Below are positions 1 through 64,000 of a DNA stretch of 64,000 nucleotides, piece by piece. A program made the position numbers and the translations under genes. How positions within the stretch are numbered: position 1 is the first letter of the stretch; each line of letters begins with the position of its first letter. Below the pieces are notes generated by a model, which ran no database searches, had not been told where the DNA came from, and saw nothing but the letters and a program-made list of their open reading frames with translations. The DNA comes from an uncultured Clostridia bacterium. Lineage in GTDB: Bacteria > Bacillota > Clostridia > TANB77 > CAG-508. Location of the stretch: positions 72,245 through 136,244 of the forward strand of contig CAKPOF010000004.1 in NCBI GenBank assembly GCA_934169725.1, read 5' to 3'.

Positions 1-944
1 ATAATAATATTAAATATATTTTTCTTCTTACTCTCCCAATGGATTTAATTTTTTCTATAATTAATTTAAAAAATAAAAATAAATTAATAAAAATATTAGA
101 AAATGAAAATAAAAATGAAAAAGAAAAAATAGAAAATGAAAAAAATAATTATTTAAATGAAAATAAAATATTAGAAAAAAATAATAATCAATTAGAAGAA
201 GAAATAAAAGAATTAAAAAATAAAATAAATAATAATTTAAAAATAGAAAATGAAAAAATAAAAAATAAATATTTTAATAAAATAAATAATGAAAAAATAA
301 AACAAATAAATAATTTAGAAAATATTAATGACCAAATAAATTATGTACAAAATAAATTAAATGAAACAAAAATACATTTACATAAACTAGATTTTGATAA
401 AGAAAACGTAAATCCTAAAGTTGATAATTTAATAAAAATAGAAGAAAAAATAGTTAACAATAATGAAAAAATAGTAAACTTAAGAAAATTAGAGAAAAGC
501 ATGAACATGGCAAAAGAAATTTTATTAAAAGCATATGAAAAAATGAAAAATACAGTTACCCCTAAGTTTACAGAGAATCTTTCAAAAAATATAAACAACA
601 TTACAAATGGTAAATATACAAATGTTGTATTACAAGACGATAATGGATTGATAGTAGAATTAAAGAATGGAAATTATGTTGAAGCAAATAGGTTAAGCAT
701 TGGAACTATAGACCAACTATATTTATCATTAAGACTTTCTATGATAGAAGAATTATCAAATGAAAAAATGCCAATTATTTTAGATGAGGCATTTGCATAT
801 TATGATACAACAAGATTAGAAAATATTCTAAAATATTTATATAGTGTATATCCAGAAAGACAAATAATAATATTTGCATGTACAGAAAGAGAAAAAAATA
901 TATTAGAAAAAAATAATATAAAATATAATTATATAAATTTATAA
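1..944 (+). CDS. C-terminal part of an SMC/Rad50-like (YhaN/SbcC-type) coiled-coil ATPase; the 5' end lies outside the window
   Basis: The frame is open from nt 3 to the stop at 942-944, with no stop upstream of the listed Met at 39. A long K/N/E-rich coiled coil is followed by the signature-like DQLYLSLRLS and the Walker B/D-loop PIILDEAFAYYD, as in SMC-type ABC ATPases. Confidence 0.6.
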   Translation, partial: NNIKYIFLLTLPMDLIFSIINLKNKNKLIKILENENKNEKEKIENEKNNYLNENKILEKNNNQLEEEIKELKNKINNNLKIENEKIKNKYFNKINNEKIKQINNLENINDQINYVQNKLNETKIHLHKLDFDKENVNPKVDNLIKIEEKIVNNNEKIVNLRKLEKSMNMAKEILLKAYEKMKNTVTPKFTENLSKNINNITNGKYTNVVLQDDNGLIVELKNGNYVEANRLSIGTIDQLYLSLRLSMIEELSNEKMPIILDEAFAYYDTTRLENILKYLYSVYPERQIIIFACTEREKNILEKNNIKYNYINL

Positions 945-957
945 AAATTAACATATT

Positions 958-1010
958 TGTACTCGCATTTGCTCGTTTGGTTGCTTACGTGGTATTTCAA
1001 ATAATATATT
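958..1010 (+). repeat. 5'-truncated copy (3' half only) of the structured intergenic repeat family
   Basis: ACTCGCATTTGCTCGTTTGGTTGCTTACGTGGTATTTCAAATAATAT aligns with the 3' half of the full copies (..CGCACTC..GCTCGTTTGATCGCTTACGCGGTATTTCAAAATAATAT). It lies directly after the stop codon at 944. Confidence 0.6.
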
Positions 1011-1089
1011 ATAAAATTTTTGTTTAAATGTTAAGAGCTGTGAATTATAACTTTTAAACATTAAATTAAAGAATATGATTGAGCAAAAC

Positions 1090-1118
1090 TTGTAAAAAGC
1101 TAAAGAATATAGTATAAT
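1090..1118 (+). promoter_or_regulatory. Candidate sigma-A promoter for prfA
   Basis: TTGTAA (1090-1095), a 17-nt spacer, then TATAAT (1113-1118), about 30 nt upstream of the prfA RBS. Confidence 0.4.
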
Positions 1119-1148
1119 AATGCAAGTAAGTAAAAAAGGAGAATATTT

Positions 1149-2207
1149 ATGTTTGAAAAATTAGAAACAGTAGAAAAGAGATATGAAGAATTGACAAAAA
1201 TGATTAGTGATCCAGAAGTAATATCAAATCACACAGAATGGCAAAAATTAATGAAAGAACATGCAAGCATAGAAGAAATTGTATTTAAATTTAGAGAATA
1301 TAAAAAAGTTAAGCAAGCAATGGAAGAAGCAGAAGAACTTATGAAAGATCCTGAAATGAAAGAATTAGCAGAAGAAGAATATTATTCATCAAAAGAAAAA
1401 TTACCAATAATTGAAGAAGAATTAAAATTTTTATTAATTCCAAAAGACCCAGATGATGATAAAAATATTATTTGTGAAATTAGAGCAGGAGCTGGAGGAG
1501 AAGAAGCTGCACTATTTGCTGGAACATTATTTAGAATGTACACAATGTATGCAGAAAGAAAACATTGGAAATTGGAAGTACTTAATGAAAATGAAACAGG
1601 ATTAGGTGGATATAAAGAAATATCTTTTATGATAACTGGTAAAGGTGTATATAGTAGATTAAAATTTGAAAGTGGTGTTCATAGAGTACAAAGAGTACCA
1701 GATACAGAAAGTAGTGGAAGAATCCATACTTCAACAGCTACAGTTGCAATGTTACCGGTTGTAGAAGATGTAGAGATAGAAATTAATCCTGCAGATATAA
1801 AAATGGAAGTATTTCGTTCTTCAGGAGCTGGTGGACAACATATTAATAAGACATCATCAGCAGTTAGATTAATACATGAGCCAAGTGGAATAGTTGTAGA
1901 ATGTCAAACTGAAAGATCTCAATTTCAAAACAGAGATAATGCAATGAAAATGTTAAGAACAAAACTATATGAAATAGAAAAACAAAAACAAGATAATGAA
2001 ATTTCAAGTGCAAGAAAATCACAAGTAGGTTCAGGAGATAGAAGTGAAAAAATAAGAACTTATAACTACCCTCAAGGAAGAATAACAGATCATAGAATAG
2101 GTATGAGCATATATCAAATGGAAAATTTTCTAAATGGAGATTTAGATGAAATGATTGACAATTTAATAGCTGCAGATAGAGCAGAAAAATTAAAAGGTGA
2201 AGAATAA
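1149..2207 (+). CDS. prfA: Peptide chain release factor 1
   Basis: 352 aa. GGQ motif in [11 protein letters not shown] and the RF1-type block [23 protein letters not shown] lies upstream. Confidence 0.97.
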
Positions 2208-2281
2208 TTTATAAATAAAGTAGAATAAATAAAAACTCCTTAAAATAAAATTATAATAAGTTTATTTTAAGGAGTTTTTTT

Positions 2282-3014
2282 ATGCAAGAAATACTAAGAA
2301 CAACACTTATTGGATTATTTTTTGGTACATTTGGAACAACTATTGGAGGAATAATAGGAGTAAGAACTAAAAGAAATTCTCAAAAATTTTTAAGTTTTAT
2401 ATTAGCATTTGCATCAGGACTAATGATGGCAATTATATGTTTTGATTTAATACCGGAGGCAATAGAAATAGGAAATATGTTTAATTTAAATATTGGAATA
2501 TTTTTAGGGATTTTTATGATGATATATTGTGATAAAATTGTAGAAAAAAAATTTAATACCAAAAAATATGATAATAATTTATTAAAAACAGGTATAATTG
2601 TATCAATAGGATTAGCAATTCACAATTTTCCAGAAGGATTAGCAATAGGCTCAGGATTTGGGTCATCAATAAAATTAGGATTAAGTCTAGCGATTGCTAT
2701 ATGCCTACATGATATACCAGAAGGAATATCAATGGCAATTCCTATGAAAAATGGAGGAATGAAAAAATGGAAAGTAGTTTTTTTAGTAGTTATGTCTGGA
2801 ATTACTACGGGAATAGGTGCTTTGGTTGGAGCAATAATAGGAGGAATTTCTGAAAGTATAATTTCAATATGTTTAAGTTTTGCAGCAGGAGCTATGTTAT
2901 ATATAATATCGCGGAGAGTTGATTCCTGAAGCAAATGATTTATACAAAGGAAAAATGACGGCAATGGGAAATATTTTAGGTTTTTTAATAGGTGTAGTTG
3001 CTATGAATTTATAA
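2282..3014 (+). pseudogene. ZIP-family (ZupT-like) divalent metal transporter, interrupted by a +1 frameshift near nt 2911-2913
   Basis: The ORF 2282-2929 carries ZIP motifs (HNFPEGLAIG, HDIPEGISMA) but ends prematurely in ..LYIISRRVDS*. Shifting one nt at about 2912 gives the canonical C-terminus GELIPEANDLYKGKMTAMGNILGFLIGVVAMNL*, with the stop at 3012-3014. Confidence 0.8.
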
Positions 3015-3045
3015 TAATTGAAAAATTGTAGATTATAAAAATAAT

Positions 3046-3080
3046 AAAAAAGGTGTAATACTAAAAAACACCTTTTTATT
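3046..3080. terminator. Bidirectional intrinsic terminator hairpin
   Basis: AAAAAGGTGT-loop-ACACCTTTTT, with an A-tract 5' and a T-tract 3'. It lies between the ZIP gene (+) and the LRR remnant (-). Confidence 0.6.
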
Positions 3081-3258
3081 TTAATTCCAATTTACAATTC
3101 TTAACCCTTTAGGTGCTCCCCAAGGTGCATCAGATATTGTATTTTCATTTTTATTAATTTTAATTTTTTCTACATTATCACCAATTACTACTTTTTTATA
3201 GTAAATCCTTTTATTGAAGCAGCACGAATTGTTTTTACACTATCTGGTACAACTAAAT
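3081..3258 (-). pseudogene. Decayed 3' fragment of a BspA-type leucine-rich-repeat surface protein gene
   Basis: The reverse strand reads LVVPDSVKTIRAASIKGFTIKK*. After a frame change it reads VVIGDNVEKIKINKNENTISDAPWGAPKGLRIVNWN*. The periodicity IPDSV..I / IGDNV..I is typical of BspA-like LRRs. There is no start codon, and the fragment has an internal stop plus a frameshift. Confidence 0.35.
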
Positions 3259-3420
3259 TTTAAAACGATATTTATCAATTTTAATTTTATGAAAATCATA
3301 AAATAAAGTAAATATATTTTTAATAAAAAACAATATTATTTTTGAGTTTTATCAAATAAAAAATCATTCATAAAAATGTTATAAAATATTATATTATAAA
3401 TAAGGAAAGTAGGAAAAAAT

Positions 3421-3744
3421 ATGAATAAAGATAGTATAAGCAAACATATTGGTCAAATGTGTCAACAATATAGAATAAAAAATAATTTGACACAAAATCA
3501 AGTTGCAGAATTAACAGGTTTGGAGCCTAGGCATATAAGTCAAATAGAAAGAGGATTATCAAAGGGAAGTATTGATACATTAATAAAATTATGTAATGCG
3601 TATCAAATAACACTAGATATTATTTTATATGACTTATTGGATGAAAAAACTAAAGGTTCAATATATGATGAAAAATTTAAAAAATTAAATAAAAAAGATA
3701 AGGAGAGTATATTACATTTTATTGATTATTTTCTATCAAAATAA
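3421..3744 (+). CDS. XRE-family helix-turn-helix transcriptional regulator
   Basis: 107 aa. Classic HTH_3 core LTQNQVAELTGLEPRHISQIERG. RBS GGAAAGTAGGA lies upstream. Confidence 0.85.
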   Translation: MNKDSISKHIGQMCQQYRIKNNLTQNQVAELTGLEPRHISQIERGLSKGSIDTLIKLCNAYQITLDIILYDLLDEKTKGSIYDEKFKKLNKKDKESILHFIDYFLSK

Positions 3745-3786
3745 CCCCTATAAATAATGCATGTGCAATATTTATAGGGGTTTTAT
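3745..3786 (+). terminator. Intrinsic terminator after the XRE gene
   Basis: CCCCTATAAATA-loop-TATTTATAGGGG followed by TTTTAT. Confidence 0.7.
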
Positions 3787-3810
3787 GAAAAAATAAAAGG
3801 ATAAAAATAC

Positions 3811-3848
3811 AAAAAAATAAGATTCAAGCTATTAGCTTGAATCTTATT
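3811..3848 (-). terminator. Intrinsic terminator of the minus-strand 114-aa gene
   Basis: ATAAGATTCAAGCT-ATT-AGCTTGAATCTTAT. On the minus strand the stem is followed by a T-run. Confidence 0.65.
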
Positions 3849-3883
3849 TAACTTTAAAAGTTTAGGAAACTACAACTTAGTAT

Positions 3884-4228
3884 TTAAATTAATAATTCTT
3901 CAGTTAATTCAGTTTTTGGAATAACTGAAAAAGCATAACCTTTACGTAAGTCAACAATTGGTGATAAAAGATGTCCATTTCCTAATTCGATAAGTTTAAG
4001 AAGTGGGTCTTTGCGTTCGGCATGATTAGCCCAATAAACCGTTTTTTCACCTAATTGCTGATGACCCCAAGTTACTTTTTGAGGATCTGAAACAACCAAT
4101 TTCTCTCCATTTAAAAGATGAAAAATCCGGATAAGTGGATGTTTTTTATCTTCTGGAGAAAAATAGATCTCAGCGATGTTAATGTCTTCAAGTTTCAAGT
4201 TGTCTGTTTTCTTTTTAAAAGTTGTCAT
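3884..4228 (-). CDS. Hypothetical 114-aa protein with atypical composition; family not recognised
   Basis: The start at the internal Met (MTTFKKKTDN..) is preceded by a strong RBS AAAAAGGAGAC. The longer listed ORF (to 4324) would run through the promoter. A 120-nt sample counted by hand gives about 37% GC, higher than the neighbouring DNA. Confidence 0.7.
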   Translation of the reverse strand: MTTFKKKTDNLKLEDINIAEIYFSPEDKKHPLIRIFHLLNGEKLVVSDPQKVTWGHQQLGEKTVYWANHAERKDPLLKLIELGNGHLLSPIVDLRKGYAFSVIPKTELTEELLI

Positions 4229-4252
4229 CAAAAAGTCTCCTTTTTTGTGTGA

Positions 4253-4332
4253 TAGGATTAAAAAGATAATCCTAATATTAATAGTAACATAAAACAGTAT
4301 AACATAATTGTCGAAATTTGTCAAAAATTTCG
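4253..4332 (-). promoter_or_regulatory. Consensus sigma-A promoter flanked by two perfect palindromic operators
   Basis: The minus strand reads TTGACA (4319-4324), a 17-nt spacer, then TATACT (4296-4301). Palindrome CGAAATTT-N5-AAATTTCG (4312-4332) overlaps the -35 box. Palindrome TAGGATTA-N6-TAATCCTA (4253-4274) sits between the -10 box and the RBS. Confidence 0.6.
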
Positions 4333-4436
4333 AAAAACATCAAAATATTTACTTGATTTTTATGTTAGTATATAGTAAAATGCAAACAGAAATTTGAAAA
4401 ATTAATATAAAAATAAACTGAAAGGGAAAATAAAAA

Positions 4437-6764
4437 ATGCAGGAAATTTTAAAAGGTTTAAATGATAAACAATATGAAGCTGTAGTAAATACAGAAGGTC
4501 CATGCTTAATAATTGCAGGAGCTGGTAGTGGAAAAACAAAAGTACTAACACATAAAATAGCCTATTTAATAGGAGAAAAAAATGCAAAACCATGGGATAT
4601 ATTGGCAATAACATTTACAAATAAAGCAGCAAATGAAATGAAACAAAGAATTTCAGACTTAATAGGTGATGCAGCTAAAGATATTTGGATGGGAACATTT
4701 CACTCTATATGTGTGAGAATTTTAAGAAGATTCATAGATAGAATTGGTTTTGAAAGTTCATTTATTATATTTGATACATCAGACCAAAAAACATTAGTAA
4801 AAAGTTGTATGAAAGATTTAGCAATTGATGATAAATTATTTACAGATAGAAGTATTTTATCAGAAATTAGCAATGCAAAAAATGAGATGTTAGAACCGGC
4901 ACAATATACAGCTAGAGCTAGTGGAGATTTTAGAAAAGAAAAAATAGCAATAGTATATGAATTATACCAAAAGAGATTAAGAGAAAATAATGCAATAGAT
5001 TTTGATGACATAATAAATTATACAATTAAAATTTTGATGGAAAATCCAGATATTTTAGAATATTATTCAAATAAATTTAAATATGTATTAGTTGATGAGT
5101 ACCAAGATACAAACAAAGCACAGTTTACATTAGTTACATTGTTTGCATCTAAAAATGGAAATATTACAGTTGTAGGAGATAATGACCAGGGAATATATAG
5201 TTTTAGAGGGGCTGATATTTCAAACATATTAAATTTCGAAAGAGATTTTCCGGGAACAAGAATAATAAAATTAGAGCAAAATTATAGATGTACAGGAAAT
5301 ATTTTGAAAGCAGCAAATTGTGTAATAAAAAATAATGAAGTAAAATATAAAAAAGAATTATGGACAGAAAATGAAGAAGGAAATTTACCTAAAGTATATC
5401 AAGCTGATAATGAATATGATGAAGGTACATATATAGCAATGCAAATAGAACATTTAAAAAGGGAAGAATACTATAAATATTCAGATTTTGCAGTTTTGTA
5501 TAGAATGAATACACAATCAAGAGCAATAGAAGATATATTAAGAAGAGAAAATATTCCATATAAAATTGTTGGTGGTTTAAAATTCTATGAAAGAAAAGAA
5601 ATAAAAGATATTATTGCATATTTAAGGCTTATTCAAAATAGTTCAGATAATTTAAGTTTAAAAAGAATAATAAATGAGCCTAAGAGAGGTATAGGAAAAA
5701 CTAGTTTAGAAAAGGTTGAAAATTTAGCAGAAGAAAATGAAATTTCAATGTATGAAGTAATAAAAAATGCAGAACAATATGGATTAAATAGAGTTTATTT
5801 AAATTCTAGAGAGTTTGTAAATGTAATAGAGGAATTAAAAACTAAAAAAGATAAATTAGTTATTTCAGAATTAATAAAAGAAACATTGAAAAAGACAGGG
5901 TATACTAAAGCTTTGGAAAATGAAAATACTATAGAAGCAGAAAACAGAATAGAAAACTTAGAAGAATTTTTAACAGTAGCTATTGAGTTTGAAGAACAAT
6001 ATGCTGAAAATTCATTAAGTCAATTCTTAGAAGGAATTACATTATCATCAGATTTAGATAATATAGAGGAAACAGAAGATTCAGTTACACTTATGACATT
6101 ACATAGTGCAAAAGGACTTGAATTTCCAGTAGTATTTTTAGTTGGAATGGAAGAAGGAATTTTTCCGGGATATAAATCAATATCAGAACCTCAAGAATTG
6201 GAAGAAGAAAGAAGATTATGTTATGTAGGAATAACAAGAGCTAAAGAACAATTATATTTAACATGTAGTAAGCAAAGGACAATATTTGGCTCAACAAGCT
6301 ATAATCAAGTATCAAGATTTTTAAAAGAAATACCAGAAGATTTATTAGAAGGGTACAAAGAAGCATTTGGAGAAGAAGATAATAATAAAAATCAAATGTT
6401 TAAAGATTCTGCTTATACATGGTCATATGGAAGTAAAAATAATAGTAATATAAAAACATATAAAATAAATGAAAAAGAACCAATTGGTGCAACAACTGCT
6501 AATAAAAAAATTAATGAATCTGGATTTATGTTTAGAACTGCAGAAAGTTTCTTAAATAATTTAGGTAAAACAGCAAATAAAAATGCAGAGGTGGATTTAT
6601 CTAAATATGAAGAAGGTGTTAAAGTATACCATAAAAAGTTTGGAGAAGGTGTAATAAATAAAGTTGAACCAGAAGGAGAAGATTTAAAAGTAGACATAAA
6701 TTTTGAAAAAGCAGGTCATAAAAGATTAATGGCGAAATTTGCAAAATTAGAAATTTTGGATTAA
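4437..6764 (+). CDS. pcrA: ATP-dependent DNA helicase PcrA (UvrD/Rep superfamily 1)
   Basis: 775 aa. Walker A AGAGSGKT, and the motifs VDEYQDTN, TLHSAKGLEF and VGITRAK. Confidence 0.95.
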   Translation: MQEILKGLNDKQYEAVVNTEGPCLIIAGAGSGKTKVLTHKIAYLIGEKNAKPWDILAITFTNKAANEMKQRISDLIGDAAKDIWMGTFHSICVRILRRFIDRIGFESSFIIFDTSDQKTLVKSCMKDLAIDDKLFTDRSILSEISNAKNEMLEPAQYTARASGDFRKEKIAIVYELYQKRLRENNAIDFDDIINYTIKILMENPDILEYYSNKFKYVLVDEYQDTNKAQFTLVTLFASKNGNITVVGDNDQGIYSFRGADISNILNFERDFPGTRIIKLEQNYRCTGNILKAANCVIKNNEVKYKKELWTENEEGNLPKVYQADNEYDEGTYIAMQIEHLKREEYYKYSDFAVLYRMNTQSRAIEDILRRENIPYKIVGGLKFYERKEIKDIIAYLRLIQNSSDNLSLKRIINEPKRGIGKTSLEKVENLAEENEISMYEVIKNAEQYGLNRVYLNSREFVNVIEELKTKKDKLVISELIKETLKKTGYTKALENENTIEAENRIENLEEFLTVAIEFEEQYAENSLSQFLEGITLSSDLDNIEETEDSVTLMTLHSAKGLEFPVVFLVGMEEGIFPGYKSISEPQELEEERRLCYVGITRAKEQLYLTCSKQRTIFGSTSYNQVSRFLKEIPEDLLEGYKEAFGEEDNNKNQMFKDSAYTWSYGSKNNSNIKTYKINEKEPIGATTANKKINESGFMFRTAESFLNNLGKTANKNAEVDLSKYEEGVKVYHKKFGEGVINKVEPEGEDLKVDINFEKAGHKRLMAKFAKLEILD

Positions 6765-6789
6765 AACATAGTTTATTTAATAATGAAAA

Positions 6790-6845
6790 TATTTGCGCTC
6801 ATGTTCATTCTTTTGATTGCCATGCGATATTTAAAAAAATATATT
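6790..6845 (+). repeat. Degenerate relative (3'-half-like) of the structured repeat family
   Basis: TTGCGCTCATGTTCATTCTTTTGATTGCCATGCGATATTTAAAAAAATAT aligns loosely with ..CGCACTCA..CGTTCGTTTGATCGCTTACGCGGTATTTCAAAATAATAT. It lies just after the pcrA stop. Confidence 0.35.
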
Positions 6846-6861
6846 GTTAAATATTTAACTA

Positions 6862-6908
6862 AAAAGGAACAAATTAAAATAATTCATTTTTAATTTGTTC
6901 CTTTTTTA
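6862..6908 (+). terminator. Intrinsic terminator downstream of pcrA
   Basis: Perfect 18-bp stem AAAAGGAACAAATTAAAA / TTTTAATTTGTTCCTTTT followed by a T-run. A second imperfect hairpin (TATATACTAAGAAA..TTTTCTAGTATATA) follows at about 6906-6945. Confidence 0.75.
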
Positions 6909-7057
6909 TATACTAAGAAATTTCTCATTTTCTAGTATATAAAAATGCTATAATCGCTATTGCTTTTGAGATTTTTTCCTTTTTATAATTAAACATGAAT
7001 AAAAAAAGAAAAAATGTTAATACTACAACAAGATAATTTAAGAAAGGGATGATAAAA

Positions 7058-7246
7058 ATGGCAGATTTAAATCAAATTGAATTACAACATTTAAGACATT
7101 TAATAGGAGCACATGAAACAGCATATCAAAAATTAAATACATTTTCATCACAAGCTGTGGATCCACAAATAAAGCAAGTTTTTGCTAAATCAGCGCAAGA
7201 TGCTTTAAATACAAAGCAGAAATTAATGACATTTTTAAATAATTAA
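7058..7246 (+). CDS. Small spore-coat-associated protein, partner of the CotF-like gene
   Basis: 62 aa from the Met with proper RBS spacing (AAAGGGA-N8-ATG). It is helical and Q-rich, and lies immediately upstream of the Coat F-domain gene, the usual clostridial pairing. Confidence 0.5.
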   Translation: MADLNQIELQHLRHLIGAHETAYQKLNTFSSQAVDPQIKQVFAKSAQDALNTKQKLMTFLNN

Positions 7247-7256
7247 GGAGGTTTAT

Positions 7257-7499
7257 ATGGACGAAAAAACAATGGTAAATGATATTTTAGCAGGAGTTAA
7301 ATCAGATTTAACAGCATATCAAACAGCGATATCAGAAGCTGAAAATATGCAATTAAGACAAACTTTTCAACAAATAAGAAATAATGATGAAAGTTTTCAA
7401 TATGAATTATTTAAAATAGCACAATCAAAAGGATACTATGTACCAGCTCAAAAAGCAACTACAACAGAAGTAAATACTGTAAAAACAGAATTACAATAA
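7257..7499 (+). CDS. Spore coat protein F (Coat_F domain) family
   Basis: 80 aa. VNDILAGVKSDLTAYQTAISEAENMQLRQTFQQIRNNDESFQYELFKIAQSKGYY matches the Coat F pattern. RBS AAGGAGG lies upstream. Confidence 0.7.
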   Translation: MDEKTMVNDILAGVKSDLTAYQTAISEAENMQLRQTFQQIRNNDESFQYELFKIAQSKGYYVPAQKATTTEVNTVKTELQ

Positions 7500-7572
7500 T
7501 TCAGAAAAGAAAAACAGAGAAAAAATGAAAAAAATAAAGTATTTATAAAAAAATGAAAAAAAACTTACGGAA

Positions 7573-7606
7573 ATTAGACTTTTTGTATCATTGCAAAAAG
7601 TCTAAT
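7573..7606 (+). terminator. Terminator-like hairpin after the cotF-like genes
   Basis: ATTAGACTTTTT-loop-AAAAAGTCTAAT (12-bp stem). The trailing T-run is weak. Confidence 0.45.
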
Positions 7607-7649
7607 ATTACAATATGATTACATTATCATATACAAAGGAGATAATGTA

Positions 7650-8660
7650 ATGTTAAAAAAAGCAATGTTTCATGCAAGGCGAGGAATAAAGCTTATAATT
7701 CTTTTTATGATTGCAATTTTTTTGATAATTGGAGCAGTTGCATTTTTGTACAAACCAACATATAGTGTATTTATTAATGGAAAACAGGTTGGATATACAT
7801 CTAATAAATCAGGTTTACAACATAAAATTAATGAATATGTTAATCATGGAGATGGGAGCAATGAAAATATAGCATTTGTACAAGTTAATCAATTACCAGA
7901 ATATAAATTATGTTTATTAAAAAGGAATATAGTAACAAATGATGATGATATATACAAAAAAGTAGTAGAAAAGGGAGTACCATATTATAGGTATTATGCT
8001 ATTTTGGAAAATCAAGAAGAAAAATATTATGTTTCATCATTTGAAGAAGCAGAAAATGCAATAAATACTTTAAAAGAAAAAAATAGTGATAATATAGATA
8101 AAATTTCAATATTGGAGAAGTATGAAACAGGAATAAAAGATATGGTATCAACAGAAGAAGTGGTATCTAAATTATACATAGAGAAAAAAACAGATATAAA
8201 AGTTGCACAAAATACAGAAAAAAAGGCTGCATCTGGATATGTAAATACAGCAACAACAACATCTAGTGGAAATACTGCATTAGGAATTTCATTAGCTAAA
8301 CCCGTATCAGGAACAATAACTTCTAGATTTGGTGTAAGCAGTAATATAAGAAGCTCAGCACATACTGGATTAGATATAGCTGCACCAACAGGTACAACTG
8401 TTACTGCAGCAGCATCAGGAACTGTTACTTTTGCTGGATGGAAAGGATCATATGGGAATATGATAGTTATAACACATGGAAATGGTGTGCAAACATATTA
8501 TGGTCATTGTAGTAAATTGATAGCTTCAGTTGGTCAAGAAGTATCTCAAGGACAGGTAATAGCAGCAGTTGGTTCAACAGGGAATTCAACAGGACCACAT
8601 TTGCATTTAGAAATTAGAGTAAATGGTGTGGCATATAATCCACAAAATTATTTATATTAA
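7650..8660 (+). CDS. M23-family (LytM-type) metallopeptidase with an N-terminal membrane anchor
   Basis: 336 aa. HTGLDIAAPTGT (HxxxD) and GPHLHLEIRVNG (HxH), plus an N-terminal TM segment. Confidence 0.9.
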   Translation: MLKKAMFHARRGIKLIILFMIAIFLIIGAVAFLYKPTYSVFINGKQVGYTSNKSGLQHKINEYVNHGDGSNENIAFVQVNQLPEYKLCLLKRNIVTNDDDIYKKVVEKGVPYYRYYAILENQEEKYYVSSFEEAENAINTLKEKNSDNIDKISILEKYETGIKDMVSTEEVVSKLYIEKKTDIKVAQNTEKKAASGYVNTATTTSSGNTALGISLAKPVSGTITSRFGVSSNIRSSAHTGLDIAAPTGTTVTAAASGTVTFAGWKGSYGNMIVITHGNGVQTYYGHCSKLIASVGQEVSQGQVIAAVGSTGNSTGPHLHLEIRVNGVAYNPQNYLY

Positions 8661-8664
8661 GATA

Positions 8665-8704
8665 AAACAATCCACAGTTTTATAACAAACTGTGGATTGT
8701 TTGG
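8665..8704. terminator. Bidirectional terminator between the convergent M23 and mecA genes
   Basis: ACAATCCACAGTT-loop-AACTGTGGATTGT flanked by A and T tracts. Confidence 0.75.
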
Positions 8705-9337
8705 CTAAGAAACAAAAAATTTTATTCCTGTTTCAATAGCATTTTTCTTTATTAAAGTTTTACCATATTCAGTAATCTTATTCTTAAAAGTATCAGAATG
8801 AGAAACTAGAGTTGCAAAATCAGATATTAAAGAATAAAAATTATTAATAGATGTATGGTTAGTCTTTATGCCAGATAATATGATGTAATATGTATCATTA
8901 TATATTGATAAAGATATATTTTTTGCTAACTTTTTTAGATTAATTTTTTCTACTGAATTTATACAAACACAAAAATCACAAAATTCTTCAAAAGTAGAAA
9001 ACTTATAAATAGAAGTAGAACTCTTTTTATTTAATTGTACAGACTTCTTTTTGGGAACTACCTTTTGTTTATGAGTTGTGTTTGGTTTTTTTTCAACATA
9101 TTTAGTAATTGTAAAAACAAAAGAACCGTCAGAAGAAGAAAAAGCTTCTACAAGAAGTTTACATCCGTCAGTATTAAAACCAACTTCTTTTTCGGCACGT
9201 ATAAGCATTTCTAAAAATAATTTTTGGGATTCAATTGGTTTTTCCATAATTGATTTGTAATCTACATTGTTTTGTTTTAAATCCTCTGAATTTATTATAA
9301 CTCTAATTTTATTTTCAGTAAGTTTTTCAATTTTCAT
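8705..9337 (-). CDS. mecA: Adaptor protein MecA (ClpC adaptor)
   Basis: 210 aa from the Met preceded by AAGGAGGA. MKIEKLTENKIRVIIN.. at the N-terminus and ..YGKTLIKKNAIETGIKFF at the C-terminus parallel B. subtilis MecA. The 34 extra codons of the listed ORF lack an RBS. Confidence 0.8.
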   Translation of the reverse strand: MKIEKLTENKIRVIINSEDLKQNNVDYKSIMEKPIESQKLFLEMLIRAEKEVGFNTDGCKLLVEAFSSSDGSFVFTITKYVEKKPNTTHKQKVVPKKKSVQLNKKSSTSIYKFSTFEEFCDFCVCINSVEKINLKKLAKNISLSIYNDTYYIILSGIKTNHTSINNFYSLISDFATLVSHSDTFKNKITEYGKTLIKKNAIETGIKFFVS

Positions 9338-9476
9338 ATATAAGAAATCCTCCTTAAAATCTACTAAGTATATTATACTACTAATAATATTATATTTAAA
9401 TACATAATTTTTGGTAATAAATTTTAAAATATTAATCAATATAACACATAAATATCAAAAAAGTAAAGGTTTTTAC

Positions 9477-9505
9477 TTGAAAAAAATGTTAAATCAAGAT
9501 ATAAT
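9477..9505 (+). promoter_or_regulatory. Candidate sigma-A promoter for the DUF4321-radC-mre cluster
   Basis: TTGAAA (9477-9482), a 17-nt spacer, then TATAAT (9500-9505). Confidence 0.45.
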
Positions 9506-9565
9506 AGCAATATGTGAAAAAATAAATAGCCGTAAGAGGTAAAGGCTAATATGGAGGTATAAAAA

Positions 9566-9823
9566 ATGGCAACTAAAGATAAAAATATATGGATATTATT
9601 AGTATTTATTTTATCAGGATTAGTAGTAGGAGGGTTACTAGGAGAAATTGCAGCAAAGGTTGACTGGCTATGGTGGCTTTCATATAGTCAAACATTTGGA
9701 CTAGCTGATCCAATTATTTTGGACTTAAGTGTAGTAAAAATAACATTTGCATTAATGTTTAAAATAAGTGTTTCAAGTATAATAGGCTTACTATTAGCAG
9801 TATTTGTATATAAGAAAATATAA
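9566..9823 (+). CDS. Small membrane protein, DUF4321-like
   Basis: 85 aa with two hydrophobic segments. Its position directly upstream of radC-mreB is typical of DUF4321 genes in Clostridia. Confidence 0.6.
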   Translation: MATKDKNIWILLVFILSGLVVGGLLGEIAAKVDWLWWLSYSQTFGLADPIILDLSVVKITFALMFKISVSSIIGLLLAVFVYKKI

Positions 9824-9882
9824 TAAAAATAGGGGGCAAAATATAATAATTTAAGTCAATAAAAATAGAAAGGATTGATATT

Positions 9883-10590
9883 TTGTCTATAAAAATAAAA
9901 CAATTACCTGAAATAGAAAGACCATATGAAAAAATGGAACTTTATGGTGAGAAAGCATTATCAAATGCTGAATTATTAGCAATAATTATAAAAACTGGAA
10001 CAAAAGAAGAGTCATCTGTAATACTTGCTCAAAAAATACTTAATTTAAATCACAATCAAAATAACAGATTAGATTTTTTAAGAGAGCTTACAATAGATGA
10101 ATTAATGAAAATAAAAGGAATAGGAAAGATAAAAGCAATACAGCTAAAAGCAGTATGTGAATTATCTAAAAGGATGGTAACACCAGTAGATTATAGAAAA
10201 GTCAAGGTGAAGAAACCAGATGATATAGTAGAATTGCTAATGGAAGACTTAAGACAAGAAAAACAGGAAATAGTTAAATTAATAATTTTAAATACGAAAA
10301 ATGAAATAACAAAAATGAAAAATATAGCTTTAGGAGGAACTAATTTTGTAAATATATCTATAAAAGATATATTGGCTGAACCAATAAAAATGCAAGCACC
10401 CAAAATAATATTGGTACATAATCATCCTAGTGGAGATTCAAAGCCAAGTAATGCTGATATAGATATAACAAAAAAAGTTTTTAATATTGCAAAAATGTTT
10501 GATATAGAATTATTAGATCATATTGTTCTTGGAAATATGAATTTTTCAAGTATAATTTCAGAAATAATAACTAAAGATGGAGAAATATAA
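9883..10590 (+). CDS. radC: RadC-like JAB-domain protein
   Basis: 235 aa with a TTG start. N-terminal IKQLPEIERPYEK and the JAMM motif HNHPSGDSKPSNADI. Confidence 0.9.
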   Translation: MSIKIKQLPEIERPYEKMELYGEKALSNAELLAIIIKTGTKEESSVILAQKILNLNHNQNNRLDFLRELTIDELMKIKGIGKIKAIQLKAVCELSKRMVTPVDYRKVKVKKPDDIVELLMEDLRQEKQEIVKLIILNTKNEITKMKNIALGGTNFVNISIKDILAEPIKMQAPKIILVHNHPSGDSKPSNADIDITKKVFNIAKMFDIELLDHIVLGNMNFSSIISEIITKDGEI

Positions 10591-10615
10591 ATAAATTGAA
10601 AGGAATACATAAATT

Positions 10616-11647
10616 ATGAAATTTTTTACATTTGGATCAAAAGATATTGGTATAGATTTAGGAACAGCAAATATCTTAGTAACATTAAAAGGAAAAGGAA
10701 TTATTTTAAAAGAACCATCAGTAGTAGCAATAGATAGAAAAACAGGAAATATATTAGCTACAGGAACAGAAGCAAAAGAAATGTTAGGGAGAACACCAGA
10801 TCAAATAAAAGCAGTAAGACCATTAAAAGATGGAGTTATTGCAGATTTTACAGCAACACAGCTAATGTTAAAAAATATAATAGGAAAAGTTGGAAGTAGA
10901 TATAATATAGGAAGACCAAGAGTTGTAGTAGGTGTACCATCAGGAATAACAGAGGTAGAAGAAAGAGCAGTAGAAGAATCAGTTATTCAAGCAGGAGCAA
11001 AAGAAGTATATTTAATAGAAGAACCAATGGCTGCAGCAATAGGAGCTTCACTTGATGTTGGTGAACCAAGCGGAAATATTATTGTAGATATAGGTGGAGG
11101 AACAACTGAGGTTGCAGTAATATCTCTTGGAGGAATAGTAGTCAGCCATTCTTTACGAGTAGCTGGTGATGAACTAGATGATGATATAGTAAATTTTGTA
11201 AAAAGAGAAGAAAATTTAGCTATAGGAGAGACAACGGGAGAACAAATAAAAATGCAAATAGGATGTGCAATGCCTTTAATGACAGAAATGACAATGGAAG
11301 TAAGAGGTAGAGATTTAACAGATGGATTACCAAGAAATGTGACAGTAACATCTACTCAAATAGAAGAAGCAATGAAAGAATCAATAGCAAAAATAGTAGA
11401 AATCGTAAAAGTAACATTGGAAAAAACACCACCAGAATTAGCATCTGATATTATGGAAAAAGGTATAGTGTTAGCAGGTGGAGGAGCACTTATAAAAAAT
11501 CTAGATAAATTGTTAAGCATTGAAACTGGAATGCCTGTATATATAGCTGAAGAGCCATTAGATTGTGTTGTTAGAGGAACTGGTAAAACATTAGAAGATT
11601 TAGAAAGATTAAAAACAGTTTTAATTAATGCAAGAAGAAAAAAATAA
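10616..11647 (+). CDS. mreB: Rod shape-determining protein MreB
   Basis: 343 aa with actin-like motifs DLGTANI, VDIGGGTTEVAV and LAGGGALI. Confidence 0.96.
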   Translation: MKFFTFGSKDIGIDLGTANILVTLKGKGIILKEPSVVAIDRKTGNILATGTEAKEMLGRTPDQIKAVRPLKDGVIADFTATQLMLKNIIGKVGSRYNIGRPRVVVGVPSGITEVEERAVEESVIQAGAKEVYLIEEPMAAAIGASLDVGEPSGNIIVDIGGGTTEVAVISLGGIVVSHSLRVAGDELDDDIVNFVKREENLAIGETTGEQIKMQIGCAMPLMTEMTMEVRGRDLTDGLPRNVTVTSTQIEEAMKESIAKIVEIVKVTLEKTPPELASDIMEKGIVLAGGGALIKNLDKLLSIETGMPVYIAEEPLDCVVRGTGKTLEDLERLKTVLINARRKK

Positions 11648-11664
11648 AGAAGTAGGAGTAGAAA

Positions 11665-12480
11665 ATGTATAAAAATAAAAGAGCTGAAATAGCGGGAATT
11701 GTTATAACTATACTTATTTTAATATTAATAGTGGTATTTTCAAATTCAGATAGTGAAATATCATTTTTTGAAAATGCAGCAAGTAAATTAGTAATGCCGG
11801 TGCAAAATGGACTAACATATTTAAAAAATAAAGTTAGTGGAAATAGTACATTTTTTACAGATATAAGTAATTTGAAATCAGAAAATGAAGAATTAACAAA
11901 AAAGAATAGTGAATTAGAACAATCATTAAGAGAATTAGAAAATATAAAATCAGAAAATGAAACACTAAAAGAATATTTAGGACTAACTGAAAAATATGGA
12001 GAATATAAAACAATTCCAGCATATATAATAAACAAAGATATTAGTAATTACTCTAAAACTGTTGTAATTAATGTTGGAAGTGATGATGGAATTAAAGAAA
12101 ATATGACTGTAATTGCAGATCAAGGACTAGTTGGACATGTTATATCAGTAACAAAAAATACAGCAAAGGTAAGAACAATTATTGATACATCAAGTTCTGT
12201 AAGTTGTTCATTAAGTACAACAGAAGAAAGTATTGTATGTAAAGGAACATTAGAAGAAGGTTCAGCACTAAAAGCAATGTATATACCAGATGAGGATGGA
12301 ATTATTCAAGGTGATAGTGTAGAAACATCTGGATTAGGTGGAATATTTCCTAAAGGTGTACATGTTGGAAGCATAAAAAAAGTAGTAAATACAAAAAATG
12401 CAACAGATAGATATGCAATTGTTGAAACAGCTGTTAATTTTGATAAATTAGATACAGTATTAGTTATTACAAATCAATAA
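11665..12480 (+). CDS. mreC: Rod shape-determining protein MreC
   Basis: 271 aa with an N-terminal TM, a coiled coil (ENEELTKKNSELEQSLRELE), and GLVGHVISV..GGIFPKG. Confidence 0.9.
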   Translation: MYKNKRAEIAGIVITILILILIVVFSNSDSEISFFENAASKLVMPVQNGLTYLKNKVSGNSTFFTDISNLKSENEELTKKNSELEQSLRELENIKSENETLKEYLGLTEKYGEYKTIPAYIINKDISNYSKTVVINVGSDDGIKENMTVIADQGLVGHVISVTKNTAKVRTIIDTSSSVSCSLSTTEESIVCKGTLEEGSALKAMYIPDEDGIIQGDSVETSGLGGIFPKGVHVGSIKKVVNTKNATDRYAIVETAVNFDKLDTVLVITNQ

Positions 12481-12499
12481 ATAAAGAGGTGAAAAATAA

Positions 12500-13033
12500 T
12501 TGAAAAAAGTAACAATAAATATATTTTTAATAATAGCTACATTTATTATATATTTTTTACAATCTAATTTTTTTAATTGGTTTACCATCTCTGGAGTTAT
12601 GCCAAGTTTATTTGTAATATTTATATTATTTATAGGATTATTTTCAAATAGGATAACAGGAATAATATATGGAATAGTTATTGGAGCTATACTAGATTTA
12701 GTTATTGGAACAAAGGTAGGAATATATGCTTCAGGACTAGGGATTATTGGTTTTTTATCATCTACATTTGATAAAAATTTTTCAAAAGATAGTAGAGCAA
12801 CAATTATGTTTATGGTGTTAGGAGCTACTTTAATATTTGAAGTAATCAATTATGTTTTAAATTATATGCTAAATGGAATGAGTACAGAATTAATAAATTT
12901 TATAAAAATACTTGCAATAGAAACAATATATAATTTAATTATCGTAATAATATTGTATCCTATGATACAAAAATTCGGGTATGGAATTGAAAATGTGTAT
13001 AAAGGAAATAGAATTTTAACAAGATATTTTTAA
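12500..13033 (+). CDS. mreD: Rod shape-determining protein MreD
   Basis: 177 aa, polytopic and hydrophobic, with a TTG start after GAGGTGA, immediately after mreC. Confidence 0.75.
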   Translation: MKKVTINIFLIIATFIIYFLQSNFFNWFTISGVMPSLFVIFILFIGLFSNRITGIIYGIVIGAILDLVIGTKVGIYASGLGIIGFLSSTFDKNFSKDSRATIMFMVLGATLIFEVINYVLNYMLNGMSTELINFIKILAIETIYNLIIVIILYPMIQKFGYGIENVYKGNRILTRYF

Positions 13034-13097
13034 AATTAAAAAATGAAAGATTTATAAACAAGTAATAAATAGAGTAAAAAACAAGGAAGGTGAAGCT

Positions 13098-15230
13098 TTG
13101 AAGGGATTAAGTTTTAAAAGAAGAAAAAGTCAAAGCAGAAGTAACTTAAACTTAAGATATAATGTTTTAACCGTAATTACATATGTTGTAGGAATTGTGT
13201 TAATTATTCAATTATTTAATTTGCAAATAATACATGGTGCAGAATATAGGGAAGAATCAAATACAAGACTTACAAGAGAAAGTACATTAGAAGCTTCAAG
13301 AGGACAAATTCTTGATAGAACAGGTACAGCATTAGTAAAAAGTTCCACTAAATTTAGTTTAGAGTTATATAAAACAAAAATTGATAACAATGAATTGAAT
13401 GATTCAATTTTAAATATAGTAAATTTATTAGAAAAATATGAAGTTAATTATAATGACACATTTCCAATAAATACAAATCCATTTGAATATACAATAAGTG
13501 ATGAATCACTTGCTAAATGGAAAAAAACATACAATATAGATGAAAATGCGTCAGCAGAAGAAGCTTTTTATAAATTTAAAGATAAATATAATATAGAAAA
13601 TACAGATATAAAAGAAATAAGAAAAATAATAGCGATAAGATATAAAATAACAACAACAGGATATAGTAGTACAAAAGCTTTAAAAATTGCTGAAGATATT
13701 CCAAGAGAAGCAGTTGCTGAATTTTCAGAAAGTAGTGATAAATTTCCAGGTATTAATATTGTGACAGAACCTGTAAGAGAATATACTTCTGGAACACTTG
13801 CATCACATATTTTAGGATATGCTTCTAAAATAAGTTCAGAAGAATATGAAAAGAAAAAAGATACATATGAACAAAATGATATTATAGGAAAATCAGGAAT
13901 AGAATATGTATTTGAAGATTATTTAAAAGGTAAAAATGGAACTAAACAAATAGATATGGCGGTGGATGGAACAATAACATCTGAATATACATCAAAAGAA
14001 GCTGTTGCTGGAGATGATGTTGTATTAACAATAGATTCGAATTTGCAAAAAATAACAGAACAAGCCTTAGAATCAAACATAAAAAAAATAGCATCAGGAG
14101 GTTTTGGAAAAACATATAATGCAAAAGCAGGTAGCTGTGTTGTAATGAATGTAAAAACAGGTGAAGTATTAGCCATGGCTAGTTATCCAAATTATGACCC
14201 ATCAGATTTTGTTGGAGGAATAAGTAATGAAAACTGGAATAAGTACAATACAGATGAAGCTAAACCATTGATGAATAAAGCTGTACAAAATTCATACCCA
14301 CCTGGTTCAGTATTTAAAATGGTCACAGCAATTGCTGGTTTACAATCAGGAGCTATTACTAAAACAGAAATGATAAACGATACTGGTGTATATAAAAAAT
14401 ATAATTTGACATGGCCATGTTGGTATTATACAGATTTTCATAGAGGACATGGATTATTAAATGTTTCAGGAGCAATAGAAAAATCATGTAACTACTTCTT
14501 TTATGAAACAGGAGATAGAATGGGAATTGAAACTTTAGCAAAATATGCAAGATATTTTGGATTAGGAGTAAAAACAGGAATACAATTACCAAGTGAAACA
14601 GCAGGAGCAATGGCAACACCAGAATATGCAAAAAGTGTTGGTGTTACATGGACAAAAGGACAAACAATAAATGCATCAATAGGACAAGGGCTAGATACAT
14701 TTAGTCCATTGCAAATGGCGAAATATGTAAGTATGTTAGCTAATGGAGGAAATAATATAGATGTTAGTATAGTAAAAAGTATAATAAAATCAGATGGAAC
14801 AGAATGTTCTACAGATGAAATTAACAAATATGTTAATCAGAAATTAGGTAATCAGGAGCAAGAACAGGAAAATCTAGAAATAGATAAATCAAATTTAAAC
14901 GCAATTTTACAAGGTATGAAATCTGTTACAAGTGATACAACAGGAACAGCATATGTTAGATTTAAAGATTTTGGAATAGAAGTTGGAGGAAAAACAGGTT
15001 CTGCAGAAGCAAGAGACGATAATGGAAAAGAAGTTGTACATGCTTGGTTCGCAGGTTTTGCACCATTTGATGATCCTGAAATAGCAATTGTTGTAATGGT
15101 AGAAAATGGTGGACATGGAAATTATACAGCTGAAGTTGTTAGAGATATAATGGGTGAATATTTTGGAATGAATACACAAGATGTTCAAGAAAACATGGAT
15201 GCTATAGACTATAGCCAGTCTTTAAGATAA
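13098..15230 (+). CDS. mrdA: Penicillin-binding protein 2 (class B transpeptidase, elongation-type)
   Basis: 710 aa with SVFK (SxxK), SCN (SxN) and KTGS (KTG) motifs. It lies after mreD. Confidence 0.88.
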   Translation: MKGLSFKRRKSQSRSNLNLRYNVLTVITYVVGIVLIIQLFNLQIIHGAEYREESNTRLTRESTLEASRGQILDRTGTALVKSSTKFSLELYKTKIDNNELNDSILNIVNLLEKYEVNYNDTFPINTNPFEYTISDESLAKWKKTYNIDENASAEEAFYKFKDKYNIENTDIKEIRKIIAIRYKITTTGYSSTKALKIAEDIPREAVAEFSESSDKFPGINIVTEPVREYTSGTLASHILGYASKISSEEYEKKKDTYEQNDIIGKSGIEYVFEDYLKGKNGTKQIDMAVDGTITSEYTSKEAVAGDDVVLTIDSNLQKITEQALESNIKKIASGGFGKTYNAKAGSCVVMNVKTGEVLAMASYPNYDPSDFVGGISNENWNKYNTDEAKPLMNKAVQNSYPPGSVFKMVTAIAGLQSGAITKTEMINDTGVYKKYNLTWPCWYYTDFHRGHGLLNVSGAIEKSCNYFFYETGDRMGIETLAKYARYFGLGVKTGIQLPSETAGAMATPEYAKSVGVTWTKGQTINASIGQGLDTFSPLQMAKYVSMLANGGNNIDVSIVKSIIKSDGTECSTDEINKYVNQKLGNQEQEQENLEIDKSNLNAILQGMKSVTSDTTGTAYVRFKDFGIEVGGKTGSAEARDDNGKEVVHAWFAGFAPFDDPEIAIVVMVENGGHGNYTAEVVRDIMGEYFGMNTQDVQENMDAIDYSQSLR

Positions 15231-15245
15231 AGAAAGGATGTAAAA

Positions 15246-15857
15246 ATGAAAAATTGTGTAAGTATTAATTTAAAGAAAAATGAAATTTTAATAAAAATAA
15301 GTGATGATGCTGAACAAAAAGAAATTATTAATAACTTAAATAAAAAATTACCAGAATTAAAAAAAATGTATAAAAATGAAAAAACACCTATTACAGTTAG
15401 TGGCAAAATATTAAAAAATAAAGAAATAGATGAAATTCAAGAACTAATAAAAAGCAAAATAGATGTTGAAATAGAATTTGATATGCCTAAAACATTGGGA
15501 CTATCTAGTATAAAGCGTACATTTAATAAAGAAATAGCTATATCTGAAACTAAATTTCATAGAGGTTCATTAAGGTCTGGACAAAGAATGGAAACAGAAG
15601 GAAGTTTAGTTATATTAGGAGATGTAAATTCTGGCGCAGAAGTGATGGCTTCAGATAACATAGTGGTTTTAGGAGCTTTAAGAGGACTTGCACATGCAGG
15701 AGCAAAAGGTAATAAACAAGCTATAATTTCAGCAGGGCTGTTAGATACAGTACAAATAAGAATAGCAAATGTTGTAAAAGAAATAGATAGAGACGAAGAA
15801 CCATTACACAAACAAGCATATGTAAGTATAATAGAAGATAATATTGTAATAGAATAG
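15246..15857 (+). CDS. minC: Septum site-determining protein MinC
   Basis: 203 aa. The C-terminal beta-helix repeat GDVNSGAEVMASDNIVVLGALRGLAHAGAKGN is typical of MinC. Confidence 0.85.
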   Translation: MKNCVSINLKKNEILIKISDDAEQKEIINNLNKKLPELKKMYKNEKTPITVSGKILKNKEIDEIQELIKSKIDVEIEFDMPKTLGLSSIKRTFNKEIAISETKFHRGSLRSGQRMETEGSLVILGDVNSGAEVMASDNIVVLGALRGLAHAGAKGNKQAIISAGLLDTVQIRIANVVKEIDRDEEPLHKQAYVSIIEDNIVIE

Positions 15858-15859
15858 GC

Positions 15860-16213
15860 TTATGAAATAAGTAAAAGTAACAATAATATAAATAACATAT
15901 CATCTTTAACATTTTCTTTATATAAAATAAATAAAATAGATAAGATTATTAAATCGTCTAAATATAGTTTAAATCCTAAAATATCTAATAAAGGTTCTTC
16001 TTTATTAGATAAAGCGTCAAGATTAAGGAGAAAAGGACCAAGGTAACTATATTTAGATGATTCTTTTTTTTCTATAGAAGGCTCTATATTAATATCATTT
16101 TCTATTTTTGGAGCAGTATCTGGATGTGTTTTTTTATTATAACTAATTGGTCTAGAATAGTTTGGTGGAATTCTATAAAAAGGAAATCCATATTTAGAAA
16201 AATTATTTATCAC
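15860..16213 (-). CDS. Hypothetical 117-aa protein with a C-terminal hydrophobic tail
   Basis: Its ATG overlaps the stop of the upstream gene (ATGA at 16210-16213). The C-terminus DDLIILSILFILYKENVKDDMLFILLLLLLIS looks like a membrane hairpin. Confidence 0.5.
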   Translation of the reverse strand: MINNFSKYGFPFYRIPPNYSRPISYNKKTHPDTAPKIENDINIEPSIEKKESSKYSYLGPFLLNLDALSNKEEPLLDILGFKLYLDDLIILSILFILYKENVKDDMLFILLLLLLIS

Positions 16214-16683
16214 TTTGTTTTCTCTCCATTATTATTGTTTTGATTAAATAATTCCATAAGGTTAGTCATATTAAGAATCTTAGAATATTGATCAAGTTTA
16301 TCTTTTTTTTCATTTCTTAAGTAAGGCTTTAAAGATTGAAGTAAATTTGATCTTGGATCAGAAGAATTATTCATTTTTTCAATTATGTTTTTCATTTTCA
16401 TCATAGTATTAATATCGATGTTGTTAAAGTCAAAATTAGATGAATTAGTACGGGAATCAGAATTAGAAGTACTAGATGAGGTACTATTATTGTTAGACTC
16501 TTGACTAGAAGCATTAGGGGGAGTTGGCGTTGAAGCATTATTGGAGTTCATCATGTTAGAAAAATTTTTAAGAGCATCTGGTGGAATTTGAGAAATCATA
16601 TCATTTAAATTTCCATTGTTAAGCATGGAATTTAGTTTATCCATAGTATTTTTATCAATATTAAAATCATTCAAAAAAATCAC
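16210..16683 (-). CDS. Hypothetical 157-aa protein with an N/S-rich centre and duplicated NID.NTM helices
   Basis: RBS AAAGAGGTGA lies upstream. An N-terminal FNIDKNTMDKLNSML and a later FNNIDINTMMKMKNIIEKM flank an Asn/Ser/Thr-rich low-complexity linker. Confidence 0.55.
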   Translation of the reverse strand: MIFLNDFNIDKNTMDKLNSMLNNGNLNDMISQIPPDALKNFSNMMNSNNASTPTPPNASSQESNNNSTSSSTSNSDSRTNSSNFDFNNIDINTMMKMKNIIEKMNNSSDPRSNLLQSLKPYLRNEKKDKLDQYSKILNMTNLMELFNQNNNNGEKTK

Positions 16684-16717
16684 CTCTTTTAAATATATAT
16701 TCTAAAAATAAAAATCT

Positions 16718-16855
16718 ATGTAATATTATATGTAATAAAAAAATGATATGTAACCAAAAGATAAAAAAATTAGGGATAGAATATAATTAGAGAAAAAGTG
16801 AGAAAATTTTGTAATGAAAATGTAATATAATTATAAAATGTAACTGAAATGTAAT
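16718..16855 (+). promoter_or_regulatory. Array of seven (A/T)TGTAAY boxes upstream of the first giant-protein operon
   Basis: Boxes start at 16718, 16730, 16748, 16809, 16820, 16838 and 16849, all on the same strand. Two pairs are spaced 11 bp apart. Confidence 0.45.
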
Positions 16856-16942
16856 TAACGCAAAATAGATATACATAAAAATAAAAAAGTAAACTAGGTC
16901 AAATAAAATATTAAAAAAATATCAAAAAAAATGCGAAAAAGG

Positions 16943-16971
16943 TTGAAAAATCAATAAAAAGAAGATATAAT
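16943..16971 (+). promoter_or_regulatory. Candidate sigma-A promoter of the A-B surface-protein operon
   Basis: TTGAAA (16943-16948), a 17-nt spacer, then TATAAT (16966-16971). Confidence 0.5.
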
Positions 16972-17048
16972 AAATTATAGGTATAATTATAAAATTATAA
17001 TGCTGAATTGTGATTAAGAGCAAAAAAAGTTTCGGAGGAGGTACCAAT

Positions 17049-20000
17049 ATGAAAAACAAAATTTTTAAAATTAGTGTAGCTATAATGTTAATAATGACAC
17101 TAACTATGACTAATTTTATATTTTTGGGTGCAAGTCTTGTATCTTATGCAGCAGATAATGCAAGTACTAACAACAAAAATATAGAATTTAGTGCGTTTTT
17201 TAAGGATAGTGATGGTAATAGATTAACCACACTAGAAAGAACAGAAGACATGAAAGATATATCTTTATATCTATCTGTTAATGTTAATAAAGAAGGATTT
17301 TTTACAGGAGATGTAGAATTATCTAATGCAAACTTTACTTTTGCAAGTTGTGATAACCAAGCTGTAAGTAAAGTTGAAAGCAACAAGATACATCTAAATC
17401 AATTAAATGCAGGAACATCAACAGAAGTAGAAATAAAAATAACTCCTACAGATAAAGATGTATTTGACTTAAATATGTTAAATATTGAAAGTGAATTAAA
17501 ATTAACAGGTATCTACAGAGATAGTAGAGAAAAAGACATAAAAATAGATGCAACAAGAAAAGTTAATTTAAAATTGGCAGAAACAAATTCTAATACTGAT
17601 GTTGAAAATAGTTTAAAAGTAATTACAAATAAAGTGTTAAAAGTATCAGGTGAAGATAAAAGAGTTGTTCAAATTTCAATGAATATGGGATTAAAAAATA
17701 ACAATTATCCTATAAAAGAAATATATACAACAGTAAATGTTCCAGAAATAAATGGAAAAATGCCAGAAGTATCAAAAGAAGTTAACTTAAACACAATGAC
17801 AGCATCTGAATATAAAAATGAAAATGGATATGCAGAAATAACATTAAAAAATGAAAAAACAGAAACAAATAGTGTAAAATGGAAAAAACAAGGAAATGAA
17901 AATGTTATTCTTACATATATATATGATGCAAATGTTGACTTATCTAATATAGACATAACAGCACAAGAAAAAGTAAGTTTATATAATGATAAAGAAATAA
18001 CTTCAAATGAAGGAAAAGTAAAATTATCAAATGAAGAAATAGATTCAGCAATAGAAGTAAAAACATCTAATTCAGAAAACAGTATATATAAAGGAAAACT
18101 TTATTCATCAATTGATAAACAAATAGAAAGTACAACAACATTAGATGTTAATTTAGCAAATGTAGAAGAATATATTTCTATAAAAGAAGAAAATAGTAAA
18201 TACCAAGTAAATGAAAATGAAGCAAATGCTAATGTATATTATAATAAAACCACTATAAATAAAGATAGCTTTACTAAATTATTTGGTGAAGATGGAACAT
18301 TAACAATAAGCAATGAAAATGGAGAAGCACTAGCTGTAATATCAAAAGATACTGATACAGATGAAAATGGAAATGTAGTAATAGATTATACAGGTAGAGA
18401 ACCACAATCAATAGCAATAAAAACATCTACACCAAAGGCAGAAGGTACATTAGAAATTAAACATGTTAAAACAATAAAACCAATAGACATTAATACAATG
18501 AAAGCTGCTAACAAAATTGTTTCAAAAGTTGTATATGGATATAACAATTATAATCAAGGAAATGCAACATATACAAAAGGAATAGAAACAGAAGCAAATG
18601 CAGAAATAGAATTAAAAGAAACATCAACAGAAGCAAGATTAGAACTAAATAGAGATTCATTATCAACAGTTGTTTCTAATAATATAGAAATGAAATTAGT
18701 TTTAAAAACAGATGATGAATCAAAAGATTTATATAAAAATCCAATATTTAGAATAGAATTACCAGAACAAGTAGAAAGCATTCAAATTAATAAAGTTGAT
18801 TTATTATATGAAGATGAATTAAAAATTGCTAGTTGTACAACAGATGGAAGATACATTAATCTTAAATTAAATGGAGAACAAACTTCTTATAAAGCTCAAT
18901 CAATAGAAGGGGCAAATGTAATAATAGATGCAACAATAAATGTTAATAAAACATCAATTGCAAAACCAGAATCAATAAATGTATTATATAGAAACGAAAA
19001 AGCTAATGCATATGCAAATGGAGAAGAAGTAGGAAGAACATCTAAAGATATAGAAGTAGTTGCACCAAAAGATGTAACAGCTATAAATAGTATAAAAGCA
19101 TTAAATGTAGAAACAGTTGGAGAAAATGATACTAATAATGTAAGCTTACAAAGAGGAACAAATAGTAAACAAGTAGAAGTGAATTTTGAAGTTATAAATA
19201 ATAATGAAGAAAATGTACAAAATGTTAATTTAATGGGAACATTCCCAACAAAAACAGATGAAAACAATATTGATATAAAAGTTGTAGATGGAATAAAAGT
19301 TGATAATAGCAAAGTATATTATACAGAAAATGAAAATGCTACATCAGATTTAGGAAATTCTGCAAATGGATGGAAAGAAGAAATATCAAATCCAGAAACA
19401 GTAAAAAAATATTTAGTTGTTATGGATCAAATAGATTCAAGAACATCTGTAAATGGATCATATACAATAGATATACCAGAAAATCTAGAATATAACCAAA
19501 CAGCAAAAGAAGGATATGAAGTATCATATTTAAAAGGACAAGCACAAAATGCAAATACAGTAAAAGCAACAACAATTTCAATGGAAACTGGAGTTGGACC
19601 AAAACTAGAAAGTAAATTAACAGCAACAGTAGGTGGACAAGAATTAACTGATACAAGCAAAGTAAAATCAGGAGAAGTTATAAAATACAAAGTACAAGTA
19701 TCAAATGTAGGTTCAGAAGATGTAACAAATGTAAAAGTTACAGGACAAATACCAGAAGGAACATTTTTAGTACAACCAGTTGACAACTATGAATATGCAG
19801 GAACTGCATATTACAAAAGTGTAAAAGCAGATAATTATGAAACAACAATAGATAGCCTTAAAAAAGGTGAAGTTAAATATGTTGAATATGAAGTTATGGT
19901 TAGCACAAATACAGCAGATAATACATCAATAGCTAATACAGTTAAAATTAATTATTCAGATGTTAACCAAAATACTAATGAATCAAAAGTTTCTTCAGAA

Positions 20001-21974
20001 ACTGGAAACTTAAGAGCAATGGTAAAAAGAATTACTGATAGAAATGCTAGTTTATATGAAGGTGAAAGTGTAAAATATTTTGCAATTATAAAAAATACTT
20101 CATCAAGTCAAATAGATAATGTAAAAGTAAAAACCAATAAATCTGATAATTTAACAGTAGAAACATTAAAAATAATAACAGGTTTAAAAGATGAAGAGAT
20201 ATCTAACGACGATATGGTATTAACAGACTCATCTCAAAAAGATAATTCTGAAGAGCCAGATTCAGAAGAAACTGGAGATGGAACAGATGATAGCACAGAG
20301 GTAAATTCTGAAGAAATAAACTATGAAAATGAAGTTAATATAGGAACTATAAAACCAGGAGAAGTAAAAGTATTGTCTTATGGTATGCAAATAGGAAAAG
20401 CAGATAATAACGCATCTGAAATTTCAGTAGTTGCGTCTGATGGACAAAAGGAATATAAGTCAAACGTATGGTCAGATAAAATAAATAGTTTTGATGTTAA
20501 TATGTCAATAGAATCAAATACAGAAAGCAAATATGTTAGTTCAGGAGACCAAATAACATATACAATTAAAATAAAAAATAATGGAAAATCTGCAACGTCT
20601 GGAATAACTTTAAATGACGAAATTCCAGGAGCATTAACAATAAATAAAGTTTTAGTAGATGGTAATGAAAAAACAGTGAATTCAAATAATGTATATGCTG
20701 GAATCGTAGTACCAGCAAATTCAGAAAAAGTTGTAAATATAGAAACAACAGTTGATTATTCAGAATCAAGAACATCAGCAGAAACAATTACGAATAAAGC
20801 AGTAGCATTATTAGATGATGAACAAATAGCAACAACATCTGAAATAAATCATATAATAAAAGCTGATGCAACAGAGGATAATAGCAATGATGACAATAAT
20901 AATAGCAATAACAACGGCAATAATGGAGAAAACAATGGAAATATTGCTAATGGTAGTCAAATGATAAGTGGTGTAGCTTGGTATGATGAAAATGGAGATG
21001 GAAAGAAAGACAGTGGAGAAAAAACATTAAGTGGTATTACAGTTAAGTTATTAAATGTAAATACAAATCAATATGTAAAAACATCTTCAGGAGATGACTT
21101 ACAAACAACTACAAATGAAAATGGAGCATATGTGTTAGATAATATTGCAAGTGGAAAATATGTAGTAGTATTTGATTATGATAAAAATCAATATTCATTA
21201 ACTAAATATAAAGTTGATGGTGCAGGAGAATCTGTAAATTCTAATACAAGATTAAATGAATTAACAATAGGTGATTCAAAACAAGAAGTAGCATCAACAG
21301 ATATAATTAATATAGACCAAGAAAATATTTCAGATATAAATATAGGATTAATACAATTAAAGAATTTCGATTTAAAATTAGATAAATTTGTAAATAAAAT
21401 AATGGTTCAAAATTCTGCAGGAACAACAGTAAAAGAATATAACAATACAACAACTGCAAAAATTGAGTTAGATGCTAAACAAATAAAAGGTTCAACAATT
21501 ATAGTAGAATACAACATTGTAGTAACAAATGTTGGAGAAGTTGCAGGTTATGCAAGAAATATAGCAGATTATATGCCAAGTGATTTGAACTTCAGTTCTG
21601 AAATGAACAAAGATTGGTATAAAAAAGACAATACATTATACACAACTAGTATAGGTAATGATGTTATTAACCCTGGTGAATCAAAAACAGTAACATTAAC
21701 ATTGACAAAAACAATGGGTGAAGATAATGTTGTTGCAAGAAACAGTGCAGAAATTTATGAAGCTTATAATGATTTAGGATTAAAAGATAGCAATTCAACA
21801 CCAGGAAATAAAGCAAATGGAGAAAATGATATGGGATCAGCAGATGTAATCGTAAGTATTAGAACTGGTGGAGTAATTTATATGACAATAGGAATTGTTA
21901 TAGCAGTAGTATTAGTAGCTGGAATTACAGCTGGAATAATAGTAAAAAGAAAAAATTTAAAAGGTGAAGAATAG
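17049..21974 (+). CDS. Giant surface protein, type A (1641 aa): signal peptide, DUF11/CARDB-like repeat domains, SdrD B-like domain, C-terminal TM anchor
   Basis: The start at ATG 17049 follows GGAGGAGG. Signal peptide ..LVSYAADNAS. DUF11-like YKVQVSNVGSEDVTNVKVTGQIPEGT and YTIKIKNNGKSATSGITLNDEIPGAL. SdrD_B-like ISGVAWYDENGDGKKDSGEKTLSGITVKLLN..NGAYVLDNIASGKYVVVF. The C-terminus is SIRTGG followed by a TM segment and KRKNLKGEE. Confidence 0.85.
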   Translation: MKNKIFKISVAIMLIMTLTMTNFIFLGASLVSYAADNASTNNKNIEFSAFFKDSDGNRLTTLERTEDMKDISLYLSVNVNKEGFFTGDVELSNANFTFASCDNQAVSKVESNKIHLNQLNAGTSTEVEIKITPTDKDVFDLNMLNIESELKLTGIYRDSREKDIKIDATRKVNLKLAETNSNTDVENSLKVITNKVLKVSGEDKRVVQISMNMGLKNNNYPIKEIYTTVNVPEINGKMPEVSKEVNLNTMTASEYKNENGYAEITLKNEKTETNSVKWKKQGNENVILTYIYDANVDLSNIDITAQEKVSLYNDKEITSNEGKVKLSNEEIDSAIEVKTSNSENSIYKGKLYSSIDKQIESTTTLDVNLANVEEYISIKEENSKYQVNENEANANVYYNKTTINKDSFTKLFGEDGTLTISNENGEALAVISKDTDTDENGNVVIDYTGREPQSIAIKTSTPKAEGTLEIKHVKTIKPIDINTMKAANKIVSKVVYGYNNYNQGNATYTKGIETEANAEIELKETSTEARLELNRDSLSTVVSNNIEMKLVLKTDDESKDLYKNPIFRIELPEQVESIQINKVDLLYEDELKIASCTTDGRYINLKLNGEQTSYKAQSIEGANVIIDATINVNKTSIAKPESINVLYRNEKANAYANGEEVGRTSKDIEVVAPKDVTAINSIKALNVETVGENDTNNVSLQRGTNSKQVEVNFEVINNNEENVQNVNLMGTFPTKTDENNIDIKVVDGIKVDNSKVYYTENENATSDLGNSANGWKEEISNPETVKKYLVVMDQIDSRTSVNGSYTIDIPENLEYNQTAKEGYEVSYLKGQAQNANTVKATTISMETGVGPKLESKLTATVGGQELTDTSKVKSGEVIKYKVQVSNVGSEDVTNVKVTGQIPEGTFLVQPVDNYEYAGTAYYKSVKADNYETTIDSLKKGEVKYVEYEVMVSTNTADNTSIANTVKINYSDVNQNTNESKVSSETGNLRAMVKRITDRNASLYEGESVKYFAIIKNTSSSQIDNVKVKTNKSDNLTVETLKIITGLKDEEISNDDMVLTDSSQKDNSEEPDSEETGDGTDDSTEVNSEEINYENEVNIGTIKPGEVKVLSYGMQIGKADNNASEISVVASDGQKEYKSNVWSDKINSFDVNMSIESNTESKYVSSGDQITYTIKIKNNGKSATSGITLNDEIPGALTINKVLVDGNEKTVNSNNVYAGIVVPANSEKVVNIETTVDYSESRTSAETITNKAVALLDDEQIATTSEINHIIKADATEDNSNDDNNNSNNNGNNGENNGNIANGSQMISGVAWYDENGDGKKDSGEKTLSGITVKLLNVNTNQYVKTSSGDDLQTTTNENGAYVLDNIASGKYVVVFDYDKNQYSLTKYKVDGAGESVNSNTRLNELTIGDSKQEVASTDIINIDQENISDINIGLIQLKNFDLKLDKFVNKIMVQNSAGTTVKEYNNTTTAKIELDAKQIKGSTIIVEYNIVVTNVGEVAGYARNIADYMPSDLNFSSEMNKDWYKKDNTLYTTSIGNDVINPGESKTVTLTLTKTMGEDNVVARNSAEIYEAYNDLGLKDSNSTPGNKANGENDMGSADVIVSIRTGGVIYMTIGIVIAVVLVAGITAGIIVKRKNLKGEE

Positions 21975-21991
21975 AAAGGGGGGGAGAGTTA

Positions 21992-24900
21992 ATGAGTAAA
22001 ATGAAAAAATATTTTGCAGAAATAGTTATATTGATGATATCTATAATATGTCTTTTGAGTAATTTTTCAGGAGTAAAGGCAGCATCTGAATATAAATGGA
22101 GTAGTAAATACAAATTAGGAAAAACATTCTTTATTGACTATTCATCATATGAAGGTCATAAAACATTGTTTTGTGTTGAAAAAAACCAACATCAATATTC
22201 AGAAGGAAGAAACTATAAGATTATTGGTATAGCAGATATAACAGGTTTAGATGCAACAATAAAAACAAATAAGCATAAAGATGGTATAAAGAAAAATGGT
22301 TTAGGAAGAAATGCTAAATTAGCATACATAATATCTCAAAGTAAACATGCTGATGCTCAAGATGGAGTATGGCAATATATAAAAACATGGATAAAACATG
22401 TAGGTAAAGATGCAGGAATACCAGCAAATTTTGCAACTAGATATACAACAGATAATGGTGAAGATGTTGTAGATGATGCAGATTCATATATGGATAAATT
22501 AAAGAAAGCAGATATTGAAAATAAAACAAATAAAAATGCAATAAAGGTTGAATCATATAATAATCAATATAAAATTGGTCCATTTAAATGGAAATTTAAC
22601 ACAGCTTTATCAGAAATTACAGTATATGGAAAGAAAGACGATAAAGATAATCAAAAAATTTCAGGGGTTAAATTTGCACAATATAAGAATAAGACTTTAG
22701 AAAAAGTGTCTGTAAAAAATATAAAATCAGATAAGGATTTCTATTTATTAATTCCAAGTAATGGAAATTATACAGAAATTCAAAAAATTACAGCAAAAAG
22801 CGAAATAACAACAGAAGGAGCAAAAATATATTTTCTTCAATGTGTTGAAGAAAGTTGGCAAAACATAATTGCTGCAAACCCAAAACCAGGAAAGGCAGTA
22901 TTAGCAGATCTTACTGATAAAACTACAATACCACTATTAGGAAACTTAAAAGTTGAAAAAGTAATTAAAGGAGCTACAGATAAAAAATTATCAGGAGTAG
23001 GATTTATAATTCAAAAAACTGAAGAACCTAATAAAGGAAAATATGTAAAGAAAAATGGAAATAATATTGAATATGTATCAGAAGAAAGTGATGCTACAGA
23101 ATTTGTAACAGGAACAGATGGAACATTTAAAGTTGACAACCTACTTTTAGGAAAATATAAATTGATGGAAAAAACAGTTCCATATTATGGATTTGAAAAA
23201 GTAGATTCAGAGGTAGAAGTTAAAGCACCAACAAATTCAACTACAGGAAGATATACAACAAAACAAATTGGAAATGAACAAAAATATATAAAACTTTCTG
23301 GTTATGTATGGGTAGATGGAACTGATGGAAAGAATTCTAAGCCAAATTATTATTATGATTATGATAATAATAGTGATCAACTATTAGAAAATGTAAAAGT
23401 TGAGTTAGTAGACAAAACAAATGGTTCAGTAGTAAAATCTACAACAACTAAAAAAATAAGTGATGGTAATGGAAAAGACGGACAAATATTAAGATATTAT
23501 CAATTTACAGAGGTAGAAACTGAAAACTTAGATAAATATTATGTTAGATTCACATATGATGGATTAACATATAAAACTGTACCAGCAAATATTAATGCTA
23601 ATAATGGTTCAAAAGCTATAGAAAATAGTAATGATAGAACAGAATTTAATAACAAATTTAGTGTTGTACAAGGAGTTTCAGAAACAACTGGAGAGACATT
23701 AGATCAAAATGGAAATAAAGCATATGATTTATCATATACCAAAGATAAAGAACAACATACATCAACATTAAATAATAATGGATTACCAACAGGACAATTC
23801 CCAATAACTGCAAATACAAGTAATGCAGGATATGATATAAAATCACACTTTACATATGGACAAGAAGAAATACCATATATCAACCTAGGATTAGTAAAAA
23901 AAGAACAACCAGATTTAGCTTTAATAAAAGATATGCAAAATGTACGATTATCTGTAAATGGATATGAACATGTTTATGAATATGCTCAAAGATTTAAAAA
24001 TCAAGGTGGGTATGGAGACGGATTTAATGTAGGTGTTAAATTCGGAACAGGAAATTATGATAAACCATATACAAGAGCAATATATAAATCTGATTATGAA
24101 TATGTAAATGAAGCTGATGCGTCAAAAGAATTGAAAGTATATATAACATATAGAATAGCAGTAAGAAATGAGTCAACAAATTTAGTATCACAAGTAAATA
24201 GCTTAGTAGATTATTATGATAGCACTTACCAAAATGCTAAAAAAGGTTCAGGAGTTAATGAAAAAGGTGAACTTACAGGTGATGTAGAAACACTAACAAC
24301 TGAAAGATATAATGACAAATATTCAAAAGCTATAATAAACATGAATACAAAAATAGAAGCAGAAAAACAAGAAGAAATATATGTACAATTTGAGTTAAGC
24401 AGAACGGCAGTAGCAAGTTTATTACAAGATCAAACAACATTAGACAATGTAGTTGAAATAAATTCATATACAACATTTGGTAAAGATAATGAAGGAAATC
24501 TATATGTACGTGCTGGTGTAGATGTAGATTCAAATCCAGGAAATGCAATTCCAGGAGATAAATCAACATATGAAGATGATACAGACTCAAGTCCATCATT
24601 AAAATTAGAATTAGCTGACGCAAGAGAATTAACAGGTAAAGTATTCTTAGATTCAACTGATCGTGAACTAAAAGTAGGACAAGTAAGAGAAGGTGATGGT
24701 AAATACACAGATGGTGAAAAAGGAATTAAAGATGTAAATATTACATTTAAAGAAAATACTGGAAGTGGAAAAACATACACAGCTACAACAGATGAAAATG
24801 GTGACTTCATTATTAAAGATTATATACCAGGTGATTATACATTAACATATACATGGGGAGATAAAACATATACAGTACAAAATTATAAAGGAACAATATA

Positions 24901-26008
24901 TGATAAAAATAGATATAATCAAAATATAGCTAATAAAGAGTGGTATAAAAATGATGTAGAAACTAGATGGACAGATGCAGTAGATAATTATGAAACAAGA
25001 AAAGCCATTGATGCTGAACTTACAAAGATTGATAGTGAAACAACACCAACTATAGACAAGATGGATTCAACAACACCAACAATGGGAATAGGTGTAGAAT
25101 ATGATACAACAACAACAGCATCATCAGGTGATAAATACACATATGTAATTAAAAATATTGATTTTGGTATTGTTGAAAGAGCAAGACAAAATATCGAACT
25201 AGAAAAACGTGTTAAATCAATGAAAGTTACATTAGCAAATGGACAAACATTAGTAAACGTAACAATCAATGCTGATGGAAAAATAGAAGGTGAAAAATCT
25301 AGTTTAACATATCTTGCACCTTCACCAAGTAATGCAAATGGAACAGTTAGACTTGAAATGGACAGTGAATTAATTCAAGGTTCAAAGCTAGAAGTTACTT
25401 ATGAAATAAAAGCAGTTAATAGAAGTGAATTAGATTACATATCTGAAGATTTCTATAAATATGGTGAAGTAAAAGGTAGTGTAGTAACTATTAAACCATC
25501 AAAGGTTATAGATTACTTAGATAGTGATTGGGATTTCAATTCAGATAATAATTCTGGATGGATATATGTAAATGCAACAGATGGAGATTTAGAAAGAAAT
25601 AACATAAAATTAAAATATGATATTAACAATACTAAAAGCATAAAAGACAGAAAAATATTATATACAACAAAATTTGAAAAAGATTTAAAACCTACAGAAG
25701 AAGACAAAGTTGAGTTAAATACTTCTAAAATATTAACATCATCAGGAGATATTGAATTAGATAATGAGAGTGAAATTATAGAAATTACAAAAACAGGAGG
25801 AGGAACTCCAAAAGATTCAACACCAGGTAACTATGTACCAGGTAAAGGACCATATGAATCAGATGATTCAAGAGCAGAAAAAATAATTATAACACCTAAC
25901 ACAGGTGAAAACCATAATTATATACTTCCAATAGCAGTAATAATGTCAGCATTTATCATATTAGGTTCAGGAATAGTATTTATTAAGAAAAAAGTTCTAA
26001 ATAAATAA
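21992..26008 (+). CDS. Giant surface protein, type B (1338 aa): signal peptide, Cys-containing N-terminal adhesin-like domain, SpaA/Cna-B-type domains, C-terminal TM anchor
   Basis: Signal peptide ..FSGVKAAS. Prealbumin-fold-like GNLKVEKVIKGATDKKLSGVGFIIQK..TDGTFKVDNLLLGKYKLMEK. SdrD_B-like LTGKVFLDSTDRELKVGQVREGDGKYTDGEKGIKDVNITF..DENGDFIIKDYIPGDYTLTY. The C-terminus is TPNTGE followed by a TM segment and KKKVLNK. Confidence 0.85.
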   Translation: MSKMKKYFAEIVILMISIICLLSNFSGVKAASEYKWSSKYKLGKTFFIDYSSYEGHKTLFCVEKNQHQYSEGRNYKIIGIADITGLDATIKTNKHKDGIKKNGLGRNAKLAYIISQSKHADAQDGVWQYIKTWIKHVGKDAGIPANFATRYTTDNGEDVVDDADSYMDKLKKADIENKTNKNAIKVESYNNQYKIGPFKWKFNTALSEITVYGKKDDKDNQKISGVKFAQYKNKTLEKVSVKNIKSDKDFYLLIPSNGNYTEIQKITAKSEITTEGAKIYFLQCVEESWQNIIAANPKPGKAVLADLTDKTTIPLLGNLKVEKVIKGATDKKLSGVGFIIQKTEEPNKGKYVKKNGNNIEYVSEESDATEFVTGTDGTFKVDNLLLGKYKLMEKTVPYYGFEKVDSEVEVKAPTNSTTGRYTTKQIGNEQKYIKLSGYVWVDGTDGKNSKPNYYYDYDNNSDQLLENVKVELVDKTNGSVVKSTTTKKISDGNGKDGQILRYYQFTEVETENLDKYYVRFTYDGLTYKTVPANINANNGSKAIENSNDRTEFNNKFSVVQGVSETTGETLDQNGNKAYDLSYTKDKEQHTSTLNNNGLPTGQFPITANTSNAGYDIKSHFTYGQEEIPYINLGLVKKEQPDLALIKDMQNVRLSVNGYEHVYEYAQRFKNQGGYGDGFNVGVKFGTGNYDKPYTRAIYKSDYEYVNEADASKELKVYITYRIAVRNESTNLVSQVNSLVDYYDSTYQNAKKGSGVNEKGELTGDVETLTTERYNDKYSKAIINMNTKIEAEKQEEIYVQFELSRTAVASLLQDQTTLDNVVEINSYTTFGKDNEGNLYVRAGVDVDSNPGNAIPGDKSTYEDDTDSSPSLKLELADARELTGKVFLDSTDRELKVGQVREGDGKYTDGEKGIKDVNITFKENTGSGKTYTATTDENGDFIIKDYIPGDYTLTYTWGDKTYTVQNYKGTIYDKNRYNQNIANKEWYKNDVETRWTDAVDNYETRKAIDAELTKIDSETTPTIDKMDSTTPTMGIGVEYDTTTTASSGDKYTYVIKNIDFGIVERARQNIELEKRVKSMKVTLANGQTLVNVTINADGKIEGEKSSLTYLAPSPSNANGTVRLEMDSELIQGSKLEVTYEIKAVNRSELDYISEDFYKYGEVKGSVVTIKPSKVIDYLDSDWDFNSDNNSGWIYVNATDGDLERNNIKLKYDINNTKSIKDRKILYTTKFEKDLKPTEEDKVELNTSKILTSSGDIELDNESEIIEITKTGGGTPKDSTPGNYVPGKGPYESDDSRAEKIIITPNTGENHNYILPIAVIMSAFIILGSGIVFIKKKVLNK

Positions 26009-26014
26009 TATATA

Positions 26015-26056
26015 AAAAAGAAAAAGTAGATTAATATCTGCTTTTTCTTTTTTTGC
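26015..26056 (+). terminator. Intrinsic terminator ending the A-B operon
   Basis: AAAAAGAAAAAG-loop-CTTTTTCTTTTT followed by a T-run. Confidence 0.7.
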
Positions 26057-26131
26057 CTTAAAGCTTACGTAAATAAGGGTTTAAATATATTTATAAAAAA
26101 TTAAAATGAAATCAATAAATATAAAAAAGAG

Positions 26132-26222
26132 ATGTAACAAAAATGTAAAAAAAATTTAATATTTTCTTGTAAAAAGTAAAAATAATATTTTCCGCAACAC
26201 GATATATGTCACATTTTGTAAT
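26132..26222 (+). promoter_or_regulatory. Second cluster of (A/T)TGTAAY boxes upstream of the A'-B' operon
   Basis: ATGTAAC 26132, ATGTAAA 26143 (11-bp spacing), TTGTAAA 26167, TTGTAAT 26216, all on the same strand as in the first array. Confidence 0.4.
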
Positions 26223-26247
26223 AAACAAAAAATGGAAAAATAAGATA

Positions 26248-26276
26248 TTGATTAAAAAATAAAGATGAAAGATAAT
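26248..26276 (+). promoter_or_regulatory. Candidate sigma-A promoter of the A'-B' operon
   Basis: TTGATT (26248-26253), a 17-nt spacer, then GATAAT (26271-26276). Confidence 0.4.
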
Positions 26277-26307
26277 AAATTATATTATTGAAATAGTGGG
26301 GGATATT

Positions 26308-29300
26308 ATGAGAGAAAATTTAAAGAAGTTATTAACAATTATATTAATAATTATAACATTGTCATCTTTTGATGTCGTCTTTTTGGGGAACAAAATAGTA
26401 AAGGCAGTTGCTGACAGTTTAGAAACATATAGTGATAATACTAATAATGTAAATGTTAAATTTGAAGCATACTTTAAAGAAAAGGATAAAAAAACTCATA
26501 ATGTTAAAAAGAATATAAGCAATCAAGATACAAGTTTATATTTATATATAAAAGTTCAAGATAGAGGGATTTTAGATAATGCTAAAGTAAAAATAGATGA
26601 TTCTAATTTTAAGATAAAAACAAATGAGATAACTAATTCTAATATAAAAAATATCAACTTAGATTCAAATGAGATCGAACTAAATTCAATTACACATGGT
26701 AATGAAATAGAATTAGAAATACCAGTGGAATTTAAGAAAGTTGATAGCTTGAAATCTGAATATTTTTCTAAAGAAACTAATATCTCAATGGAAGGTACAT
26801 ATAGAAATGATGAAAAAGAAGAAACGATAAAAGGTAAGATAATAACAAGAATTGATTGGAGTGATGATGAAAATATTACATTATCAGAAAATATAGAAAA
26901 ATGTGTTGATTTAAAAGATAATCAAATGTTATTAGAACAAAATATTATAAGTAAAATTGAACAAGGAGAATTACCAAGAGAAAATGAAAGTTTAAAAATT
27001 GCAGTACCAGAAATATCAAATGAAAAACCTACTAATGTAAAAGTAATATTTAATGGAAGTAAAATAGAAGATTCAAATATAAGTTATGACAATAAAAATG
27101 GAGAATTAAAAATAAATGTAATAGCTAATAAAGATGAAAATGACAATACTATTTGGAGTAAAAATAAAACAAATGTATATAAAGTTATATATCTATACGA
27201 TAATGTATCAAAAGAAAATGTTAGTAAAGTAAAATTAAAAACTGAAATGAATACAAAAGTATTTACGAAAGATGTAATATCAAATAAGGCAGAAGATGAA
27301 ATAGAAGTAAATTTAAATGGTAATTTAGTAAGTATACAAAAAAATATAATACCAGGTGTTTATAAAGGATATTTGTATGCTAATTCACAAAATAGAACAG
27401 AATACAAGGAAAATAATACAGTAGAAATTTCTAATATAGATAATATTCAAAATTTAAAAATATACACAGATAATACGTATTTTAAAGATGGAAATAATAC
27501 AAAATACGATGCTAATAATTTAATAAAATATGAAGAAACATATTTAAATAAAAATAAAATGATGGAAATATTTGGTGAAGATGGATATATCAATGTTAAA
27601 AATGCTACGGGAAATACAATACAAACAATAGATAAAAATACAGAAACAGATGAAAACGGTAAAATTACTATAAAATATGAAGAAAATACAAGCAATATAG
27701 TTTTAGAAACTTCTAAACCTGTAAAAGAAGGTATGTTTACAATACAAAATCAAAAATATGTAAATGGAGAAACAGGGTATGCAAAAGAGCAATTAAAACA
27801 ATTCTTAAAACTAAATACTAATGGAAAAGTAGAAACTAATTTAAGTACAGATGAAACAAATATTGATATGAATTTGATGGATACGAAAACAGAAGCTAAA
27901 TTAGAAGTAAATAATTCAAATATATCGACATTACAAAAAAATGAAAATATTGAATTTAGACTTACTTTAAAAACTTCATCACCAGAAAACGATTTGTTTA
28001 AAAATCCTACATTTGAAATAAAAATACCAAATGTAATTTCAAATATTTCTGTAAAATCTGTAAATACAGTTTCTTCAGAAATGTTTAATATAACAGAACA
28101 AAAAATAGTAGACAACGAAAATGGAGAAAAAGTTATAAGGATATCACTACAAGGAGAACAAACAGAATATACTAATGAAATAAATGAAACAGCAATTGTA
28201 GTAAATGCAGACATTGAAACAAATATATTAACACCTAGTCAAAAAGCTAATATAGAAACAACATATACAAATGAAAATGGAAATGAAAAAACATATAAAT
28301 TAAATACAGATTTAAATATACAATCTAAATCTGGAATGATGATTTATAATAATATATCAAATTATAATAATGCTAAAGATTCAATATATACAATAGATGA
28401 TAATGTCCCAATGGGAGCTTTAGATTTACGTAGTAATTCAAATGTTGCTACAGTAAAATCTGCAATTATAAATAACTTTGGACAAGATATTGAAAATGTA
28501 ACAATTGTTGGAAGAATACCAAAAAATGGCCAAGCAGATGGTAGTGTAGATTCAACATTAATAAAAGGAATAGAAACGAATTTAAATGGAGTAGAAATAC
28601 TTTATTCAGAAAACATAAATGCTAAAAATGGGGATGATAGTTGGAAAGAAGATCCTACAAATGCAAGTATATACATGATAAAAATTGACAATATGCAGGC
28701 TCAACAAGTTGCTGCTATACAATATGAAATACAAGTTCCAGAAGATATTGGATATGGAAAGAAATTGTCAGAAGAAACAAATGTAAAATATACAATTTCA
28801 GGAAATACTCAAACACAAAAATCAAGAGTACAAGCTAAAACAGAAGAACTAATTAATAAAAATGTAATGAATTTAGCAAATTCTGCAGAAACAACAGAAA
28901 ATGGATTGACAGTAAATATTTCTACAGTTTCAGCAGGTTCTGAATTAAAAGATGGAGATAGCATATATGAAGGAGAGCACATAGTATATACAGCACAAAT
29001 AACAAATAATACAGGAAATGAACTAAAAAATGTAGGAGTAAAAGCTACACAAACAAAAGGGAAAATCTATGGGCTTTATGCAGAAGAAACATACGATCCA
29101 AATGTTGGAGAAGATTCTAAAAAAGTTCAATATAGATATAAAGAACTAGATACTAGTGAAAAAGAATTTGCAAAATCAGAAACATTAGCAAATGGAGAAA
29201 GCAAAACTATAACATATGAAATTGTAGTACAAGAAGTAGAGGGCGAAAATGAACAAACATATGGCAATTTAGTAATAAGTGCTAATGGGTTAAATAATGA

Positions 29301-31974
29301 CATAAATGTTGCAACTATAAAAAATAATATAAAACAGGCAGAAGTAAAAGCAACTTTAGAAAATGCACGTTGGGAAGGCGAAAAAATTTATTTAGAGCAA
29401 TCAGTTCAATTAAATTTGACTATAGAGAATACAAGTGGAAAAGATTTAACAAATTTAAAAGGTACAATAAAATTGCCTGATGGAGTATATTGTAAAGATC
29501 CAGATGCGTTAATTTTAAGTACAGATGGTGATGATGATAATGAAGAAGAGCAAGGTGAAGATGAAATAGAAAACAATGAAAATGATGATGCAAATGAAGA
29601 TGAAAAAGAAGATGATTCAGATGAGGCAGAAGATGGAAGTATAGATATAGGAGAAGGATCAATTATAGCAAATCGAACATATGATGACGATAAAAAAATA
29701 ATGTCTTTTGAATTGTCAGAGTTAAAAGCTCAGGAGAAGGTAAAATTGGAGTTATATGTATATGCAGAAGATTTTAAAGGTGAGTCAAAGAATTTTAACT
29801 TTTTATATAGCATGCAATCTGAAAATACGTATAATTCAAATGTAGTAAATTTGGATGTAATAAACACAATAAGAGATGTAGTAGCAGAACAGACTGCTAA
29901 TATTGATAGTGGTAAAACTTTAAAAGATGGAGATAAATTTGAATTAAAATTAACAGTAAGTAATAACGATAAAGAAGATTTATGGGTAACTATAAATGAA
30001 GAATTAGATGGTGGGTTAAATTTAAAGAGTGCAAAAATAAAGTATTTAGGAACAGAAAATGAAGTAGTAGTGTCTGGAAATGATGAAGAAGAAGATAATG
30101 AAGAATATGAAGAAGATATTACAACAGAGGAAAAAGAGAGTGAAGAGGATAGTAATGAAAATGGACAAGAAGAGATGAAAGAATATAGCAATGAAAACGA
30201 GTCGGAAGAGAATGAAAATGAGGATAAAGAAGGATTTAGTGCAAGTGTAGAACAAATAAAAGGCCAGCAAGAAATAAAAGCAAATTCCAAGATAGAAATT
30301 ATAATGCAAATAGAAGTTGAAGAAGCAAATGTTGAGGGAAGTGAAGATCAAGAAGAGAATCAAGTTGTAGTTTTAAATAGTTTAGCAACTATTACATATG
30401 GTAAAAAATCAGAATATGAAGAGTATACAACTGATTGGAATCATACATTTACTGTGAATAAAGAATTTAATGTAATGACAGAAATTGATGATGAGAAAGA
30501 ACAAGTGTCAATAACACAAACAGCAAATCCAGAAGATAAATCAATGTTACAAGATAAACAAAAAACAGAATATATCTTTGAAATAAGAAATAATAAAAAT
30601 TTTGATATTGAAACAACATTAATAGACTATATTCCTAAAGGAATTGTTGTAGAAAAAATTACTTTAGATGGAAAACAAATCGGAAATACAAATAAGATTA
30701 AAGTAAAAAATTATGAGATGGAACCGGGACAAATATCAAATTTAAAAATAGAAGGTTATTTTGATAAAAAGAAAGCGGTTAATGATCCAATAGTAAATAG
30801 TTTAACAGCAGAAACAGATGGAGAAAGCATAATATCAAATAGTATTACATATAAAACAGATAAATCTAAGGTAAATCCAAATAACCCAACGAAACCGGAT
30901 AATCCAAATAATCCTAGTAATCCAACAAATCCAGGAGATTCTAACAATGGAAATAATGCAGGAAATGGTCAATATTCGATAAGTGGAATTGCATGGGTTG
31001 ATTCAAATAAAGATGGAAAAAGAGATGATTCTGAAAAAGTACTAGCTGGAGTAGGAGTTAAAGTTATAGACGCAGAAAAGGGAACATATGTAAGTGATAT
31101 AAATGTAAAAACAAGTGATAACGGAGAATATAAAGTAAATGTAGATTCAGGAAATTATATATTGGTGTTTTCATATGATACATCAAGATACAATTTGACT
31201 CAATATAAAGCAAGTGGAGTGTCAAATGATAAGAATTCAGATGTTATTAGTAAAGATATAACAATTGATGGAAACATTGAAACAGTAGGAGCTACAGATA
31301 ATTTACAAATAGATTCATCAAATTTAATAAATATTGATATAGGTTTAACAGAGTCAGCTACCTTTGACTTAGAACTGGATAAATACATAAATGAGATTAC
31401 TGTACAAACAAACAAAAATACAACAAAATATGGATATAATAAACAAAATTTAGTAAAAGTAGAGATTGGAGCAAAAGAATTGAATAATTCTACTGTAATT
31501 ATGAGATATTCAATACAAGTAACTAATACAGGAGATGTAGCAGGTTATGTGCAAAACATTATAGATTATATGCCGTCAGATTTGAAATTTAAATCTGAAT
31601 TGAATTCAGATTGGTATGAATCTAATGGAGCATTGTATAATACAAGTTTATCAAATACAGCAATACAACCTGGAGAATCAAAAAATGTTAATTTAGTACT
31701 TGTTAAAAATATAAATGAAACTAATACTGGAACAGTTGTAAATACAGCTGAAATAGGAAAAGCAAGTAATGCATTAGAACTTGATGATGTGGATTCTACA
31801 CCAAATAATAAAAAAGCGGATGAAGATGATTATGGAAAAGCCGAAGTTATTATAAGTGTAAAGACAGGTTCTGTTGTAATGTATATATTTACAATATTCT
31901 TAAGCTTAGCAATAATTGCCCTTGGAACTTATGTAATAAACAAAAAACTTACAAAATATGATATAGAATTTTAA
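26308..31974 (+). CDS. Giant surface protein, type A' (1888 aa), paralogue of type A with acidic and Pro/Asn-rich inserts
   Basis: The start at ATG 26308 follows GTGGGGGA. The N-terminus (VKFEAYFKEKD..SLYLYIKV) and C-terminus (ISGIAWVDSNKDGKRDDSEKVLAGVGVKVID..; VAGYVQNIIDYMPSDLKFKSELNSDWY) align with protein A. The C-terminus is SVKTGS followed by a TM segment and a basic tail. Confidence 0.85.
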   Translation: MRENLKKLLTIILIIITLSSFDVVFLGNKIVKAVADSLETYSDNTNNVNVKFEAYFKEKDKKTHNVKKNISNQDTSLYLYIKVQDRGILDNAKVKIDDSNFKIKTNEITNSNIKNINLDSNEIELNSITHGNEIELEIPVEFKKVDSLKSEYFSKETNISMEGTYRNDEKEETIKGKIITRIDWSDDENITLSENIEKCVDLKDNQMLLEQNIISKIEQGELPRENESLKIAVPEISNEKPTNVKVIFNGSKIEDSNISYDNKNGELKINVIANKDENDNTIWSKNKTNVYKVIYLYDNVSKENVSKVKLKTEMNTKVFTKDVISNKAEDEIEVNLNGNLVSIQKNIIPGVYKGYLYANSQNRTEYKENNTVEISNIDNIQNLKIYTDNTYFKDGNNTKYDANNLIKYEETYLNKNKMMEIFGEDGYINVKNATGNTIQTIDKNTETDENGKITIKYEENTSNIVLETSKPVKEGMFTIQNQKYVNGETGYAKEQLKQFLKLNTNGKVETNLSTDETNIDMNLMDTKTEAKLEVNNSNISTLQKNENIEFRLTLKTSSPENDLFKNPTFEIKIPNVISNISVKSVNTVSSEMFNITEQKIVDNENGEKVIRISLQGEQTEYTNEINETAIVVNADIETNILTPSQKANIETTYTNENGNEKTYKLNTDLNIQSKSGMMIYNNISNYNNAKDSIYTIDDNVPMGALDLRSNSNVATVKSAIINNFGQDIENVTIVGRIPKNGQADGSVDSTLIKGIETNLNGVEILYSENINAKNGDDSWKEDPTNASIYMIKIDNMQAQQVAAIQYEIQVPEDIGYGKKLSEETNVKYTISGNTQTQKSRVQAKTEELINKNVMNLANSAETTENGLTVNISTVSAGSELKDGDSIYEGEHIVYTAQITNNTGNELKNVGVKATQTKGKIYGLYAEETYDPNVGEDSKKVQYRYKELDTSEKEFAKSETLANGESKTITYEIVVQEVEGENEQTYGNLVISANGLNNDINVATIKNNIKQAEVKATLENARWEGEKIYLEQSVQLNLTIENTSGKDLTNLKGTIKLPDGVYCKDPDALILSTDGDDDNEEEQGEDEIENNENDDANEDEKEDDSDEAEDGSIDIGEGSIIANRTYDDDKKIMSFELSELKAQEKVKLELYVYAEDFKGESKNFNFLYSMQSENTYNSNVVNLDVINTIRDVVAEQTANIDSGKTLKDGDKFELKLTVSNNDKEDLWVTINEELDGGLNLKSAKIKYLGTENEVVVSGNDEEEDNEEYEEDITTEEKESEEDSNENGQEEMKEYSNENESEENENEDKEGFSASVEQIKGQQEIKANSKIEIIMQIEVEEANVEGSEDQEENQVVVLNSLATITYGKKSEYEEYTTDWNHTFTVNKEFNVMTEIDDEKEQVSITQTANPEDKSMLQDKQKTEYIFEIRNNKNFDIETTLIDYIPKGIVVEKITLDGKQIGNTNKIKVKNYEMEPGQISNLKIEGYFDKKKAVNDPIVNSLTAETDGESIISNSITYKTDKSKVNPNNPTKPDNPNNPSNPTNPGDSNNGNNAGNGQYSISGIAWVDSNKDGKRDDSEKVLAGVGVKVIDAEKGTYVSDINVKTSDNGEYKVNVDSGNYILVFSYDTSRYNLTQYKASGVSNDKNSDVISKDITIDGNIETVGATDNLQIDSSNLINIDIGLTESATFDLELDKYINEITVQTNKNTTKYGYNKQNLVKVEIGAKELNNSTVIMRYSIQVTNTGDVAGYVQNIIDYMPSDLKFKSELNSDWYESNGALYNTSLSNTAIQPGESKNVNLVLVKNINETNTGTVVNTAEIGKASNALELDDVDSTPNNKKADEDDYGKAEVIISVKTGSVVMYIFTIFLSLAIIALGTYVINKKLTKYDIEF

Positions 31975-31991
31975 GAGAAAGGAGGTAAAGA

Positions 31992-34900
31992 ATGAAATTT
32001 TATAGGAAAATAGTAGTAAATATTATTGTTATATTTATATTAGTACTAATTATACAATTTCTGTACAATATTTCAATGGCTGCAAATTTTAAAATGAAAG
32101 ATATGTTAGATAAAGCTAAAATTTTTTCTGAAAATAATAATGAATTTGTAACTAAATATCATGTTAAAGATGAATTATATAGCGATAGTGGAATAATAAG
32201 TGATAATGATAATTATTTATGGTTATGTTTAGGACATGGAAAGTATTCAGGAATAGACAATGTCAATGATATAAAATGTGCTTTAGATATTAATATGAAA
32301 AATGATGGAAGCACAAGCTTTGGAAAATATACAAGTAAAATAAAACATGGAACAGGAACTTCTCAGAATGATAAAAAAAATACGACACAGGTAAAAAAAT
32401 TAGCATATTTAGCTTGGATATCAAATGTTGATAAAAAAACTGGATATGCGGATACTCCGAGTACGAAGGGAACATTACATTGGTATATATATGTTGCAAA
32501 TGATATGGACAAATTAATTGGAAAATTTTACTATAAAATAAAAAGAAGAGGTGGATATCCATCAGGAAAAGATAAAAAAGTAATGAATAGAGCTGAGAGA
32601 TATGCCAAAACGGAATCATCAGAATCAACAGCAAAAATAACCAAGAAAACGACTAATCCCAAAATGACTAAAAAGAAATATAAAGGCACTGAATATATGT
32701 ATATAGGCCCATTTAAAATAAATACAAAGGGAACAGTAACAAAGGTCACAACACAAGTTAGTGCTGGAACGTATGAAACTAAAGGAATAGCTACTAAAGT
32801 AGGAGGAGAAGTAAAAGGAGATTTAAAAAGAATACAAAATAATAAAAAATTTTATATTGCAACAAAAAGGAGTCAAATAAAAAGTGCAACTAGTGCAAAG
32901 GTTACATTGTATACGAAAGGAACACAAGGTGGAGCAACCATAATAGATAAAAATGGTAAATTAAGTAATGGATATATTCAAGCAAGATTATTATTTATAG
33001 GGCATAGTACAGGACAATCACAGCTTATTTTTGCAGGTAGAATAAAAAAAGGAAGCACAGTGACTGATAGTGTAACATGGGACTTAAATACAACGTCAAA
33101 AGGACATTTAAGTGTGAATAAAATAGGAATATATGCTGGAGATGATGAATATGAAGATGTTCAAGGAATAAAATTTAAATTATATGTTATGAGTGGTAAT
33201 AATAAAAAGTATGTTAAAATAAATGGTTCAAGTTCTATTACAAATGGTGCTGTTACAGTAACATCACAAAGTAATAATGAAAGTAGTTCTAAGGCAACTG
33301 TATTTACAACACCTGCAAGTGGAACTGTTGATATAAATAATATTGCTTTAGGTAAATATTATATTGAAGAAACTTCAGAAAGTAATCAATATAGAAGAGA
33401 TATTTACGAGGCTAAAGTGAAAATTGGTAGTTCTGATGAAACTGATGCAACAATAGTAAATTCGACAACAGTTGGACCAATAGAAGTAAAAACTAATACA
33501 GAAACATCTTTGACATTGAAGGATTATAGACAAAGAGGAGCATTAAAAATAATAAAACAAGATGAAGAGAGTGGAAAAAGATTGGCTAATGTTGGATTTA
33601 AAATATATAATAGTGATACATATAATTATTTAGTGTCTTCAAAAAATCAATGGGATGGAAAATATTGGATGGATCCTAGACCAGAAAATGGATTTACAGA
33701 AAATGAAGATAACGCAACAATATTTTATACAGATAACAATGGAGAAATATATATAGAACATTTAGATGCTGGAAACTATGTAATTCAAGAAATTAGTAAT
33801 CCAAATTATGGCTATTTAGAAATGGTTGGTGATAGTGAAGTAGAAGTTGGTAAAGATGATAATCCTAAAATATATATAATAAATAATAAGAAAAATACAG
33901 GTAACTTAAATATAAGTAAATTGGATTATGATAATAGAAATTTAACAATATCTAATGTTGATTTTAAGTTAGCGATAAAAGATGATGATGGTAGTGAAGA
34001 ATACGTGGTTATAAATAACATAGGAAATGGTATTGCACAAGGCACAACTCTAATTTCAGATAATTCAGGTATGAGAATGACAAAAAATAGTTCAGAAGCA
34101 ACAACATTCAGAACAGATAATAATGGTCAAATAAAAATATTAAATATGCTTGAGGGAACATATGAAGTAAAAGAAATATCTGTAGGATACAATTTTGGGT
34201 ATGATATAGATGGAAATTATATATGGTATAAAACCGATGAACCAGATGAAAATGGTAATTATATTGAACAAAAATTATCAGAAGATGAAGATGGAGAGAT
34301 TGTTGTTACTGTTGAACATCAAAGTTCTTTAGAAACTAGTAATGTAAATACTAACCAGTATAATAGAGTTTATGTATATAACAAACGAAAATACATCAAA
34401 GTAAGTGGATTTGCATGGGAAGACAGAATAAATGATAATAAAGAAAGCAAAAAAGATTCACGATGGGTAGAAAATACAGATGATAAAAGATTACAATATG
34501 TACCAGTTACATTAAAAAAAGCAGATGGAAGCGTAATAGGAAGCACAATAACAGATAAAGATGGAAAATACGTATTTGGTGATTATGAAAATGATAGTAA
34601 TGCACAAAAGATATTAATTGAAGATTTAAAAGGTGCATATGTAGAATTTGAATATAATGGAATGGGATATAAATCATTAGATGATTATGATAAACCGGAA
34701 TTTTCATTACAAGAAAAGAAAAATTCAGATGGCAAAGTTATGTCGAAAATAGTAGTAAATGATAAAAATACAGCAACAGACAGTGATTTAAGAGACGATT
34801 TTAATAATAAATATGCAACAATAGGAAAAAATAGTTCTTTTAACAATAATAATCAAAAGACATATGATATAAGATATAATTCAAGTAATCATGAAAGCAA

Positions 34901-37298
34901 AGTTATTTATGGTAATAATTTGAAATATGGATATGAAGGACAAAAATATCCGATATCAGGTATAGATGATCAATACAAAATAAAAGCACATACAAAGCAA
35001 AAGACAGAAAATATAATTTGTACAGATTACACAATAGATACACTTAGACAAAATGGAATATCAGAGGTTAGTGGTATAAATTTAGGTGTTGTAGAAAGAG
35101 AAATGCCAGATTTAGCTATAACAGAAGATATGGAAAAAGTTGATATTAGTTTAAATGGATATACACATACTTATAAATATGAACAAAGATATAAAAATGC
35201 AAATGAATTTGCTGGTGGAGATGGATTTAATGTAAATGTAAAATTTGCAAGTAAATATTCAGAAAATTCATATACTAGAGAAGTATATGCATCAGATGTT
35301 GTATATAATAATCAAGCAGAAAATAAAGGAAAATTAAAAATTTCTATGACATATAAAATAAGATTAAGAAATGAAGCAACAGGATTAACTAGTATAATAA
35401 AAACATTAGCCAATTATTATGATGCAAGGTATGATAGTATTGATGTAAAGGATTCAGAAGGAAATAGTTTAAAAGTAGAAACAGCAGGTGGAGGAAATGG
35501 TTTAAGAAGAGCTAATATTACTTTAAATCAACAATTGAAAAAAGAAACTACTAAAGAAATATATATAACTTACAATTTGGGTAATGACGCAATAAACAGT
35601 TTATTAAATGATAATATGACATTAAATTCTGTAAGTGAAATAGCATCATATTCTACAATAGAAGGTGATAATAAGGCATATGCTGGTATAGATATAGATT
35701 CTGCACCAGATAATGCAACACCAACAGATACAAATACATATGAAGATGATACAGATAGAGCTCCATCATTAAAACTACAATTGAAAGATCCAAGAGTAGT
35801 ACAAGGTACAGTTTGGGAAGATGGTGCAATACAAAGTTTATTAAAGAAACAAGGTTATGAAAAACAAAGAGTTGGTGATGGAATATATGATACAAAAGAG
35901 AATACAGTAAAAAAAGTAAAAGTAGAATTAATATCTAAACAAGAAGGAAAAGTAGCAAAATTGTATAATACAAATAATGCTATATCAGATGCTGTAACAG
36001 AAACAGATGAAAAAGGTAAATATATCTTTACAGGTGTTATACCAGACAAATATTATGTAAGATTTACATATGGAGATAATAGTGTTATCTATGATCCTCA
36101 GGGAAACGTTAAGAAAAATGTAGTGGCAGAAGACTATAAGTCTACAATTTACAGAGGAGGAAATAAACAAGCCGTAGCAGCAATGACAGATTACTGGTAT
36201 AGAGGGGAAACAAGTGATAAAAATGTATCAAGATTATCAGATGCAAAAGATACAATTGGAGTAAATCAAGATGGAACTGAAATACCAGATATAGTAAATA
36301 ATAGAACAACAGAAAATGAAATTACATATGAGACAGCATCTAAGAGTAGGGGATTAAAAGAAATAAAAGCTGATACAAGAGAGTTTGATATAAAATTGGA
36401 ATATGATATTAATTTAAATAATACAACAGAATATATAGATGAATTTGGAAATAATAAATTAATATTTAAATTTGATAATATTGACTTTGGTATAATAGAA
36501 AGACCTATACAAGAATTAAAACTAAAGAAAGAAATTGACAATGTTAAAATATCACTTGCAAATGGAGTTAATTTGGTAAATGGAAATCCAAAAACTGAAA
36601 CTTTATCAGGAGTTAAAATTTTAGGTGATGATGTATATGTTGAAATGGATAATGAATTAATGCAAGGTGCTAAATTGACAGTAAAATACGCAATAAGTGT
36701 AGATAATAGTGGATGTGAAATAGATTATAATGACGAAGATTATTATATCTATGGCACAGTGCCAGCAAATAATGAGAATTATATGATAGCAACAGTAGTT
36801 GATATGTTTGATTATTTACCAGAGGATGTTACATTAAATACAACAGATCAAGAAGACTGGAAAATTCAAAAAATAACAAGTGATATGAAGGGAAAATTAC
36901 TTTCAAACGAGGTATATAAGGCAGTAGAAAAACGTACAAATATAGTTCATTTAAATCCTGCAAAGAAAGTATTTGAAATGGAACCTGGTTCAGAACGTCG
37001 TAGTACAAGTTTGACAGTGGATAAATTGTTAACAAGTTCATCTGATGATTTAACTTTTGAAAATGATATAGAAATAATCAAATTAAGAGGAAGAAAATCA
37101 AGAAATTCTACACCAGGTAATTATAATCCAACAACAAATCAAATACATGAAGAAGATGATGATAATGTAACTTTAACAATAACAGGCCCAACAGGTAGTA
37201 ACAAACAATATGTTGTTTATGGAGTAGTAGGAATAAGTATGCTAATTGTAATTGGTATAGGAATAATAGTAATTAAGAAAAAGATATTAAATAAATAG
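31992..37298 (+). CDS. Giant surface protein, type B' (1768 aa), paralogue of type B with three SpaA/Cna-B-type domains
   Basis: RBS AAAGGAGG. Blocks PDLAITEDMEKVDISLNGYTHTYKYEQRYKN and IDIDSAPDNATPTDTNTYEDDTDRAPSLKLQL align with protein B. Prealbumin-fold repeats include GALKIIKQDEESGKRLANVGFKIYN.. and GNLNISKLDYDNRNLTISNVDFKLA... The C-terminus is TGPTGS followed by a TM segment and KKKILNK. Confidence 0.85.
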   Translation: MKFYRKIVVNIIVIFILVLIIQFLYNISMAANFKMKDMLDKAKIFSENNNEFVTKYHVKDELYSDSGIISDNDNYLWLCLGHGKYSGIDNVNDIKCALDINMKNDGSTSFGKYTSKIKHGTGTSQNDKKNTTQVKKLAYLAWISNVDKKTGYADTPSTKGTLHWYIYVANDMDKLIGKFYYKIKRRGGYPSGKDKKVMNRAERYAKTESSESTAKITKKTTNPKMTKKKYKGTEYMYIGPFKINTKGTVTKVTTQVSAGTYETKGIATKVGGEVKGDLKRIQNNKKFYIATKRSQIKSATSAKVTLYTKGTQGGATIIDKNGKLSNGYIQARLLFIGHSTGQSQLIFAGRIKKGSTVTDSVTWDLNTTSKGHLSVNKIGIYAGDDEYEDVQGIKFKLYVMSGNNKKYVKINGSSSITNGAVTVTSQSNNESSSKATVFTTPASGTVDINNIALGKYYIEETSESNQYRRDIYEAKVKIGSSDETDATIVNSTTVGPIEVKTNTETSLTLKDYRQRGALKIIKQDEESGKRLANVGFKIYNSDTYNYLVSSKNQWDGKYWMDPRPENGFTENEDNATIFYTDNNGEIYIEHLDAGNYVIQEISNPNYGYLEMVGDSEVEVGKDDNPKIYIINNKKNTGNLNISKLDYDNRNLTISNVDFKLAIKDDDGSEEYVVINNIGNGIAQGTTLISDNSGMRMTKNSSEATTFRTDNNGQIKILNMLEGTYEVKEISVGYNFGYDIDGNYIWYKTDEPDENGNYIEQKLSEDEDGEIVVTVEHQSSLETSNVNTNQYNRVYVYNKRKYIKVSGFAWEDRINDNKESKKDSRWVENTDDKRLQYVPVTLKKADGSVIGSTITDKDGKYVFGDYENDSNAQKILIEDLKGAYVEFEYNGMGYKSLDDYDKPEFSLQEKKNSDGKVMSKIVVNDKNTATDSDLRDDFNNKYATIGKNSSFNNNNQKTYDIRYNSSNHESKVIYGNNLKYGYEGQKYPISGIDDQYKIKAHTKQKTENIICTDYTIDTLRQNGISEVSGINLGVVEREMPDLAITEDMEKVDISLNGYTHTYKYEQRYKNANEFAGGDGFNVNVKFASKYSENSYTREVYASDVVYNNQAENKGKLKISMTYKIRLRNEATGLTSIIKTLANYYDARYDSIDVKDSEGNSLKVETAGGGNGLRRANITLNQQLKKETTKEIYITYNLGNDAINSLLNDNMTLNSVSEIASYSTIEGDNKAYAGIDIDSAPDNATPTDTNTYEDDTDRAPSLKLQLKDPRVVQGTVWEDGAIQSLLKKQGYEKQRVGDGIYDTKENTVKKVKVELISKQEGKVAKLYNTNNAISDAVTETDEKGKYIFTGVIPDKYYVRFTYGDNSVIYDPQGNVKKNVVAEDYKSTIYRGGNKQAVAAMTDYWYRGETSDKNVSRLSDAKDTIGVNQDGTEIPDIVNNRTTENEITYETASKSRGLKEIKADTREFDIKLEYDINLNNTTEYIDEFGNNKLIFKFDNIDFGIIERPIQELKLKKEIDNVKISLANGVNLVNGNPKTETLSGVKILGDDVYVEMDNELMQGAKLTVKYAISVDNSGCEIDYNDEDYYIYGTVPANNENYMIATVVDMFDYLPEDVTLNTTDQEDWKIQKITSDMKGKLLSNEVYKAVEKRTNIVHLNPAKKVFEMEPGSERRSTSLTVDKLLTSSSDDLTFENDIEIIKLRGRKSRNSTPGNYNPTTNQIHEEDDDNVTLTITGPTGSNKQYVVYGVVGISMLIVIGIGIIVIKKKILNK

Positions 37299-37305
37299 AT
37301 TACAG

Positions 37306-37333
37306 GAAGTAGCATTTGCTACTTCTTTTTTTG
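37306..37333 (+). terminator. Intrinsic terminator ending the A'-B' operon
   Basis: GAAGTAGC-ATTT-GCTACTTC followed by TTTTTTT. Confidence 0.8.
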
Positions 37334-37537
37334 AGCGTTAGTGTATTGCTTTTTTTGACATTATGTAATAAAATAAAAAGCATAAAAAAGCATAAAAGTA
37401 GAAATAAAAAAATAAAAAATAAAAAAACAGTAAAAAATGTAAAACAATTATTAGTAATCAGTTACTAAAAAAGACAAAAACCACGAAAGACAAGTAGTAA
37501 AATATAGCTTATAATTAGTAAAAAGGTGGTATGAAAT

Positions 37538-39943
37538 ATGTTTCAGAATATAAATGAAAGTACTGTAGAAGAAAGAAAAAGAGATACACTTAATAAGTGG
37601 TCAGAAGTCATTAGTAAAAATAATATAGTTATGTATGTAATTTCTTTTATGTTATCATTTGTAGGAATAGGTGGTGATTTTTCACTATTTAGTTTTAGTA
37701 TATTAGGAGCATGTTTTTCATCTTCAATTCCACTTTTAGGAGTAGTTATAGTTTCATTAATAGGAAATGTAGTAAAATTTGGCGTAGGAGGAGGTTTGGA
37801 ATATTTTCTAACAAGTCTAGTCTTTTTTATTACAATTTTCATACTAAAACCTAAATATAATGAAGATGAAAGAAATGAAAAAATAAAAATAGGAAAAAAT
37901 ATATTTATTTCAGTATTTTTAATACAAATAATAAAAGCAATATTAGGAACAGCAACATTTTATGATTTTTTAGTAAGTATAACTTATGGAATAATAGCAG
38001 TAGCATTTTATAAAATATTTGTAAATTCAATTTCAGCAATAGATAATTTGGGGACAGATAAGGCTTTTTCAATTGAAGAAGTAATAGGGACAAGCCTATT
38101 ATTAGCAATAGCAGTAAGTGCTTTTTCAGATTTTTCAGTTTTAGGTTTTTCAATAAGAAATGTTCTTAGCATATTAATTGTTATGATTTTAGGATGGAAA
38201 AATGGAATGTTAGTAGGTACAACTTCAGGAGTAACAATAGGAGTAACATTAGGAATATTAACAGGTGGAGAACCAATTATAATAGCTGCATATGCAATTT
38301 CTGGAATGATAGCAGGAATATTAAATAAGTTTGGAAAAATAGGTGTAATTATAGGCTTTTGTATAGGAAATGTTATTTTAGCATATGCATCAAATGGATA
38401 TACTGTAGAAATAATATATTTTAAGGAAATATTATTGGCATCAATAATGTTGTTAATAATACCAAAAAATATAAATATAGATATAGAAGAATTTATGGGA
38501 AATTCAAAGTTTTTACCAGTATCAAGAGCTAGAACTTTAACAAAAGAAAATGAAACTGCAGAAAAATTAAATAATGTTTCAGAAACAATAAAGAAAATGG
38601 CAAATTCATATGCTAAAGAAAAAGAAGAATATTCATTAGAAGCTAAAGAAGAAAATAAACAGATATTTATAAATGAATTATTAAATAATTTAGAACCATA
38701 TAAAGATAATTTATTATATGATGACATATCAAATGTTGATGGGAAAATTGTAGATGAGATATTTAATTATTTAATAGAAAATCAAGGTATAGAAAGAGAA
38801 GAATTACTAAAAATATTTGCTGATTGCAATAGTTATATTGTTGGTTTTGATGATGAAGAAATAAGCAGTTATTTAGAAGAAAATATTTTACAAATATTAA
38901 GAGCAATTAATGTTTCATATAAAGTAAGCAAAAATAATTTTATATGGAAGAAAAAATTTGAAGAAAGCAAAAAAAATATGGAAACTCAATTAAATGGAGT
39001 TTCAAAAGTAATATCAGGAATAGCTAAAGATATTGTAAAAGATAATAAAAGACAGGATTATTCAAGTTTAGAAATAGAAATAGCAGAATTGTTAAAACAA
39101 AGAGAAATAGAAATTGAAGATTTAAATATTACAAAAAAAGATAGATATATAATTCACATATATTTAAAACATTTAGAAAATAATGAAATAATTGAAAATA
39201 TATTGACAAAAACTTTAAAGGAAAAAATTGTATTAAATGAGGAAAACTCTACAGAAAATGATTTATTATTCATGTCTGATGATAAATATGTAATGGGATT
39301 TGCAACAGCAGATACAACTAAAAGTCAAAGTGAAATTTCAGGAGATAATTACATAAATATACGATTAAAAGATGGTAAATATTTAATAGCTCTAAGTGAT
39401 GGAATGGGGACAGGAAAAAAAGCAAATGAAAGTAGTATGCAAGCTTTAGCAATGCTAGAAAATTTATTAGATACAGGTTTTGATAAAAACACATCTATAC
39501 AATTAATTTCATCTACATTAATAAGTAAAAGTGAAGAAATTTTTGCAACTTTAGATATAGCAATTGTTGATTTATATAATGGTAAGATGGAATTTATAAA
39601 AAGTGGAGCATGTCCAACATATATAAAAAAGAATAAAAGAGTACAAATAGTAAAATCTACATCACTTCCAGCAGGAATGATAAATACAGATGATATTCAA
39701 GTATTTGATACAGATATACAAAATAATCAAATAATGTTAATGTGTACAGATGGAATTTTAGATTCAAACATAGAATATAAAAATAAAGAATTATGGGTTA
39801 AATATTTGTTAGAAGATATAGAAACAAAAAATACAAAGAAAATAGCAGATCTTATATTAAATGAAGCAATAGATAATAATTTTGGAAAAACTAAAGATGA
39901 TATGAGTGTTGTTGTATGTAAATTTATGCGAAAAGATATGTAG
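37538..39943 (+). CDS. spoIIE: Stage II sporulation protein E (membrane PP2C phosphatase)
   Basis: 801 aa. The N-terminal third is polytopic (about 10 TM segments). The C-terminal PP2C domain carries SGDNY..LSDGMGTGKKA..CTDGILD. Confidence 0.9.
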   Translation: MFQNINESTVEERKRDTLNKWSEVISKNNIVMYVISFMLSFVGIGGDFSLFSFSILGACFSSSIPLLGVVIVSLIGNVVKFGVGGGLEYFLTSLVFFITIFILKPKYNEDERNEKIKIGKNIFISVFLIQIIKAILGTATFYDFLVSITYGIIAVAFYKIFVNSISAIDNLGTDKAFSIEEVIGTSLLLAIAVSAFSDFSVLGFSIRNVLSILIVMILGWKNGMLVGTTSGVTIGVTLGILTGGEPIIIAAYAISGMIAGILNKFGKIGVIIGFCIGNVILAYASNGYTVEIIYFKEILLASIMLLIIPKNINIDIEEFMGNSKFLPVSRARTLTKENETAEKLNNVSETIKKMANSYAKEKEEYSLEAKEENKQIFINELLNNLEPYKDNLLYDDISNVDGKIVDEIFNYLIENQGIEREELLKIFADCNSYIVGFDDEEISSYLEENILQILRAINVSYKVSKNNFIWKKKFEESKKNMETQLNGVSKVISGIAKDIVKDNKRQDYSSLEIEIAELLKQREIEIEDLNITKKDRYIIHIYLKHLENNEIIENILTKTLKEKIVLNEENSTENDLLFMSDDKYVMGFATADTTKSQSEISGDNYINIRLKDGKYLIALSDGMGTGKKANESSMQALAMLENLLDTGFDKNTSIQLISSTLISKSEEIFATLDIAIVDLYNGKMEFIKSGACPTYIKKNKRVQIVKSTSLPAGMINTDDIQVFDTDIQNNQIMLMCTDGILDSNIEYKNKELWVKYLLEDIETKNTKKIADLILNEAIDNNFGKTKDDMSVVVCKFMRKDM

Positions 39944-39962
39944 TTTGGGAGGAAAAATTTAA

Positions 39963-41483
39963 ATGAGTAGAGGAAGAAGATATGAAGAACGAAAGTTAAA
40001 TATAAAAAAAGTTTTTGCGGTAATATTAGCAATAATTGTTATTATAATGTCAGTGTTCATTATAAAAGACATTTTTTCAAAAGAACAGAAATCAGGAGGA
40101 ATTACAAGCAAAACATACTTTTCAGCATATAAAAACAACAAATGGGGTGTTATAGATGAAAATGGTGAAGAAATAATAACACCATCATATGAAGAAATGA
40201 TAATTATTCCAGATAATAAAACAGATATATTTTTATGTACATATGATGTTAATTATGAAACAGGAGAATATAAAACAAAAGCATTAAATAGTAAAAATCA
40301 AGAAATTTTAACTGAATATGATAAAATTGAAGCTGTTTCAAATAGTGATGAAAATAACAACTTATGGTATGAAAATAATGTAATAAAAGTAGAAAAAGAT
40401 GGAAAATGGGGAACTATAGACAATACAGGAAAAACAATATTAAACATCGAATATGATGAAATAAATACAGTAAAAGGAATAAAAAATGCATTATTAATAA
40501 AAAAAGACGGAAAATATGGAGTGGCAGATGATGATGGAAAAATTATTATACAACCTAAATATACAGAAATATCAAGTTTAGGAGAAGATAATAAATCAGG
40601 ATATATAGTAAAAAACGATGAAGGGCTATATGGAATTGTAGGTTATTCAGAAAATACTATATTAGAAAATAAATATCAAGAAATTGAAAAAATATATAGT
40701 GATGATTTATATGTTGTATCACAAGATGGAAAACAAAAAGTAATAAAAAGTGATGGAACTGAGGTATTAACAAAAGGATTTGATCAAATATCAGCAATTT
40801 TAAAAGAAAAAGATAAAGGTGTTATATACACATCTAATGGTAAGTATGGAATAATGACACTTACAGGGGAAGTAAAAATCCCAGCACAATATGATAATTT
40901 AGTAGAGGCAAAAGAAAATGTATTTATTGCAACAAAGGGAAATAAACAAGGAATAATTGATTTTGATAATAATGAAAAAGTAAGCTTTAAGTATAATTCA
41001 ATTACATATAATGAAAAAGGTGATATCTATATTGCAGAAGATGAATCATATAATAGCCAAATTATGAATAATCAATTTGAAGTTAAACAAGAGGGAATTT
41101 TAATAGAGGTAAATACTGATGACGGATATTTTGAATTAAGAAAAGATGATAAATATTCATATTATAATTTTAAATTTGAAGAAAAAAATATAAAAGACAT
41201 ATTAAGTAAAAATACCCTATATTTAGATAAAAAAGATAATAAATATGGATATGTAGACAAAAATGGAAATGTTGTGGTAGAATATATTTATGATGATGCT
41301 ACAGAACAAAATGAATATGGATATGTAGCAGTAAAAAAAGATGGAAAATGGGGAGCACTAAACAAAAATGGAGAAGTAGTGCAAGAACCAACTTATAATC
41401 TAGATGACTATATAATGATTGATTTTATAGGTAAATGGCATCTAGGAAAAGATATAAATATGAATTATTATAATCAAGAATAA
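39963..41483 (+). CDS. Membrane-anchored WG-repeat (KWG) protein
   Basis: 506 aa with an N-terminal TM and more than 8 repeats of the type KWGVIDENGEEIITPSYEEM / GKYGVADDDGKIIIQPKYTEI. Confidence 0.75.
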   Translation: MSRGRRYEERKLNIKKVFAVILAIIVIIMSVFIIKDIFSKEQKSGGITSKTYFSAYKNNKWGVIDENGEEIITPSYEEMIIIPDNKTDIFLCTYDVNYETGEYKTKALNSKNQEILTEYDKIEAVSNSDENNNLWYENNVIKVEKDGKWGTIDNTGKTILNIEYDEINTVKGIKNALLIKKDGKYGVADDDGKIIIQPKYTEISSLGEDNKSGYIVKNDEGLYGIVGYSENTILENKYQEIEKIYSDDLYVVSQDGKQKVIKSDGTEVLTKGFDQISAILKEKDKGVIYTSNGKYGIMTLTGEVKIPAQYDNLVEAKENVFIATKGNKQGIIDFDNNEKVSFKYNSITYNEKGDIYIAEDESYNSQIMNNQFEVKQEGILIEVNTDDGYFELRKDDKYSYYNFKFEEKNIKDILSKNTLYLDKKDNKYGYVDKNGNVVVEYIYDDATEQNEYGYVAVKKDGKWGALNKNGEVVQEPTYNLDDYIMIDFIGKWHLGKDINMNYYNQE

Positions 41484-41507
41484 AATATAAAATAAAAGGT
41501 GATTAAA

Positions 41508-42737
41508 ATGGAACTAAAGATAAACTATCAATATACATATTTTATACATCCGTTTGTAATAAAACAAAACAAATATCAAAAATTTATTTTAAAATTATTA
41601 AAAGATGAAAATTGTAAATTAAAAAGATTTGAAAAAGAAAAGGATTTAAAATTATATAAATATTTCACACCTAAAATGAGAGAAACATTGTTTTCAACTT
41701 TTAGTTTTACAAATAATAAATATACAAAATTTAAAGAAATGCCAATAGAAACACAATCAGCTATATTGGCAAAATATCCTTGTACAATATTTGAATATAC
41801 ATTGAAAAAAGACATACAAGGAAAAGCTGGAGATGGAAAAGGGATATTTTTTAAAATTAGAAAAGTAGAAATAATTTGCTTTGAATCAGGAATTTGTTTT
41901 TTATGTATGAAAACTACAATAGAGGATGAGCCGACTTTTTCAGATGTGTTAAATTTTAATTATAAATTTAGAGATATAAAACAAGATAATGGAACATTAA
42001 ATAATTATGATAAGATAAATATACAAACAGATAGTTTTTCAAATATAGATAAAATTACAGACTTTATAAAAGGAATAACTGGAACAAATATAGAAGCAAT
42101 AAAATTAGATGTAGATACTGAAAGATTTTTAACATATTCATATTTATGTATAGATCAATCTGCATGGAATACAGACAATAATTTTGATAAAATAGAACAT
42201 AATTTTATTAAATTTGCAAGAATATTACCAGCAGATAATTCAGCAAGCTTAAAGGAAGATGAAATAACGTCTTTAGCTAAATGGAAATATACTAAAATGG
42301 GAATTTCAAGACAAGGAGTAACATTATTTTCATCATCAATAGATATAAATAATTATACTATATTGCCAAATGAGTTTGAACAACAATATTTATATACATA
42401 TATATATGAATTATATAAAAAAATATATCTAAAAAAATTAAGTTTAGAATTCAAACATGCAATGAAAATAAAAAAAGCAAGAAATAAATTTATAGAATTT
42501 ACTAAAAATATATGGATTCAAGAAATAACAGAAGATGAAACAGGGACAATGTTTGATTATAAAATAAAAGAAATGATGGGACTAGAAAAATTATATAGTG
42601 AAGTAAAAAATGAATATGATGTTTTATACAAAGAGTTAAATATAGAAAAAAATAAAAACATTACAATTGGTATAGCTGTAATATTAGTAGCAACTCTTGT
42701 ATTTAATATATTAAATTTTACATTATTATTAAAATAA
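41508..42737 (+). CDS. Hypothetical 409-aa protein with a single C-terminal TM helix; family not recognised
   Basis: The ATG at 41508 follows AAGGTGA. The protein is soluble and Y/F/K-rich, ending in a coiled-coil-like segment and the TM helix ITIGIAVILVATLVFNILNF. Confidence 0.6.
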   Translation: MELKINYQYTYFIHPFVIKQNKYQKFILKLLKDENCKLKRFEKEKDLKLYKYFTPKMRETLFSTFSFTNNKYTKFKEMPIETQSAILAKYPCTIFEYTLKKDIQGKAGDGKGIFFKIRKVEIICFESGICFLCMKTTIEDEPTFSDVLNFNYKFRDIKQDNGTLNNYDKINIQTDSFSNIDKITDFIKGITGTNIEAIKLDVDTERFLTYSYLCIDQSAWNTDNNFDKIEHNFIKFARILPADNSASLKEDEITSLAKWKYTKMGISRQGVTLFSSSIDINNYTILPNEFEQQYLYTYIYELYKKIYLKKLSLEFKHAMKIKKARNKFIEFTKNIWIQEITEDETGTMFDYKIKEMMGLEKLYSEVKNEYDVLYKELNIEKNKNITIGIAVILVATLVFNILNFTLLLK

Positions 42738-42757
42738 AAAATGTGAAAGAAGGAAAA

Positions 42758-43132
42758 ATGAAAATTACTTGTGGTACAGATATTATAGAAATAGAAAGAA
42801 TACAACATAGTATAGAAGAAATAGGAGAAAAGTTTAAAGAAAGAGTATACACAAAAAAAGAAATTGAGTATTGCGAAAGTAAAAAAAATCAAAAATATCA
42901 GCATTATGCTGCAAGATTTGCTGCTAAAGAAGCTGTGTTTAAGGCAATATCACATGAGTTAGAAAATAAGTATCAAATAGAGTGGAAAAATATTGAGATT
43001 ATAAATGACAAAAATGGAAGACCAGAAGTTAATTTTGTTAATATACATATAAATGAATTGGAACAAATAGACCTTAGTATTTCTCATTGTAGAAAATATG
43101 CAGTTGCAAATGTAGTTTCTGTTTATAATTAA
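42758..43132 (+). CDS. acpS: Holo-[acyl-carrier-protein] synthase
   Basis: 124 aa from the ATG after GAAAGAAGGA. ITCGTDIIEIERI and FAAKEAVFKA are AcpS hallmarks. Confidence 0.9.
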   Translation: MKITCGTDIIEIERIQHSIEEIGEKFKERVYTKKEIEYCESKKNQKYQHYAARFAAKEAVFKAISHELENKYQIEWKNIEIINDKNGRPEVNFVNIHINELEQIDLSISHCRKYAVANVVSVYN

Positions 43133-43155
43133 AATAGGGTGTATAGGGAGAGAAG

Positions 43156-43950
43156 ATGGAGTTTTTTGATAGTCATGCACATTTAGATGATGAAAAATTT
43201 GATAAAGATAGAGAAAGTATAATTGAAGAAATAAAAAAAGATGGAATAACAAGATTTGTATCAGCTGGATATAGTTTAGAAGGAACTAAAAAAGGAATTG
43301 AGTTATCAGAAAAATATGATTTTATTTACACAACATGTGCTATTTCTCCAAATGATATTCCACAAACAGAGACAGAAATGTGGAAAAGTATTGATAAAAT
43401 TAAAGAATTATCAGAAAAGCATATAAAAAATAAAAAAATAGTGGCAATAGGTGAAATTGGTTTAGATTATTATTGGGAAAAAAATCAAGAAAAAAGAAAT
43501 TTGCAGAAGAAGGCATTTATAGCTCAAATACAATTAGCTAATGAATACAATTTACCAATTGTAATACATACAAGAGAAGCTGTTATGGATACAGTAGAGA
43601 TTTTAAAAAAATATCCTGTAAAAAATAAAGGTGTTTTTCATTGTTGTCCATTAAATAGAGAATTAGTAAAAGAAGCTTTAAAACTCGACTTTTACATTTC
43701 ATGTGCAGGACCAGTAACTTTTAAAAATTCAAAAAATGCGGATGAAATAATAAATATGATTCCGAATGATAAAATTTTGATAGAAACAGATAGTCCGTAT
43801 TTATCACCAGAACCTTTAAGAGGAAGAAGAAATGATCCAAGAAATGTTAAATATATTGCTAAAAAAATCGCAGAAGTAAAGAATTTAGAAATAGAACAAG
43901 TTGCAGAGATGACATATAAAAATGCAAATAAAATTTTTAAAATAGAATAA
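43156..43950 (+). CDS. tatD: TatD-family metal-dependent hydrolase (YabD-like)
   Basis: 264 aa with FFDSHAHLDD, GEIGLDYYW, IHTREA and ETDSPYL motifs. Confidence 0.9.
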   Translation: MEFFDSHAHLDDEKFDKDRESIIEEIKKDGITRFVSAGYSLEGTKKGIELSEKYDFIYTTCAISPNDIPQTETEMWKSIDKIKELSEKHIKNKKIVAIGEIGLDYYWEKNQEKRNLQKKAFIAQIQLANEYNLPIVIHTREAVMDTVEILKKYPVKNKGVFHCCPLNRELVKEALKLDFYISCAGPVTFKNSKNADEIINMIPNDKILIETDSPYLSPEPLRGRRNDPRNVKYIAKKIAEVKNLEIEQVAEMTYKNANKIFKIE

Positions 43951-44019
43951 AGAATAAATCGAAAAGCCTTATAAATGATATAGATTTTAACTTTTCTTTT
44001 GGGGCTTTACTAATATATA

Positions 44020-44057
44020 AAAAAACTTAAAATACAATTTAGTATTTTAAGTTTTTT
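44020..44057. terminator. Long AT palindrome at the tatD/htpX convergence point (possible bidirectional terminator)
   Basis: AAAAAACTTAAAATAC-AATTTA-GTATTTTAAGTTTTTT (16-bp arms). The 3' arm overlaps the last codons of htpX. Confidence 0.45.
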
Positions 44058-44929
44058 AATGCTTCAATTCTATCAGCTGTACTAGGATGTGTAGACCAAA
44101 TGTTAGATATTTTTTTCTTATCTTTAAATGGATTTATAATATACATATTGGCAGTAGCTTTATTAGCTGTTTCTAATTCATTAGGGTCATTTTCTAATTT
44201 TTGTAATGCAGAAATTAATCCATCTGGATTACGTGTAAATTCTACAGCTGTACTATCAGCTAAAAATTCTCTTTTTCTTGATAATGCAAGTTGCATAAGA
44301 GAACCAAAAATAGGTGATAAAATTAAAAATATAAGACCGATAATCATAAGAAAACCACTTGATTTATTATCATCATCACGATCTTTCATTCCTCCCCAAA
44401 ATAAAACTCGAGAAAATAAATCAGACAACATAACGATAAATCCAACCATTACAGAAACTACACAGCTTAAACGTATATCATAATTTTTAATATGACTCAT
44501 TTCATGTGCAATTACGCCTTCCAATTCATAATAATCTAATTTTTCTAAAAGCCCGGTGGTTACACATATAACAGCATTTTCTGGATTTCTACCAGTAGCA
44601 AAAGCGTTTGGTTGAGAATCTTCAACAACATAAAGTCTTGGTTTTACAGGTAAACCAGAAGTAACCATAAGAGCATCTAAAATATTAACTAATTTTTGAT
44701 CTTCTTGTTTTGTTGCTGGACGTGCATTATTTAAAGACAAAACTATTTTATCACTATAATAGTATGAAGCCCATGCAGAACTTATTGAAAAAATTAATGC
44801 AATTATAATTGAAAAAGTACCTAATTCTAAAGCATTACAAATATAATAAACGATTAATGTAATAATCAAAATAAAAATTCCAACAATAAAACTAGATTCT
44901 AATTTATTCTTTTTACTAGTTTCAAACAT
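44039..44929 (-). CDS. htpX: Membrane zinc protease HtpX (M48 family)
   Basis: 296 aa with HEMSHIKN (HExxH), four TM segments, and C-terminal STHPSTADRI. Confidence 0.9.
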   Translation of the reverse strand: MFETSKKNKLESSFIVGIFILIITLIVYYICNALELGTFSIIIALIFSISSAWASYYYSDKIVLSLNNARPATKQEDQKLVNILDALMVTSGLPVKPRLYVVEDSQPNAFATGRNPENAVICVTTGLLEKLDYYELEGVIAHEMSHIKNYDIRLSCVVSVMVGFIVMLSDLFSRVLFWGGMKDRDDDNKSSGFLMIIGLIFLILSPIFGSLMQLALSRKREFLADSTAVEFTRNPDGLISALQKLENDPNELETANKATANMYIINPFKDKKKISNIWSTHPSTADRIEALKNLKY

Positions 44930-44952
44930 AATTTCACCTCCATATAAAACAA

Positions 44953-44982
44953 GGACAAACCTTATTTTTACAAAGTTTGTCC
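44953..44982 (-). terminator. Hairpin after lemA (minus strand)
   Basis: GGACAAAC-loop-GTTTGTCC. On the minus strand it is followed by TTGTTTT. Confidence 0.5.
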
Positions 44983-45017
44983 CCTAATTCAAAAATAATT
45001 AAATAAACATATAAAAT

Positions 45018-45578
45018 CTATTTATTATTTCCAAAATCTACTTTTACATTTTTTCTAGCTTCATCACTTTCTGCTACAAATAAGTCACGAGCTTGGAAAT
45101 TAAACATTCCAGCAATAATGTTAGATGGAAAAACTTGTAGTTTTGTATTGTACATTGTTACAGTATCATTGTAGAATTGTCTTGAAAAAGAGATTTTATT
45201 TTCAGTATTTCTTAATTCTTCTGATAATTCTGAGAAATTTTGGTTTGCTTTTAATTCCGGATAACTTTCAGATACAGCCATAATTGATTTTAAAGCAGTA
45301 GATAATTCATTATCTAATTCAGCCTTTTTAGTAACATTTTGAGTATTTGCCCAACTAGTTCTTATTTGAGCAATTTTTTCAAATGTCTCAGATTCATGGT
45401 TCATATAACCTTTAACAGTTTCTATAAAGTTTGGAATTAAATCAAATCTTCTTTGTAATTGTACATCTATTTGACTCCAAGCGTTATCCACTTTGATTTT
45501 TGCTTGAACTAAGCCATTATACATGCTAATTACTGCAATAATTATAATAGCTATAATTGCAAATATAATCCATCCCAT
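45018..45578 (-). CDS. lemA: LemA-family membrane protein
   Basis: 186 aa from the Met after AAGGAGGA (MGWIIFAIIAI..). The YN.LV....V..AW..IDVQLQRR pattern is typical of LemA, as is the pairing with htpX. Confidence 0.9.
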   Translation of the reverse strand: MGWIIFAIIAIIIIAVISMYNGLVQAKIKVDNAWSQIDVQLQRRFDLIPNFIETVKGYMNHESETFEKIAQIRTSWANTQNVTKKAELDNELSTALKSIMAVSESYPELKANQNFSELSEELRNTENKISFSRQFYNDTVTMYNTKLQVFPSNIIAGMFNFQARDLFVAESDEARKNVKVDFGNNK

Positions 45579-45806
45579 AGAAAAATCCTCCTTAACAATT
45601 ATTATATACAAATAGATAATAACATATTAAAAAAATTTATACAATATAAAAATAAAAAAATGGAATATTTAAAAAATTTTTTTCATATAATATATTATGG
45701 CAAAGTGTACGAAAATAGCCAGTTTGAAAAGGGGATAAAAGCAACAAAAATAAAGCAGTTTAGCAAATGCTAGATAGCAAAGAGTTTGCTGTTATGTGAT
45801 GAAAAT

Positions 45807-45835
45807 TTGACTTTTGACTTAAAAAATAGTATAAT
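45807..45835 (+). promoter_or_regulatory. Candidate sigma-A promoter of the G5/3D-domain gene
   Basis: TTGACT (45807-45812), a 17-nt spacer, then TATAAT (45830-45835). Confidence 0.5.
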
Positions 45836-45871
45836 AGCTATGTTGTTGCCAAAAGGAGGTAATTTATTTTT

Positions 45872-46822
45872 ATGAAAAAAGAAGAAAAGGCTTCAATTTC
45901 TATAATGAAGATTATCTGTGTAAGCATAATTTTAATTTTAATATCAGGGATAAGTGTTTTAGCTGTAAATACAGATGTAAAAGATATAAAAATCACATTG
46001 CAAAATGGTTATGAAATGAATGCTATAACATCAAAAAGCAAAGTTTCTGATATATTAAGCGAAAATAATATTGTTTTAAATGAAAATCAAAAAACAATAC
46101 CAGATTTAGATAGTGAAATAGAATCAGGAGATACTATAAAAATAACTGATAAATCATATAATGAAGTACAAATATCAAAAATATCAGAAGAAGGTATTCA
46201 AACTTCATTAGATCAATTAATGCAAAATTATGCACCGATAACAGAGAAAATTGTAGTAGAGCAAGTAGCAATACCATATGAGACAATTACAAAAAATGCA
46301 TCAGAAAATTCAACTGATGGAACAAACAAAGTATTACAAGAAGGTAAAGATGGTATAAAAGAAATTACTTACAAAGTAAAATATCAAAATGATGTAGAAA
46401 TTGAAAAGTCAGTGATATCAGAAGTTACAGTACAAGAACCAGTAAATAAAATTGTTCAAGTTCAAAAGAAAGTAACTTCAAGAGGGTCAACTTCAACAAG
46501 AAATTCAAAAGATAATAATAGTAGTTCAACAAGCACTTCAGGAGGAACTGTATATAAAGTAACAGCATATTGCCCATGTGCAAAATGTTGTGGAAAAGCA
46601 AGTGGAAGAACAGCGGCAGGAACAATAGCAACAGCAGGTAGAACGGTTGCTGCATCAGGAGGGTTTTCTTTCGGAACAAAATTAAATATTGGTGGACACG
46701 TATATACAGTTGAAGACAGAGGCGGAGCAATTAATGGAAATAAAATAGATATATTTGTTAATACTCATGCTGAAGCATTACAATGGGGAGTAAGATACTT
46801 AAATGTAAGTGTTGTAAACTAA
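45872..46822 (+). CDS. YabE-like cell-wall protein (DUF348 / G5 / 3D domains)
   Basis: 316 aa with an N-terminal TM, the G5-like TNKVLQEGKDGIKEITYKVKYQNDVEIEKSVISEVTVQEPVNKIV, and the 3D domain VTAYCPCAKCCGK..GRTVAAS..VEDRGGAI.GNKIDIF. Confidence 0.85.
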   Translation: MKKEEKASISIMKIICVSIILILISGISVLAVNTDVKDIKITLQNGYEMNAITSKSKVSDILSENNIVLNENQKTIPDLDSEIESGDTIKITDKSYNEVQISKISEEGIQTSLDQLMQNYAPITEKIVVEQVAIPYETITKNASENSTDGTNKVLQEGKDGIKEITYKVKYQNDVEIEKSVISEVTVQEPVNKIVQVQKKVTSRGSTSTRNSKDNNSSSTSTSGGTVYKVTAYCPCAKCCGKASGRTAAGTIATAGRTVAASGGFSFGTKLNIGGHVYTVEDRGGAINGNKIDIFVNTHAEALQWGVRYLNVSVVN

Positions 46823-46841
46823 TTTAATATATAGTATAATG

Positions 46842-46873
46842 TACTAGAGTTTTAGGCTCTAGTATATTTTTTT
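46842..46873 (+). terminator. Intrinsic terminator
   Basis: TACTAGAG-TTTTAGG-CTCTAGTA followed by TATTTTTTT. Confidence 0.75.
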
Positions 46874-46891
46874 ATAATAGGAGAAAATAAG

Positions 46892-47647
46892 ATGAAATTA
46901 ATATCATGGAATGTAAATGGAATAAGAGCATGTGTTAATAAAGGATTTGAAACATTTTTTAATAAAATAAATGCTGATATATTTTGTATACAAGAAACAA
47001 AATGTCAACCAGAACAAATTGAATTAAAATTTGATGGATATTATTCTTATTGGAATAGTGCAGAAAGAAAAGGATATTCTGGAACAGCAATATTTACAAA
47101 AAAAGAACCGTTACAAGTTACTTATGGAATAGGAAATGAAGAACACGATAAAGAAGGACGAGTTATAACATTAGAGTTTGATAAATTTTATGTTGTAAAT
47201 ATATATACACCAAATTCAAAAAGAGGATTAGAAAGATTAGATTATAGACAAATATGGGAAGATGAAATAAGAAAATATTTGCTAAAGCTAGATTCTAATA
47301 AACCAGTTATAATGTGCGGTGATTTAAATGTAGCACATAATGAGATTGATTTAAAAAATCCAAAAACTAATAGAAAAAATGCAGGATTTACTGATGAAGA
47401 AAGAGAAAAAATGACAAGTTTATTAGATGCAGGATTTATTGATTCTTTTAGATATTTATATCCAAATAAAACAGAAGCATATAGTTGGTGGTCATATATG
47501 GGACATGCAAGAGAAAAAAATGTGGGATGGAGAATTGACTACTTTATAGTGTCAGAAAAAATAAAAAAACAAATAAAAGAAGCAAAAATATATTCTGAAG
47601 TTATGGGAAGTGATCATTGTCCTGTTGAATTAGAAATCGAAATTTAA
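46892..47647 (+). CDS. xth: Exodeoxyribonuclease III (AP endonuclease)
   Basis: 251 aa with MKLISWNVNGIRA, CIQETK, GDLNVAH and SDHCPV. Confidence 0.93.
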   Translation: MKLISWNVNGIRACVNKGFETFFNKINADIFCIQETKCQPEQIELKFDGYYSYWNSAERKGYSGTAIFTKKEPLQVTYGIGNEEHDKEGRVITLEFDKFYVVNIYTPNSKRGLERLDYRQIWEDEIRKYLLKLDSNKPVIMCGDLNVAHNEIDLKNPKTNRKNAGFTDEEREKMTSLLDAGFIDSFRYLYPNKTEAYSWWSYMGHAREKNVGWRIDYFIVSEKIKKQIKEAKIYSEVMGSDHCPVELEIEI

Positions 47648-47707
47648 AATCTAGAAGGTTTATAGGTTAAGCCATAAAACCTAAATACAGAAATAAAGGA
47701 ATATAAA

Positions 47708-48865
47708 ATGAACGTAGAAAAGAAACATAATTGGCAAAGATGGATGTATTGGTTTGGATTGGGATTATCATTGATATTAATATCTAAAATATTAGATAAT
47801 TATCAAAATGTTATGGAAGTATTAAAAACATTCTTTAATGTAATTAGTCCATTTTTAATAGGAATATTTATTGCATATTTGTTATATATGCCATCAAGAA
47901 AATTTGAAAAACTGTATGGAAAATCAAAAATAAAATTTATAGCAAAAAAATCACGAATATTGGGAGTATTTACAGTATATATAATAGCAATATTATTGAT
48001 ATGTGTATTGTTTGCTGTAATAGTACCAATAGTATTTGAAAGTATTACAGACTTTATATCAGGAGTACCACATTATTATGAACAAATAATAAATACATAT
48101 AATAATTTACCAGAAGATTCAATACTAAAAAGTCAAGCCGTACAGGAAGAAATAAATAATATTCAAAACATAAATATAAAACAATATTTAAATATGGAAA
48201 TGATTTTAGAATATGTGATGAATGCAATAAGTGCAATATTTAGCGTTGTAGATTCATTTATAGCAATTATAGTATCAATATATATATTATTAGATAGAAA
48301 ACAAATATTAGGATTTTTTAAAAGATTTGCAGGAGCTATATTTAAAGAACGAACATATAAAAATATAGACAAATATTTTAATAATTCAAATGAAATATTT
48401 TTTAAATTTATAGCTAGTCAATTTTTAGATGCGATAGTTGTAGGAATACTAGTGTCAATAGCATTAAGTATAATGGGAATTAAATATGCACCATTGCTAG
48501 GAGCTTTTATAGGATTATTTAATATGATTCCATATGTTGGAGCAATTATTGCAGTTGTAATATCTGTATTAATAACAATTTTGACAGGAGGACTAACACA
48601 AGCTTTTTGGATGTTATTTGTTGTAATTATATTACAACAAATAGATGCTAATATAATAAACCCTAAAATTGTTGGTAAATCATTAGAAATAAGCCCATTG
48701 TTGGTATTATTTGCAGTTACTTTTGGTGGAGCATATTTTGGAATACTAGGTATGTTCTTAGCTGTTCCTGTAATAGCAGTTATAAAAATTTTAATAGATG
48801 ATTATATAAAATACAAAGAAATATTAAAATTGAAAAATAAAAAGAATGAAATAGAAATAAATTAA
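47708..48865 (+). CDS. AI-2E (PerM/YtvI-like) family transporter
   Basis: 385 aa, polytopic, with the conserved C-terminal block NPKIVGKSLEISPLLVLFAV..GILGMFLAVPV. Confidence 0.85.
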   Translation: MNVEKKHNWQRWMYWFGLGLSLILISKILDNYQNVMEVLKTFFNVISPFLIGIFIAYLLYMPSRKFEKLYGKSKIKFIAKKSRILGVFTVYIIAILLICVLFAVIVPIVFESITDFISGVPHYYEQIINTYNNLPEDSILKSQAVQEEINNIQNINIKQYLNMEMILEYVMNAISAIFSVVDSFIAIIVSIYILLDRKQILGFFKRFAGAIFKERTYKNIDKYFNNSNEIFFKFIASQFLDAIVVGILVSIALSIMGIKYAPLLGAFIGLFNMIPYVGAIIAVVISVLITILTGGLTQAFWMLFVVIILQQIDANIINPKIVGKSLEISPLLVLFAVTFGGAYFGILGMFLAVPVIAVIKILIDDYIKYKEILKLKNKKNEIEIN

Positions 48866-48920
48866 ATATAAATAAAAAGTAAATTCCAATACTGTTAGTT
48901 AACTTTGTAAATATAAATTT

Positions 48921-49047
48921 AATATTTATTATTTTCTCAGTACTTTGGTGTCGCAATCTATTAATAAAATTAATAGAAGATTGCTCCAAATCGCACTTAC
49001 TAACGTTCGTTTGATCGCTTACGCAGTACTTCAAAATAATAAATATT
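48921..49047 (+). repeat. Full-length copy B of the structured intergenic repeat family
   Basis: Perfect 15-bp terminal arms AATATTTATTATTTT / AAAATAATAAATATT enclose the core ..CAGTACTTTGGTGTCGCAATCT[hairpin]AGATTGCTCCAAATCGCACTTACTAACGTTCGTTTGATCGCTTACGCAGTACTTC. It lies between convergent genes. Confidence 0.85.
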
Positions 49048-49094
49048 AATTTACATATATTGTAGTTATATACTGGAATCTACTTTTTTTATTA

Positions 49095-49592
49095 TTATTT
49101 TTGTAACAAATATTGTATACCACCATTAGCAATTGCTGTTAAAGCAAGTACGATTATACCAGCAGTAAGAACACCAACAATTATAGGTGGAATTGCTTTT
49201 TTAGGTGGTAAATCTAAAAAGTTTGCAATTAAAGAACCAACCCAAGCTCCTGTACCAGGAAGTGGAATTGCCACAAATAAAAATAAGCCAAGAGCAGCAA
49301 AATTTTGAAGTTTTTCACTTTCTTCTATTTTTTTAGTAGCTCTTTCAGAAGCCCAGTCAATAACTATTTTGAAAGGTTTCCATCTACCGAAAAAATCGAA
49401 TAAAGGTCTGATATATTTAACAATGAAATATACAGGGATAATATTTCCTATAAAACTACATAAAAAAGATTCAATATAGTTTAAATGGAAAGTAAAAACT
49501 CCTATAGGAATAGCACCTCTTAATTCAATTATAGGTATCATACCAACTAAAGCAGTTAATATATATTTTATTATCAATGGTAAACTACTCAT
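49095..49592 (-). CDS. Small multidrug-export-family membrane protein (COG2426-like)
   Basis: 165 aa with four TM segments and the N-terminal IIELRGAIPIG motif typical of the family. RBS GAGGAGGA. Confidence 0.8.
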   Translation of the reverse strand: MSSLPLIIKYILTALVGMIPIIELRGAIPIGVFTFHLNYIESFLCSFIGNIIPVYFIVKYIRPLFDFFGRWKPFKIVIDWASERATKKIEESEKLQNFAALGLFLFVAIPLPGTGAWVGSLIANFLDLPPKKAIPPIIVGVLTAGIIVLALTAIANGGIQYLLQK

Positions 49593-49876
49593 AAATCCTC
49601 CTCAAATTTTAAAAATTTCTAATGTATTGTACTACATAATAAAAAAAATGTCTATAATTGAAGAAGTATTATTTAATTAATGTAAATTTTGATTTTAAAA
49701 GCACATAATATTTTATATAATGTTATGTATTTTATAAATAAATTCCTAGAGTTAACTACTCTAGGACAACTTTTCTAATTAAAAGTATAACAATAAAAAT
49801 ATGTAATATCAAGAGTTTTATTGAAAAATAATATAGGGTTATAGAAATTTTCTCTAAAAATAAATAATTATGTTTT

Positions 49877-50014
49877 AAATTCAATAAATATTATTTTTCA
49901 TACCTTGGTGTCGCAATCTATTAATTAAAAATTAATAGTAGATTGCTCCAATCGCACTCACTAGCGTTCGTTTGATCGCTTACGCGGTATTTCAAAATAA
50001 TATTTATTGAATTT
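49877..50014 (+). repeat. Full-length copy C of the structured intergenic repeat family
   Basis: Perfect 21-bp arms AAATTCAATAAATATTATTTT (49877-49897) / AAAATAATATTTATTGAATTT (49994-50014) enclose the core CATACCTTGGTGTCGCAATCT..AGATTGCTCCAATCGCACTCACTAGCGTTCGTTTGATCGCTTACGCGGTATTTC. Confidence 0.85.
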
Positions 50015-50205
50015 TTATAATTTAGTTTTATATAAAAAAATTCCTAGAGTAGTTAACTAAAAGAAAAAACATAGAAATAAAATACTACAATATATTGACT
50101 TAATACTTGTAAAAATATAAAATACAAGTATAGAAATAAATTAGTTGCAAATACTAATACTAGGATAATGAATTATCAAATAGAAAGAATTGGAGGGAAC
50201 AAAAG

Positions 50206-51552
50206 ATGGCAAAAAAGAAAAGTAGCAAAACGAAAGAAAAACTGAAAGGAAGGAATGGTATAACATTAATTGCACTAGTTATAACCATCATAGTACTTTT
50301 GATACTAGCAGGAGTAACGATAGCAAGCATAACAGGAGAAAATGGAATATTAAGTAAAGCAACAAATGCAAGAGATAATAATGCCAAAGTATCAGCAGAG
50401 GAAAGAGTAAAAACAGAAGTATTAGGAAGCTATGGAAGTGATGGAAAATTAAGCTTAGATGACTTAAATAATAATTTAAAAAACGTAGACGGTTTGAAAT
50501 ATAACGAAAAGAAAATATCAGCTGACAATAAAATAGAAAGTTTGCCAGCAACAGTAAATGTGGATGGATATGATGTAGTAATAACTGAGCAAGGAAATGT
50601 AGAAAAACCAAAAAAATTAGAAGATGCAAAAACTGATGATATGTTAACAAAAACCAATGATACACCAATAACAGTTGATAATAAAACAGTAAAAATCCCA
50701 GCAGGATTTAAAGTAGCAGATGATAGTGGGACAACAATAGATGAAGGAATAGTAATAGAAGATGGTGAAAGGAATCAATTTGTATGGGTACCAGTAAGTA
50801 AAGAAAATTTTGCAACAGAATTTGTGAGAAGAGATAATGGAAGTTTACAATCATGGGGTTCTTACTGTGGAGAAGCAAATGCTAAAGGTGAAAATGAAAA
50901 AGTTACTGAAACAGAAACAACCAAAAAAGAAGCTATAAAAATGTATGCAAGTGTAGAAAGAAATGAAGGGTTTTATATAGCAAGATATGAGGCTGGAAAA
51001 GAAGGAGAAAATGTTGTTTCAAAAAAAGGAGCAGATGTATATAATTATATACCATGGTCTGCAAATGGAGATAATATACAAGAAACTACAGGAACAACTG
51101 GAGGAGCAGTAGAACTATCAAGAAATTTTGCAAATGTAAAGAATTACAAAACAGTAACAAGTACATTAATATATGGAGTGCAGTGGGATGCTGTAATGAA
51201 ATGGATGGAAAACGTAAGTAATCCAAATGTAGAAGGAAAAACATATATACAAGATAGTACAGGAATGGGATGGTATAGTGACAATTATAATTCAGGAAAT
51301 TCCGATTATAAAACTGGTATAGATATAGGAGAAGAGAATAAAGGTTCAAATCAAGTAAAAAAAATATATGATCTTGCAGGAAATGTATACGAATGGACAA
51401 TGGAATCTTTCAACACCGGCATTCGAGTTACTAGGGGAGGTTTTTACAACAATACAGGCTCTAACTATCCGGCTTCTTATCGTAGCGCCTACTATCCTTC
51501 CTGCAGCTTTTTTTACATTGGTTTTCGCCCCACTTTATTCTTGAATAGCTGA
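50206..51552 (+). CDS. Pilin-like N-terminal anchor fused to a formylglycine-generating-enzyme (FGE-sulfatase/SUMF1) fold domain
   Basis: 448 aa. A basic leader is followed by NGITLIALVITIIVLLILAGVTI, which is prepilin-like but has Ala where Glu5 would be. The C-terminal domain carries GFYIARYEA, IYDLAGNVYEWT, RVTRGG and IGFRP, as in FGE-sulfatase-fold proteins. Confidence 0.8.
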   Translation: MAKKKSSKTKEKLKGRNGITLIALVITIIVLLILAGVTIASITGENGILSKATNARDNNAKVSAEERVKTEVLGSYGSDGKLSLDDLNNNLKNVDGLKYNEKKISADNKIESLPATVNVDGYDVVITEQGNVEKPKKLEDAKTDDMLTKTNDTPITVDNKTVKIPAGFKVADDSGTTIDEGIVIEDGERNQFVWVPVSKENFATEFVRRDNGSLQSWGSYCGEANAKGENEKVTETETTKKEAIKMYASVERNEGFYIARYEAGKEGENVVSKKGADVYNYIPWSANGDNIQETTGTTGGAVELSRNFANVKNYKTVTSTLIYGVQWDAVMKWMENVSNPNVEGKTYIQDSTGMGWYSDNYNSGNSDYKTGIDIGEENKGSNQVKKIYDLAGNVYEWTMESFNTGIRVTRGGFYNNTGSNYPASYRSAYYPSCSFFYIGFRPTLFLNS

Positions 51553-51696
51553 ACGCTAAAGCCGTAAAATAAAAAAAGTAGAAGAAGTAGTTTTATAGGA
51601 GAAAAATATGAAATATAGAAAGGTCTTAACGACTTTAGACGTTAAGATGGAATTTTTAAAAATTTGACAAAATGCATTTATGAATTTTGGGAAATT

Positions 51697-51728
51697 AGCA
51701 TCACATATGTGGTGCTTTTTCTTTTATA
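51697..51728 (+). terminator. Intrinsic terminator downstream of the pilin-like/FGE gene
   Basis: AGCATCACA-TA-TGTGGTGCT (one mismatch) followed by TTTTTCTTTT. Confidence 0.6.
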
Positions 51729-51783
51729 GATAACTAGTAACAAATTTTCACTTTACAAACTACAGAAAATCACCCAAAACTAT

Positions 51784-51812
51784 TGACTTATGGGGCGATT
51801 TTAATGTATAAT
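51784..51812 (+). promoter_or_regulatory. Candidate sigma-A promoter; would give a roughly 400-nt rpoB leader
   Basis: TTGACT (51784-51789), a 17-nt spacer, then TATAAT (51807-51812). Confidence 0.4.
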
Positions 51813-52224
51813 AATAGAAGATTTGAAAAAAGAGATTTTTAACAAACCAAAAAAGTAATAAAAAGGTGATAAAAATAGAAAGAAAAAGTTTTTAAATAAA
51901 TTTAATGTTTTACTTAGAGCCAGTTGAAAAATGAAAATTTTTTGACAGCTCTTTTATTGCCGTTTTAATTTATCTAATGGTTAAGCCAGACAATTTTCAA
52001 ACTAGAATTTATATATTCAAATTTTTTATTCAAAAGTTAAAATTTAAAAAAAGAGGAATTAATTATAAATTATTCTAAATGTTTTTTTGTTGTAAGAGCA
52101 GACAATCAAAAAAAGTTAGAAAAAATTTATTATTTAAGAAGGACTTTTTTTAATTAATATATCCCATCAACACATTCAAAGTTGATATTCATTCTGCTTA
52201 ATATTTTATTATGAGGTGATTTTC

Positions 52225-55200
52225 TTGAAATTAAAAGAAGTTAAGTATGAGAAGGCTTCTCGTAAAGACTTTGCAAAAGTTGGCGATTATATTGAAATGC
52301 CAAATCTTATTAAAGTACAAAAAGATTCCTATGATTGGTTCGTAGAGGAAGGATTAGGTGAAGTATTAAAAGATATTTCTCCAATAGAAGATTATTCAGG
52401 AAACTTAGTACTTGAATTTTTTGATTACTATATGGAAGAAAAAACAAAATACTCAGTAGAAGAAGCAAAAGAGAGAGATGCTACATATTCAACAAGATTA
52501 CATGTAAAGGTTAGACTAATAAATCGTGAAACAGGAGAAATTAAGGAACAAGAGATTTATTTAGGTGATTTTCCATTAATGACAGATAGTGGAACTTTTG
52601 TAATCAATGGAGCAGAAAGAGTTGTAGTAAGTCAGTTAGTTCGTTCACCTGGATGCTACTATGCAGAAGAATTTGATACAAAAACAGGAAAAAGAACATA
52701 TACATCAACAGTAATGCCATTACGTGGTGCATGGTTAGAATATGAAACAGATGGAAATGATGTATTCTGGGTTCGTGTTGATAGAACAAGAAAAGTTCCA
52801 GTAACTACTTTATTAAGAGCATTAGGAATAACAACTGATGATCAAATGAGAGATTTATTTGGTGATGAAGAGCTAATCCAAGCTACAATAAATAAAGATA
52901 CAATTAAAGACCAAGACGAAGCTTTAATTGAAATTTATAAAAAATTAAGACCAGGGGAACTTCCAACAGCAGATGCAGCTAGAAATTTATTTAATGGTTT
53001 ATTCTATGATAATAGAAGATATGATTTAGCTAAAGTTGGTAGATATAAATTTAATCAAAAATTAGCATTAGCTGTTAGAATTAAGGGAAAAGTTTCTGCA
53101 AAAGATATAGTAGATAGTGAAACAGGAGAAGTTTTTGTACAAGCTGGAGAAATAATTTCAGAAGAAGTAGCAGAAAATATTCAAAATGCAGGAATTAATG
53201 CTGTAGATGTTACTGTTGGAGAAAGAGTTGTAAGAATTATAGGAAATGCTACAGTTAATATTCATGAAGTATTGCCAACAGTTGATTTAAGCAAATTACA
53301 TTTTAAAGAATTAGTAAATTATAATGTATTGAAAAATATTATAGATAATACAAGTGAAGAAGATTTAGTAAAAACTATAGAAGAAAGACAAGAAGAGCTA
53401 GTTCCAAAACATATAACAACAGAAGACATGATTGCATCAATAAACTATTTACTAAATTTATCACATGGATTAGGTAAACCAGATGACATAGACCATTTAG
53501 CAAACCGTAGAATTAGATGTGTTGGTGAATTGTTACAAAATCAATTTAGAATTGGTTTAACAAGACTAGAAAGAGTTGTTCGTGAAAGAATGACAATCCA
53601 AGATTTAGATGTTGTTACACCACAAACATTAATAAACACAAAACCAATAACATCAGCAATTAGAGAGTTTTTTGGAAGTTCACAATTGTCACAATTCATG
53701 GATCAAACAAATCCACTTTCAGAATTAACACATAAAAGAAGAATATCAGCATTAGGACCTGGAGGTTTAACTAGAGATAGAGCTGGTTTCGAGGTTCGTG
53801 ATATTCACTATACACATTATGGAAGATTATGCCCAATAGAATCACCAGAAGGACCAAACATTGGACTTATATCAGCATTATCTTCATTTGCTCAAATAAA
53901 TGAATATGGATTTATCGAAACACCATATAGAAAAGTAGACCCAGAAACTCATAAATTAACAGATATAGTAGAATATATGAGTGCAGATGTAGAAGATAAT
54001 TATATAATTGCACAAGCATCAGAACCTATAGATGATGAAGGAAGATTTGAAAATCCACGTGTAAGAGTAAGATTTAAAAATGAAGCTATAGAGGTTGATA
54101 GAAATAATGTACAATATGTTGATGTTTCACCAAAACAATTAGTTTCTATTGCTGCAGCAATGATACCATTCTTAGAGCATGATGATGCAAAAAGAGCGTT
54201 AATGGGAGCCAACATGCAACGTCAAGCAGTTCCATTAATGATAACAGAAAGCCCAATAGTTGGAACTGGTATGGAATACAGAGCTGCAAAAGATTCTGGA
54301 ATATTAATATTAGCAGAAGATGATGGAGTAATTGAAAAAGTAACAGGGGATAATATTACAGTTAAATATAACAATGGAAAGACAGTAGTACATAAATTAC
54401 GTAAGTTTAAAAGAACAAATGGTGGTACTTGTATAAATCAAAAACCAATAGTTAAAAAAGGCGAAATAGTTAAAAAAGGTGATGCTATTGCAGATGGACC
54501 ATCAACACAAAATGGAGAAATGGCATTAGGTAAAAATGTAGTAGTAGCTTTCTCAACATGGGAAGGATATAACTACGAGGATGCTATATTATTAAATGAA
54601 AGATTAGTTAAAGAAGATGTATTTACTTCAATTCATATAGAAGAATATGATTGTGAATGTAGAGATACAAAATTAGGGGCAGAAGAGATAACAAGAGATA
54701 TACCAAATATTGGTGATGATTCATTAAAAGACTTAGATGAAAATGGAATTATTCGTATAGGTGCAGAAGTAAGACCAGGAGATATCTTAGTTGGAAAAGT
54801 TACACCAAAAGGTGAAACAGAATTAACAGCAGAAGAAAGATTATTAAGAGCTATTTTTGGTGAAAAAGCTAGAGAAGTAAGAGATACATCATTAAGAGTA
54901 CCACATGGAGAAGCTGGAACAATAGTAGATGTAAAAATATTTACTAGAGAAAATTCAGATGAATTAGGACCTGGTGTAAATCAAATAATTAGATGTTATA
55001 TAGCAACAAAAAGAAAAATATCAGTTGGAGATAAAATGGCTGGACGTCATGGTAACAAAGGTGTTATATCTAGAGTTTTACCAGAAGAAGATATGCCATT
55101 TATGCCAGATGGTACACCAATAGATATCTTATTAAACCCTCTTGGAGTTCCATCTCGTATGAACTTAGGGCAAGTATTGGAAGTACACTTAGGTGGAGCG

Positions 55201-55962
55201 GCTAAAGCTTTAGGATGGCATGTTTCAACACCAGTTTTTGATGGTGCAACACAAGAAGATGTAGAAGAATTACTAGAAAAAGCAGGTATGACTAAAGATG
55301 GAAAAACAACATTATATGATGGAAGAACAGGAGAACCATTTGCAAGTCCAATTACAGTTGGGGTTATGTATATGTTAAAATTACATCACTTAGTAGATGA
55401 TAAAATCCATGCTCGTTCAACAGGACCATACTCATTAGTAACACAACAACCATTAGGAGGAAAAGCACAATTTGGTGGACAACGTTTTGGAGAAATGGAA
55501 GTTTGGGCTTTAGAGGCATATGGTGCTGCATATACATTACAAGAAATGTTAACAGTAAAATCTGATGATGTAGTAGGAAGAGTAAAAACATATGAAGCAA
55601 TTGTAAAAGGTGAAAATGTACCAGAACCAGGAGTACCAGAAAGCTTTAAGGTATTGGTAAAAGAACTACAATCTTTAGGATTAGATGTCAGACTATATTC
55701 AGATAAAAATGAAGAGTTAGAACTTAAAGAAAATATAGAAGATGGAATAGAATACGATCCTGAAAAAGAGAAAAAATATTTAGCAGAAGAAGAAGTTGTC
55801 GCAGAGGGAGATCTAGCAGACGGATATTCAGAAGGAACAGAAGATGATATTCTTTTAGAAGATGAAAATGAATCATCAGATGATGGAAATGATGAATTAT
55901 TTGAAAGCTTAGATGATGAAGGCGATGAAATGTTAATGGATGATGATAATATTGAAGAATAA
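52225..55962 (+). CDS. rpoB: DNA-directed RNA polymerase beta subunit
   Basis: About 1245 aa. A TTG start at 52225 lies 5 nt after GAGGTGA; the listed GTG at 52216 sits inside the RBS. Conserved blocks include [16 protein letters not shown] and NMQRQAVPL. It has an unusually acidic C-terminal tail. Confidence 0.97.
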
Positions 55963-56085
55963 ATAAAATAATTAAATAAATTTTAAAAAGGATAGAGGCG
56001 ACAGGAAGGAATTGCACCAGCGGTGGCTAGACCTCTTAACCTGTTTTAAAATTACCCAATAAAAAAAGTTCGAGGGGGAAATATA

Positions 56086-59000
56086 GTGGACGAATTAGAT
56101 ATTTTTAATAAATTAAAAATAGGAATTGCATCAGATGAAAAAATTAGAGAGTGGTCAAAAGGTGAAGTAAAAAAGCCAGAGACAATAAACTATAGAACTT
56201 TAAAACCAGAAAAAGATGGATTATTCTGTGAAAGAATATTTGGACCTACAAAAGACTGGGAATGTCATTGTGGTAAATATAAAAGAGTAAGATATAAAGG
56301 AATAGTATGTGATAGATGTGGTGTTGAAGTAACAAAAGCTAAAGTTAGAAGAGAAAGAATGGGACATATTGAACTTGCAGCACCAGTAGCACATATATGG
56401 TATTTTAAAGGTATACCAAGTAGAATAGCTTTAATGCTTGATATTTCACCAAGAAATCTAGAAAAAATTATTTATTTTGCATCATATGTTGTAATAGATA
56501 AAGGTGAAACAGGATTAGAAAAATGTCAAGTTTTAAATGAAAAAGAATACCATGAAGCTGAAGAAAAATATGGTAGAGGTTCATTTAAGGCTAAAATGGG
56601 AGCAGAAGCATTAAGAGAATTATTAGAAAAAATTGATTTAGATGAATTATCAAAAAAAATCAAAAAAGAATTAGAAAAAGCAAGTGAACAAAAAAGAGTA
56701 AAATTAGTAAAAAGATTAGATACTGTAGAAGCATTTAGAATTTCAGGAAACAGACCTGAATGGATGGTTATGAATGTGGTTCCAGTTATTCCACCAGAAT
56801 TAAGGCCAATGGTTCAATTAGATGGTGGTAGATTTGCTACATCTGATTTAAATGACTTATATAGAAGAGTTATTAACAGAAATAATAGATTGAAAAGATT
56901 ATTAGAATTAGGTGCTCCAGAAATAATCGTAAGAAATGAAAAAAGAATGTTACAAGAATCTGTAGATGCATTGATTGATAATGGTAGAAGAGGTAGACCT
57001 GTAACAGGTGCTGGAAATAGACCATTAAAATCTTTATCAGATTTATTAAAAGGAAAACAAGGACGTTTCCGTCAAAACTTATTAGGAAAACGTGTTGATT
57101 ATTCAGGACGTTCAGTTATAGTTGTAGGACCAGAATTAAATATTTATCAATGTGGTTTACCAAAAGAAATGGCAGTAGAATTATTCAAACCATTTGTAAT
57201 GAGGGAATTAGTTGGTAGAGGAATTGCTCAAAATATAAAAAATGCTAAAAGAATGGTAGAAAGATTAAGACCAGAAGTATGGGGAATATTAGAGGAAGTT
57301 ATAAAAGACCATCCTGTAATGTTAAACCGTGCACCAACATTACATAGATTAGGTATACAAGCATTTGAACCAGTACTAGTAGAAGGTAGAGCAATCAAAC
57401 TTCACCCATTAGTTTGTGAAGCTTTTAATGCCGATTTCGATGGTGACCAAATGGCTGTACATTTACCATTATCACCTGAAGCACAAGCAGAATCAAGATA
57501 TTTAATGCTTTCAACAAATAACTTATTAAAACCACAAGATGGTAAACCAGTTGCAGTACCAAGATTGGACATGATTTTAGGAAGTTACTATTTAACAATG
57601 GTTTTAGATGGAGAAAAAGGTGAAGGAACATATTATAAAGATCCAGAAGAAGCATTAATGGCTTATGAAAATCATGAAGTAGGAATTCATGCAAAAATAT
57701 TTGTAAGAATTTCTAAAGAAATTGATGGAGAAATTAAAACTCAAAAAGTTGAAACAAGTGTAGGAAGAATAATATTTAACCAAGGAATACCACAAGATTT
57801 AGGATTTATAGATAGAGAAGAAGATCCTTTCCAATATGAAATTAGCTTCCCTGTTATGAAAAAATCAATGGGAAATATAATTGAAAGAGTAATTAGAACA
57901 CACGGATTAGTAGAATCAGCAGAAGTAATAGATTATATTAAAGCATTAGGATTTAAATATTCAACAGTAGCAGGTATAACATTCTCAATGAGTGATGTTC
58001 AAGTGCCAGAAGCTAAAAAAGGATTATTAAAAGAAGCAGATAGTAAAATTGAAAATATTAGAAAACAATATGCAAGAGGTTTAATTACAAACGATGAACG
58101 TTATTCAGAAGTTATTAAAGTATGGGAAAGTACAACAAATCAAGTTAGTGATGCCATGGAAGATAACTTTGATGAATTAAACCCTATATATATGATGGTT
58201 AAATCAGGAGCCAGAGGTAATATGAGCCAGTTAAGACAAATTGCAGGTATGCGTGGACTTATGGCAAGTACAACTGGTAAAGCGGTAGAAATACCAATTA
58301 AATCATCATTCGCTGAAGGACTAGATGCATTGGAATACTTTATTTCAGCTCATGGGGCTCGTAAAGGACTTTCAGATACAGCTTTAAGAACAGCCGATTC
58401 AGGATATTTAACAAGAAGATTGGTTGATGTATCACAAGATATAATTGTTAGAGAACATGATTGTGGTACAGAGGATGGAATTGTAATTTATGACATAAAA
58501 GATGGACAACAAATAATCGAAAAAATGCAAGAAAGATTATTAGGAAGATATGTGGTAGAAGATGTATATAATCCACAAACAAAAGAACTAATTGTGGATA
58601 CAAATACAATGATAACAGAAAAAATTGCAGATGAAATCGTATCAGCAGGAATTGAAAGATTAAAAGTACGTTCAGTTCTTGGATGTAGATCAAAACATGG
58701 TGTATGTCAAAAATGTTATGGTATGGGATTGGCAAGAAGAGATTTAGTTTCAATTGGTGAAGCTATCGGTATTATAGCAGCACAATCAATTGGTGAACCA
58801 GGTACACAGCTTACAATGAGAACAATTCACTCTGGTGGTGTAGCAGGTGTAGCAGATATTACACAAGGTCTTCCAAGGGTTGAAGAATTATTTGAAGCTA
58901 GAAAACCAAAGGGACTTGCAATTATTTCTGAAATAGATGGAAAAGTAAAAATTAAAGAAACAAAGAAAAAGAAAGAAGTTATTGTTACAGGAAATGATAA

Positions 59001-59637
59001 CGCAAAAACTTATACAATACCATTTGGTTCAAAAATGAAAGTAAAAGATGGTGATGTGGTAGAAGTTGGTCAACCATTAATTGAAGGATCAATAAATCCA
59101 GCTGAAATCTTAACATTAAAAGGACCAGAAGGAGTATATGAATACTTGATTTCAGAAGTACAAAAAGTATATAGAAATCAAGGTGTTGATATCAATGACA
59201 AACATATTGAAGTTATTGGTAGACAAATGCTTAAAAAAGTTAGAGTTGAAGATAATGCAGATACAGATATGTTCCCAGGAGCATTAGTTGATATGTATGA
59301 CTTCGAAGACAAAAACAATGAAGCAATAGCAGAAGGTAAGAGACCTGCAACAGGAAAACGAGTATTATTAGGAATAACAAAAGCAGCATTAGCAACAGAA
59401 AGTTTCTTATCTGCAGCATCATTCCAAGAAACAACAAGAGTTTTAACAGATGCAGCAGTTAAAGGTAAAGTAGATGATTTAGTTGGATTAAAAGAAAATG
59501 TAATCATCGGTAAATTAATACCAGCAGGAACAGGAATGCAAAAATATCAAAATATTCATATAAATACTGAAAAAGAACCAGAAACAGAACCAGAAAAAGA
59601 GACAGAAGAAGTTGCAGATACTGAAAATATGGAATAA
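56086..59637 (+). CDS. rpoC: DNA-directed RNA polymerase beta-prime subunit
   Basis: 1183 aa with a GTG start after GAGGGGGA. Zinc-binding [15 protein letters not shown] and the catalytic [12 protein letters not shown]. Confidence 0.97.
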
Positions 59638-59642
59638 AATAA

Positions 59643-59686
59643 AAAGACAAATTGCACAATTTAATGTGTAGTTTGTCTTTTTTATA
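59643..59686. terminator. Bidirectional terminator after rpoC
   Basis: AAAAGACAAA..[inner CACA..TGTG stem]..TTTGTCTTTT followed by a T-run. It is convergent with the minus-strand ORF at 59703. Confidence 0.75.
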
Positions 59687-59702
59687 AATAAATATATTAT
59701 TA

Positions 59703-59924
59703 CTAAGTTGATGTATTGTTTAATGTATCTAGGTAAATTTGGTCAACATTATTAATATCTTTTTCATATTCTTTTTTTATTTTATCAGTTTCTGAAGCTT
59801 GGGCTTGAATTTTATTACTGCTATTAAAATATAAACTAGATAAAATAATTAAAAAGAAAAGTATTGCTAATAATATGAATAGAGTTATAGCACCATTTTC
59901 ATTTTTAAAAAATTTTTTTCGCAT
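59703..59924 (-). CDS. Small (73-aa) membrane protein with a pseudopilin-like N-terminus
   Basis: RBS AAGGAGA. MRKKFFKNENGAITLFILLAILFFLIILSS resembles the NG-ITL-hydrophobic leader of the 448-aa protein at 50206. Confidence 0.5.
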   Translation of the reverse strand: MRKKFFKNENGAITLFILLAILFFLIILSSLYFNSSNKIQAQASETDKIKKEYEKDINNVDQIYLDTLNNTST

Positions 59925-60059
59925 AGTATAATCTCCTTAATTTATAAAATCTTATAACTATTGTAATATAGTTATAAGAAAAAAGCAATTATTAATTAAT
60001 AAAGTTTACAAAAAGAAGTAATATAATTACTAGTTATAACTATATTAGACAGAATATTT

Positions 60060-60208
60060 AAAATTAATACTATATTATTTTTTTTCATACCTTGGTGTCG
60101 CAATCTGCATATTAAATTTAATAGTATGTAGATTGCTCCAAATCGCACTCAAATACGCTCGTTTGATCGCTTACGCGGTATTTCAAAAAATAATATAGTA
60201 TTAATTTT
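60060..60208 (+). repeat. Full-length copy D of the structured intergenic repeat family
   Basis: Perfect 24-bp arms AAAATTAATACTATATTATTTTTT (60060-60083) / AAAAAATAATATAGTATTAATTTT (60185-60208) enclose the core CATACCTTGGTGTCGCAATCTGCATATTAAATTTAATAGTATGTAGATTGCTCCAAATCGCACTCAAATACGCTCGTTTGATCGCTTACGCGGTATTTC. Confidence 0.85.
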
Positions 60209-60331
60209 AAAAAACGACAAATTAGTTGTAAAATTTAGTATAATCTGATTCTTGCAAAGTGCTATAAAACTTGACAAATTGGCTATTTGAAAGTAAAATA
60301 TAATAGAATAATTAAAAGGAGAAATTTGTTC

Positions 60332-62359
60332 ATGCAAAATACAAATAGAAAGATTTTTGATAAATTATTATCAAAAACAAAATTATATTTGGCAATTATA
60401 TTTATATTGTTGGTAATTGTATGTATAGAAAATGTAAGTATGATTATACCTTCAGTATTAATATTTTTAGTAGTAGTAGCATATTCATATTATGCCAATA
60501 ATAGAAGAAGAAGTGAGATATCAGAAACATTGCAAGATTTAACATCATCAGTAGATACAGCAGCCAAAAGTAGTCTGATAAATTCTCCATTTCCATTAAT
60601 TATATTAGAATCAAATGGGAATATAATTTGGAGAAGTTCAAAATTTATATTAGAATTTAATAAGTTTGATATTAACACATATTTAAATGGATTAATTGAA
60701 GATATAAAGTTAGATATTAAAGAAATAGAAAAAAATAATAGTAAGGAAAAACAAATATCTAAACATGTAGAAATAAACAATAAAAATTATAAAATTTTAG
60801 GTAAATTTGTGCATTCAAGAAGATATGATAAAAAACATGATGATAAATATATGATGATATTATATTTTATAAACGAAACAGAGAATTTAAAATTGCAGAA
60901 AGAATATAGAGATTCAAAATCATGTGTATCTGTTATGATGATAGATAATTATGAAGAAACAATGCAACAATTAGAGAGTGAAGAAAAACCACAAGTTACT
61001 GCAGAAATAGATAAATGTATATATGAATGGACAGACAAATCTAATGGTATTTTAATAAAAGCTGATAGAGATAGATATGTATATTTATTTGAACAAAGAT
61101 ATCTAGAAAAAGTAAAAGAGGATAAATTTAGTGTACTAGATAAAGTAAAAGATATTAAAACAAAGGAAAATGTTCAAATTACATTAAGTATTGCGATTTC
61201 AACTGATGGTTCAACAGATAAAGATAAATATAAATCTTCTCAAGAAGCAATGGATGTTGTATTAGGAAGAGGCGGAGATCAAGCTGTTATTAGAGAAAAT
61301 GAAATTTATAAATTTTATGGTGGAAGAACTCAAGAGGTTGAAAGAAGAACAAAAGTTAAAGCTAGAGTTGTTGCACATGCACTAGAAAATTTAATAAAAA
61401 ATTCTACAAAAATAATGATTATGGGACACACAAATCCTGATATTGATTCTATGGGCTCAAGTATGGGAATTTATAGATTAGCTAAAAGTTTAGGAAAAAA
61501 AGCATATATTATAGATAGCAATGAAACAAATACATTGCAAAACTTTAAAAAATCTTTATCAAGAGAAGCAGAATATGAGGATGTATTAATTAGCAAAGAA
61601 GTAGCAGAAGAAAATGTAGATAAGGAAACTTTAGTTGTAATTGTAGATACACATAAAAATAATTATGTAGAAGCACCAGAATTATTGAAAAGAACAGATA
61701 AAGTTGTAATAATAGATCATCATAGAAGAAGTGCAGATTATATTGAAAATGCAACATTAATTTTCCAAGAAGTTTATGCTTCTTCTGCAGCAGAATTGGT
61801 AACAGAACTATTACAATATGCTGAGGCGAAAATTGAATTAACTAGAATTGAAGCAGAAAGTTTGTATGCTGGAATTATGATGGATACAAAAAACTTTACT
61901 TTTAAAACTGGAGTTAGAACTTTTGAAGCAGCTGCATATTTGCGTAGATGTGGAGTTAATATTATAAGAGTAAAAAAATGGTTCCAAAGTAATTTAGATA
62001 CATTTAATAAAATAGCAGATATAGTAAAAAATGCAGAAATTGTTAATGAAACAATAGCAATAGCTTGTTATGATAAAAAAGAAAAAGATGCAAGTTTAAT
62101 ATGTGCTAAAGCAGCAGATGAATTATTAACAATTAGTGATATTACAGCATCATTTGTTATTGGTAATAATGGTAATAAAATATGTATTAGTGGTAGATCT
62201 ATAGGTGATATAAATGTACAAGTAATTCTAGAAAAATTAGGTGGAGGAGGTCATATCACATTAGCTGGAGCTCAGGTAGAAGGTATGACAATGGAAGAAA
62301 CAAAACAAGAATTAATAAATAGAATTAACGAGTACTTTTCAGAAATTGATAGAAAATAA
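60332..62359 (+). CDS. gdpP: Cyclic-di-AMP phosphodiesterase GdpP (YybT; DHH/DHHA1 family)
   Basis: 675 aa from the ATG after AAAGGAGA. Two N-terminal TM segments, then DHH motifs GHTNPDIDSMGS, VDTH and IIDHHRR, and DHHA1 GGGGH. It occupies the conserved position upstream of rplI-dnaB. Confidence 0.88.
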   Translation: MQNTNRKIFDKLLSKTKLYLAIIFILLVIVCIENVSMIIPSVLIFLVVVAYSYYANNRRRSEISETLQDLTSSVDTAAKSSLINSPFPLIILESNGNIIWRSSKFILEFNKFDINTYLNGLIEDIKLDIKEIEKNNSKEKQISKHVEINNKNYKILGKFVHSRRYDKKHDDKYMMILYFINETENLKLQKEYRDSKSCVSVMMIDNYEETMQQLESEEKPQVTAEIDKCIYEWTDKSNGILIKADRDRYVYLFEQRYLEKVKEDKFSVLDKVKDIKTKENVQITLSIAISTDGSTDKDKYKSSQEAMDVVLGRGGDQAVIRENEIYKFYGGRTQEVERRTKVKARVVAHALENLIKNSTKIMIMGHTNPDIDSMGSSMGIYRLAKSLGKKAYIIDSNETNTLQNFKKSLSREAEYEDVLISKEVAEENVDKETLVVIVDTHKNNYVEAPELLKRTDKVVIIDHHRRSADYIENATLIFQEVYASSAAELVTELLQYAEAKIELTRIEAESLYAGIMMDTKNFTFKTGVRTFEAAAYLRRCGVNIIRVKKWFQSNLDTFNKIADIVKNAEIVNETIAIACYDKKEKDASLICAKAADELLTISDITASFVIGNNGNKICISGRSIGDINVQVILEKLGGGGHITLAGAQVEGMTMEETKQELINRINEYFSEIDRK

Positions 62360-62380
62360 TTAAAAAAGGAGAAAATGATT

Positions 62381-62830
62381 ATGAAAGTAATTTTAAAAGC
62401 AGATATAAAAGGTGTAGGGAAAAAAGATCAAGTTATAAACGCATCTGATGGATATGCAAGAAATTTTTTGTTTCCTAAAAATTTAGCTGTAGAAGCTAAT
62501 AGAGAAAATATGAGTAAATTACAATCAAAACAAAATTCAGCTAAATATCAAAAAGATCAAGAAAAAGAGGAAGCAAAAAAAATAGCAGACAAACTTTCAA
62601 AAATAATGTTAAAAATAAATGTAAAAGCAGGAGAAAATGGAAAAATATTTGGTGGTGTATCTAGCAAAGAAATAGCACAAGAATTATCTAAACAATATAA
62701 AATAAATGTAGATAAAAAGAAAATTGACTTAAAAGAAACAATTAAGACACTTGGAGTACACAATATTGAAATAAAATTATTTGAAAATGTACTAGGAACT
62801 CTAAAAGTAAATGTTATTTCAGAAAAATAA
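62381..62830 (+). CDS. rplI: 50S ribosomal protein L9
   Basis: 149 aa. MKVILKADIKGVGKKDQVINASDGYARNFLFPKNLA is the canonical L9 N-terminus. Confidence 0.95.
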   Translation: MKVILKADIKGVGKKDQVINASDGYARNFLFPKNLAVEANRENMSKLQSKQNSAKYQKDQEKEEAKKIADKLSKIMLKINVKAGENGKIFGGVSSKEIAQELSKQYKINVDKKKIDLKETIKTLGVHNIEIKLFENVLGTLKVNVISEK

Positions 62831-62863
62831 AATAATTTTAAATTATTTATTGGAGGAGTAGTA

Positions 62864-64000
62864 ATGGAAATAGGAAAAGTACCACCACATGATGTGGAAG
62901 CAGAACAGGCCGTTTTAGGAAGTATGCTTACAGATAAAGATGCAGTTATTTCTGCAATAGAAATATTACATGCAAACGATTTTTATAGAACAGATAATAA
63001 GTCTATATATGAAGCTATAATAAATTTATATAATAGAGCAGAACCGGTAGATATTATTACTGTAAAAGCTGAATTGGAATCTTTAGGAAAGTTTGATCAA
63101 GTAGGTGGATTAGAATATTTGGCTAGTTTACCTGAAAAAGTTCCTACAACAGCAAATGCTATAAAATATATAAAAATAGTTGAAGAAAAATCAACACTAA
63201 GAAATTTAATAAAAACAGCAAATGAAATAATAGAAATGGGATATGATCCAACAGAAGATGTTTCTGATATTATGGAAGGTGCAGAGAAAAAAATATTTAA
63301 TATTATGCAAAACAATGAGAAAAAAAGTTATACACCAATAAAAGATGTATTAGTTGATAGTTTTACTCAATTAGAAGAATTGTATAATAGAAAACAACAT
63401 ATTACTGGTGTTCCATCAGGTTTTATAGAATTAGATTATAAAACAGCAGGATTTCATGGTTCAGATTTAGTATTAATTGCGGCAAGACCTGCAATGGGAA
63501 AATCAGCGTTTGCATTAAATATAGCAACAAATGCTGCTGTTAGGTCAAATGTTCCAGTTGTATTATTTAGTTTAGAGATGTCAAAAGAACAAATGGTAAA
63601 CAGAATTTTATGTAGTGAAGCGATGGTAGATAGTAATAAAGTAAGAACAGGTAAACTTGAAGAAGATGATTGGACAAAATTAGCAGGAAGTATAGGACCA
63701 TTATCAGATGCTGAAATATATATTGATGATACACCAGGTATTTCGGTAACAGAAATTAGAGCAAAATGTAGAAAGTTAAAATTAGAAAAAAATATTGGTA
63801 TGGTTGTAATAGATTACTTGCAATTGGTTCAAGGGACAAATAAAAGAAATGGAAGCCGTGAGCAAGAAATTTCGGAAATTAGTAGATCTTTAAAAATACT
63901 AGCAAAGGAATTAAATATACCAGTAATAGCATTATCACAGTTATCAAGAGCTGTAGAACAAAGACCAGATCATAGACCAATGTTATCAGATTTAAGAGAG
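62864..64000 (+). CDS. dnaB: Replicative DNA helicase (DnaB family; DnaC in Bacillus nomenclature), 3' end outside the window
   Basis: The ATG at 62864 follows GGAGGAG. VPPHDVEAEQAVLGSML, Walker A ARPAMGKSAF, VVIDYLQL and ALSQLSRAVEQR. The frame is open to the end of the window and is not in the supplied ORF table. Confidence 0.95.
   Translation, partial: MEIGKVPPHDVEAEQAVLGSMLTDKDAVISAIEILHANDFYRTDNKSIYEAIINLYNRAEPVDIITVKAELESLGKFDQVGGLEYLASLPEKVPTTANAIKYIKIVEEKSTLRNLIKTANEIIEMGYDPTEDVSDIMEGAEKKIFNIMQNNEKKSYTPIKDVLVDSFTQLEELYNRKQHITGVPSGFIELDYKTAGFHGSDLVLIAARPAMGKSAFALNIATNAAVRSNVPVVLFSLEMSKEQMVNRILCSEAMVDSNKVRTGKLEEDDWTKLAGSIGPLSDAEIYIDDTPGISVTEIRAKCRKLKLEKNIGMVVIDYLQLVQGTNKRNGSREQEISEISRSLKILAKELNIPVIALSQLSRAVEQRPDHRPMLSDLRE

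Follow-up and report, generated by a model that had tools for sequence, protein, structure and literature searches.

Two paralogous predicted operons for giant fibrillar surface proteins with candidate thioester heads in uncultured gut Clostridia

Described relatives and a clostridial locus of giant surface proteins

Class II TIE proteins, in which a thioester head is carried on an isopeptide-type stalk, are the nearest likeness of one of the two protein types discussed here. They include B. anthracis BaTIE/BasC, E. faecium EfmTIE86, and S. aureus SaTIE (6FWV, 6FWY; PMC6194298). [quoted passage not shown] The second protein type resembles the fibrillar adhesins built of CLIPPER (DUF11), DUF7507, and SdrD_B domains, DUF11 being the CLIPPER stalk domain (bioRxiv 10.1101/2025.04.25.650565; PMC9210967).

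Further comparisons are offered by systems in which two surface proteins are made together or are anchored by unusual signals. The S. pyogenes system of Cpa, a backbone pilin, and a class C sortase likewise places a thioester protein beside an isopeptide fibre protein. In C. difficile, cleavage of the SlpA precursor yields the high- and low-molecular-weight S-layer proteins. The SrtB sortase of the same species has the substrate motif (S/P)PXTG, and the protein CbpA carries NVQTG, which SrtB leaves uncleaved in vitro (PMC4155245).

The locus described here belongs to a lineage of uncultured, low-GC, spore-forming Clostridia from human, mouse, and rabbit guts. Roughly one-third of the window, which is the whole 64-kb stretch of DNA that was analysed, is taken up by four consecutive genes that fill positions 17049-37298, all on the plus strand. 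These are A (17049..21974, 1641 aa), B (21992..26008, 1338 aa), A' (26308..31974, 1888 aa), a paralogue of A that carries long inserts rich in Asp/Glu, and B' (31992..37298, 1768 aa), a paralogue of B. The open reading frames bear out an earlier note on this DNA, both in number and in length. As that note also stated, the block lies between minC (upstream) and spoIIE (downstream) and has no adjacent sortase gene. GC content is flat along the whole block, at 0.21-0.29.

The reading that we favour, and regard as rather probable, is that these are two paralogous operons, each giving two Sec-exported, wall-held giant fibres: a TIE-type adhesin (B) and a stalk-only protein (A). At the level of gene organisation, each pair would be transcribed as one mRNA, with translation of its two genes coupled through a short spacer. 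The spacers are exactly 17 nt in both pairs, as had been claimed (21975..21991 between A and B, 31975..31991 between A' and B', both plus strand), and each contains a predicted strong ribosome-binding site, GGGGGGAG ahead of the ATG of B and AGGAGG ahead of that of B'.

The claim that each pair has its own promoter and terminator stands in part. A sigma-70-type promoter-like site, TTGAAA-17-TATAAT, lies 5' of A (16943..16971, plus strand) and agrees with the consensus at 11 of 12 positions, although it is a consensus match only and such sites are no commoner in the region than in shuffles. The best match 5' of A' is weak (9/12, 26248-26276). An intrinsic-terminator-like hairpin with a T-run follows B' (37304..37337, plus strand), where the terminator scan found one against 0.0 expected in shuffles. 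After B, an AT-rich hairpin with a 12-bp stem, a TAAT loop, and a following T-run can be read by eye (26020..26055, plus strand), and it went uncalled by the scan because its stem is poor in G-C pairs.

The paralogy of the two pairs, also proposed earlier, is clear at the protein level: the top scores for A against A' and B against B' are 266 and 365 bits, compared with 26 bits or less in 20 shuffles. In BLASTP alignments, A and A' share 25% identity over ~1000 aa of their N-terminal parts (4e-56) and 44% over their C-terminal 320 aa (2e-75), and B and B' share 31% over ~1100 aa (4e-108). Residual DNA similarity between A-B and A'-B' is confined to collinear patches of 65-74%. Protein similarity this strong, with DNA similarity surviving only in patches, indicates that the duplication is real but old. 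Copies from other genomes group by position: the nearest neighbour of a first-position copy is the first-position copy of another species in 66/67 cases, and second-position and fused copies have their nearest neighbour within that same group in 44/45. The grouping is the same for A as for B. On these comparisons, a single ancient duplication copied A and B together as a unit, and the block can be read as two paralogous operons, A-B and A'-B'.

Heads and stalks of the four proteins

B is predicted to consist of a signal peptide, a thioester head, a CnaB/SpaA domain, two modules that each combine an SdrD_B-like with a CLIPPER-like domain, and a sorting signal. Its head (22082..22936, plus strand; aa 31-315) was recognised as Class II-like from an AF2 model, Foldseek, and motifs. 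The model (pLDDT 86.7) shares with TIE proteins a helical lobe, an inserted beta-sandwich, and a long twisted hairpin. Its sole Foldseek matches in the PDB at E <= 0.001 are 6FWY and 6FWV, both Class II thioester domains, with E values of 7e-7 to 2e-5, probability 1.0, and 270-283 aligned columns, but with a TM score of only ~0.31 and an rmsd of 8-10 Å.

The sequence motifs of B agree with this assignment. Cys61, the candidate bond-forming cysteine (codon 22172-22174, plus strand), stands in LFCVE on the N-terminal strand and conforms to [YFL]C-phi-zeta. The candidate glutamine, Gln290 (codon 22859-22861, plus strand), stands in WQNII, conforms to phi-Q-zeta-phi-phi, and in the modelled fragment is flanked by the two long strands (fragment residues 230-254 and 262-284). 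It follows Cys61 by 229 residues, comparable with the spacing of ~200 residues in TIE proteins. The cysteine is kept in 107 of 112 B-type heads (64/67 first-copy, 23/24 second-copy, and 20/21 fused-copy), and the glutamine in 109 of the 112; the glutamine is also invariant in a 30-sequence alignment of heads. The head of B' (32079-33146, plus strand; aa ~30-385) is a diverged domain of the same type, with Cys79 (32226-32228) and Gln342 (33015-33017) as the equivalent residues.

A candidate counterpart of the TQxx-phi-W helix motif reads AQDGVW in B (aa 122-127, plus strand). Orthologues have the consensus P-V-Q-N-A-I-W where the long helix begins, and the B of the window has A-Q-D-G-V-W there. 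The glutamine of this motif is replaced by alanine in about one-third of orthologues, and the segment is missing from fused-type heads. V-Q-N-A-I-W was considered as the site of the bond-forming glutamine and rejected, as it corresponds to the non-essential helix motif and Q290 fits instead (PMC6194298). Judged from the model and its motifs, the heads of B and B' are probable candidates for covalent thioester adhesin domains, in which B would form its bond between Cys61 and Gln290.

Conservation among B-type proteins is lowest in the head. The heads of B and B' gave no BLAST alignment with each other, and B-type heads match neither Pfam TED (PF08341) nor NCBIfam TQXA, even at permissive thresholds. 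At those thresholds (Pfam E <= 5, NCBIfam E <= 0.1, applied to isolated heads), the heads of B and B' returned nothing relevant from either database. Searches of PDB sequences with A and B gave no matches. A profile of the whole of B matched only pilin CnaB and SdrD domains in the PDB and left the head unmatched, and a head-only profile built from 30 sequences gave chance matches only (E > 0.3). This divergence beyond Pfam TED, NCBIfam TQXA, and PDB profiles, together with the TM score of ~0.31, sets the heads apart from described TIE proteins. Current domain models fail to recognise heads as diverged as these, and adhesins of this kind are therefore missed in annotation. Should the heads prove to be active thioester domains, this operon would be the chief candidate by which the lineage attaches covalently to host or mucus.

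Behind the head, the CnaB/SpaA-type isopeptide domain of B (22943..23281, plus strand; PF17802) was identified through profile matches, those in the PDB being to the pilin isopeptide domains 9LTY, 4OQ1, 4UZG, and 3PHS. Its candidate isopeptide triad, K323/E393/N428, is conserved among orthologues. The earlier assignment of SpaA/Cna-B domains to the B type is confirmed by Pfam, which finds SpaA in B and three SpaA plus two SdrD_B domains in B'. The two wall-proximal modules of B gave nothing relevant at Pfam E <= 5 or NCBIfam E <= 0.1.

With a stalk, an adhesive head, and an anchor, B and B' have all the parts by which fibrillar adhesins are defined. They also fit the TIE architecture of a Class II thioester head on an isopeptide-type stalk, sharing with TIE proteins the position of the head on CnaB-type domains and the sortase signal at the end. 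They differ from TIE proteins in being 2-3 times longer, in a stalk that mixes SdrD_B-like and CLIPPER-like modules, in a sorting motif of TPxTG rather than LPxTG, and in the stalk-only partner gene that always lies 5' of B. We know of no stalk-only partner for the solved TIE proteins.

This partner, A, begins with a signal peptide (aa 1-47) and an all-beta, Ig-like rod of ~810 aa (aa 48-860), which AF2 models with a pLDDT of 88.9. CLIPPER/DUF11-type domains follow at aa ~865-1254, then SdrD_B at aa 1309-1409, and a CLIPPER-like wall-proximal domain at aa ~1426-1600 precedes the sorting signal. The Foldseek matches of the rod are multi-Ig stalks of a generic kind, among them PrgB, integrin legs, and MG domains. 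The top fold matches are PrgB/antigen I/II-family Ig-like stalks (8BEG and 7L0O, E 1e-19 and 3e-11), but with TM <=0.22 and 8-9% identity they show a generic tandem beta-sandwich likeness and nothing specific to function.

The A type had been described as DUF11 plus SdrD_B. For A this is upheld by Pfam, which finds two DUF11 domains and SdrD_B, while A' has only a weak match to DUF7927. The wall-proximal domains of A and A' score against DUF11 at 24.5 and 19.9 bits, respectively, and the module of SdrD_B plus a CLIPPER-like domain at the wall-proximal end is common to A-type proteins and B. No adhesive head is recognisable in A or A' by Pfam or Foldseek. A and A' are rods that consist of stalk alone, built of Ig-like and CLIPPER/DUF11 domains. 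They share with CLIPPER adhesins the signal peptide, tandem CnaA-like CLIPPER domains, SdrD_B, a sorting domain, and great length. They differ from them in having no recognisable head, in an N-terminal 810 aa that is Ig-like and matches generic stalks only, and in being the obligate operon partner of a thioester-type adhesin.

The earlier note had proposed a new kind of protein. As domain searches place B and B' in the TIE architecture, and show A and A' to be built of known fibrillar-adhesin stalk domains, this part of the proposal is refuted.

Sorting signals and attachment to the cell

All four proteins have a Sec signal peptide and, at the C-terminus, an xTG motif followed by a hydrophobic helix and a basic tail. 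The earlier note overlooked these signals, and its view that the proteins have no known assembly route does not hold. The signal of A is SIRTG, a 25-aa hydrophobic helix, and KRKNLKGEE (21855..21971, plus strand), and that of B is TPNTG, a hydrophobic helix, and KKKVLNK (25892..26005, plus strand). A' has SVKTG (31855-31971) and B' has TGPTG (37182-37295), both C-terminal and on the plus strand. The motifs appear to form two distinct classes, a Pro-less S-I-R/K-T-G in the A type and T-P-x-T-G in the B type. Among orthologues, the A-type class [SG][IVL][RK]TG is kept in 64 of 67 and the B-type class TP[NASP]TG in 59 of 67. The canonical LPXTG pentapeptide is absent from all four proteins.

The nearest parallel is provided by the C. 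difficile SrtB substrates, which are likewise clostridial and combine a non-LPXTG xPxTG motif with a hydrophobic helix and a basic tail, although organism, size, and domain content all differ (PMC4155245). TPxTG of the B type differs from SPxTG at a single residue, and the A-type S-I/V-x-T-G resembles NVQTG. In the reading that we favour, A and B would be secreted, and a sortase encoded elsewhere would cut each after the Thr of xTG and link both to peptidoglycan, side by side. The thioester of B would then form a covalent link to an amine on some ligand in the gut (host, mucus, or another cell), with A serving as companion and as the bulk fibre of the coat.

A competing possibility, which we consider unlikely, is that the proteins are held in the membrane rather than the wall. 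The C-terminal helix would then be a permanent transmembrane segment, at least in A and A', and xTG would be the end of the last beta-strand. A may indeed remain membrane-anchored, because its motif has no Pro, abuts the helix directly, and resembles NVQTG, which C. difficile SrtB does not cleave in vitro (PMC4155245). It also lacks a match to the NCBIfam anchor model, and sortase genes are absent both from the 64-kb window and from the +/-10 kb flanks of 84 related loci. However, practically every A-type protein has Thr-Gly at the exact boundary, fused ORFs with their internal junctions included, and the C-terminus of B clears the curated LPXTG_anchor model (TIGR01167) at 18.4 bits against a cut-off of 15.9. 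The architecture of motif, helix, and tail is, moreover, the rule for sortase substrates (PMC6194298, PMC4155245).

Two other kinds of surface structure were considered and rejected. An S-layer protein would be expected to carry wall-binding domains, and neither SLH nor CWB2 domains were found in the four proteins by Pfam and NCBIfam. A sortase-built pilus was rejected because the pilin motif (YPK or [VIL][YF]PK) is absent from all four proteins and no class C sortase is adjacent. The same features separate the locus from Cpa pili, with which it shares a sorting-motif variant that differs between the partners. Unlike in those pili, both partners here carry full wall-sorting signals, and in place of pilins of 30-100 kDa there are subunits of 1,300-1,900 aa.

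Pairing of A with B and the single-ORF form

The locus was compared across 79 species-level genomes, all of them metagenome-assembled genomes of uncultured gut Clostridia, including Clostridium sp. CAG:343. The order mreD-PBP-minC-[two small minus-strand ORFs]-A-B occurs at the same place in 79/79, independent metagenome contigs repeat it, and spoIIE is immediately downstream in all related loci. The A-B pair is therefore a fixed, vertically inherited locus of this lineage. The earlier note had expected core genes at this site; the block itself is the lineage-wide occupant there. A recent or mobile insertion was rejected on the flat GC and the position fixed in 79 species.

The constant presence of spoIIE might suggest that the proteins are made by sporulating cells, as an appendage of the spore surface or as fibres of the exosporium. 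This is very improbable, and was rejected: the promoter-like site 5' of A is of sigma-A type, the Sec and sortase-type signals are typical of vegetative wall proteins, linkage to mreBCD, PBP, and minC is just as tight, and Pfam and NCBIfam found no spore-coat or exosporium domains in the proteins.

Pairing is equally constant. Across the 79 species, an A-type gene lies directly 5' of every B-type gene for which upstream DNA is available, and no unpaired B-type gene was found, which answers the earlier question of how the pair is distributed in relatives. At 79 A-B junctions the spacer is mostly 17-21 nt, while the gap from B to A' is ~300 nt. Furthermore, A'-B' is one ORF of ~2,900 aa in ~23 species. 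Single-ORF forms number 26 in all (23 species loci and 3 metagenome contigs) and range from 2556 to 3176 aa. Fused and split states are mixed among nearest relatives, suggesting several switches between the two forms. B-type proteins show no conservation at their predicted mature N-termini.

These observations bear on whether A and B work together, as the earlier note had proposed. It is possible, though doubtful, that they are two independent adhesins in a shared operon, with neither contact nor dependence, whose adjacency reflects vertical inheritance and co-regulation. As export and anchoring signals are present in every one of the proteins, shared regulation could by itself account for the conserved adjacency. 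Likewise, mreCD, PBP, minC, and spoIIE are as syntenic as the pair, and with a whole neighbourhood so conserved, linkage alone is weak evidence. Fused ORFs that keep their processing signals also need not mean physical domain fusion. Against independence stand the complete absence of unpaired B-type genes in 79 species, the constant spacer length, the duplication of both genes and the retention of both in each copy, and the repeated switches to and from a single ORF, which would fix output at 1:1. Duplication as a unit and the recurrent single-ORF form of the second pair support A and B as a conserved functional pair, whatever contact there may be between them.

A more intimate association would be a covalent two-component fibre, in which a dedicated sortase uses the Pro-less signal to join A onto a Lys or the new N-terminus of B, and only B, with its TPxTG, is attached to the wall, as in pilin joining in sortase-built pili. 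Both paralogues, and the other species too, keep the two motif classes distinct, pairing is strict, the pair was duplicated as a unit, and in single ORFs the sorting signal of A' lies beside the signal peptide of B' in the membrane. All of these would suit such a fibre. Nevertheless, it seems quite improbable, given that the four proteins have no YPK motif and no adjacent sortase of class C or any other class, that the predicted mature N-termini of B-type proteins vary, and that A has a complete hydrophobic helix and basic tail itself. Joining A to the N-terminus of B would also bury mid-fibre a thioester head of a kind that is normally distal. We give similarly little credence to an obligate A-B fibre made by an undescribed route, where the A-type signal joins A to B and the hairpin of the single ORF is excised, with neither pilins nor an adjacent sortase.

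A weaker version, in which the ~2,900-aa ORF is a true polyprotein processed by sortase and signal peptidase, is considerably more likely than this joining route. All 26 junctions keep the xTG motif, transmembrane helix, basic loop, second hydrophobic helix, and an AxA-like site. Classical domain fusion was rejected for these ORFs, as the junctions retain both processing signals, and the single ORFs are therefore no proof that A' and B' are physically fused. Under the favoured reading of separately anchored A and B fibres, sortase and signal peptidase would cut the fused A'-B' precursor into the same two products, in a 1:1 ratio. This resembles SlpA, in that one precursor (in ~23 species) would give two surface proteins in equal amounts, but the A'-B' junction is a membrane hairpin of sorting signal and signal peptide rather than a protease site, and its processing is predicted from these signals. 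A literature search found no published precedent for a junction of this kind inside one ORF. A strict stalk-only partner and a recurrent single ORF with an internal sorting signal and signal peptide go beyond textbook sortase substrates, and the two features combined make the locus a natural test case for the export, maturation, and fixed ratio of very long surface proteins.

Gene layout and anchoring signals

The window has a GC content of about 26%, and its upstream genes are ordered radC-mreB-mreC-mreD-PBP-minC, followed by two small minus-strand ORFs and four very large ORFs on the plus strand. These four encode the surface proteins A (17049-21974, 1641 aa), B (21992-26008, 1338 aa), A' (26308-31974, 1888 aa), and B' (31992-37298, 1768 aa). 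On their 3' side come spoIIE and the genes for a WG-repeat protein and a further protein of 412 aa, with rpoB and rpoC further downstream. Within each pair, A-B and A'-B', the spacer is 17 nt and carries a strong ribosome-binding site. A good match to the sigma-70-type promoter consensus precedes A, and a terminator scan located a clear terminator 3' of B'. Reading by eye adds an AT-rich hairpin with a T-run 3' of B, which the scan missed. Most likely, the two genes of each pair are transcribed together and their translation is coupled. The stop of A and start of B (21972-21994) are offset by exactly 10,000 nt from their A' and B' counterparts further downstream (31972-31994); the equal spacer length is conserved biology, while the round offset is a coincidence.

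All four proteins begin with a signal peptide and end with an xTG motif, a hydrophobic helix, and a basic tail, the motifs being SIRTG (A), TPNTG (B), SVKTG (A'), and TGPTG (B'). The tail of B exceeds the cut-off of the NCBIfam LPXTG-anchor model (18.4 versus 15.9 bits). The B-type sorting motif, TP[NASP]TG, recurs in 59 of 67 orthologues, and the A-type motif, [SG][IVL][RK]TG, which lacks Pro, in 64 of 67. Set against the substrates of Clostridioides difficile SrtB, the B-type motif differs by one residue from the cleaved (S/P)PXTG, whereas the A-type motif resembles NVQTG, which that enzyme does not cleave in vitro. Consequently, predicted wall anchoring is well supported for B and less well supported for A, for which a permanent membrane anchor is possible.

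In the proposed mechanism, A- and B-type proteins would be exported via Sec and held by the C-terminal helix, and a sortase encoded elsewhere would cut after the Thr of xTG and link both to peptidoglycan. A role for these proteins as spore appendages is unlikely, since the promoter is sigma-A-like and the proteins carry Sec and sortase signals. A covalent fibre of A on B is an attractive alternative to separate anchoring, as the two classes of sorting motif are distinct and conserved. However, a pilin motif and an adjacent sortase are both lacking, and such a fibre would place the thioester head of B in its middle.

The thioester-type head and the stalks

The head of B (residues 31-330) was modelled from a 36-sequence alignment, with a pLDDT of 86.7. 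Its sole significant PDB matches are the Class II thioester domains 6FWY (Enterococcus faecium TIE86, E 7e-7) and 6FWV (Bacillus anthracis BaTIE, 2e-5); these alignments span 270-283 columns, yet the TM-score is only about 0.31. Thioester domains are defined by a [YFL]C-phi-zeta motif for the Cys and a downstream motif for the bond-forming Gln (PMC6194298). The B head fits both, with LFC61VE and, 229 residues after the Cys and between two long hairpin strands, W-Q290-N-I-I. The consensus V-Q-N-A-I-W lies on the long helix. In a set of 112 B-type heads drawn from all three kinds of copy (first, second, and fused), 107 retain the Cys and 109 the Gln. Sequence models gave no match to the B head, and its assignment therefore rests on fold, motifs, and context rather than on HMMs. 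Both residues persist although no other part of the protein is less conserved than the head, and BLAST yields no alignment between the heads of B and B'. Conservation climbs from the distal head (0.49-0.58) to the wall-proximal part (0.69-0.76), a gradient consistent with a tip that is exposed and variable and a base that is under constraint.

Directly behind the head of B is a CnaB/SpaA domain with a conserved Lys-Glu-Asn triad, and the B profile matches pilin isopeptide domains in the PDB. Two modules follow, each consisting of an SdrD_B-like domain and a domain of about 200 aa. [quoted passage not shown] Pfam gives no match to the first 813 residues of A, which are modelled with confidence as an all-beta chain (pLDDT 88.9) that matches only generic tandem Ig-like stalks, namely PrgB, integrin legs, macroglobulin domains, and antigen I/II. 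The remainder of A comprises DUF11/CLIPPER, DUF7507, and SdrD_B domains, and then the wall-proximal module. The CLIPPER-like region of A' contains long Asp/Glu-rich low-complexity inserts (window ~29570-29730 and 30230-30420; aa ~1090-1140 and ~1310-1370), with a shorter acidic insert at the equivalent place in A (aa ~1075-1105).

Taken together, the head, stalk, and anchor features assign B and B' to the TIE adhesin architecture (thioester head, isopeptide-type stalk, and sortase signal). A and A' are stalk-only rods. By analogy with other thioester adhesins, for which covalent bonding to amines has been shown (PMC6194298), the B head, tens of nm from the wall, might react with a ligand amine to form a covalent bond. 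A would be a longer companion rod, having a conserved wall-proximal module in common with B.

An old duplication at a fixed locus

A and A' share 25% identity across about 1000 residues at the N-terminus and 44% across the final 320; for B and B' the figure is 31% across about 1100 residues. The best scores between copies are 266 and 365 bits, while shuffled sequences reach at most 26 bits, and patchy collinear DNA similarity persists (65-74%). The tandem duplication of the A-B module proposed in the earlier note is thus borne out, but it is old. For both A and B, first-position copies have as nearest relatives the first-position copies of other species, and likewise for second-position copies. 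This indicates a single ancient duplication that took in both genes of the pair together. The C-terminal third of A is also similar to that of B (22%, 5e-9).

Among the candidates scored, 170 relatives of B and 547 of A were found at E <= 1e-10, almost all metagenomic. With the N-terminal rod of A as query, an exhaustive search recovered 1091 clusters at 50% identity, of which 547 reach E <= 1e-30; almost all have a length of about 1,600 aa and carry the match at one common position. When one genome per species was scanned, B relatives appeared in 285 stretches, the best 79 of which were analysed by calling ORFs and classifying them by BLASTP. All 79 loci are from uncultured gut Clostridia MAGs (human, mouse, and rabbit), including Clostridium sp. 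CAG:343. Wherever the contig extends far enough, the order is mreD-PBP-minC, the two small minus-strand ORFs, A, and B. Downstream of A-B there is a second pair of two genes in about 32 loci, one ORF of 2,556-3,176 aa in 23, spoIIE directly in four, and a contig end in the remainder. Spacers are mostly 17-21 nt from A to B and about 300 nt from B to A'. Pairing is strict in these best 79 of 285 loci, as an A-type gene directly precedes every B-type gene that has upstream DNA.

From these results, the block is a locus that is fixed in the lineage and inherited vertically, rather than an insertion among core genes. The minus-strand ORFs (15860-16213 and 16210-16683) overlap and encode a 117-aa protein with a hydrophobic C-terminal tail and a 157-aa Asn/Ser-rich protein, neither with a Pfam or NCBIfam match. 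They separate minC from A in nearly all 79 loci, are divergent from the A-B operon, and could be its regulators or accessory factors. In the window, minC (15246-15857) has no neighbouring minD or minE, and no scanned ORF of at least 150 aa in the 64 kb has a MinD/ParA-type Pfam match; in all related loci, minC likewise precedes the two small ORFs and not minDE. The downstream block (37538-42737), comprising spoIIE, the 506-aa WG-repeat protein, and the 412-aa protein, which has no family match, is conserved 3' of the adhesin genes in related loci. In a 49%-identical relative (L003:23189-23948), the place of spoIIE after the giant fused ORF is taken by a 225-aa ORF and then a cohesin-domain protein, so the downstream boundary is not identical in all species. 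Gene A is broken into two or three ORFs (e.g., 1103 + 533 aa) in L001 (5067-9981), the 81%-identical relative L002, and loci L048, L066, and L070, which suggests occasional pseudogenisation, phase-variable frameshifts, or assembly errors.

Single-ORF forms of the second pair

The first half of the giant ORFs resembles A' and the second half B', and a product of about 2,938 aa also appears in the source gene calls of three independent metagenome contigs. In all 26 single ORFs, the junction runs from an A'-type xTG through a helix of about 22 residues and a short loop rich in Lys/Arg to another hydrophobic helix and an AxA-like site. As judged from sequence, this is the sorting signal of A' continuing in frame into the signal peptide of B', and their retention rules out a simple domain fusion. 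Fused and split states are mixed among nearest relatives, with 9 of 45 nearest-neighbour pairs crossing states. In locus L019, A' and B' are in frame, set apart by one stop codon and one further codon. The fused precursor might insert as a membrane hairpin, which sortase and signal peptidase would cut into the same two products at 1:1. In a narrow literature search, no earlier description of an internal sorting signal came to light.

Since each protein has its own signals, A and B could be independent adhesins in one operon. Strict pairing, joint duplication, and the repeated single-ORF form suggest that the two act as a unit. Against the refuting condition set in the earlier note, the finding is partly deflated, as the adhesin architecture and anchoring route of B and B' and the stalk domains of A and A' are already known. 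Three features are still new. The thioester-type head has diverged beyond the reach of present sequence models; it comes with an obligate partner that is all stalk, conserved at one chromosomal position throughout an uncultured gut lineage; and a precursor that contains both a sorting signal and a signal peptide in its interior recurs among species.

In fused copies (L003:18515-19243, L006:19603-20283, and other fused-type loci), the thioester-type head is shorter by about 50 residues. It retains the Cys and Gln but not the helical segment bearing the TQxx-phi-W-like motif.

Follow-up and report, generated by a model that had tools for sequence, protein, structure and literature searches.

Long-hairpin MITEs are known from several bacteria and include Correia/NEMIS (Neisseria), RUP and BOX (Streptococcus pneumoniae), ERIC/IRU, and bcr1 (Bacillus cereus group). 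They are non-coding intergenic units of 100-350 bp, present in many copies per genome, bounded by terminal inverted repeats (TIRs) and target duplications, mobilised in trans, and co-transcribed with their neighbours as stable hairpins, and the repeat family described here appears to resemble them in each of these respects. The described families have conserved ends, with one end type per family, whereas the near-invariant part of the present family is an internal branched-hairpin core of ~95 nt, found in at least 48 species; its arms are specific to the locus or subfamily, and the same core is common to chassis with unrelated ends. TIRs together with a short target duplication are the signature of a DDE-type cut- or copy-and-paste transposase; HUH Y1 elements (IS200/IS605, RAYT-type) insert with neither TIRs nor target duplications. 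Invertons, the invertible promoters and switches of gut bacteria, are a further class for comparison and are exemplified by the Mpi-type of Bacteroides and by flgB and cwpV, of the RecV type, in C. difficile.

The window (the whole 64-kb stretch of DNA that was analysed, from an uncultured Clostridia bacterium) has 26% G+C and carries housekeeping genes of the spore-forming low-GC Firmicute type (prfA, pcrA, mreBCD, spoIIE, rpoB, rpoC, gdpP and rplI). An earlier note had reported three full copies (B, C and D) of an unrecognised structured repeat; all three were found at the coordinates it gave, on the + strand, and were scored by a covariance model at 106-118 bits (E 1e-27 to 1e-30). Its two longest invariant blocks, TTGGTGTCGCAATCT (a 15-mer) and CGTTTGATCGCTTACGC (a 17-mer), were each present exactly three times in the window, the chance expectation for the latter being 0.01 even with up to 3 mismatches. 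The positions of the three full copies held, but each span reported for them takes in, besides the core, perfect inverted-repeat arms (17, 21 and 27 bp), and two extra 3'-half remnants had been overlooked. The features are as follows.

48874..49088, + strand: copy B, whole invertible unit between its outer inverted repeats
48874-48888 / 49074-49088: copy B, outer inverted repeat, AAAAAGTAAATTCCA / TGGAATCTACTTTTT
48919-48935 / 49033-49049: copy B, perfect inner arms
48940..49029, + strand: copy B, core
48940-48944 / 49025-49029: copy B core, P2, GTACT / AGTAC; followed by TTGG/CCAA
48953-48959 / 48978-48984: copy B core, P3, GCAATCT / AGATTGC
following P3: copy B core, TCCAAATCGCACT box and then the small P4 hairpin
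49007-49024: copy B core, invariant tail, TCGTTTGATCGCTTACGC
49750..50058, + strand: copy C, whole invertible unit
49750-49766 / 50042-50058: copy C, 17-bp GTTAAC-type terminal inverted repeat, AGTTAACTACTCTAGGA / TCCTAGAGTAGTTAACT
49877-49897 / 49994-50014: copy C, perfect inner arms
49900-49990: copy C, core
60057..60211, + strand: copy D, upstream of the gdpP promoter
60057-60083 / 60185-60211: copy D, perfect arms of 27 bp; core at 60087-60181
937..1005, + strand: 3'-half remnant, 43.3 bits, E 3e-9 (covariance model)
6764..6840, + strand: decayed 3'-half remnant, 21.9 bits, E 0.003 (covariance model)

Each whole copy, core and arms together, folds into a single long hairpin (z-scores -5.4, -6.9 and -11). 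The remnant at 937-1005 consists of P4, the tail CTCGTTTGGTTGCTTACGT, the 3' arm of P2 (GGTAT) and the A-run arm, and starts ~10 nt past the stop of an ORF at 39..944, and that at 6764-6840 lies directly 3' of the stop codon of pcrA (4437..6764), so that both abut the stop codon of their upstream gene. The closing helix had been read correctly as GTACT/AGTAC in B and ATACC/GGTAT in C and D, as had the three TCGC boxes, which are invariant or near-invariant family-wide, and the absence of an ORF, long ORFs over the core being not beyond chance. The GCAATCT/AGATTGC hairpin was also present, but the 3-nt bulge attributed to it is limited to the window copies, a 1x1 mismatch being found family-wide.

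Other features of the window and of related contigs (loci and contigs are given L numbers) were noted as well. Four consecutive giant ORFs of 1654, 1338, 1892 and 1768 aa with common internal repeats occupy 17010-37298; SpaA, SdrD_B, DUF11 or CarboxypepD_reg domains were detected in them, the ORF at 26296-31974 having no Pfam match at all, and they are probably a paralogous surface-adhesin cluster. An ORF downstream of copy C (50206-51552, 448 aa) gave a weak FGE-sulfatase match; it is missing in related species, where rpoB directly follows, and is variable among strains (86% identity in L121), with many strain contigs ending within it. Between rpoC and copy D, a 73-aa ORF without Pfam match (59703-59924, - strand) is exactly conserved in many strain contigs and absent at the same place in L081. 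Some strains of one related species (L273-L282, ~16040-16680) carry an ORF of 165-200 aa, likewise without Pfam match, between rpoB and rpoC.

For the family as a whole, species-representative genomes were scanned with a 17-nt degenerate pattern, which gave at least 115 loci, with ~100 true copies among the matches listed; the other loci were chance matches in unrelated high-GC genomes. Core carriers, again among the matches listed, are at least 48 species-level MAGs of uncultured gut Clostridia, obtained from human, rabbit, mouse and goat gut and including Clostridium sp. CAG:440, and several copies per MAG are common. The copy count that had been proposed as a check was thereby run, the ~95-nt core recurring ~100 times among the fetched loci, in at least 48 genomes. 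Its consensus on the 5' side is composed of the arm, an A/T-only stretch of ~10 nt, T5, P2 (5 bp), TTG(K)GTGTC and P3 (GCAAYYT/ARRTTGC plus a variable extension), followed by TCCAATCGCACTC, P4 (a small hairpin whose length varies), TCGTTTGRTCGCTTACGC and P2', and on the 3' side P2' is succeeded by TTC-A5, an A/T-only stretch of ~10 nt and arm'. Sequence conservation ends ~22 nt outside P2 on both sides.

In a model-based alignment of 100 copies, 90.9% of cells were paired, against 29-44% when partners were slid by 1-3 columns; changes on both sides were seen in 16 of the 20 pairs of P2, P3 and P4, the covariation score was reached by none of 500 shuffles, and mutual information recovered exactly the proposed pairs. 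The conserved fold that had been claimed is borne out by this strong covariation across P2, P3 and P4, and because the covariation extends across the family, the compensatory change in copy B is real and family-typical. The core further contains ~45 invariant unpaired nucleotides. One locus (L088, 128-224) carries a core variant without P4 and TCGTTTGG, which fits a deletion between two direct TCGC boxes; these boxes can therefore serve as slippage or recombination points.

That the family was unrecognised agrees with the absence of an Rfam match: Rfam 15 at the gathering threshold gave no match in the whole 64-kb window, and over 48700-50300 at E up to 10 only a spurious miRNA match (E = 4) was obtained. 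INPHARED and PLSDB yielded no real match to the repeat, and a literature search returned neither a paper giving the sequence of the core or of the ends nor a described family that fits. The repeat forms the conserved centre of small mobile DNA hairpins of MITE-like type, which make up a family not described before. Several other identities were considered and rejected, namely a phage or plasmid origin (ten IMG/VR pattern matches, all rejected by the covariance model), a retron-like ncRNA, tRNA-like element or known self-cleaving ribozyme (no RT gene nearby, no Rfam match), a cis-regulator of one gene class (no recurrent neighbour; the largest ORF cluster had 7 members in 6 loci), and an integron attC site, the layout of which is the opposite, with outer R/L boxes and a variable centre in attC and a conserved centre with a variable outer stem here.

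Nearly every full core copy forms the apex of a long palindrome with arms of 22 to at least 85 bp (paired positions of the longest: L031, 85/85; L085, 53/53; L045, 44/44; L102, 68/71); these long flanking inverted repeats had been missed in the earlier description, which was right as to the core. The arms vary by locus and group into subfamilies that recur within one MAG and across species, and because arm subfamilies are common to loci with unrelated far flanks, the arms travel with the core. Snap-back or self-primed synthesis of the arms from flanking DNA was rejected as a general mechanism on the same grounds, the arms arriving with the element. Perfect locus-specific arms of 50-85 bp are not maintainable by selection on a fold, which implies concerted evolution of both arms; arm-to-arm recombination (visible here as flipping) and quasi-palindrome correction are known mechanisms of this kind, and the same homogenising processes can mimic 'compensatory' change in small helices.

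Two further palindromic repeats were encountered. At L031 (7660-7830), L065 (7540-7700) and L085 (1850-1905 and 2020-2075), the outer arms are composed of tandem or inverted units of a different small palindrome (GTCATTGGTTCCGGGTTTGGTTGACAC-like; GCCACGGTTCCGGGTTTAAATGGCAAT), which looks like a separate REP-like family of these genomes. Palindromes with the motif TTGGGGACG recur without the core at L118 (7134-7210, a hairpin with 27-bp arms after the AI-2E gene), at L199 (23-85, in the loop of the 63-bp T1 mini-element described below) and in the GGGACATGGGGACG outer arms of L009, L013, L029 and L058; these palindromes may be another hairpin element family or share a binding motif.

Evidence of mobility was obtained from the ends of the palindromes. 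Subfamilies have TIRs of 14-18 bp (GTTACTGGTCAGCC or TTCAAGTTTCGAC) flanked by perfect 8-bp target duplications. In T1 (ends GTTACTGGTCAGCCTT) and T2 (ends TTCAAGTTTCGACTTTTT), the left and right ends are identical at 10/12 positions or more, and the elements are 189-216 bp long, with a longer variant of 322-340 bp. The target duplications are as follows.

T1, L012: AAATATTT
T1, L016: ATTAATAG
T1, L021: AATTAATT
T1, L026: CAACAGTG
T1, L084: AAAAAGTA
T1, L096: AATTATTT
T1, L007: TAGTAGTA
T2, L030: TTATAGAA
T2, L049: TTCATTAT

Full elements range overall from 167 to 340 bp and have no coding capacity. An unbiased scan of palindrome ends gave four perfect 8/8 duplications, with 0.2 expected by chance; cleanly definable ends with duplications are confined to ~15-20% of copies, and no clean 8-bp duplication was seen at window copies B, C and D. 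The duplicated 8-mers are mutually unrelated in sequence, and no conserved tetra- or pentanucleotide was found at the insertion point.

Filled and empty sites were compared among strains with an identical AI-2E transporter protein. The empty site (L284, L287, L288, L290 and L292) reads ...GTTAAAATAAAAATAATAAAAGTGAATGG... in a 29-nt gap between two genes, and these contigs carry a single AAATAATA; the filled site (L289 and L135) reads AAGTAATA / GTTACAATTCAC..core..GCGAATTGTAAC / AAATAATA, with a 167-bp element, and is a simple 8-bp duplication of the AAATAATA of the empty site. No palindrome is present at the empty site, and the hairpin therefore arrives with the element. The sites of B and C are both empty in relatives with 69-79% AI-2E identity (L116, L118 and L120), which keep the gene order AI-2E / Sm_multidrug_ex / rpoB; one relative in this identity range has a copy where the window has none, and a copy whose arms are unrelated occupies the place analogous to that of copy D in L081, a related species. 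Insertion into pre-existing terminator hairpins was rejected (no T-run after the palindromes; empty site without palindrome) and may apply to single cases only, the outer repeat of copy B looking terminator-like. At the intergenic spot of the L289/L135 element, L283 (4170-4395) and L286 (4232-4457) contain a core-less AT-rich insertion of ~200 bp flanked by AGAAGTG direct repeats; the gap is an insertion hot spot.

TIRs, a fixed-length duplication and presence/absence polymorphism identify the repeat as a non-autonomous TIR transposon, and together with its small, non-coding, multi-copy nature these are the features of a MITE. Since whole units are inserted with an 8-bp duplication, a transposase supplied in trans, as is typical of DDE enzymes, is implied by the target duplications. 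No transposase with matching ends was found in the 64-kb window, beside solo ends or in metagenome matches (the T1 end gave mostly chance matches in environmental contigs, and the T2 end was not found in IMG/VR), and no recurrent gene was found beside the copies in the fetched loci.

The repeat family is thus read with high confidence as a mobile element. The more specific reading preferred here, to which a probability of about 0.6 is assigned, is a family of non-autonomous, MITE-like, TIR-bounded hairpin transposons with a conserved branched-hairpin DNA core. A full element consists, in its 5' half, of the 8-bp target duplication, the TIR, a subfamily-specific arm, the A/T-only stretch with the T-run and the ~95-nt core, and, in its 3' half, of the A-run with the A/T-only stretch, the complementary arm, the TIR and the second 8-bp target duplication. 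Whole units enter ordinary AT-rich intergenic DNA with duplication of 8 bp, which implies a transposase acting in trans, and are gained and lost between related species and strains. The arms would be held complementary by concerted evolution (arm-to-arm recombination or template switching) and not by selection on an RNA fold, and the folded-DNA core would be a docking platform for a mobilising or recombining protein.

The relationship between core and chassis bears on what the core may be. Core-bearing hairpin units sit in several TIR chassis with unrelated ends (T1, T2 and others), and the core is far better conserved than the chassis ends; a conserved centre common to chassis with unrelated ends is not explained by a simple MITE model. 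Core-less elements also occur, namely a T1 mini-element of 63 bp whose loop is 19 nt long and whose target duplication is CATTGCTC (L199; also L180 and L259), and, for T2, an element that has another centre and a duplication of 9 bp (L006). At L084 and L026, the T1 ends plus ~16 nt per side amount to 63 nt once the inner unit (25-bp arms and core) is removed, which would fit the entry of a core-bearing hairpin into the mini-element's loop. Extensions of P3 of up to ~85 nt (L075, L104, L014 and others) and an extra hairpin inside TCGTTT^GRTCGC (L025 and L113) were also observed. It is possible, and is put forward tentatively, that the core is a new cis-acting DNA module, read as folded DNA by an enzyme, which colonises the apices of palindromic transposons and hairpin loops and makes them invertible. 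If this were true, the core would amount to a 'flip-flop' hairpin cassette that propagates itself and falls outside the MITEs, invertons, attC sites and HUH elements; its strand-specific activity would explain the 47:7 co-orientation with genes or replication described next.

Rather doubtful is the reading of the core as a structured non-coding RNA, made by read-through of the + strand and serving, for example, as a processing or stability element atop an RNase III-type long hairpin, with the MITE as its vehicle. The multi-helix junction, the ~45 invariant unpaired nucleotides and the strong covariation speak for it, conserved unpaired junction nucleotides with covarying helices being equally the look of a functional RNA, as do the z-scores of the folds (-5 to -11). 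Short gaps in apparent operons are filled by many copies, which must therefore be transcribed, and in the 8-kb loci the element is on the strand of both flanking genes 47 times and opposite to both 7 times. This co-orientation is not predicted by a symmetric, flippable TIR element and therefore points to a strand-specific effect of the core, either RNA-level or replication-related, for which it is the chief argument.

Against an RNA, pairing in the helices is nearly all Watson-Crick, G:U being about as rare as A:C in the core (44 vs 40; P2, 1 vs 12; P4, 3 vs 7), with recurrent U:G only in the apical part of P3, and a strict count of arm mismatches gave 16 G:U vs 12 A:C, isolated among 2334 Watson-Crick pairs. 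A strand call from arm wobble pairs (G:T 185 vs A:C 86) was discarded as an artefact of lenient G:T scoring. The + and - strands fold equally well as single-stranded DNA, no conserved promoter was found across copies, the hairpin is not followed by a T-run (2.8 T on average in 9 nt), copies are found in convergent and divergent gaps in equal numbers (13 vs 13), no Rfam match was obtained up to E 10, and segments flip in place, as described below. With no wobble signature, equal folding of both strands and neither a conserved promoter nor a T-run, a DNA structure is favoured over RNA, and the small structured RNAs offered as an alternative in the earlier note are weakened by these results and by the flips.

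For the preferred hairpin transposon, it is thus inferred that the core acts as folded DNA, as a branched T/Y-shaped hairpin tip or a cruciform. Judging from sequence conservation, the unpaired blocks, including the TCGC boxes, are probably a cis-acting platform for a mobilising or recombining protein; purifying selection on ~45 unpaired nucleotides in at least 48 species suggests a cis-acting site for propagation of the element. Confidence in what the core does is low, and a host-level RNA function is possible.

Inversion in place was examined in same-species contigs fetched by exact match to the small exporter protein between B and C (n=10). Copy B is inverted in 4/10 strain contigs (L122, L124, L126 and L127), which are independent assemblies ~96-97% identical to the window; the inverted segment comprises all between AAAAAGTAAATTCCA and TGGAATyTACTTTTT, and the flanks are collinear. 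Copy C is inverted in 1/10 (L123, 99.6% identical to the window), the flipped segment (49767-50041) lying between the 17-bp repeats AGTTAACTACTCTAGGA / TCCTAGAGTAGTTAACT. Base-by-base comparison, BLAST and covariance-model strand calls were concordant on the inversions, and no other inversion was found across 7.5 kb. Mis-assembly is unlikely, since assembler k-mers are much longer than the bounding repeats and the two inner arms do not match perfectly. These strain-level inversions of B and C had been overlooked in the earlier note, which had correctly offered a mobile hairpin as one possibility. Copy D showed no inversion in four strain contigs, the L135-type copy has a single orientation in the few strains seen, and across species an element beside the same gene has opposite orientations in L042 and L063.

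The exchange point in both B and C is the outermost short repeat, rather than the longer, closer inner arms, and the bounding repeats of B (AAAAAGTAAATTCCA) and C (AGTTAACTACTCTAGGA) are unrelated in sequence; flipping is therefore read as structure-driven. It is explained most simply by recombination, or a switch of template, where a stalled hairpin has its base, and a recombinase of relaxed specificity is a possible alternative agent. For a hairpin transposon, flipping would be a by-product of the strong hairpin, through replication template switching or through recombination at the first short basal inverted repeat. To our knowledge, no in-place flipping has been described for Correia, RUP, BOX, ERIC or bcr1. 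A hairpin with a 9-bp stem at 49744-49766 (TCCTAGAGT-TAACT-ACTCTAGGA) is formed by the left repeat of copy C and a second, partial version of its right repeat; with copy C flipped (L123), a T7 run follows and the hairpin looks like a strong intrinsic terminator, whereas in the window allele it does not, and flipping of copy C could toggle a terminator at this position.

The copies are unlikely to be classical invertons, i.e. phase switches flipped by a recombinase, with the core as an orientation-dependent regulatory cassette or recombinase accessory site. They resemble invertons as intergenic segments of 190-275 bp with 15-17-bp inverted repeats and both orientations within one species; 2/4 strain-level loci are inverted exactly between such repeats, one of them in a 99.6% identical strain, and exchange at the outermost repeat is unlike simple homology-driven recombination. 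Weak outward promoter-like motifs also lie on invariant core bases (TTGCGA-17-AATAAT, -; TTGATC-18-AATAAT, +), but they match at only 9/12 positions and are common in the AT-rich background. The repeats of B and C show no conserved motif, no recombinase gene is located in the 64-kb window or recurrently near copies, the neighbours are housekeeping genes (prfA, pcrA, rpoB/C and gdpP) and not surface or phase-variable genes, and the units are multi-copy and demonstrably transposable, with the interior conserved and not the recombination sites. The repeat thus falls within the operational definition of an inverton but, as to mechanism, shows no shared site motif and no nearby recombinase, and offers promoter-like matches at 9/12 positions.

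The earlier proposal of a non-autonomous hairpin moved by an HUH enzyme stands as to the mobile hairpin, whereas its movement as ssDNA by such an enzyme (IS200/IS605 TnpA, RAYT, or a Rep-like nickase with flip-flop hairpin transfer) is very improbable, since HUH elements make neither TIRs nor duplications and here clean TIRs, 8-bp duplications and a simple-duplication empty site are present, with no fixed tetra- or pentanucleotide at the insertion point and no HUH gene (Y1 transposase or RAYT) among the genes of the 64-kb window, even though the branched T/Y-shaped hairpin, the repeated TCGC tetranucleotides, the hairpin-tip flip-flop, the recurrent gain of further hairpins in hairpin loops and an orientation bias that would put the + strand on the lagging-strand template are in its favour. 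Likewise, PATEs derived from IS200/IS605 and REP/RAYT elements are hairpin-rich, non-coding and multi-copy with a strand or orientation bias, but insert by a fixed short motif without TIRs or duplications. AAV (parvovirus) ITRs share a long stem, an asymmetric branched tip, two inverted configurations and tetranucleotide repeats by the junction as a structural analogy only; they are genome termini with Rep-mediated hairpin transfer, whereas the present elements lie inside the chromosome as insertions flanked by target duplications, and no Rep was found.

A MITE with its interior conserved instead of its ends is unusual and points to a protein-DNA (or RNA) interaction. The family also calls for caution, because strong 'covariation' around palindromic DNA can occur without RNA function, and the balance of G:U to A:C is a cheap test by which the two can be separated. 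The carriers are uncultured, small-genome, low-GC gut Clostridia; they abound in humans, rabbits, mice and ruminants, and MAGs are almost the only source of knowledge on them. In these bacteria a high-copy hairpin transposon inserts between, and at times inside, housekeeping operons; it also flips between strains, generates structural variation at strain level as well as breaks in assemblies, and is a potential modulator of neighbour-gene expression and a handy strain marker.
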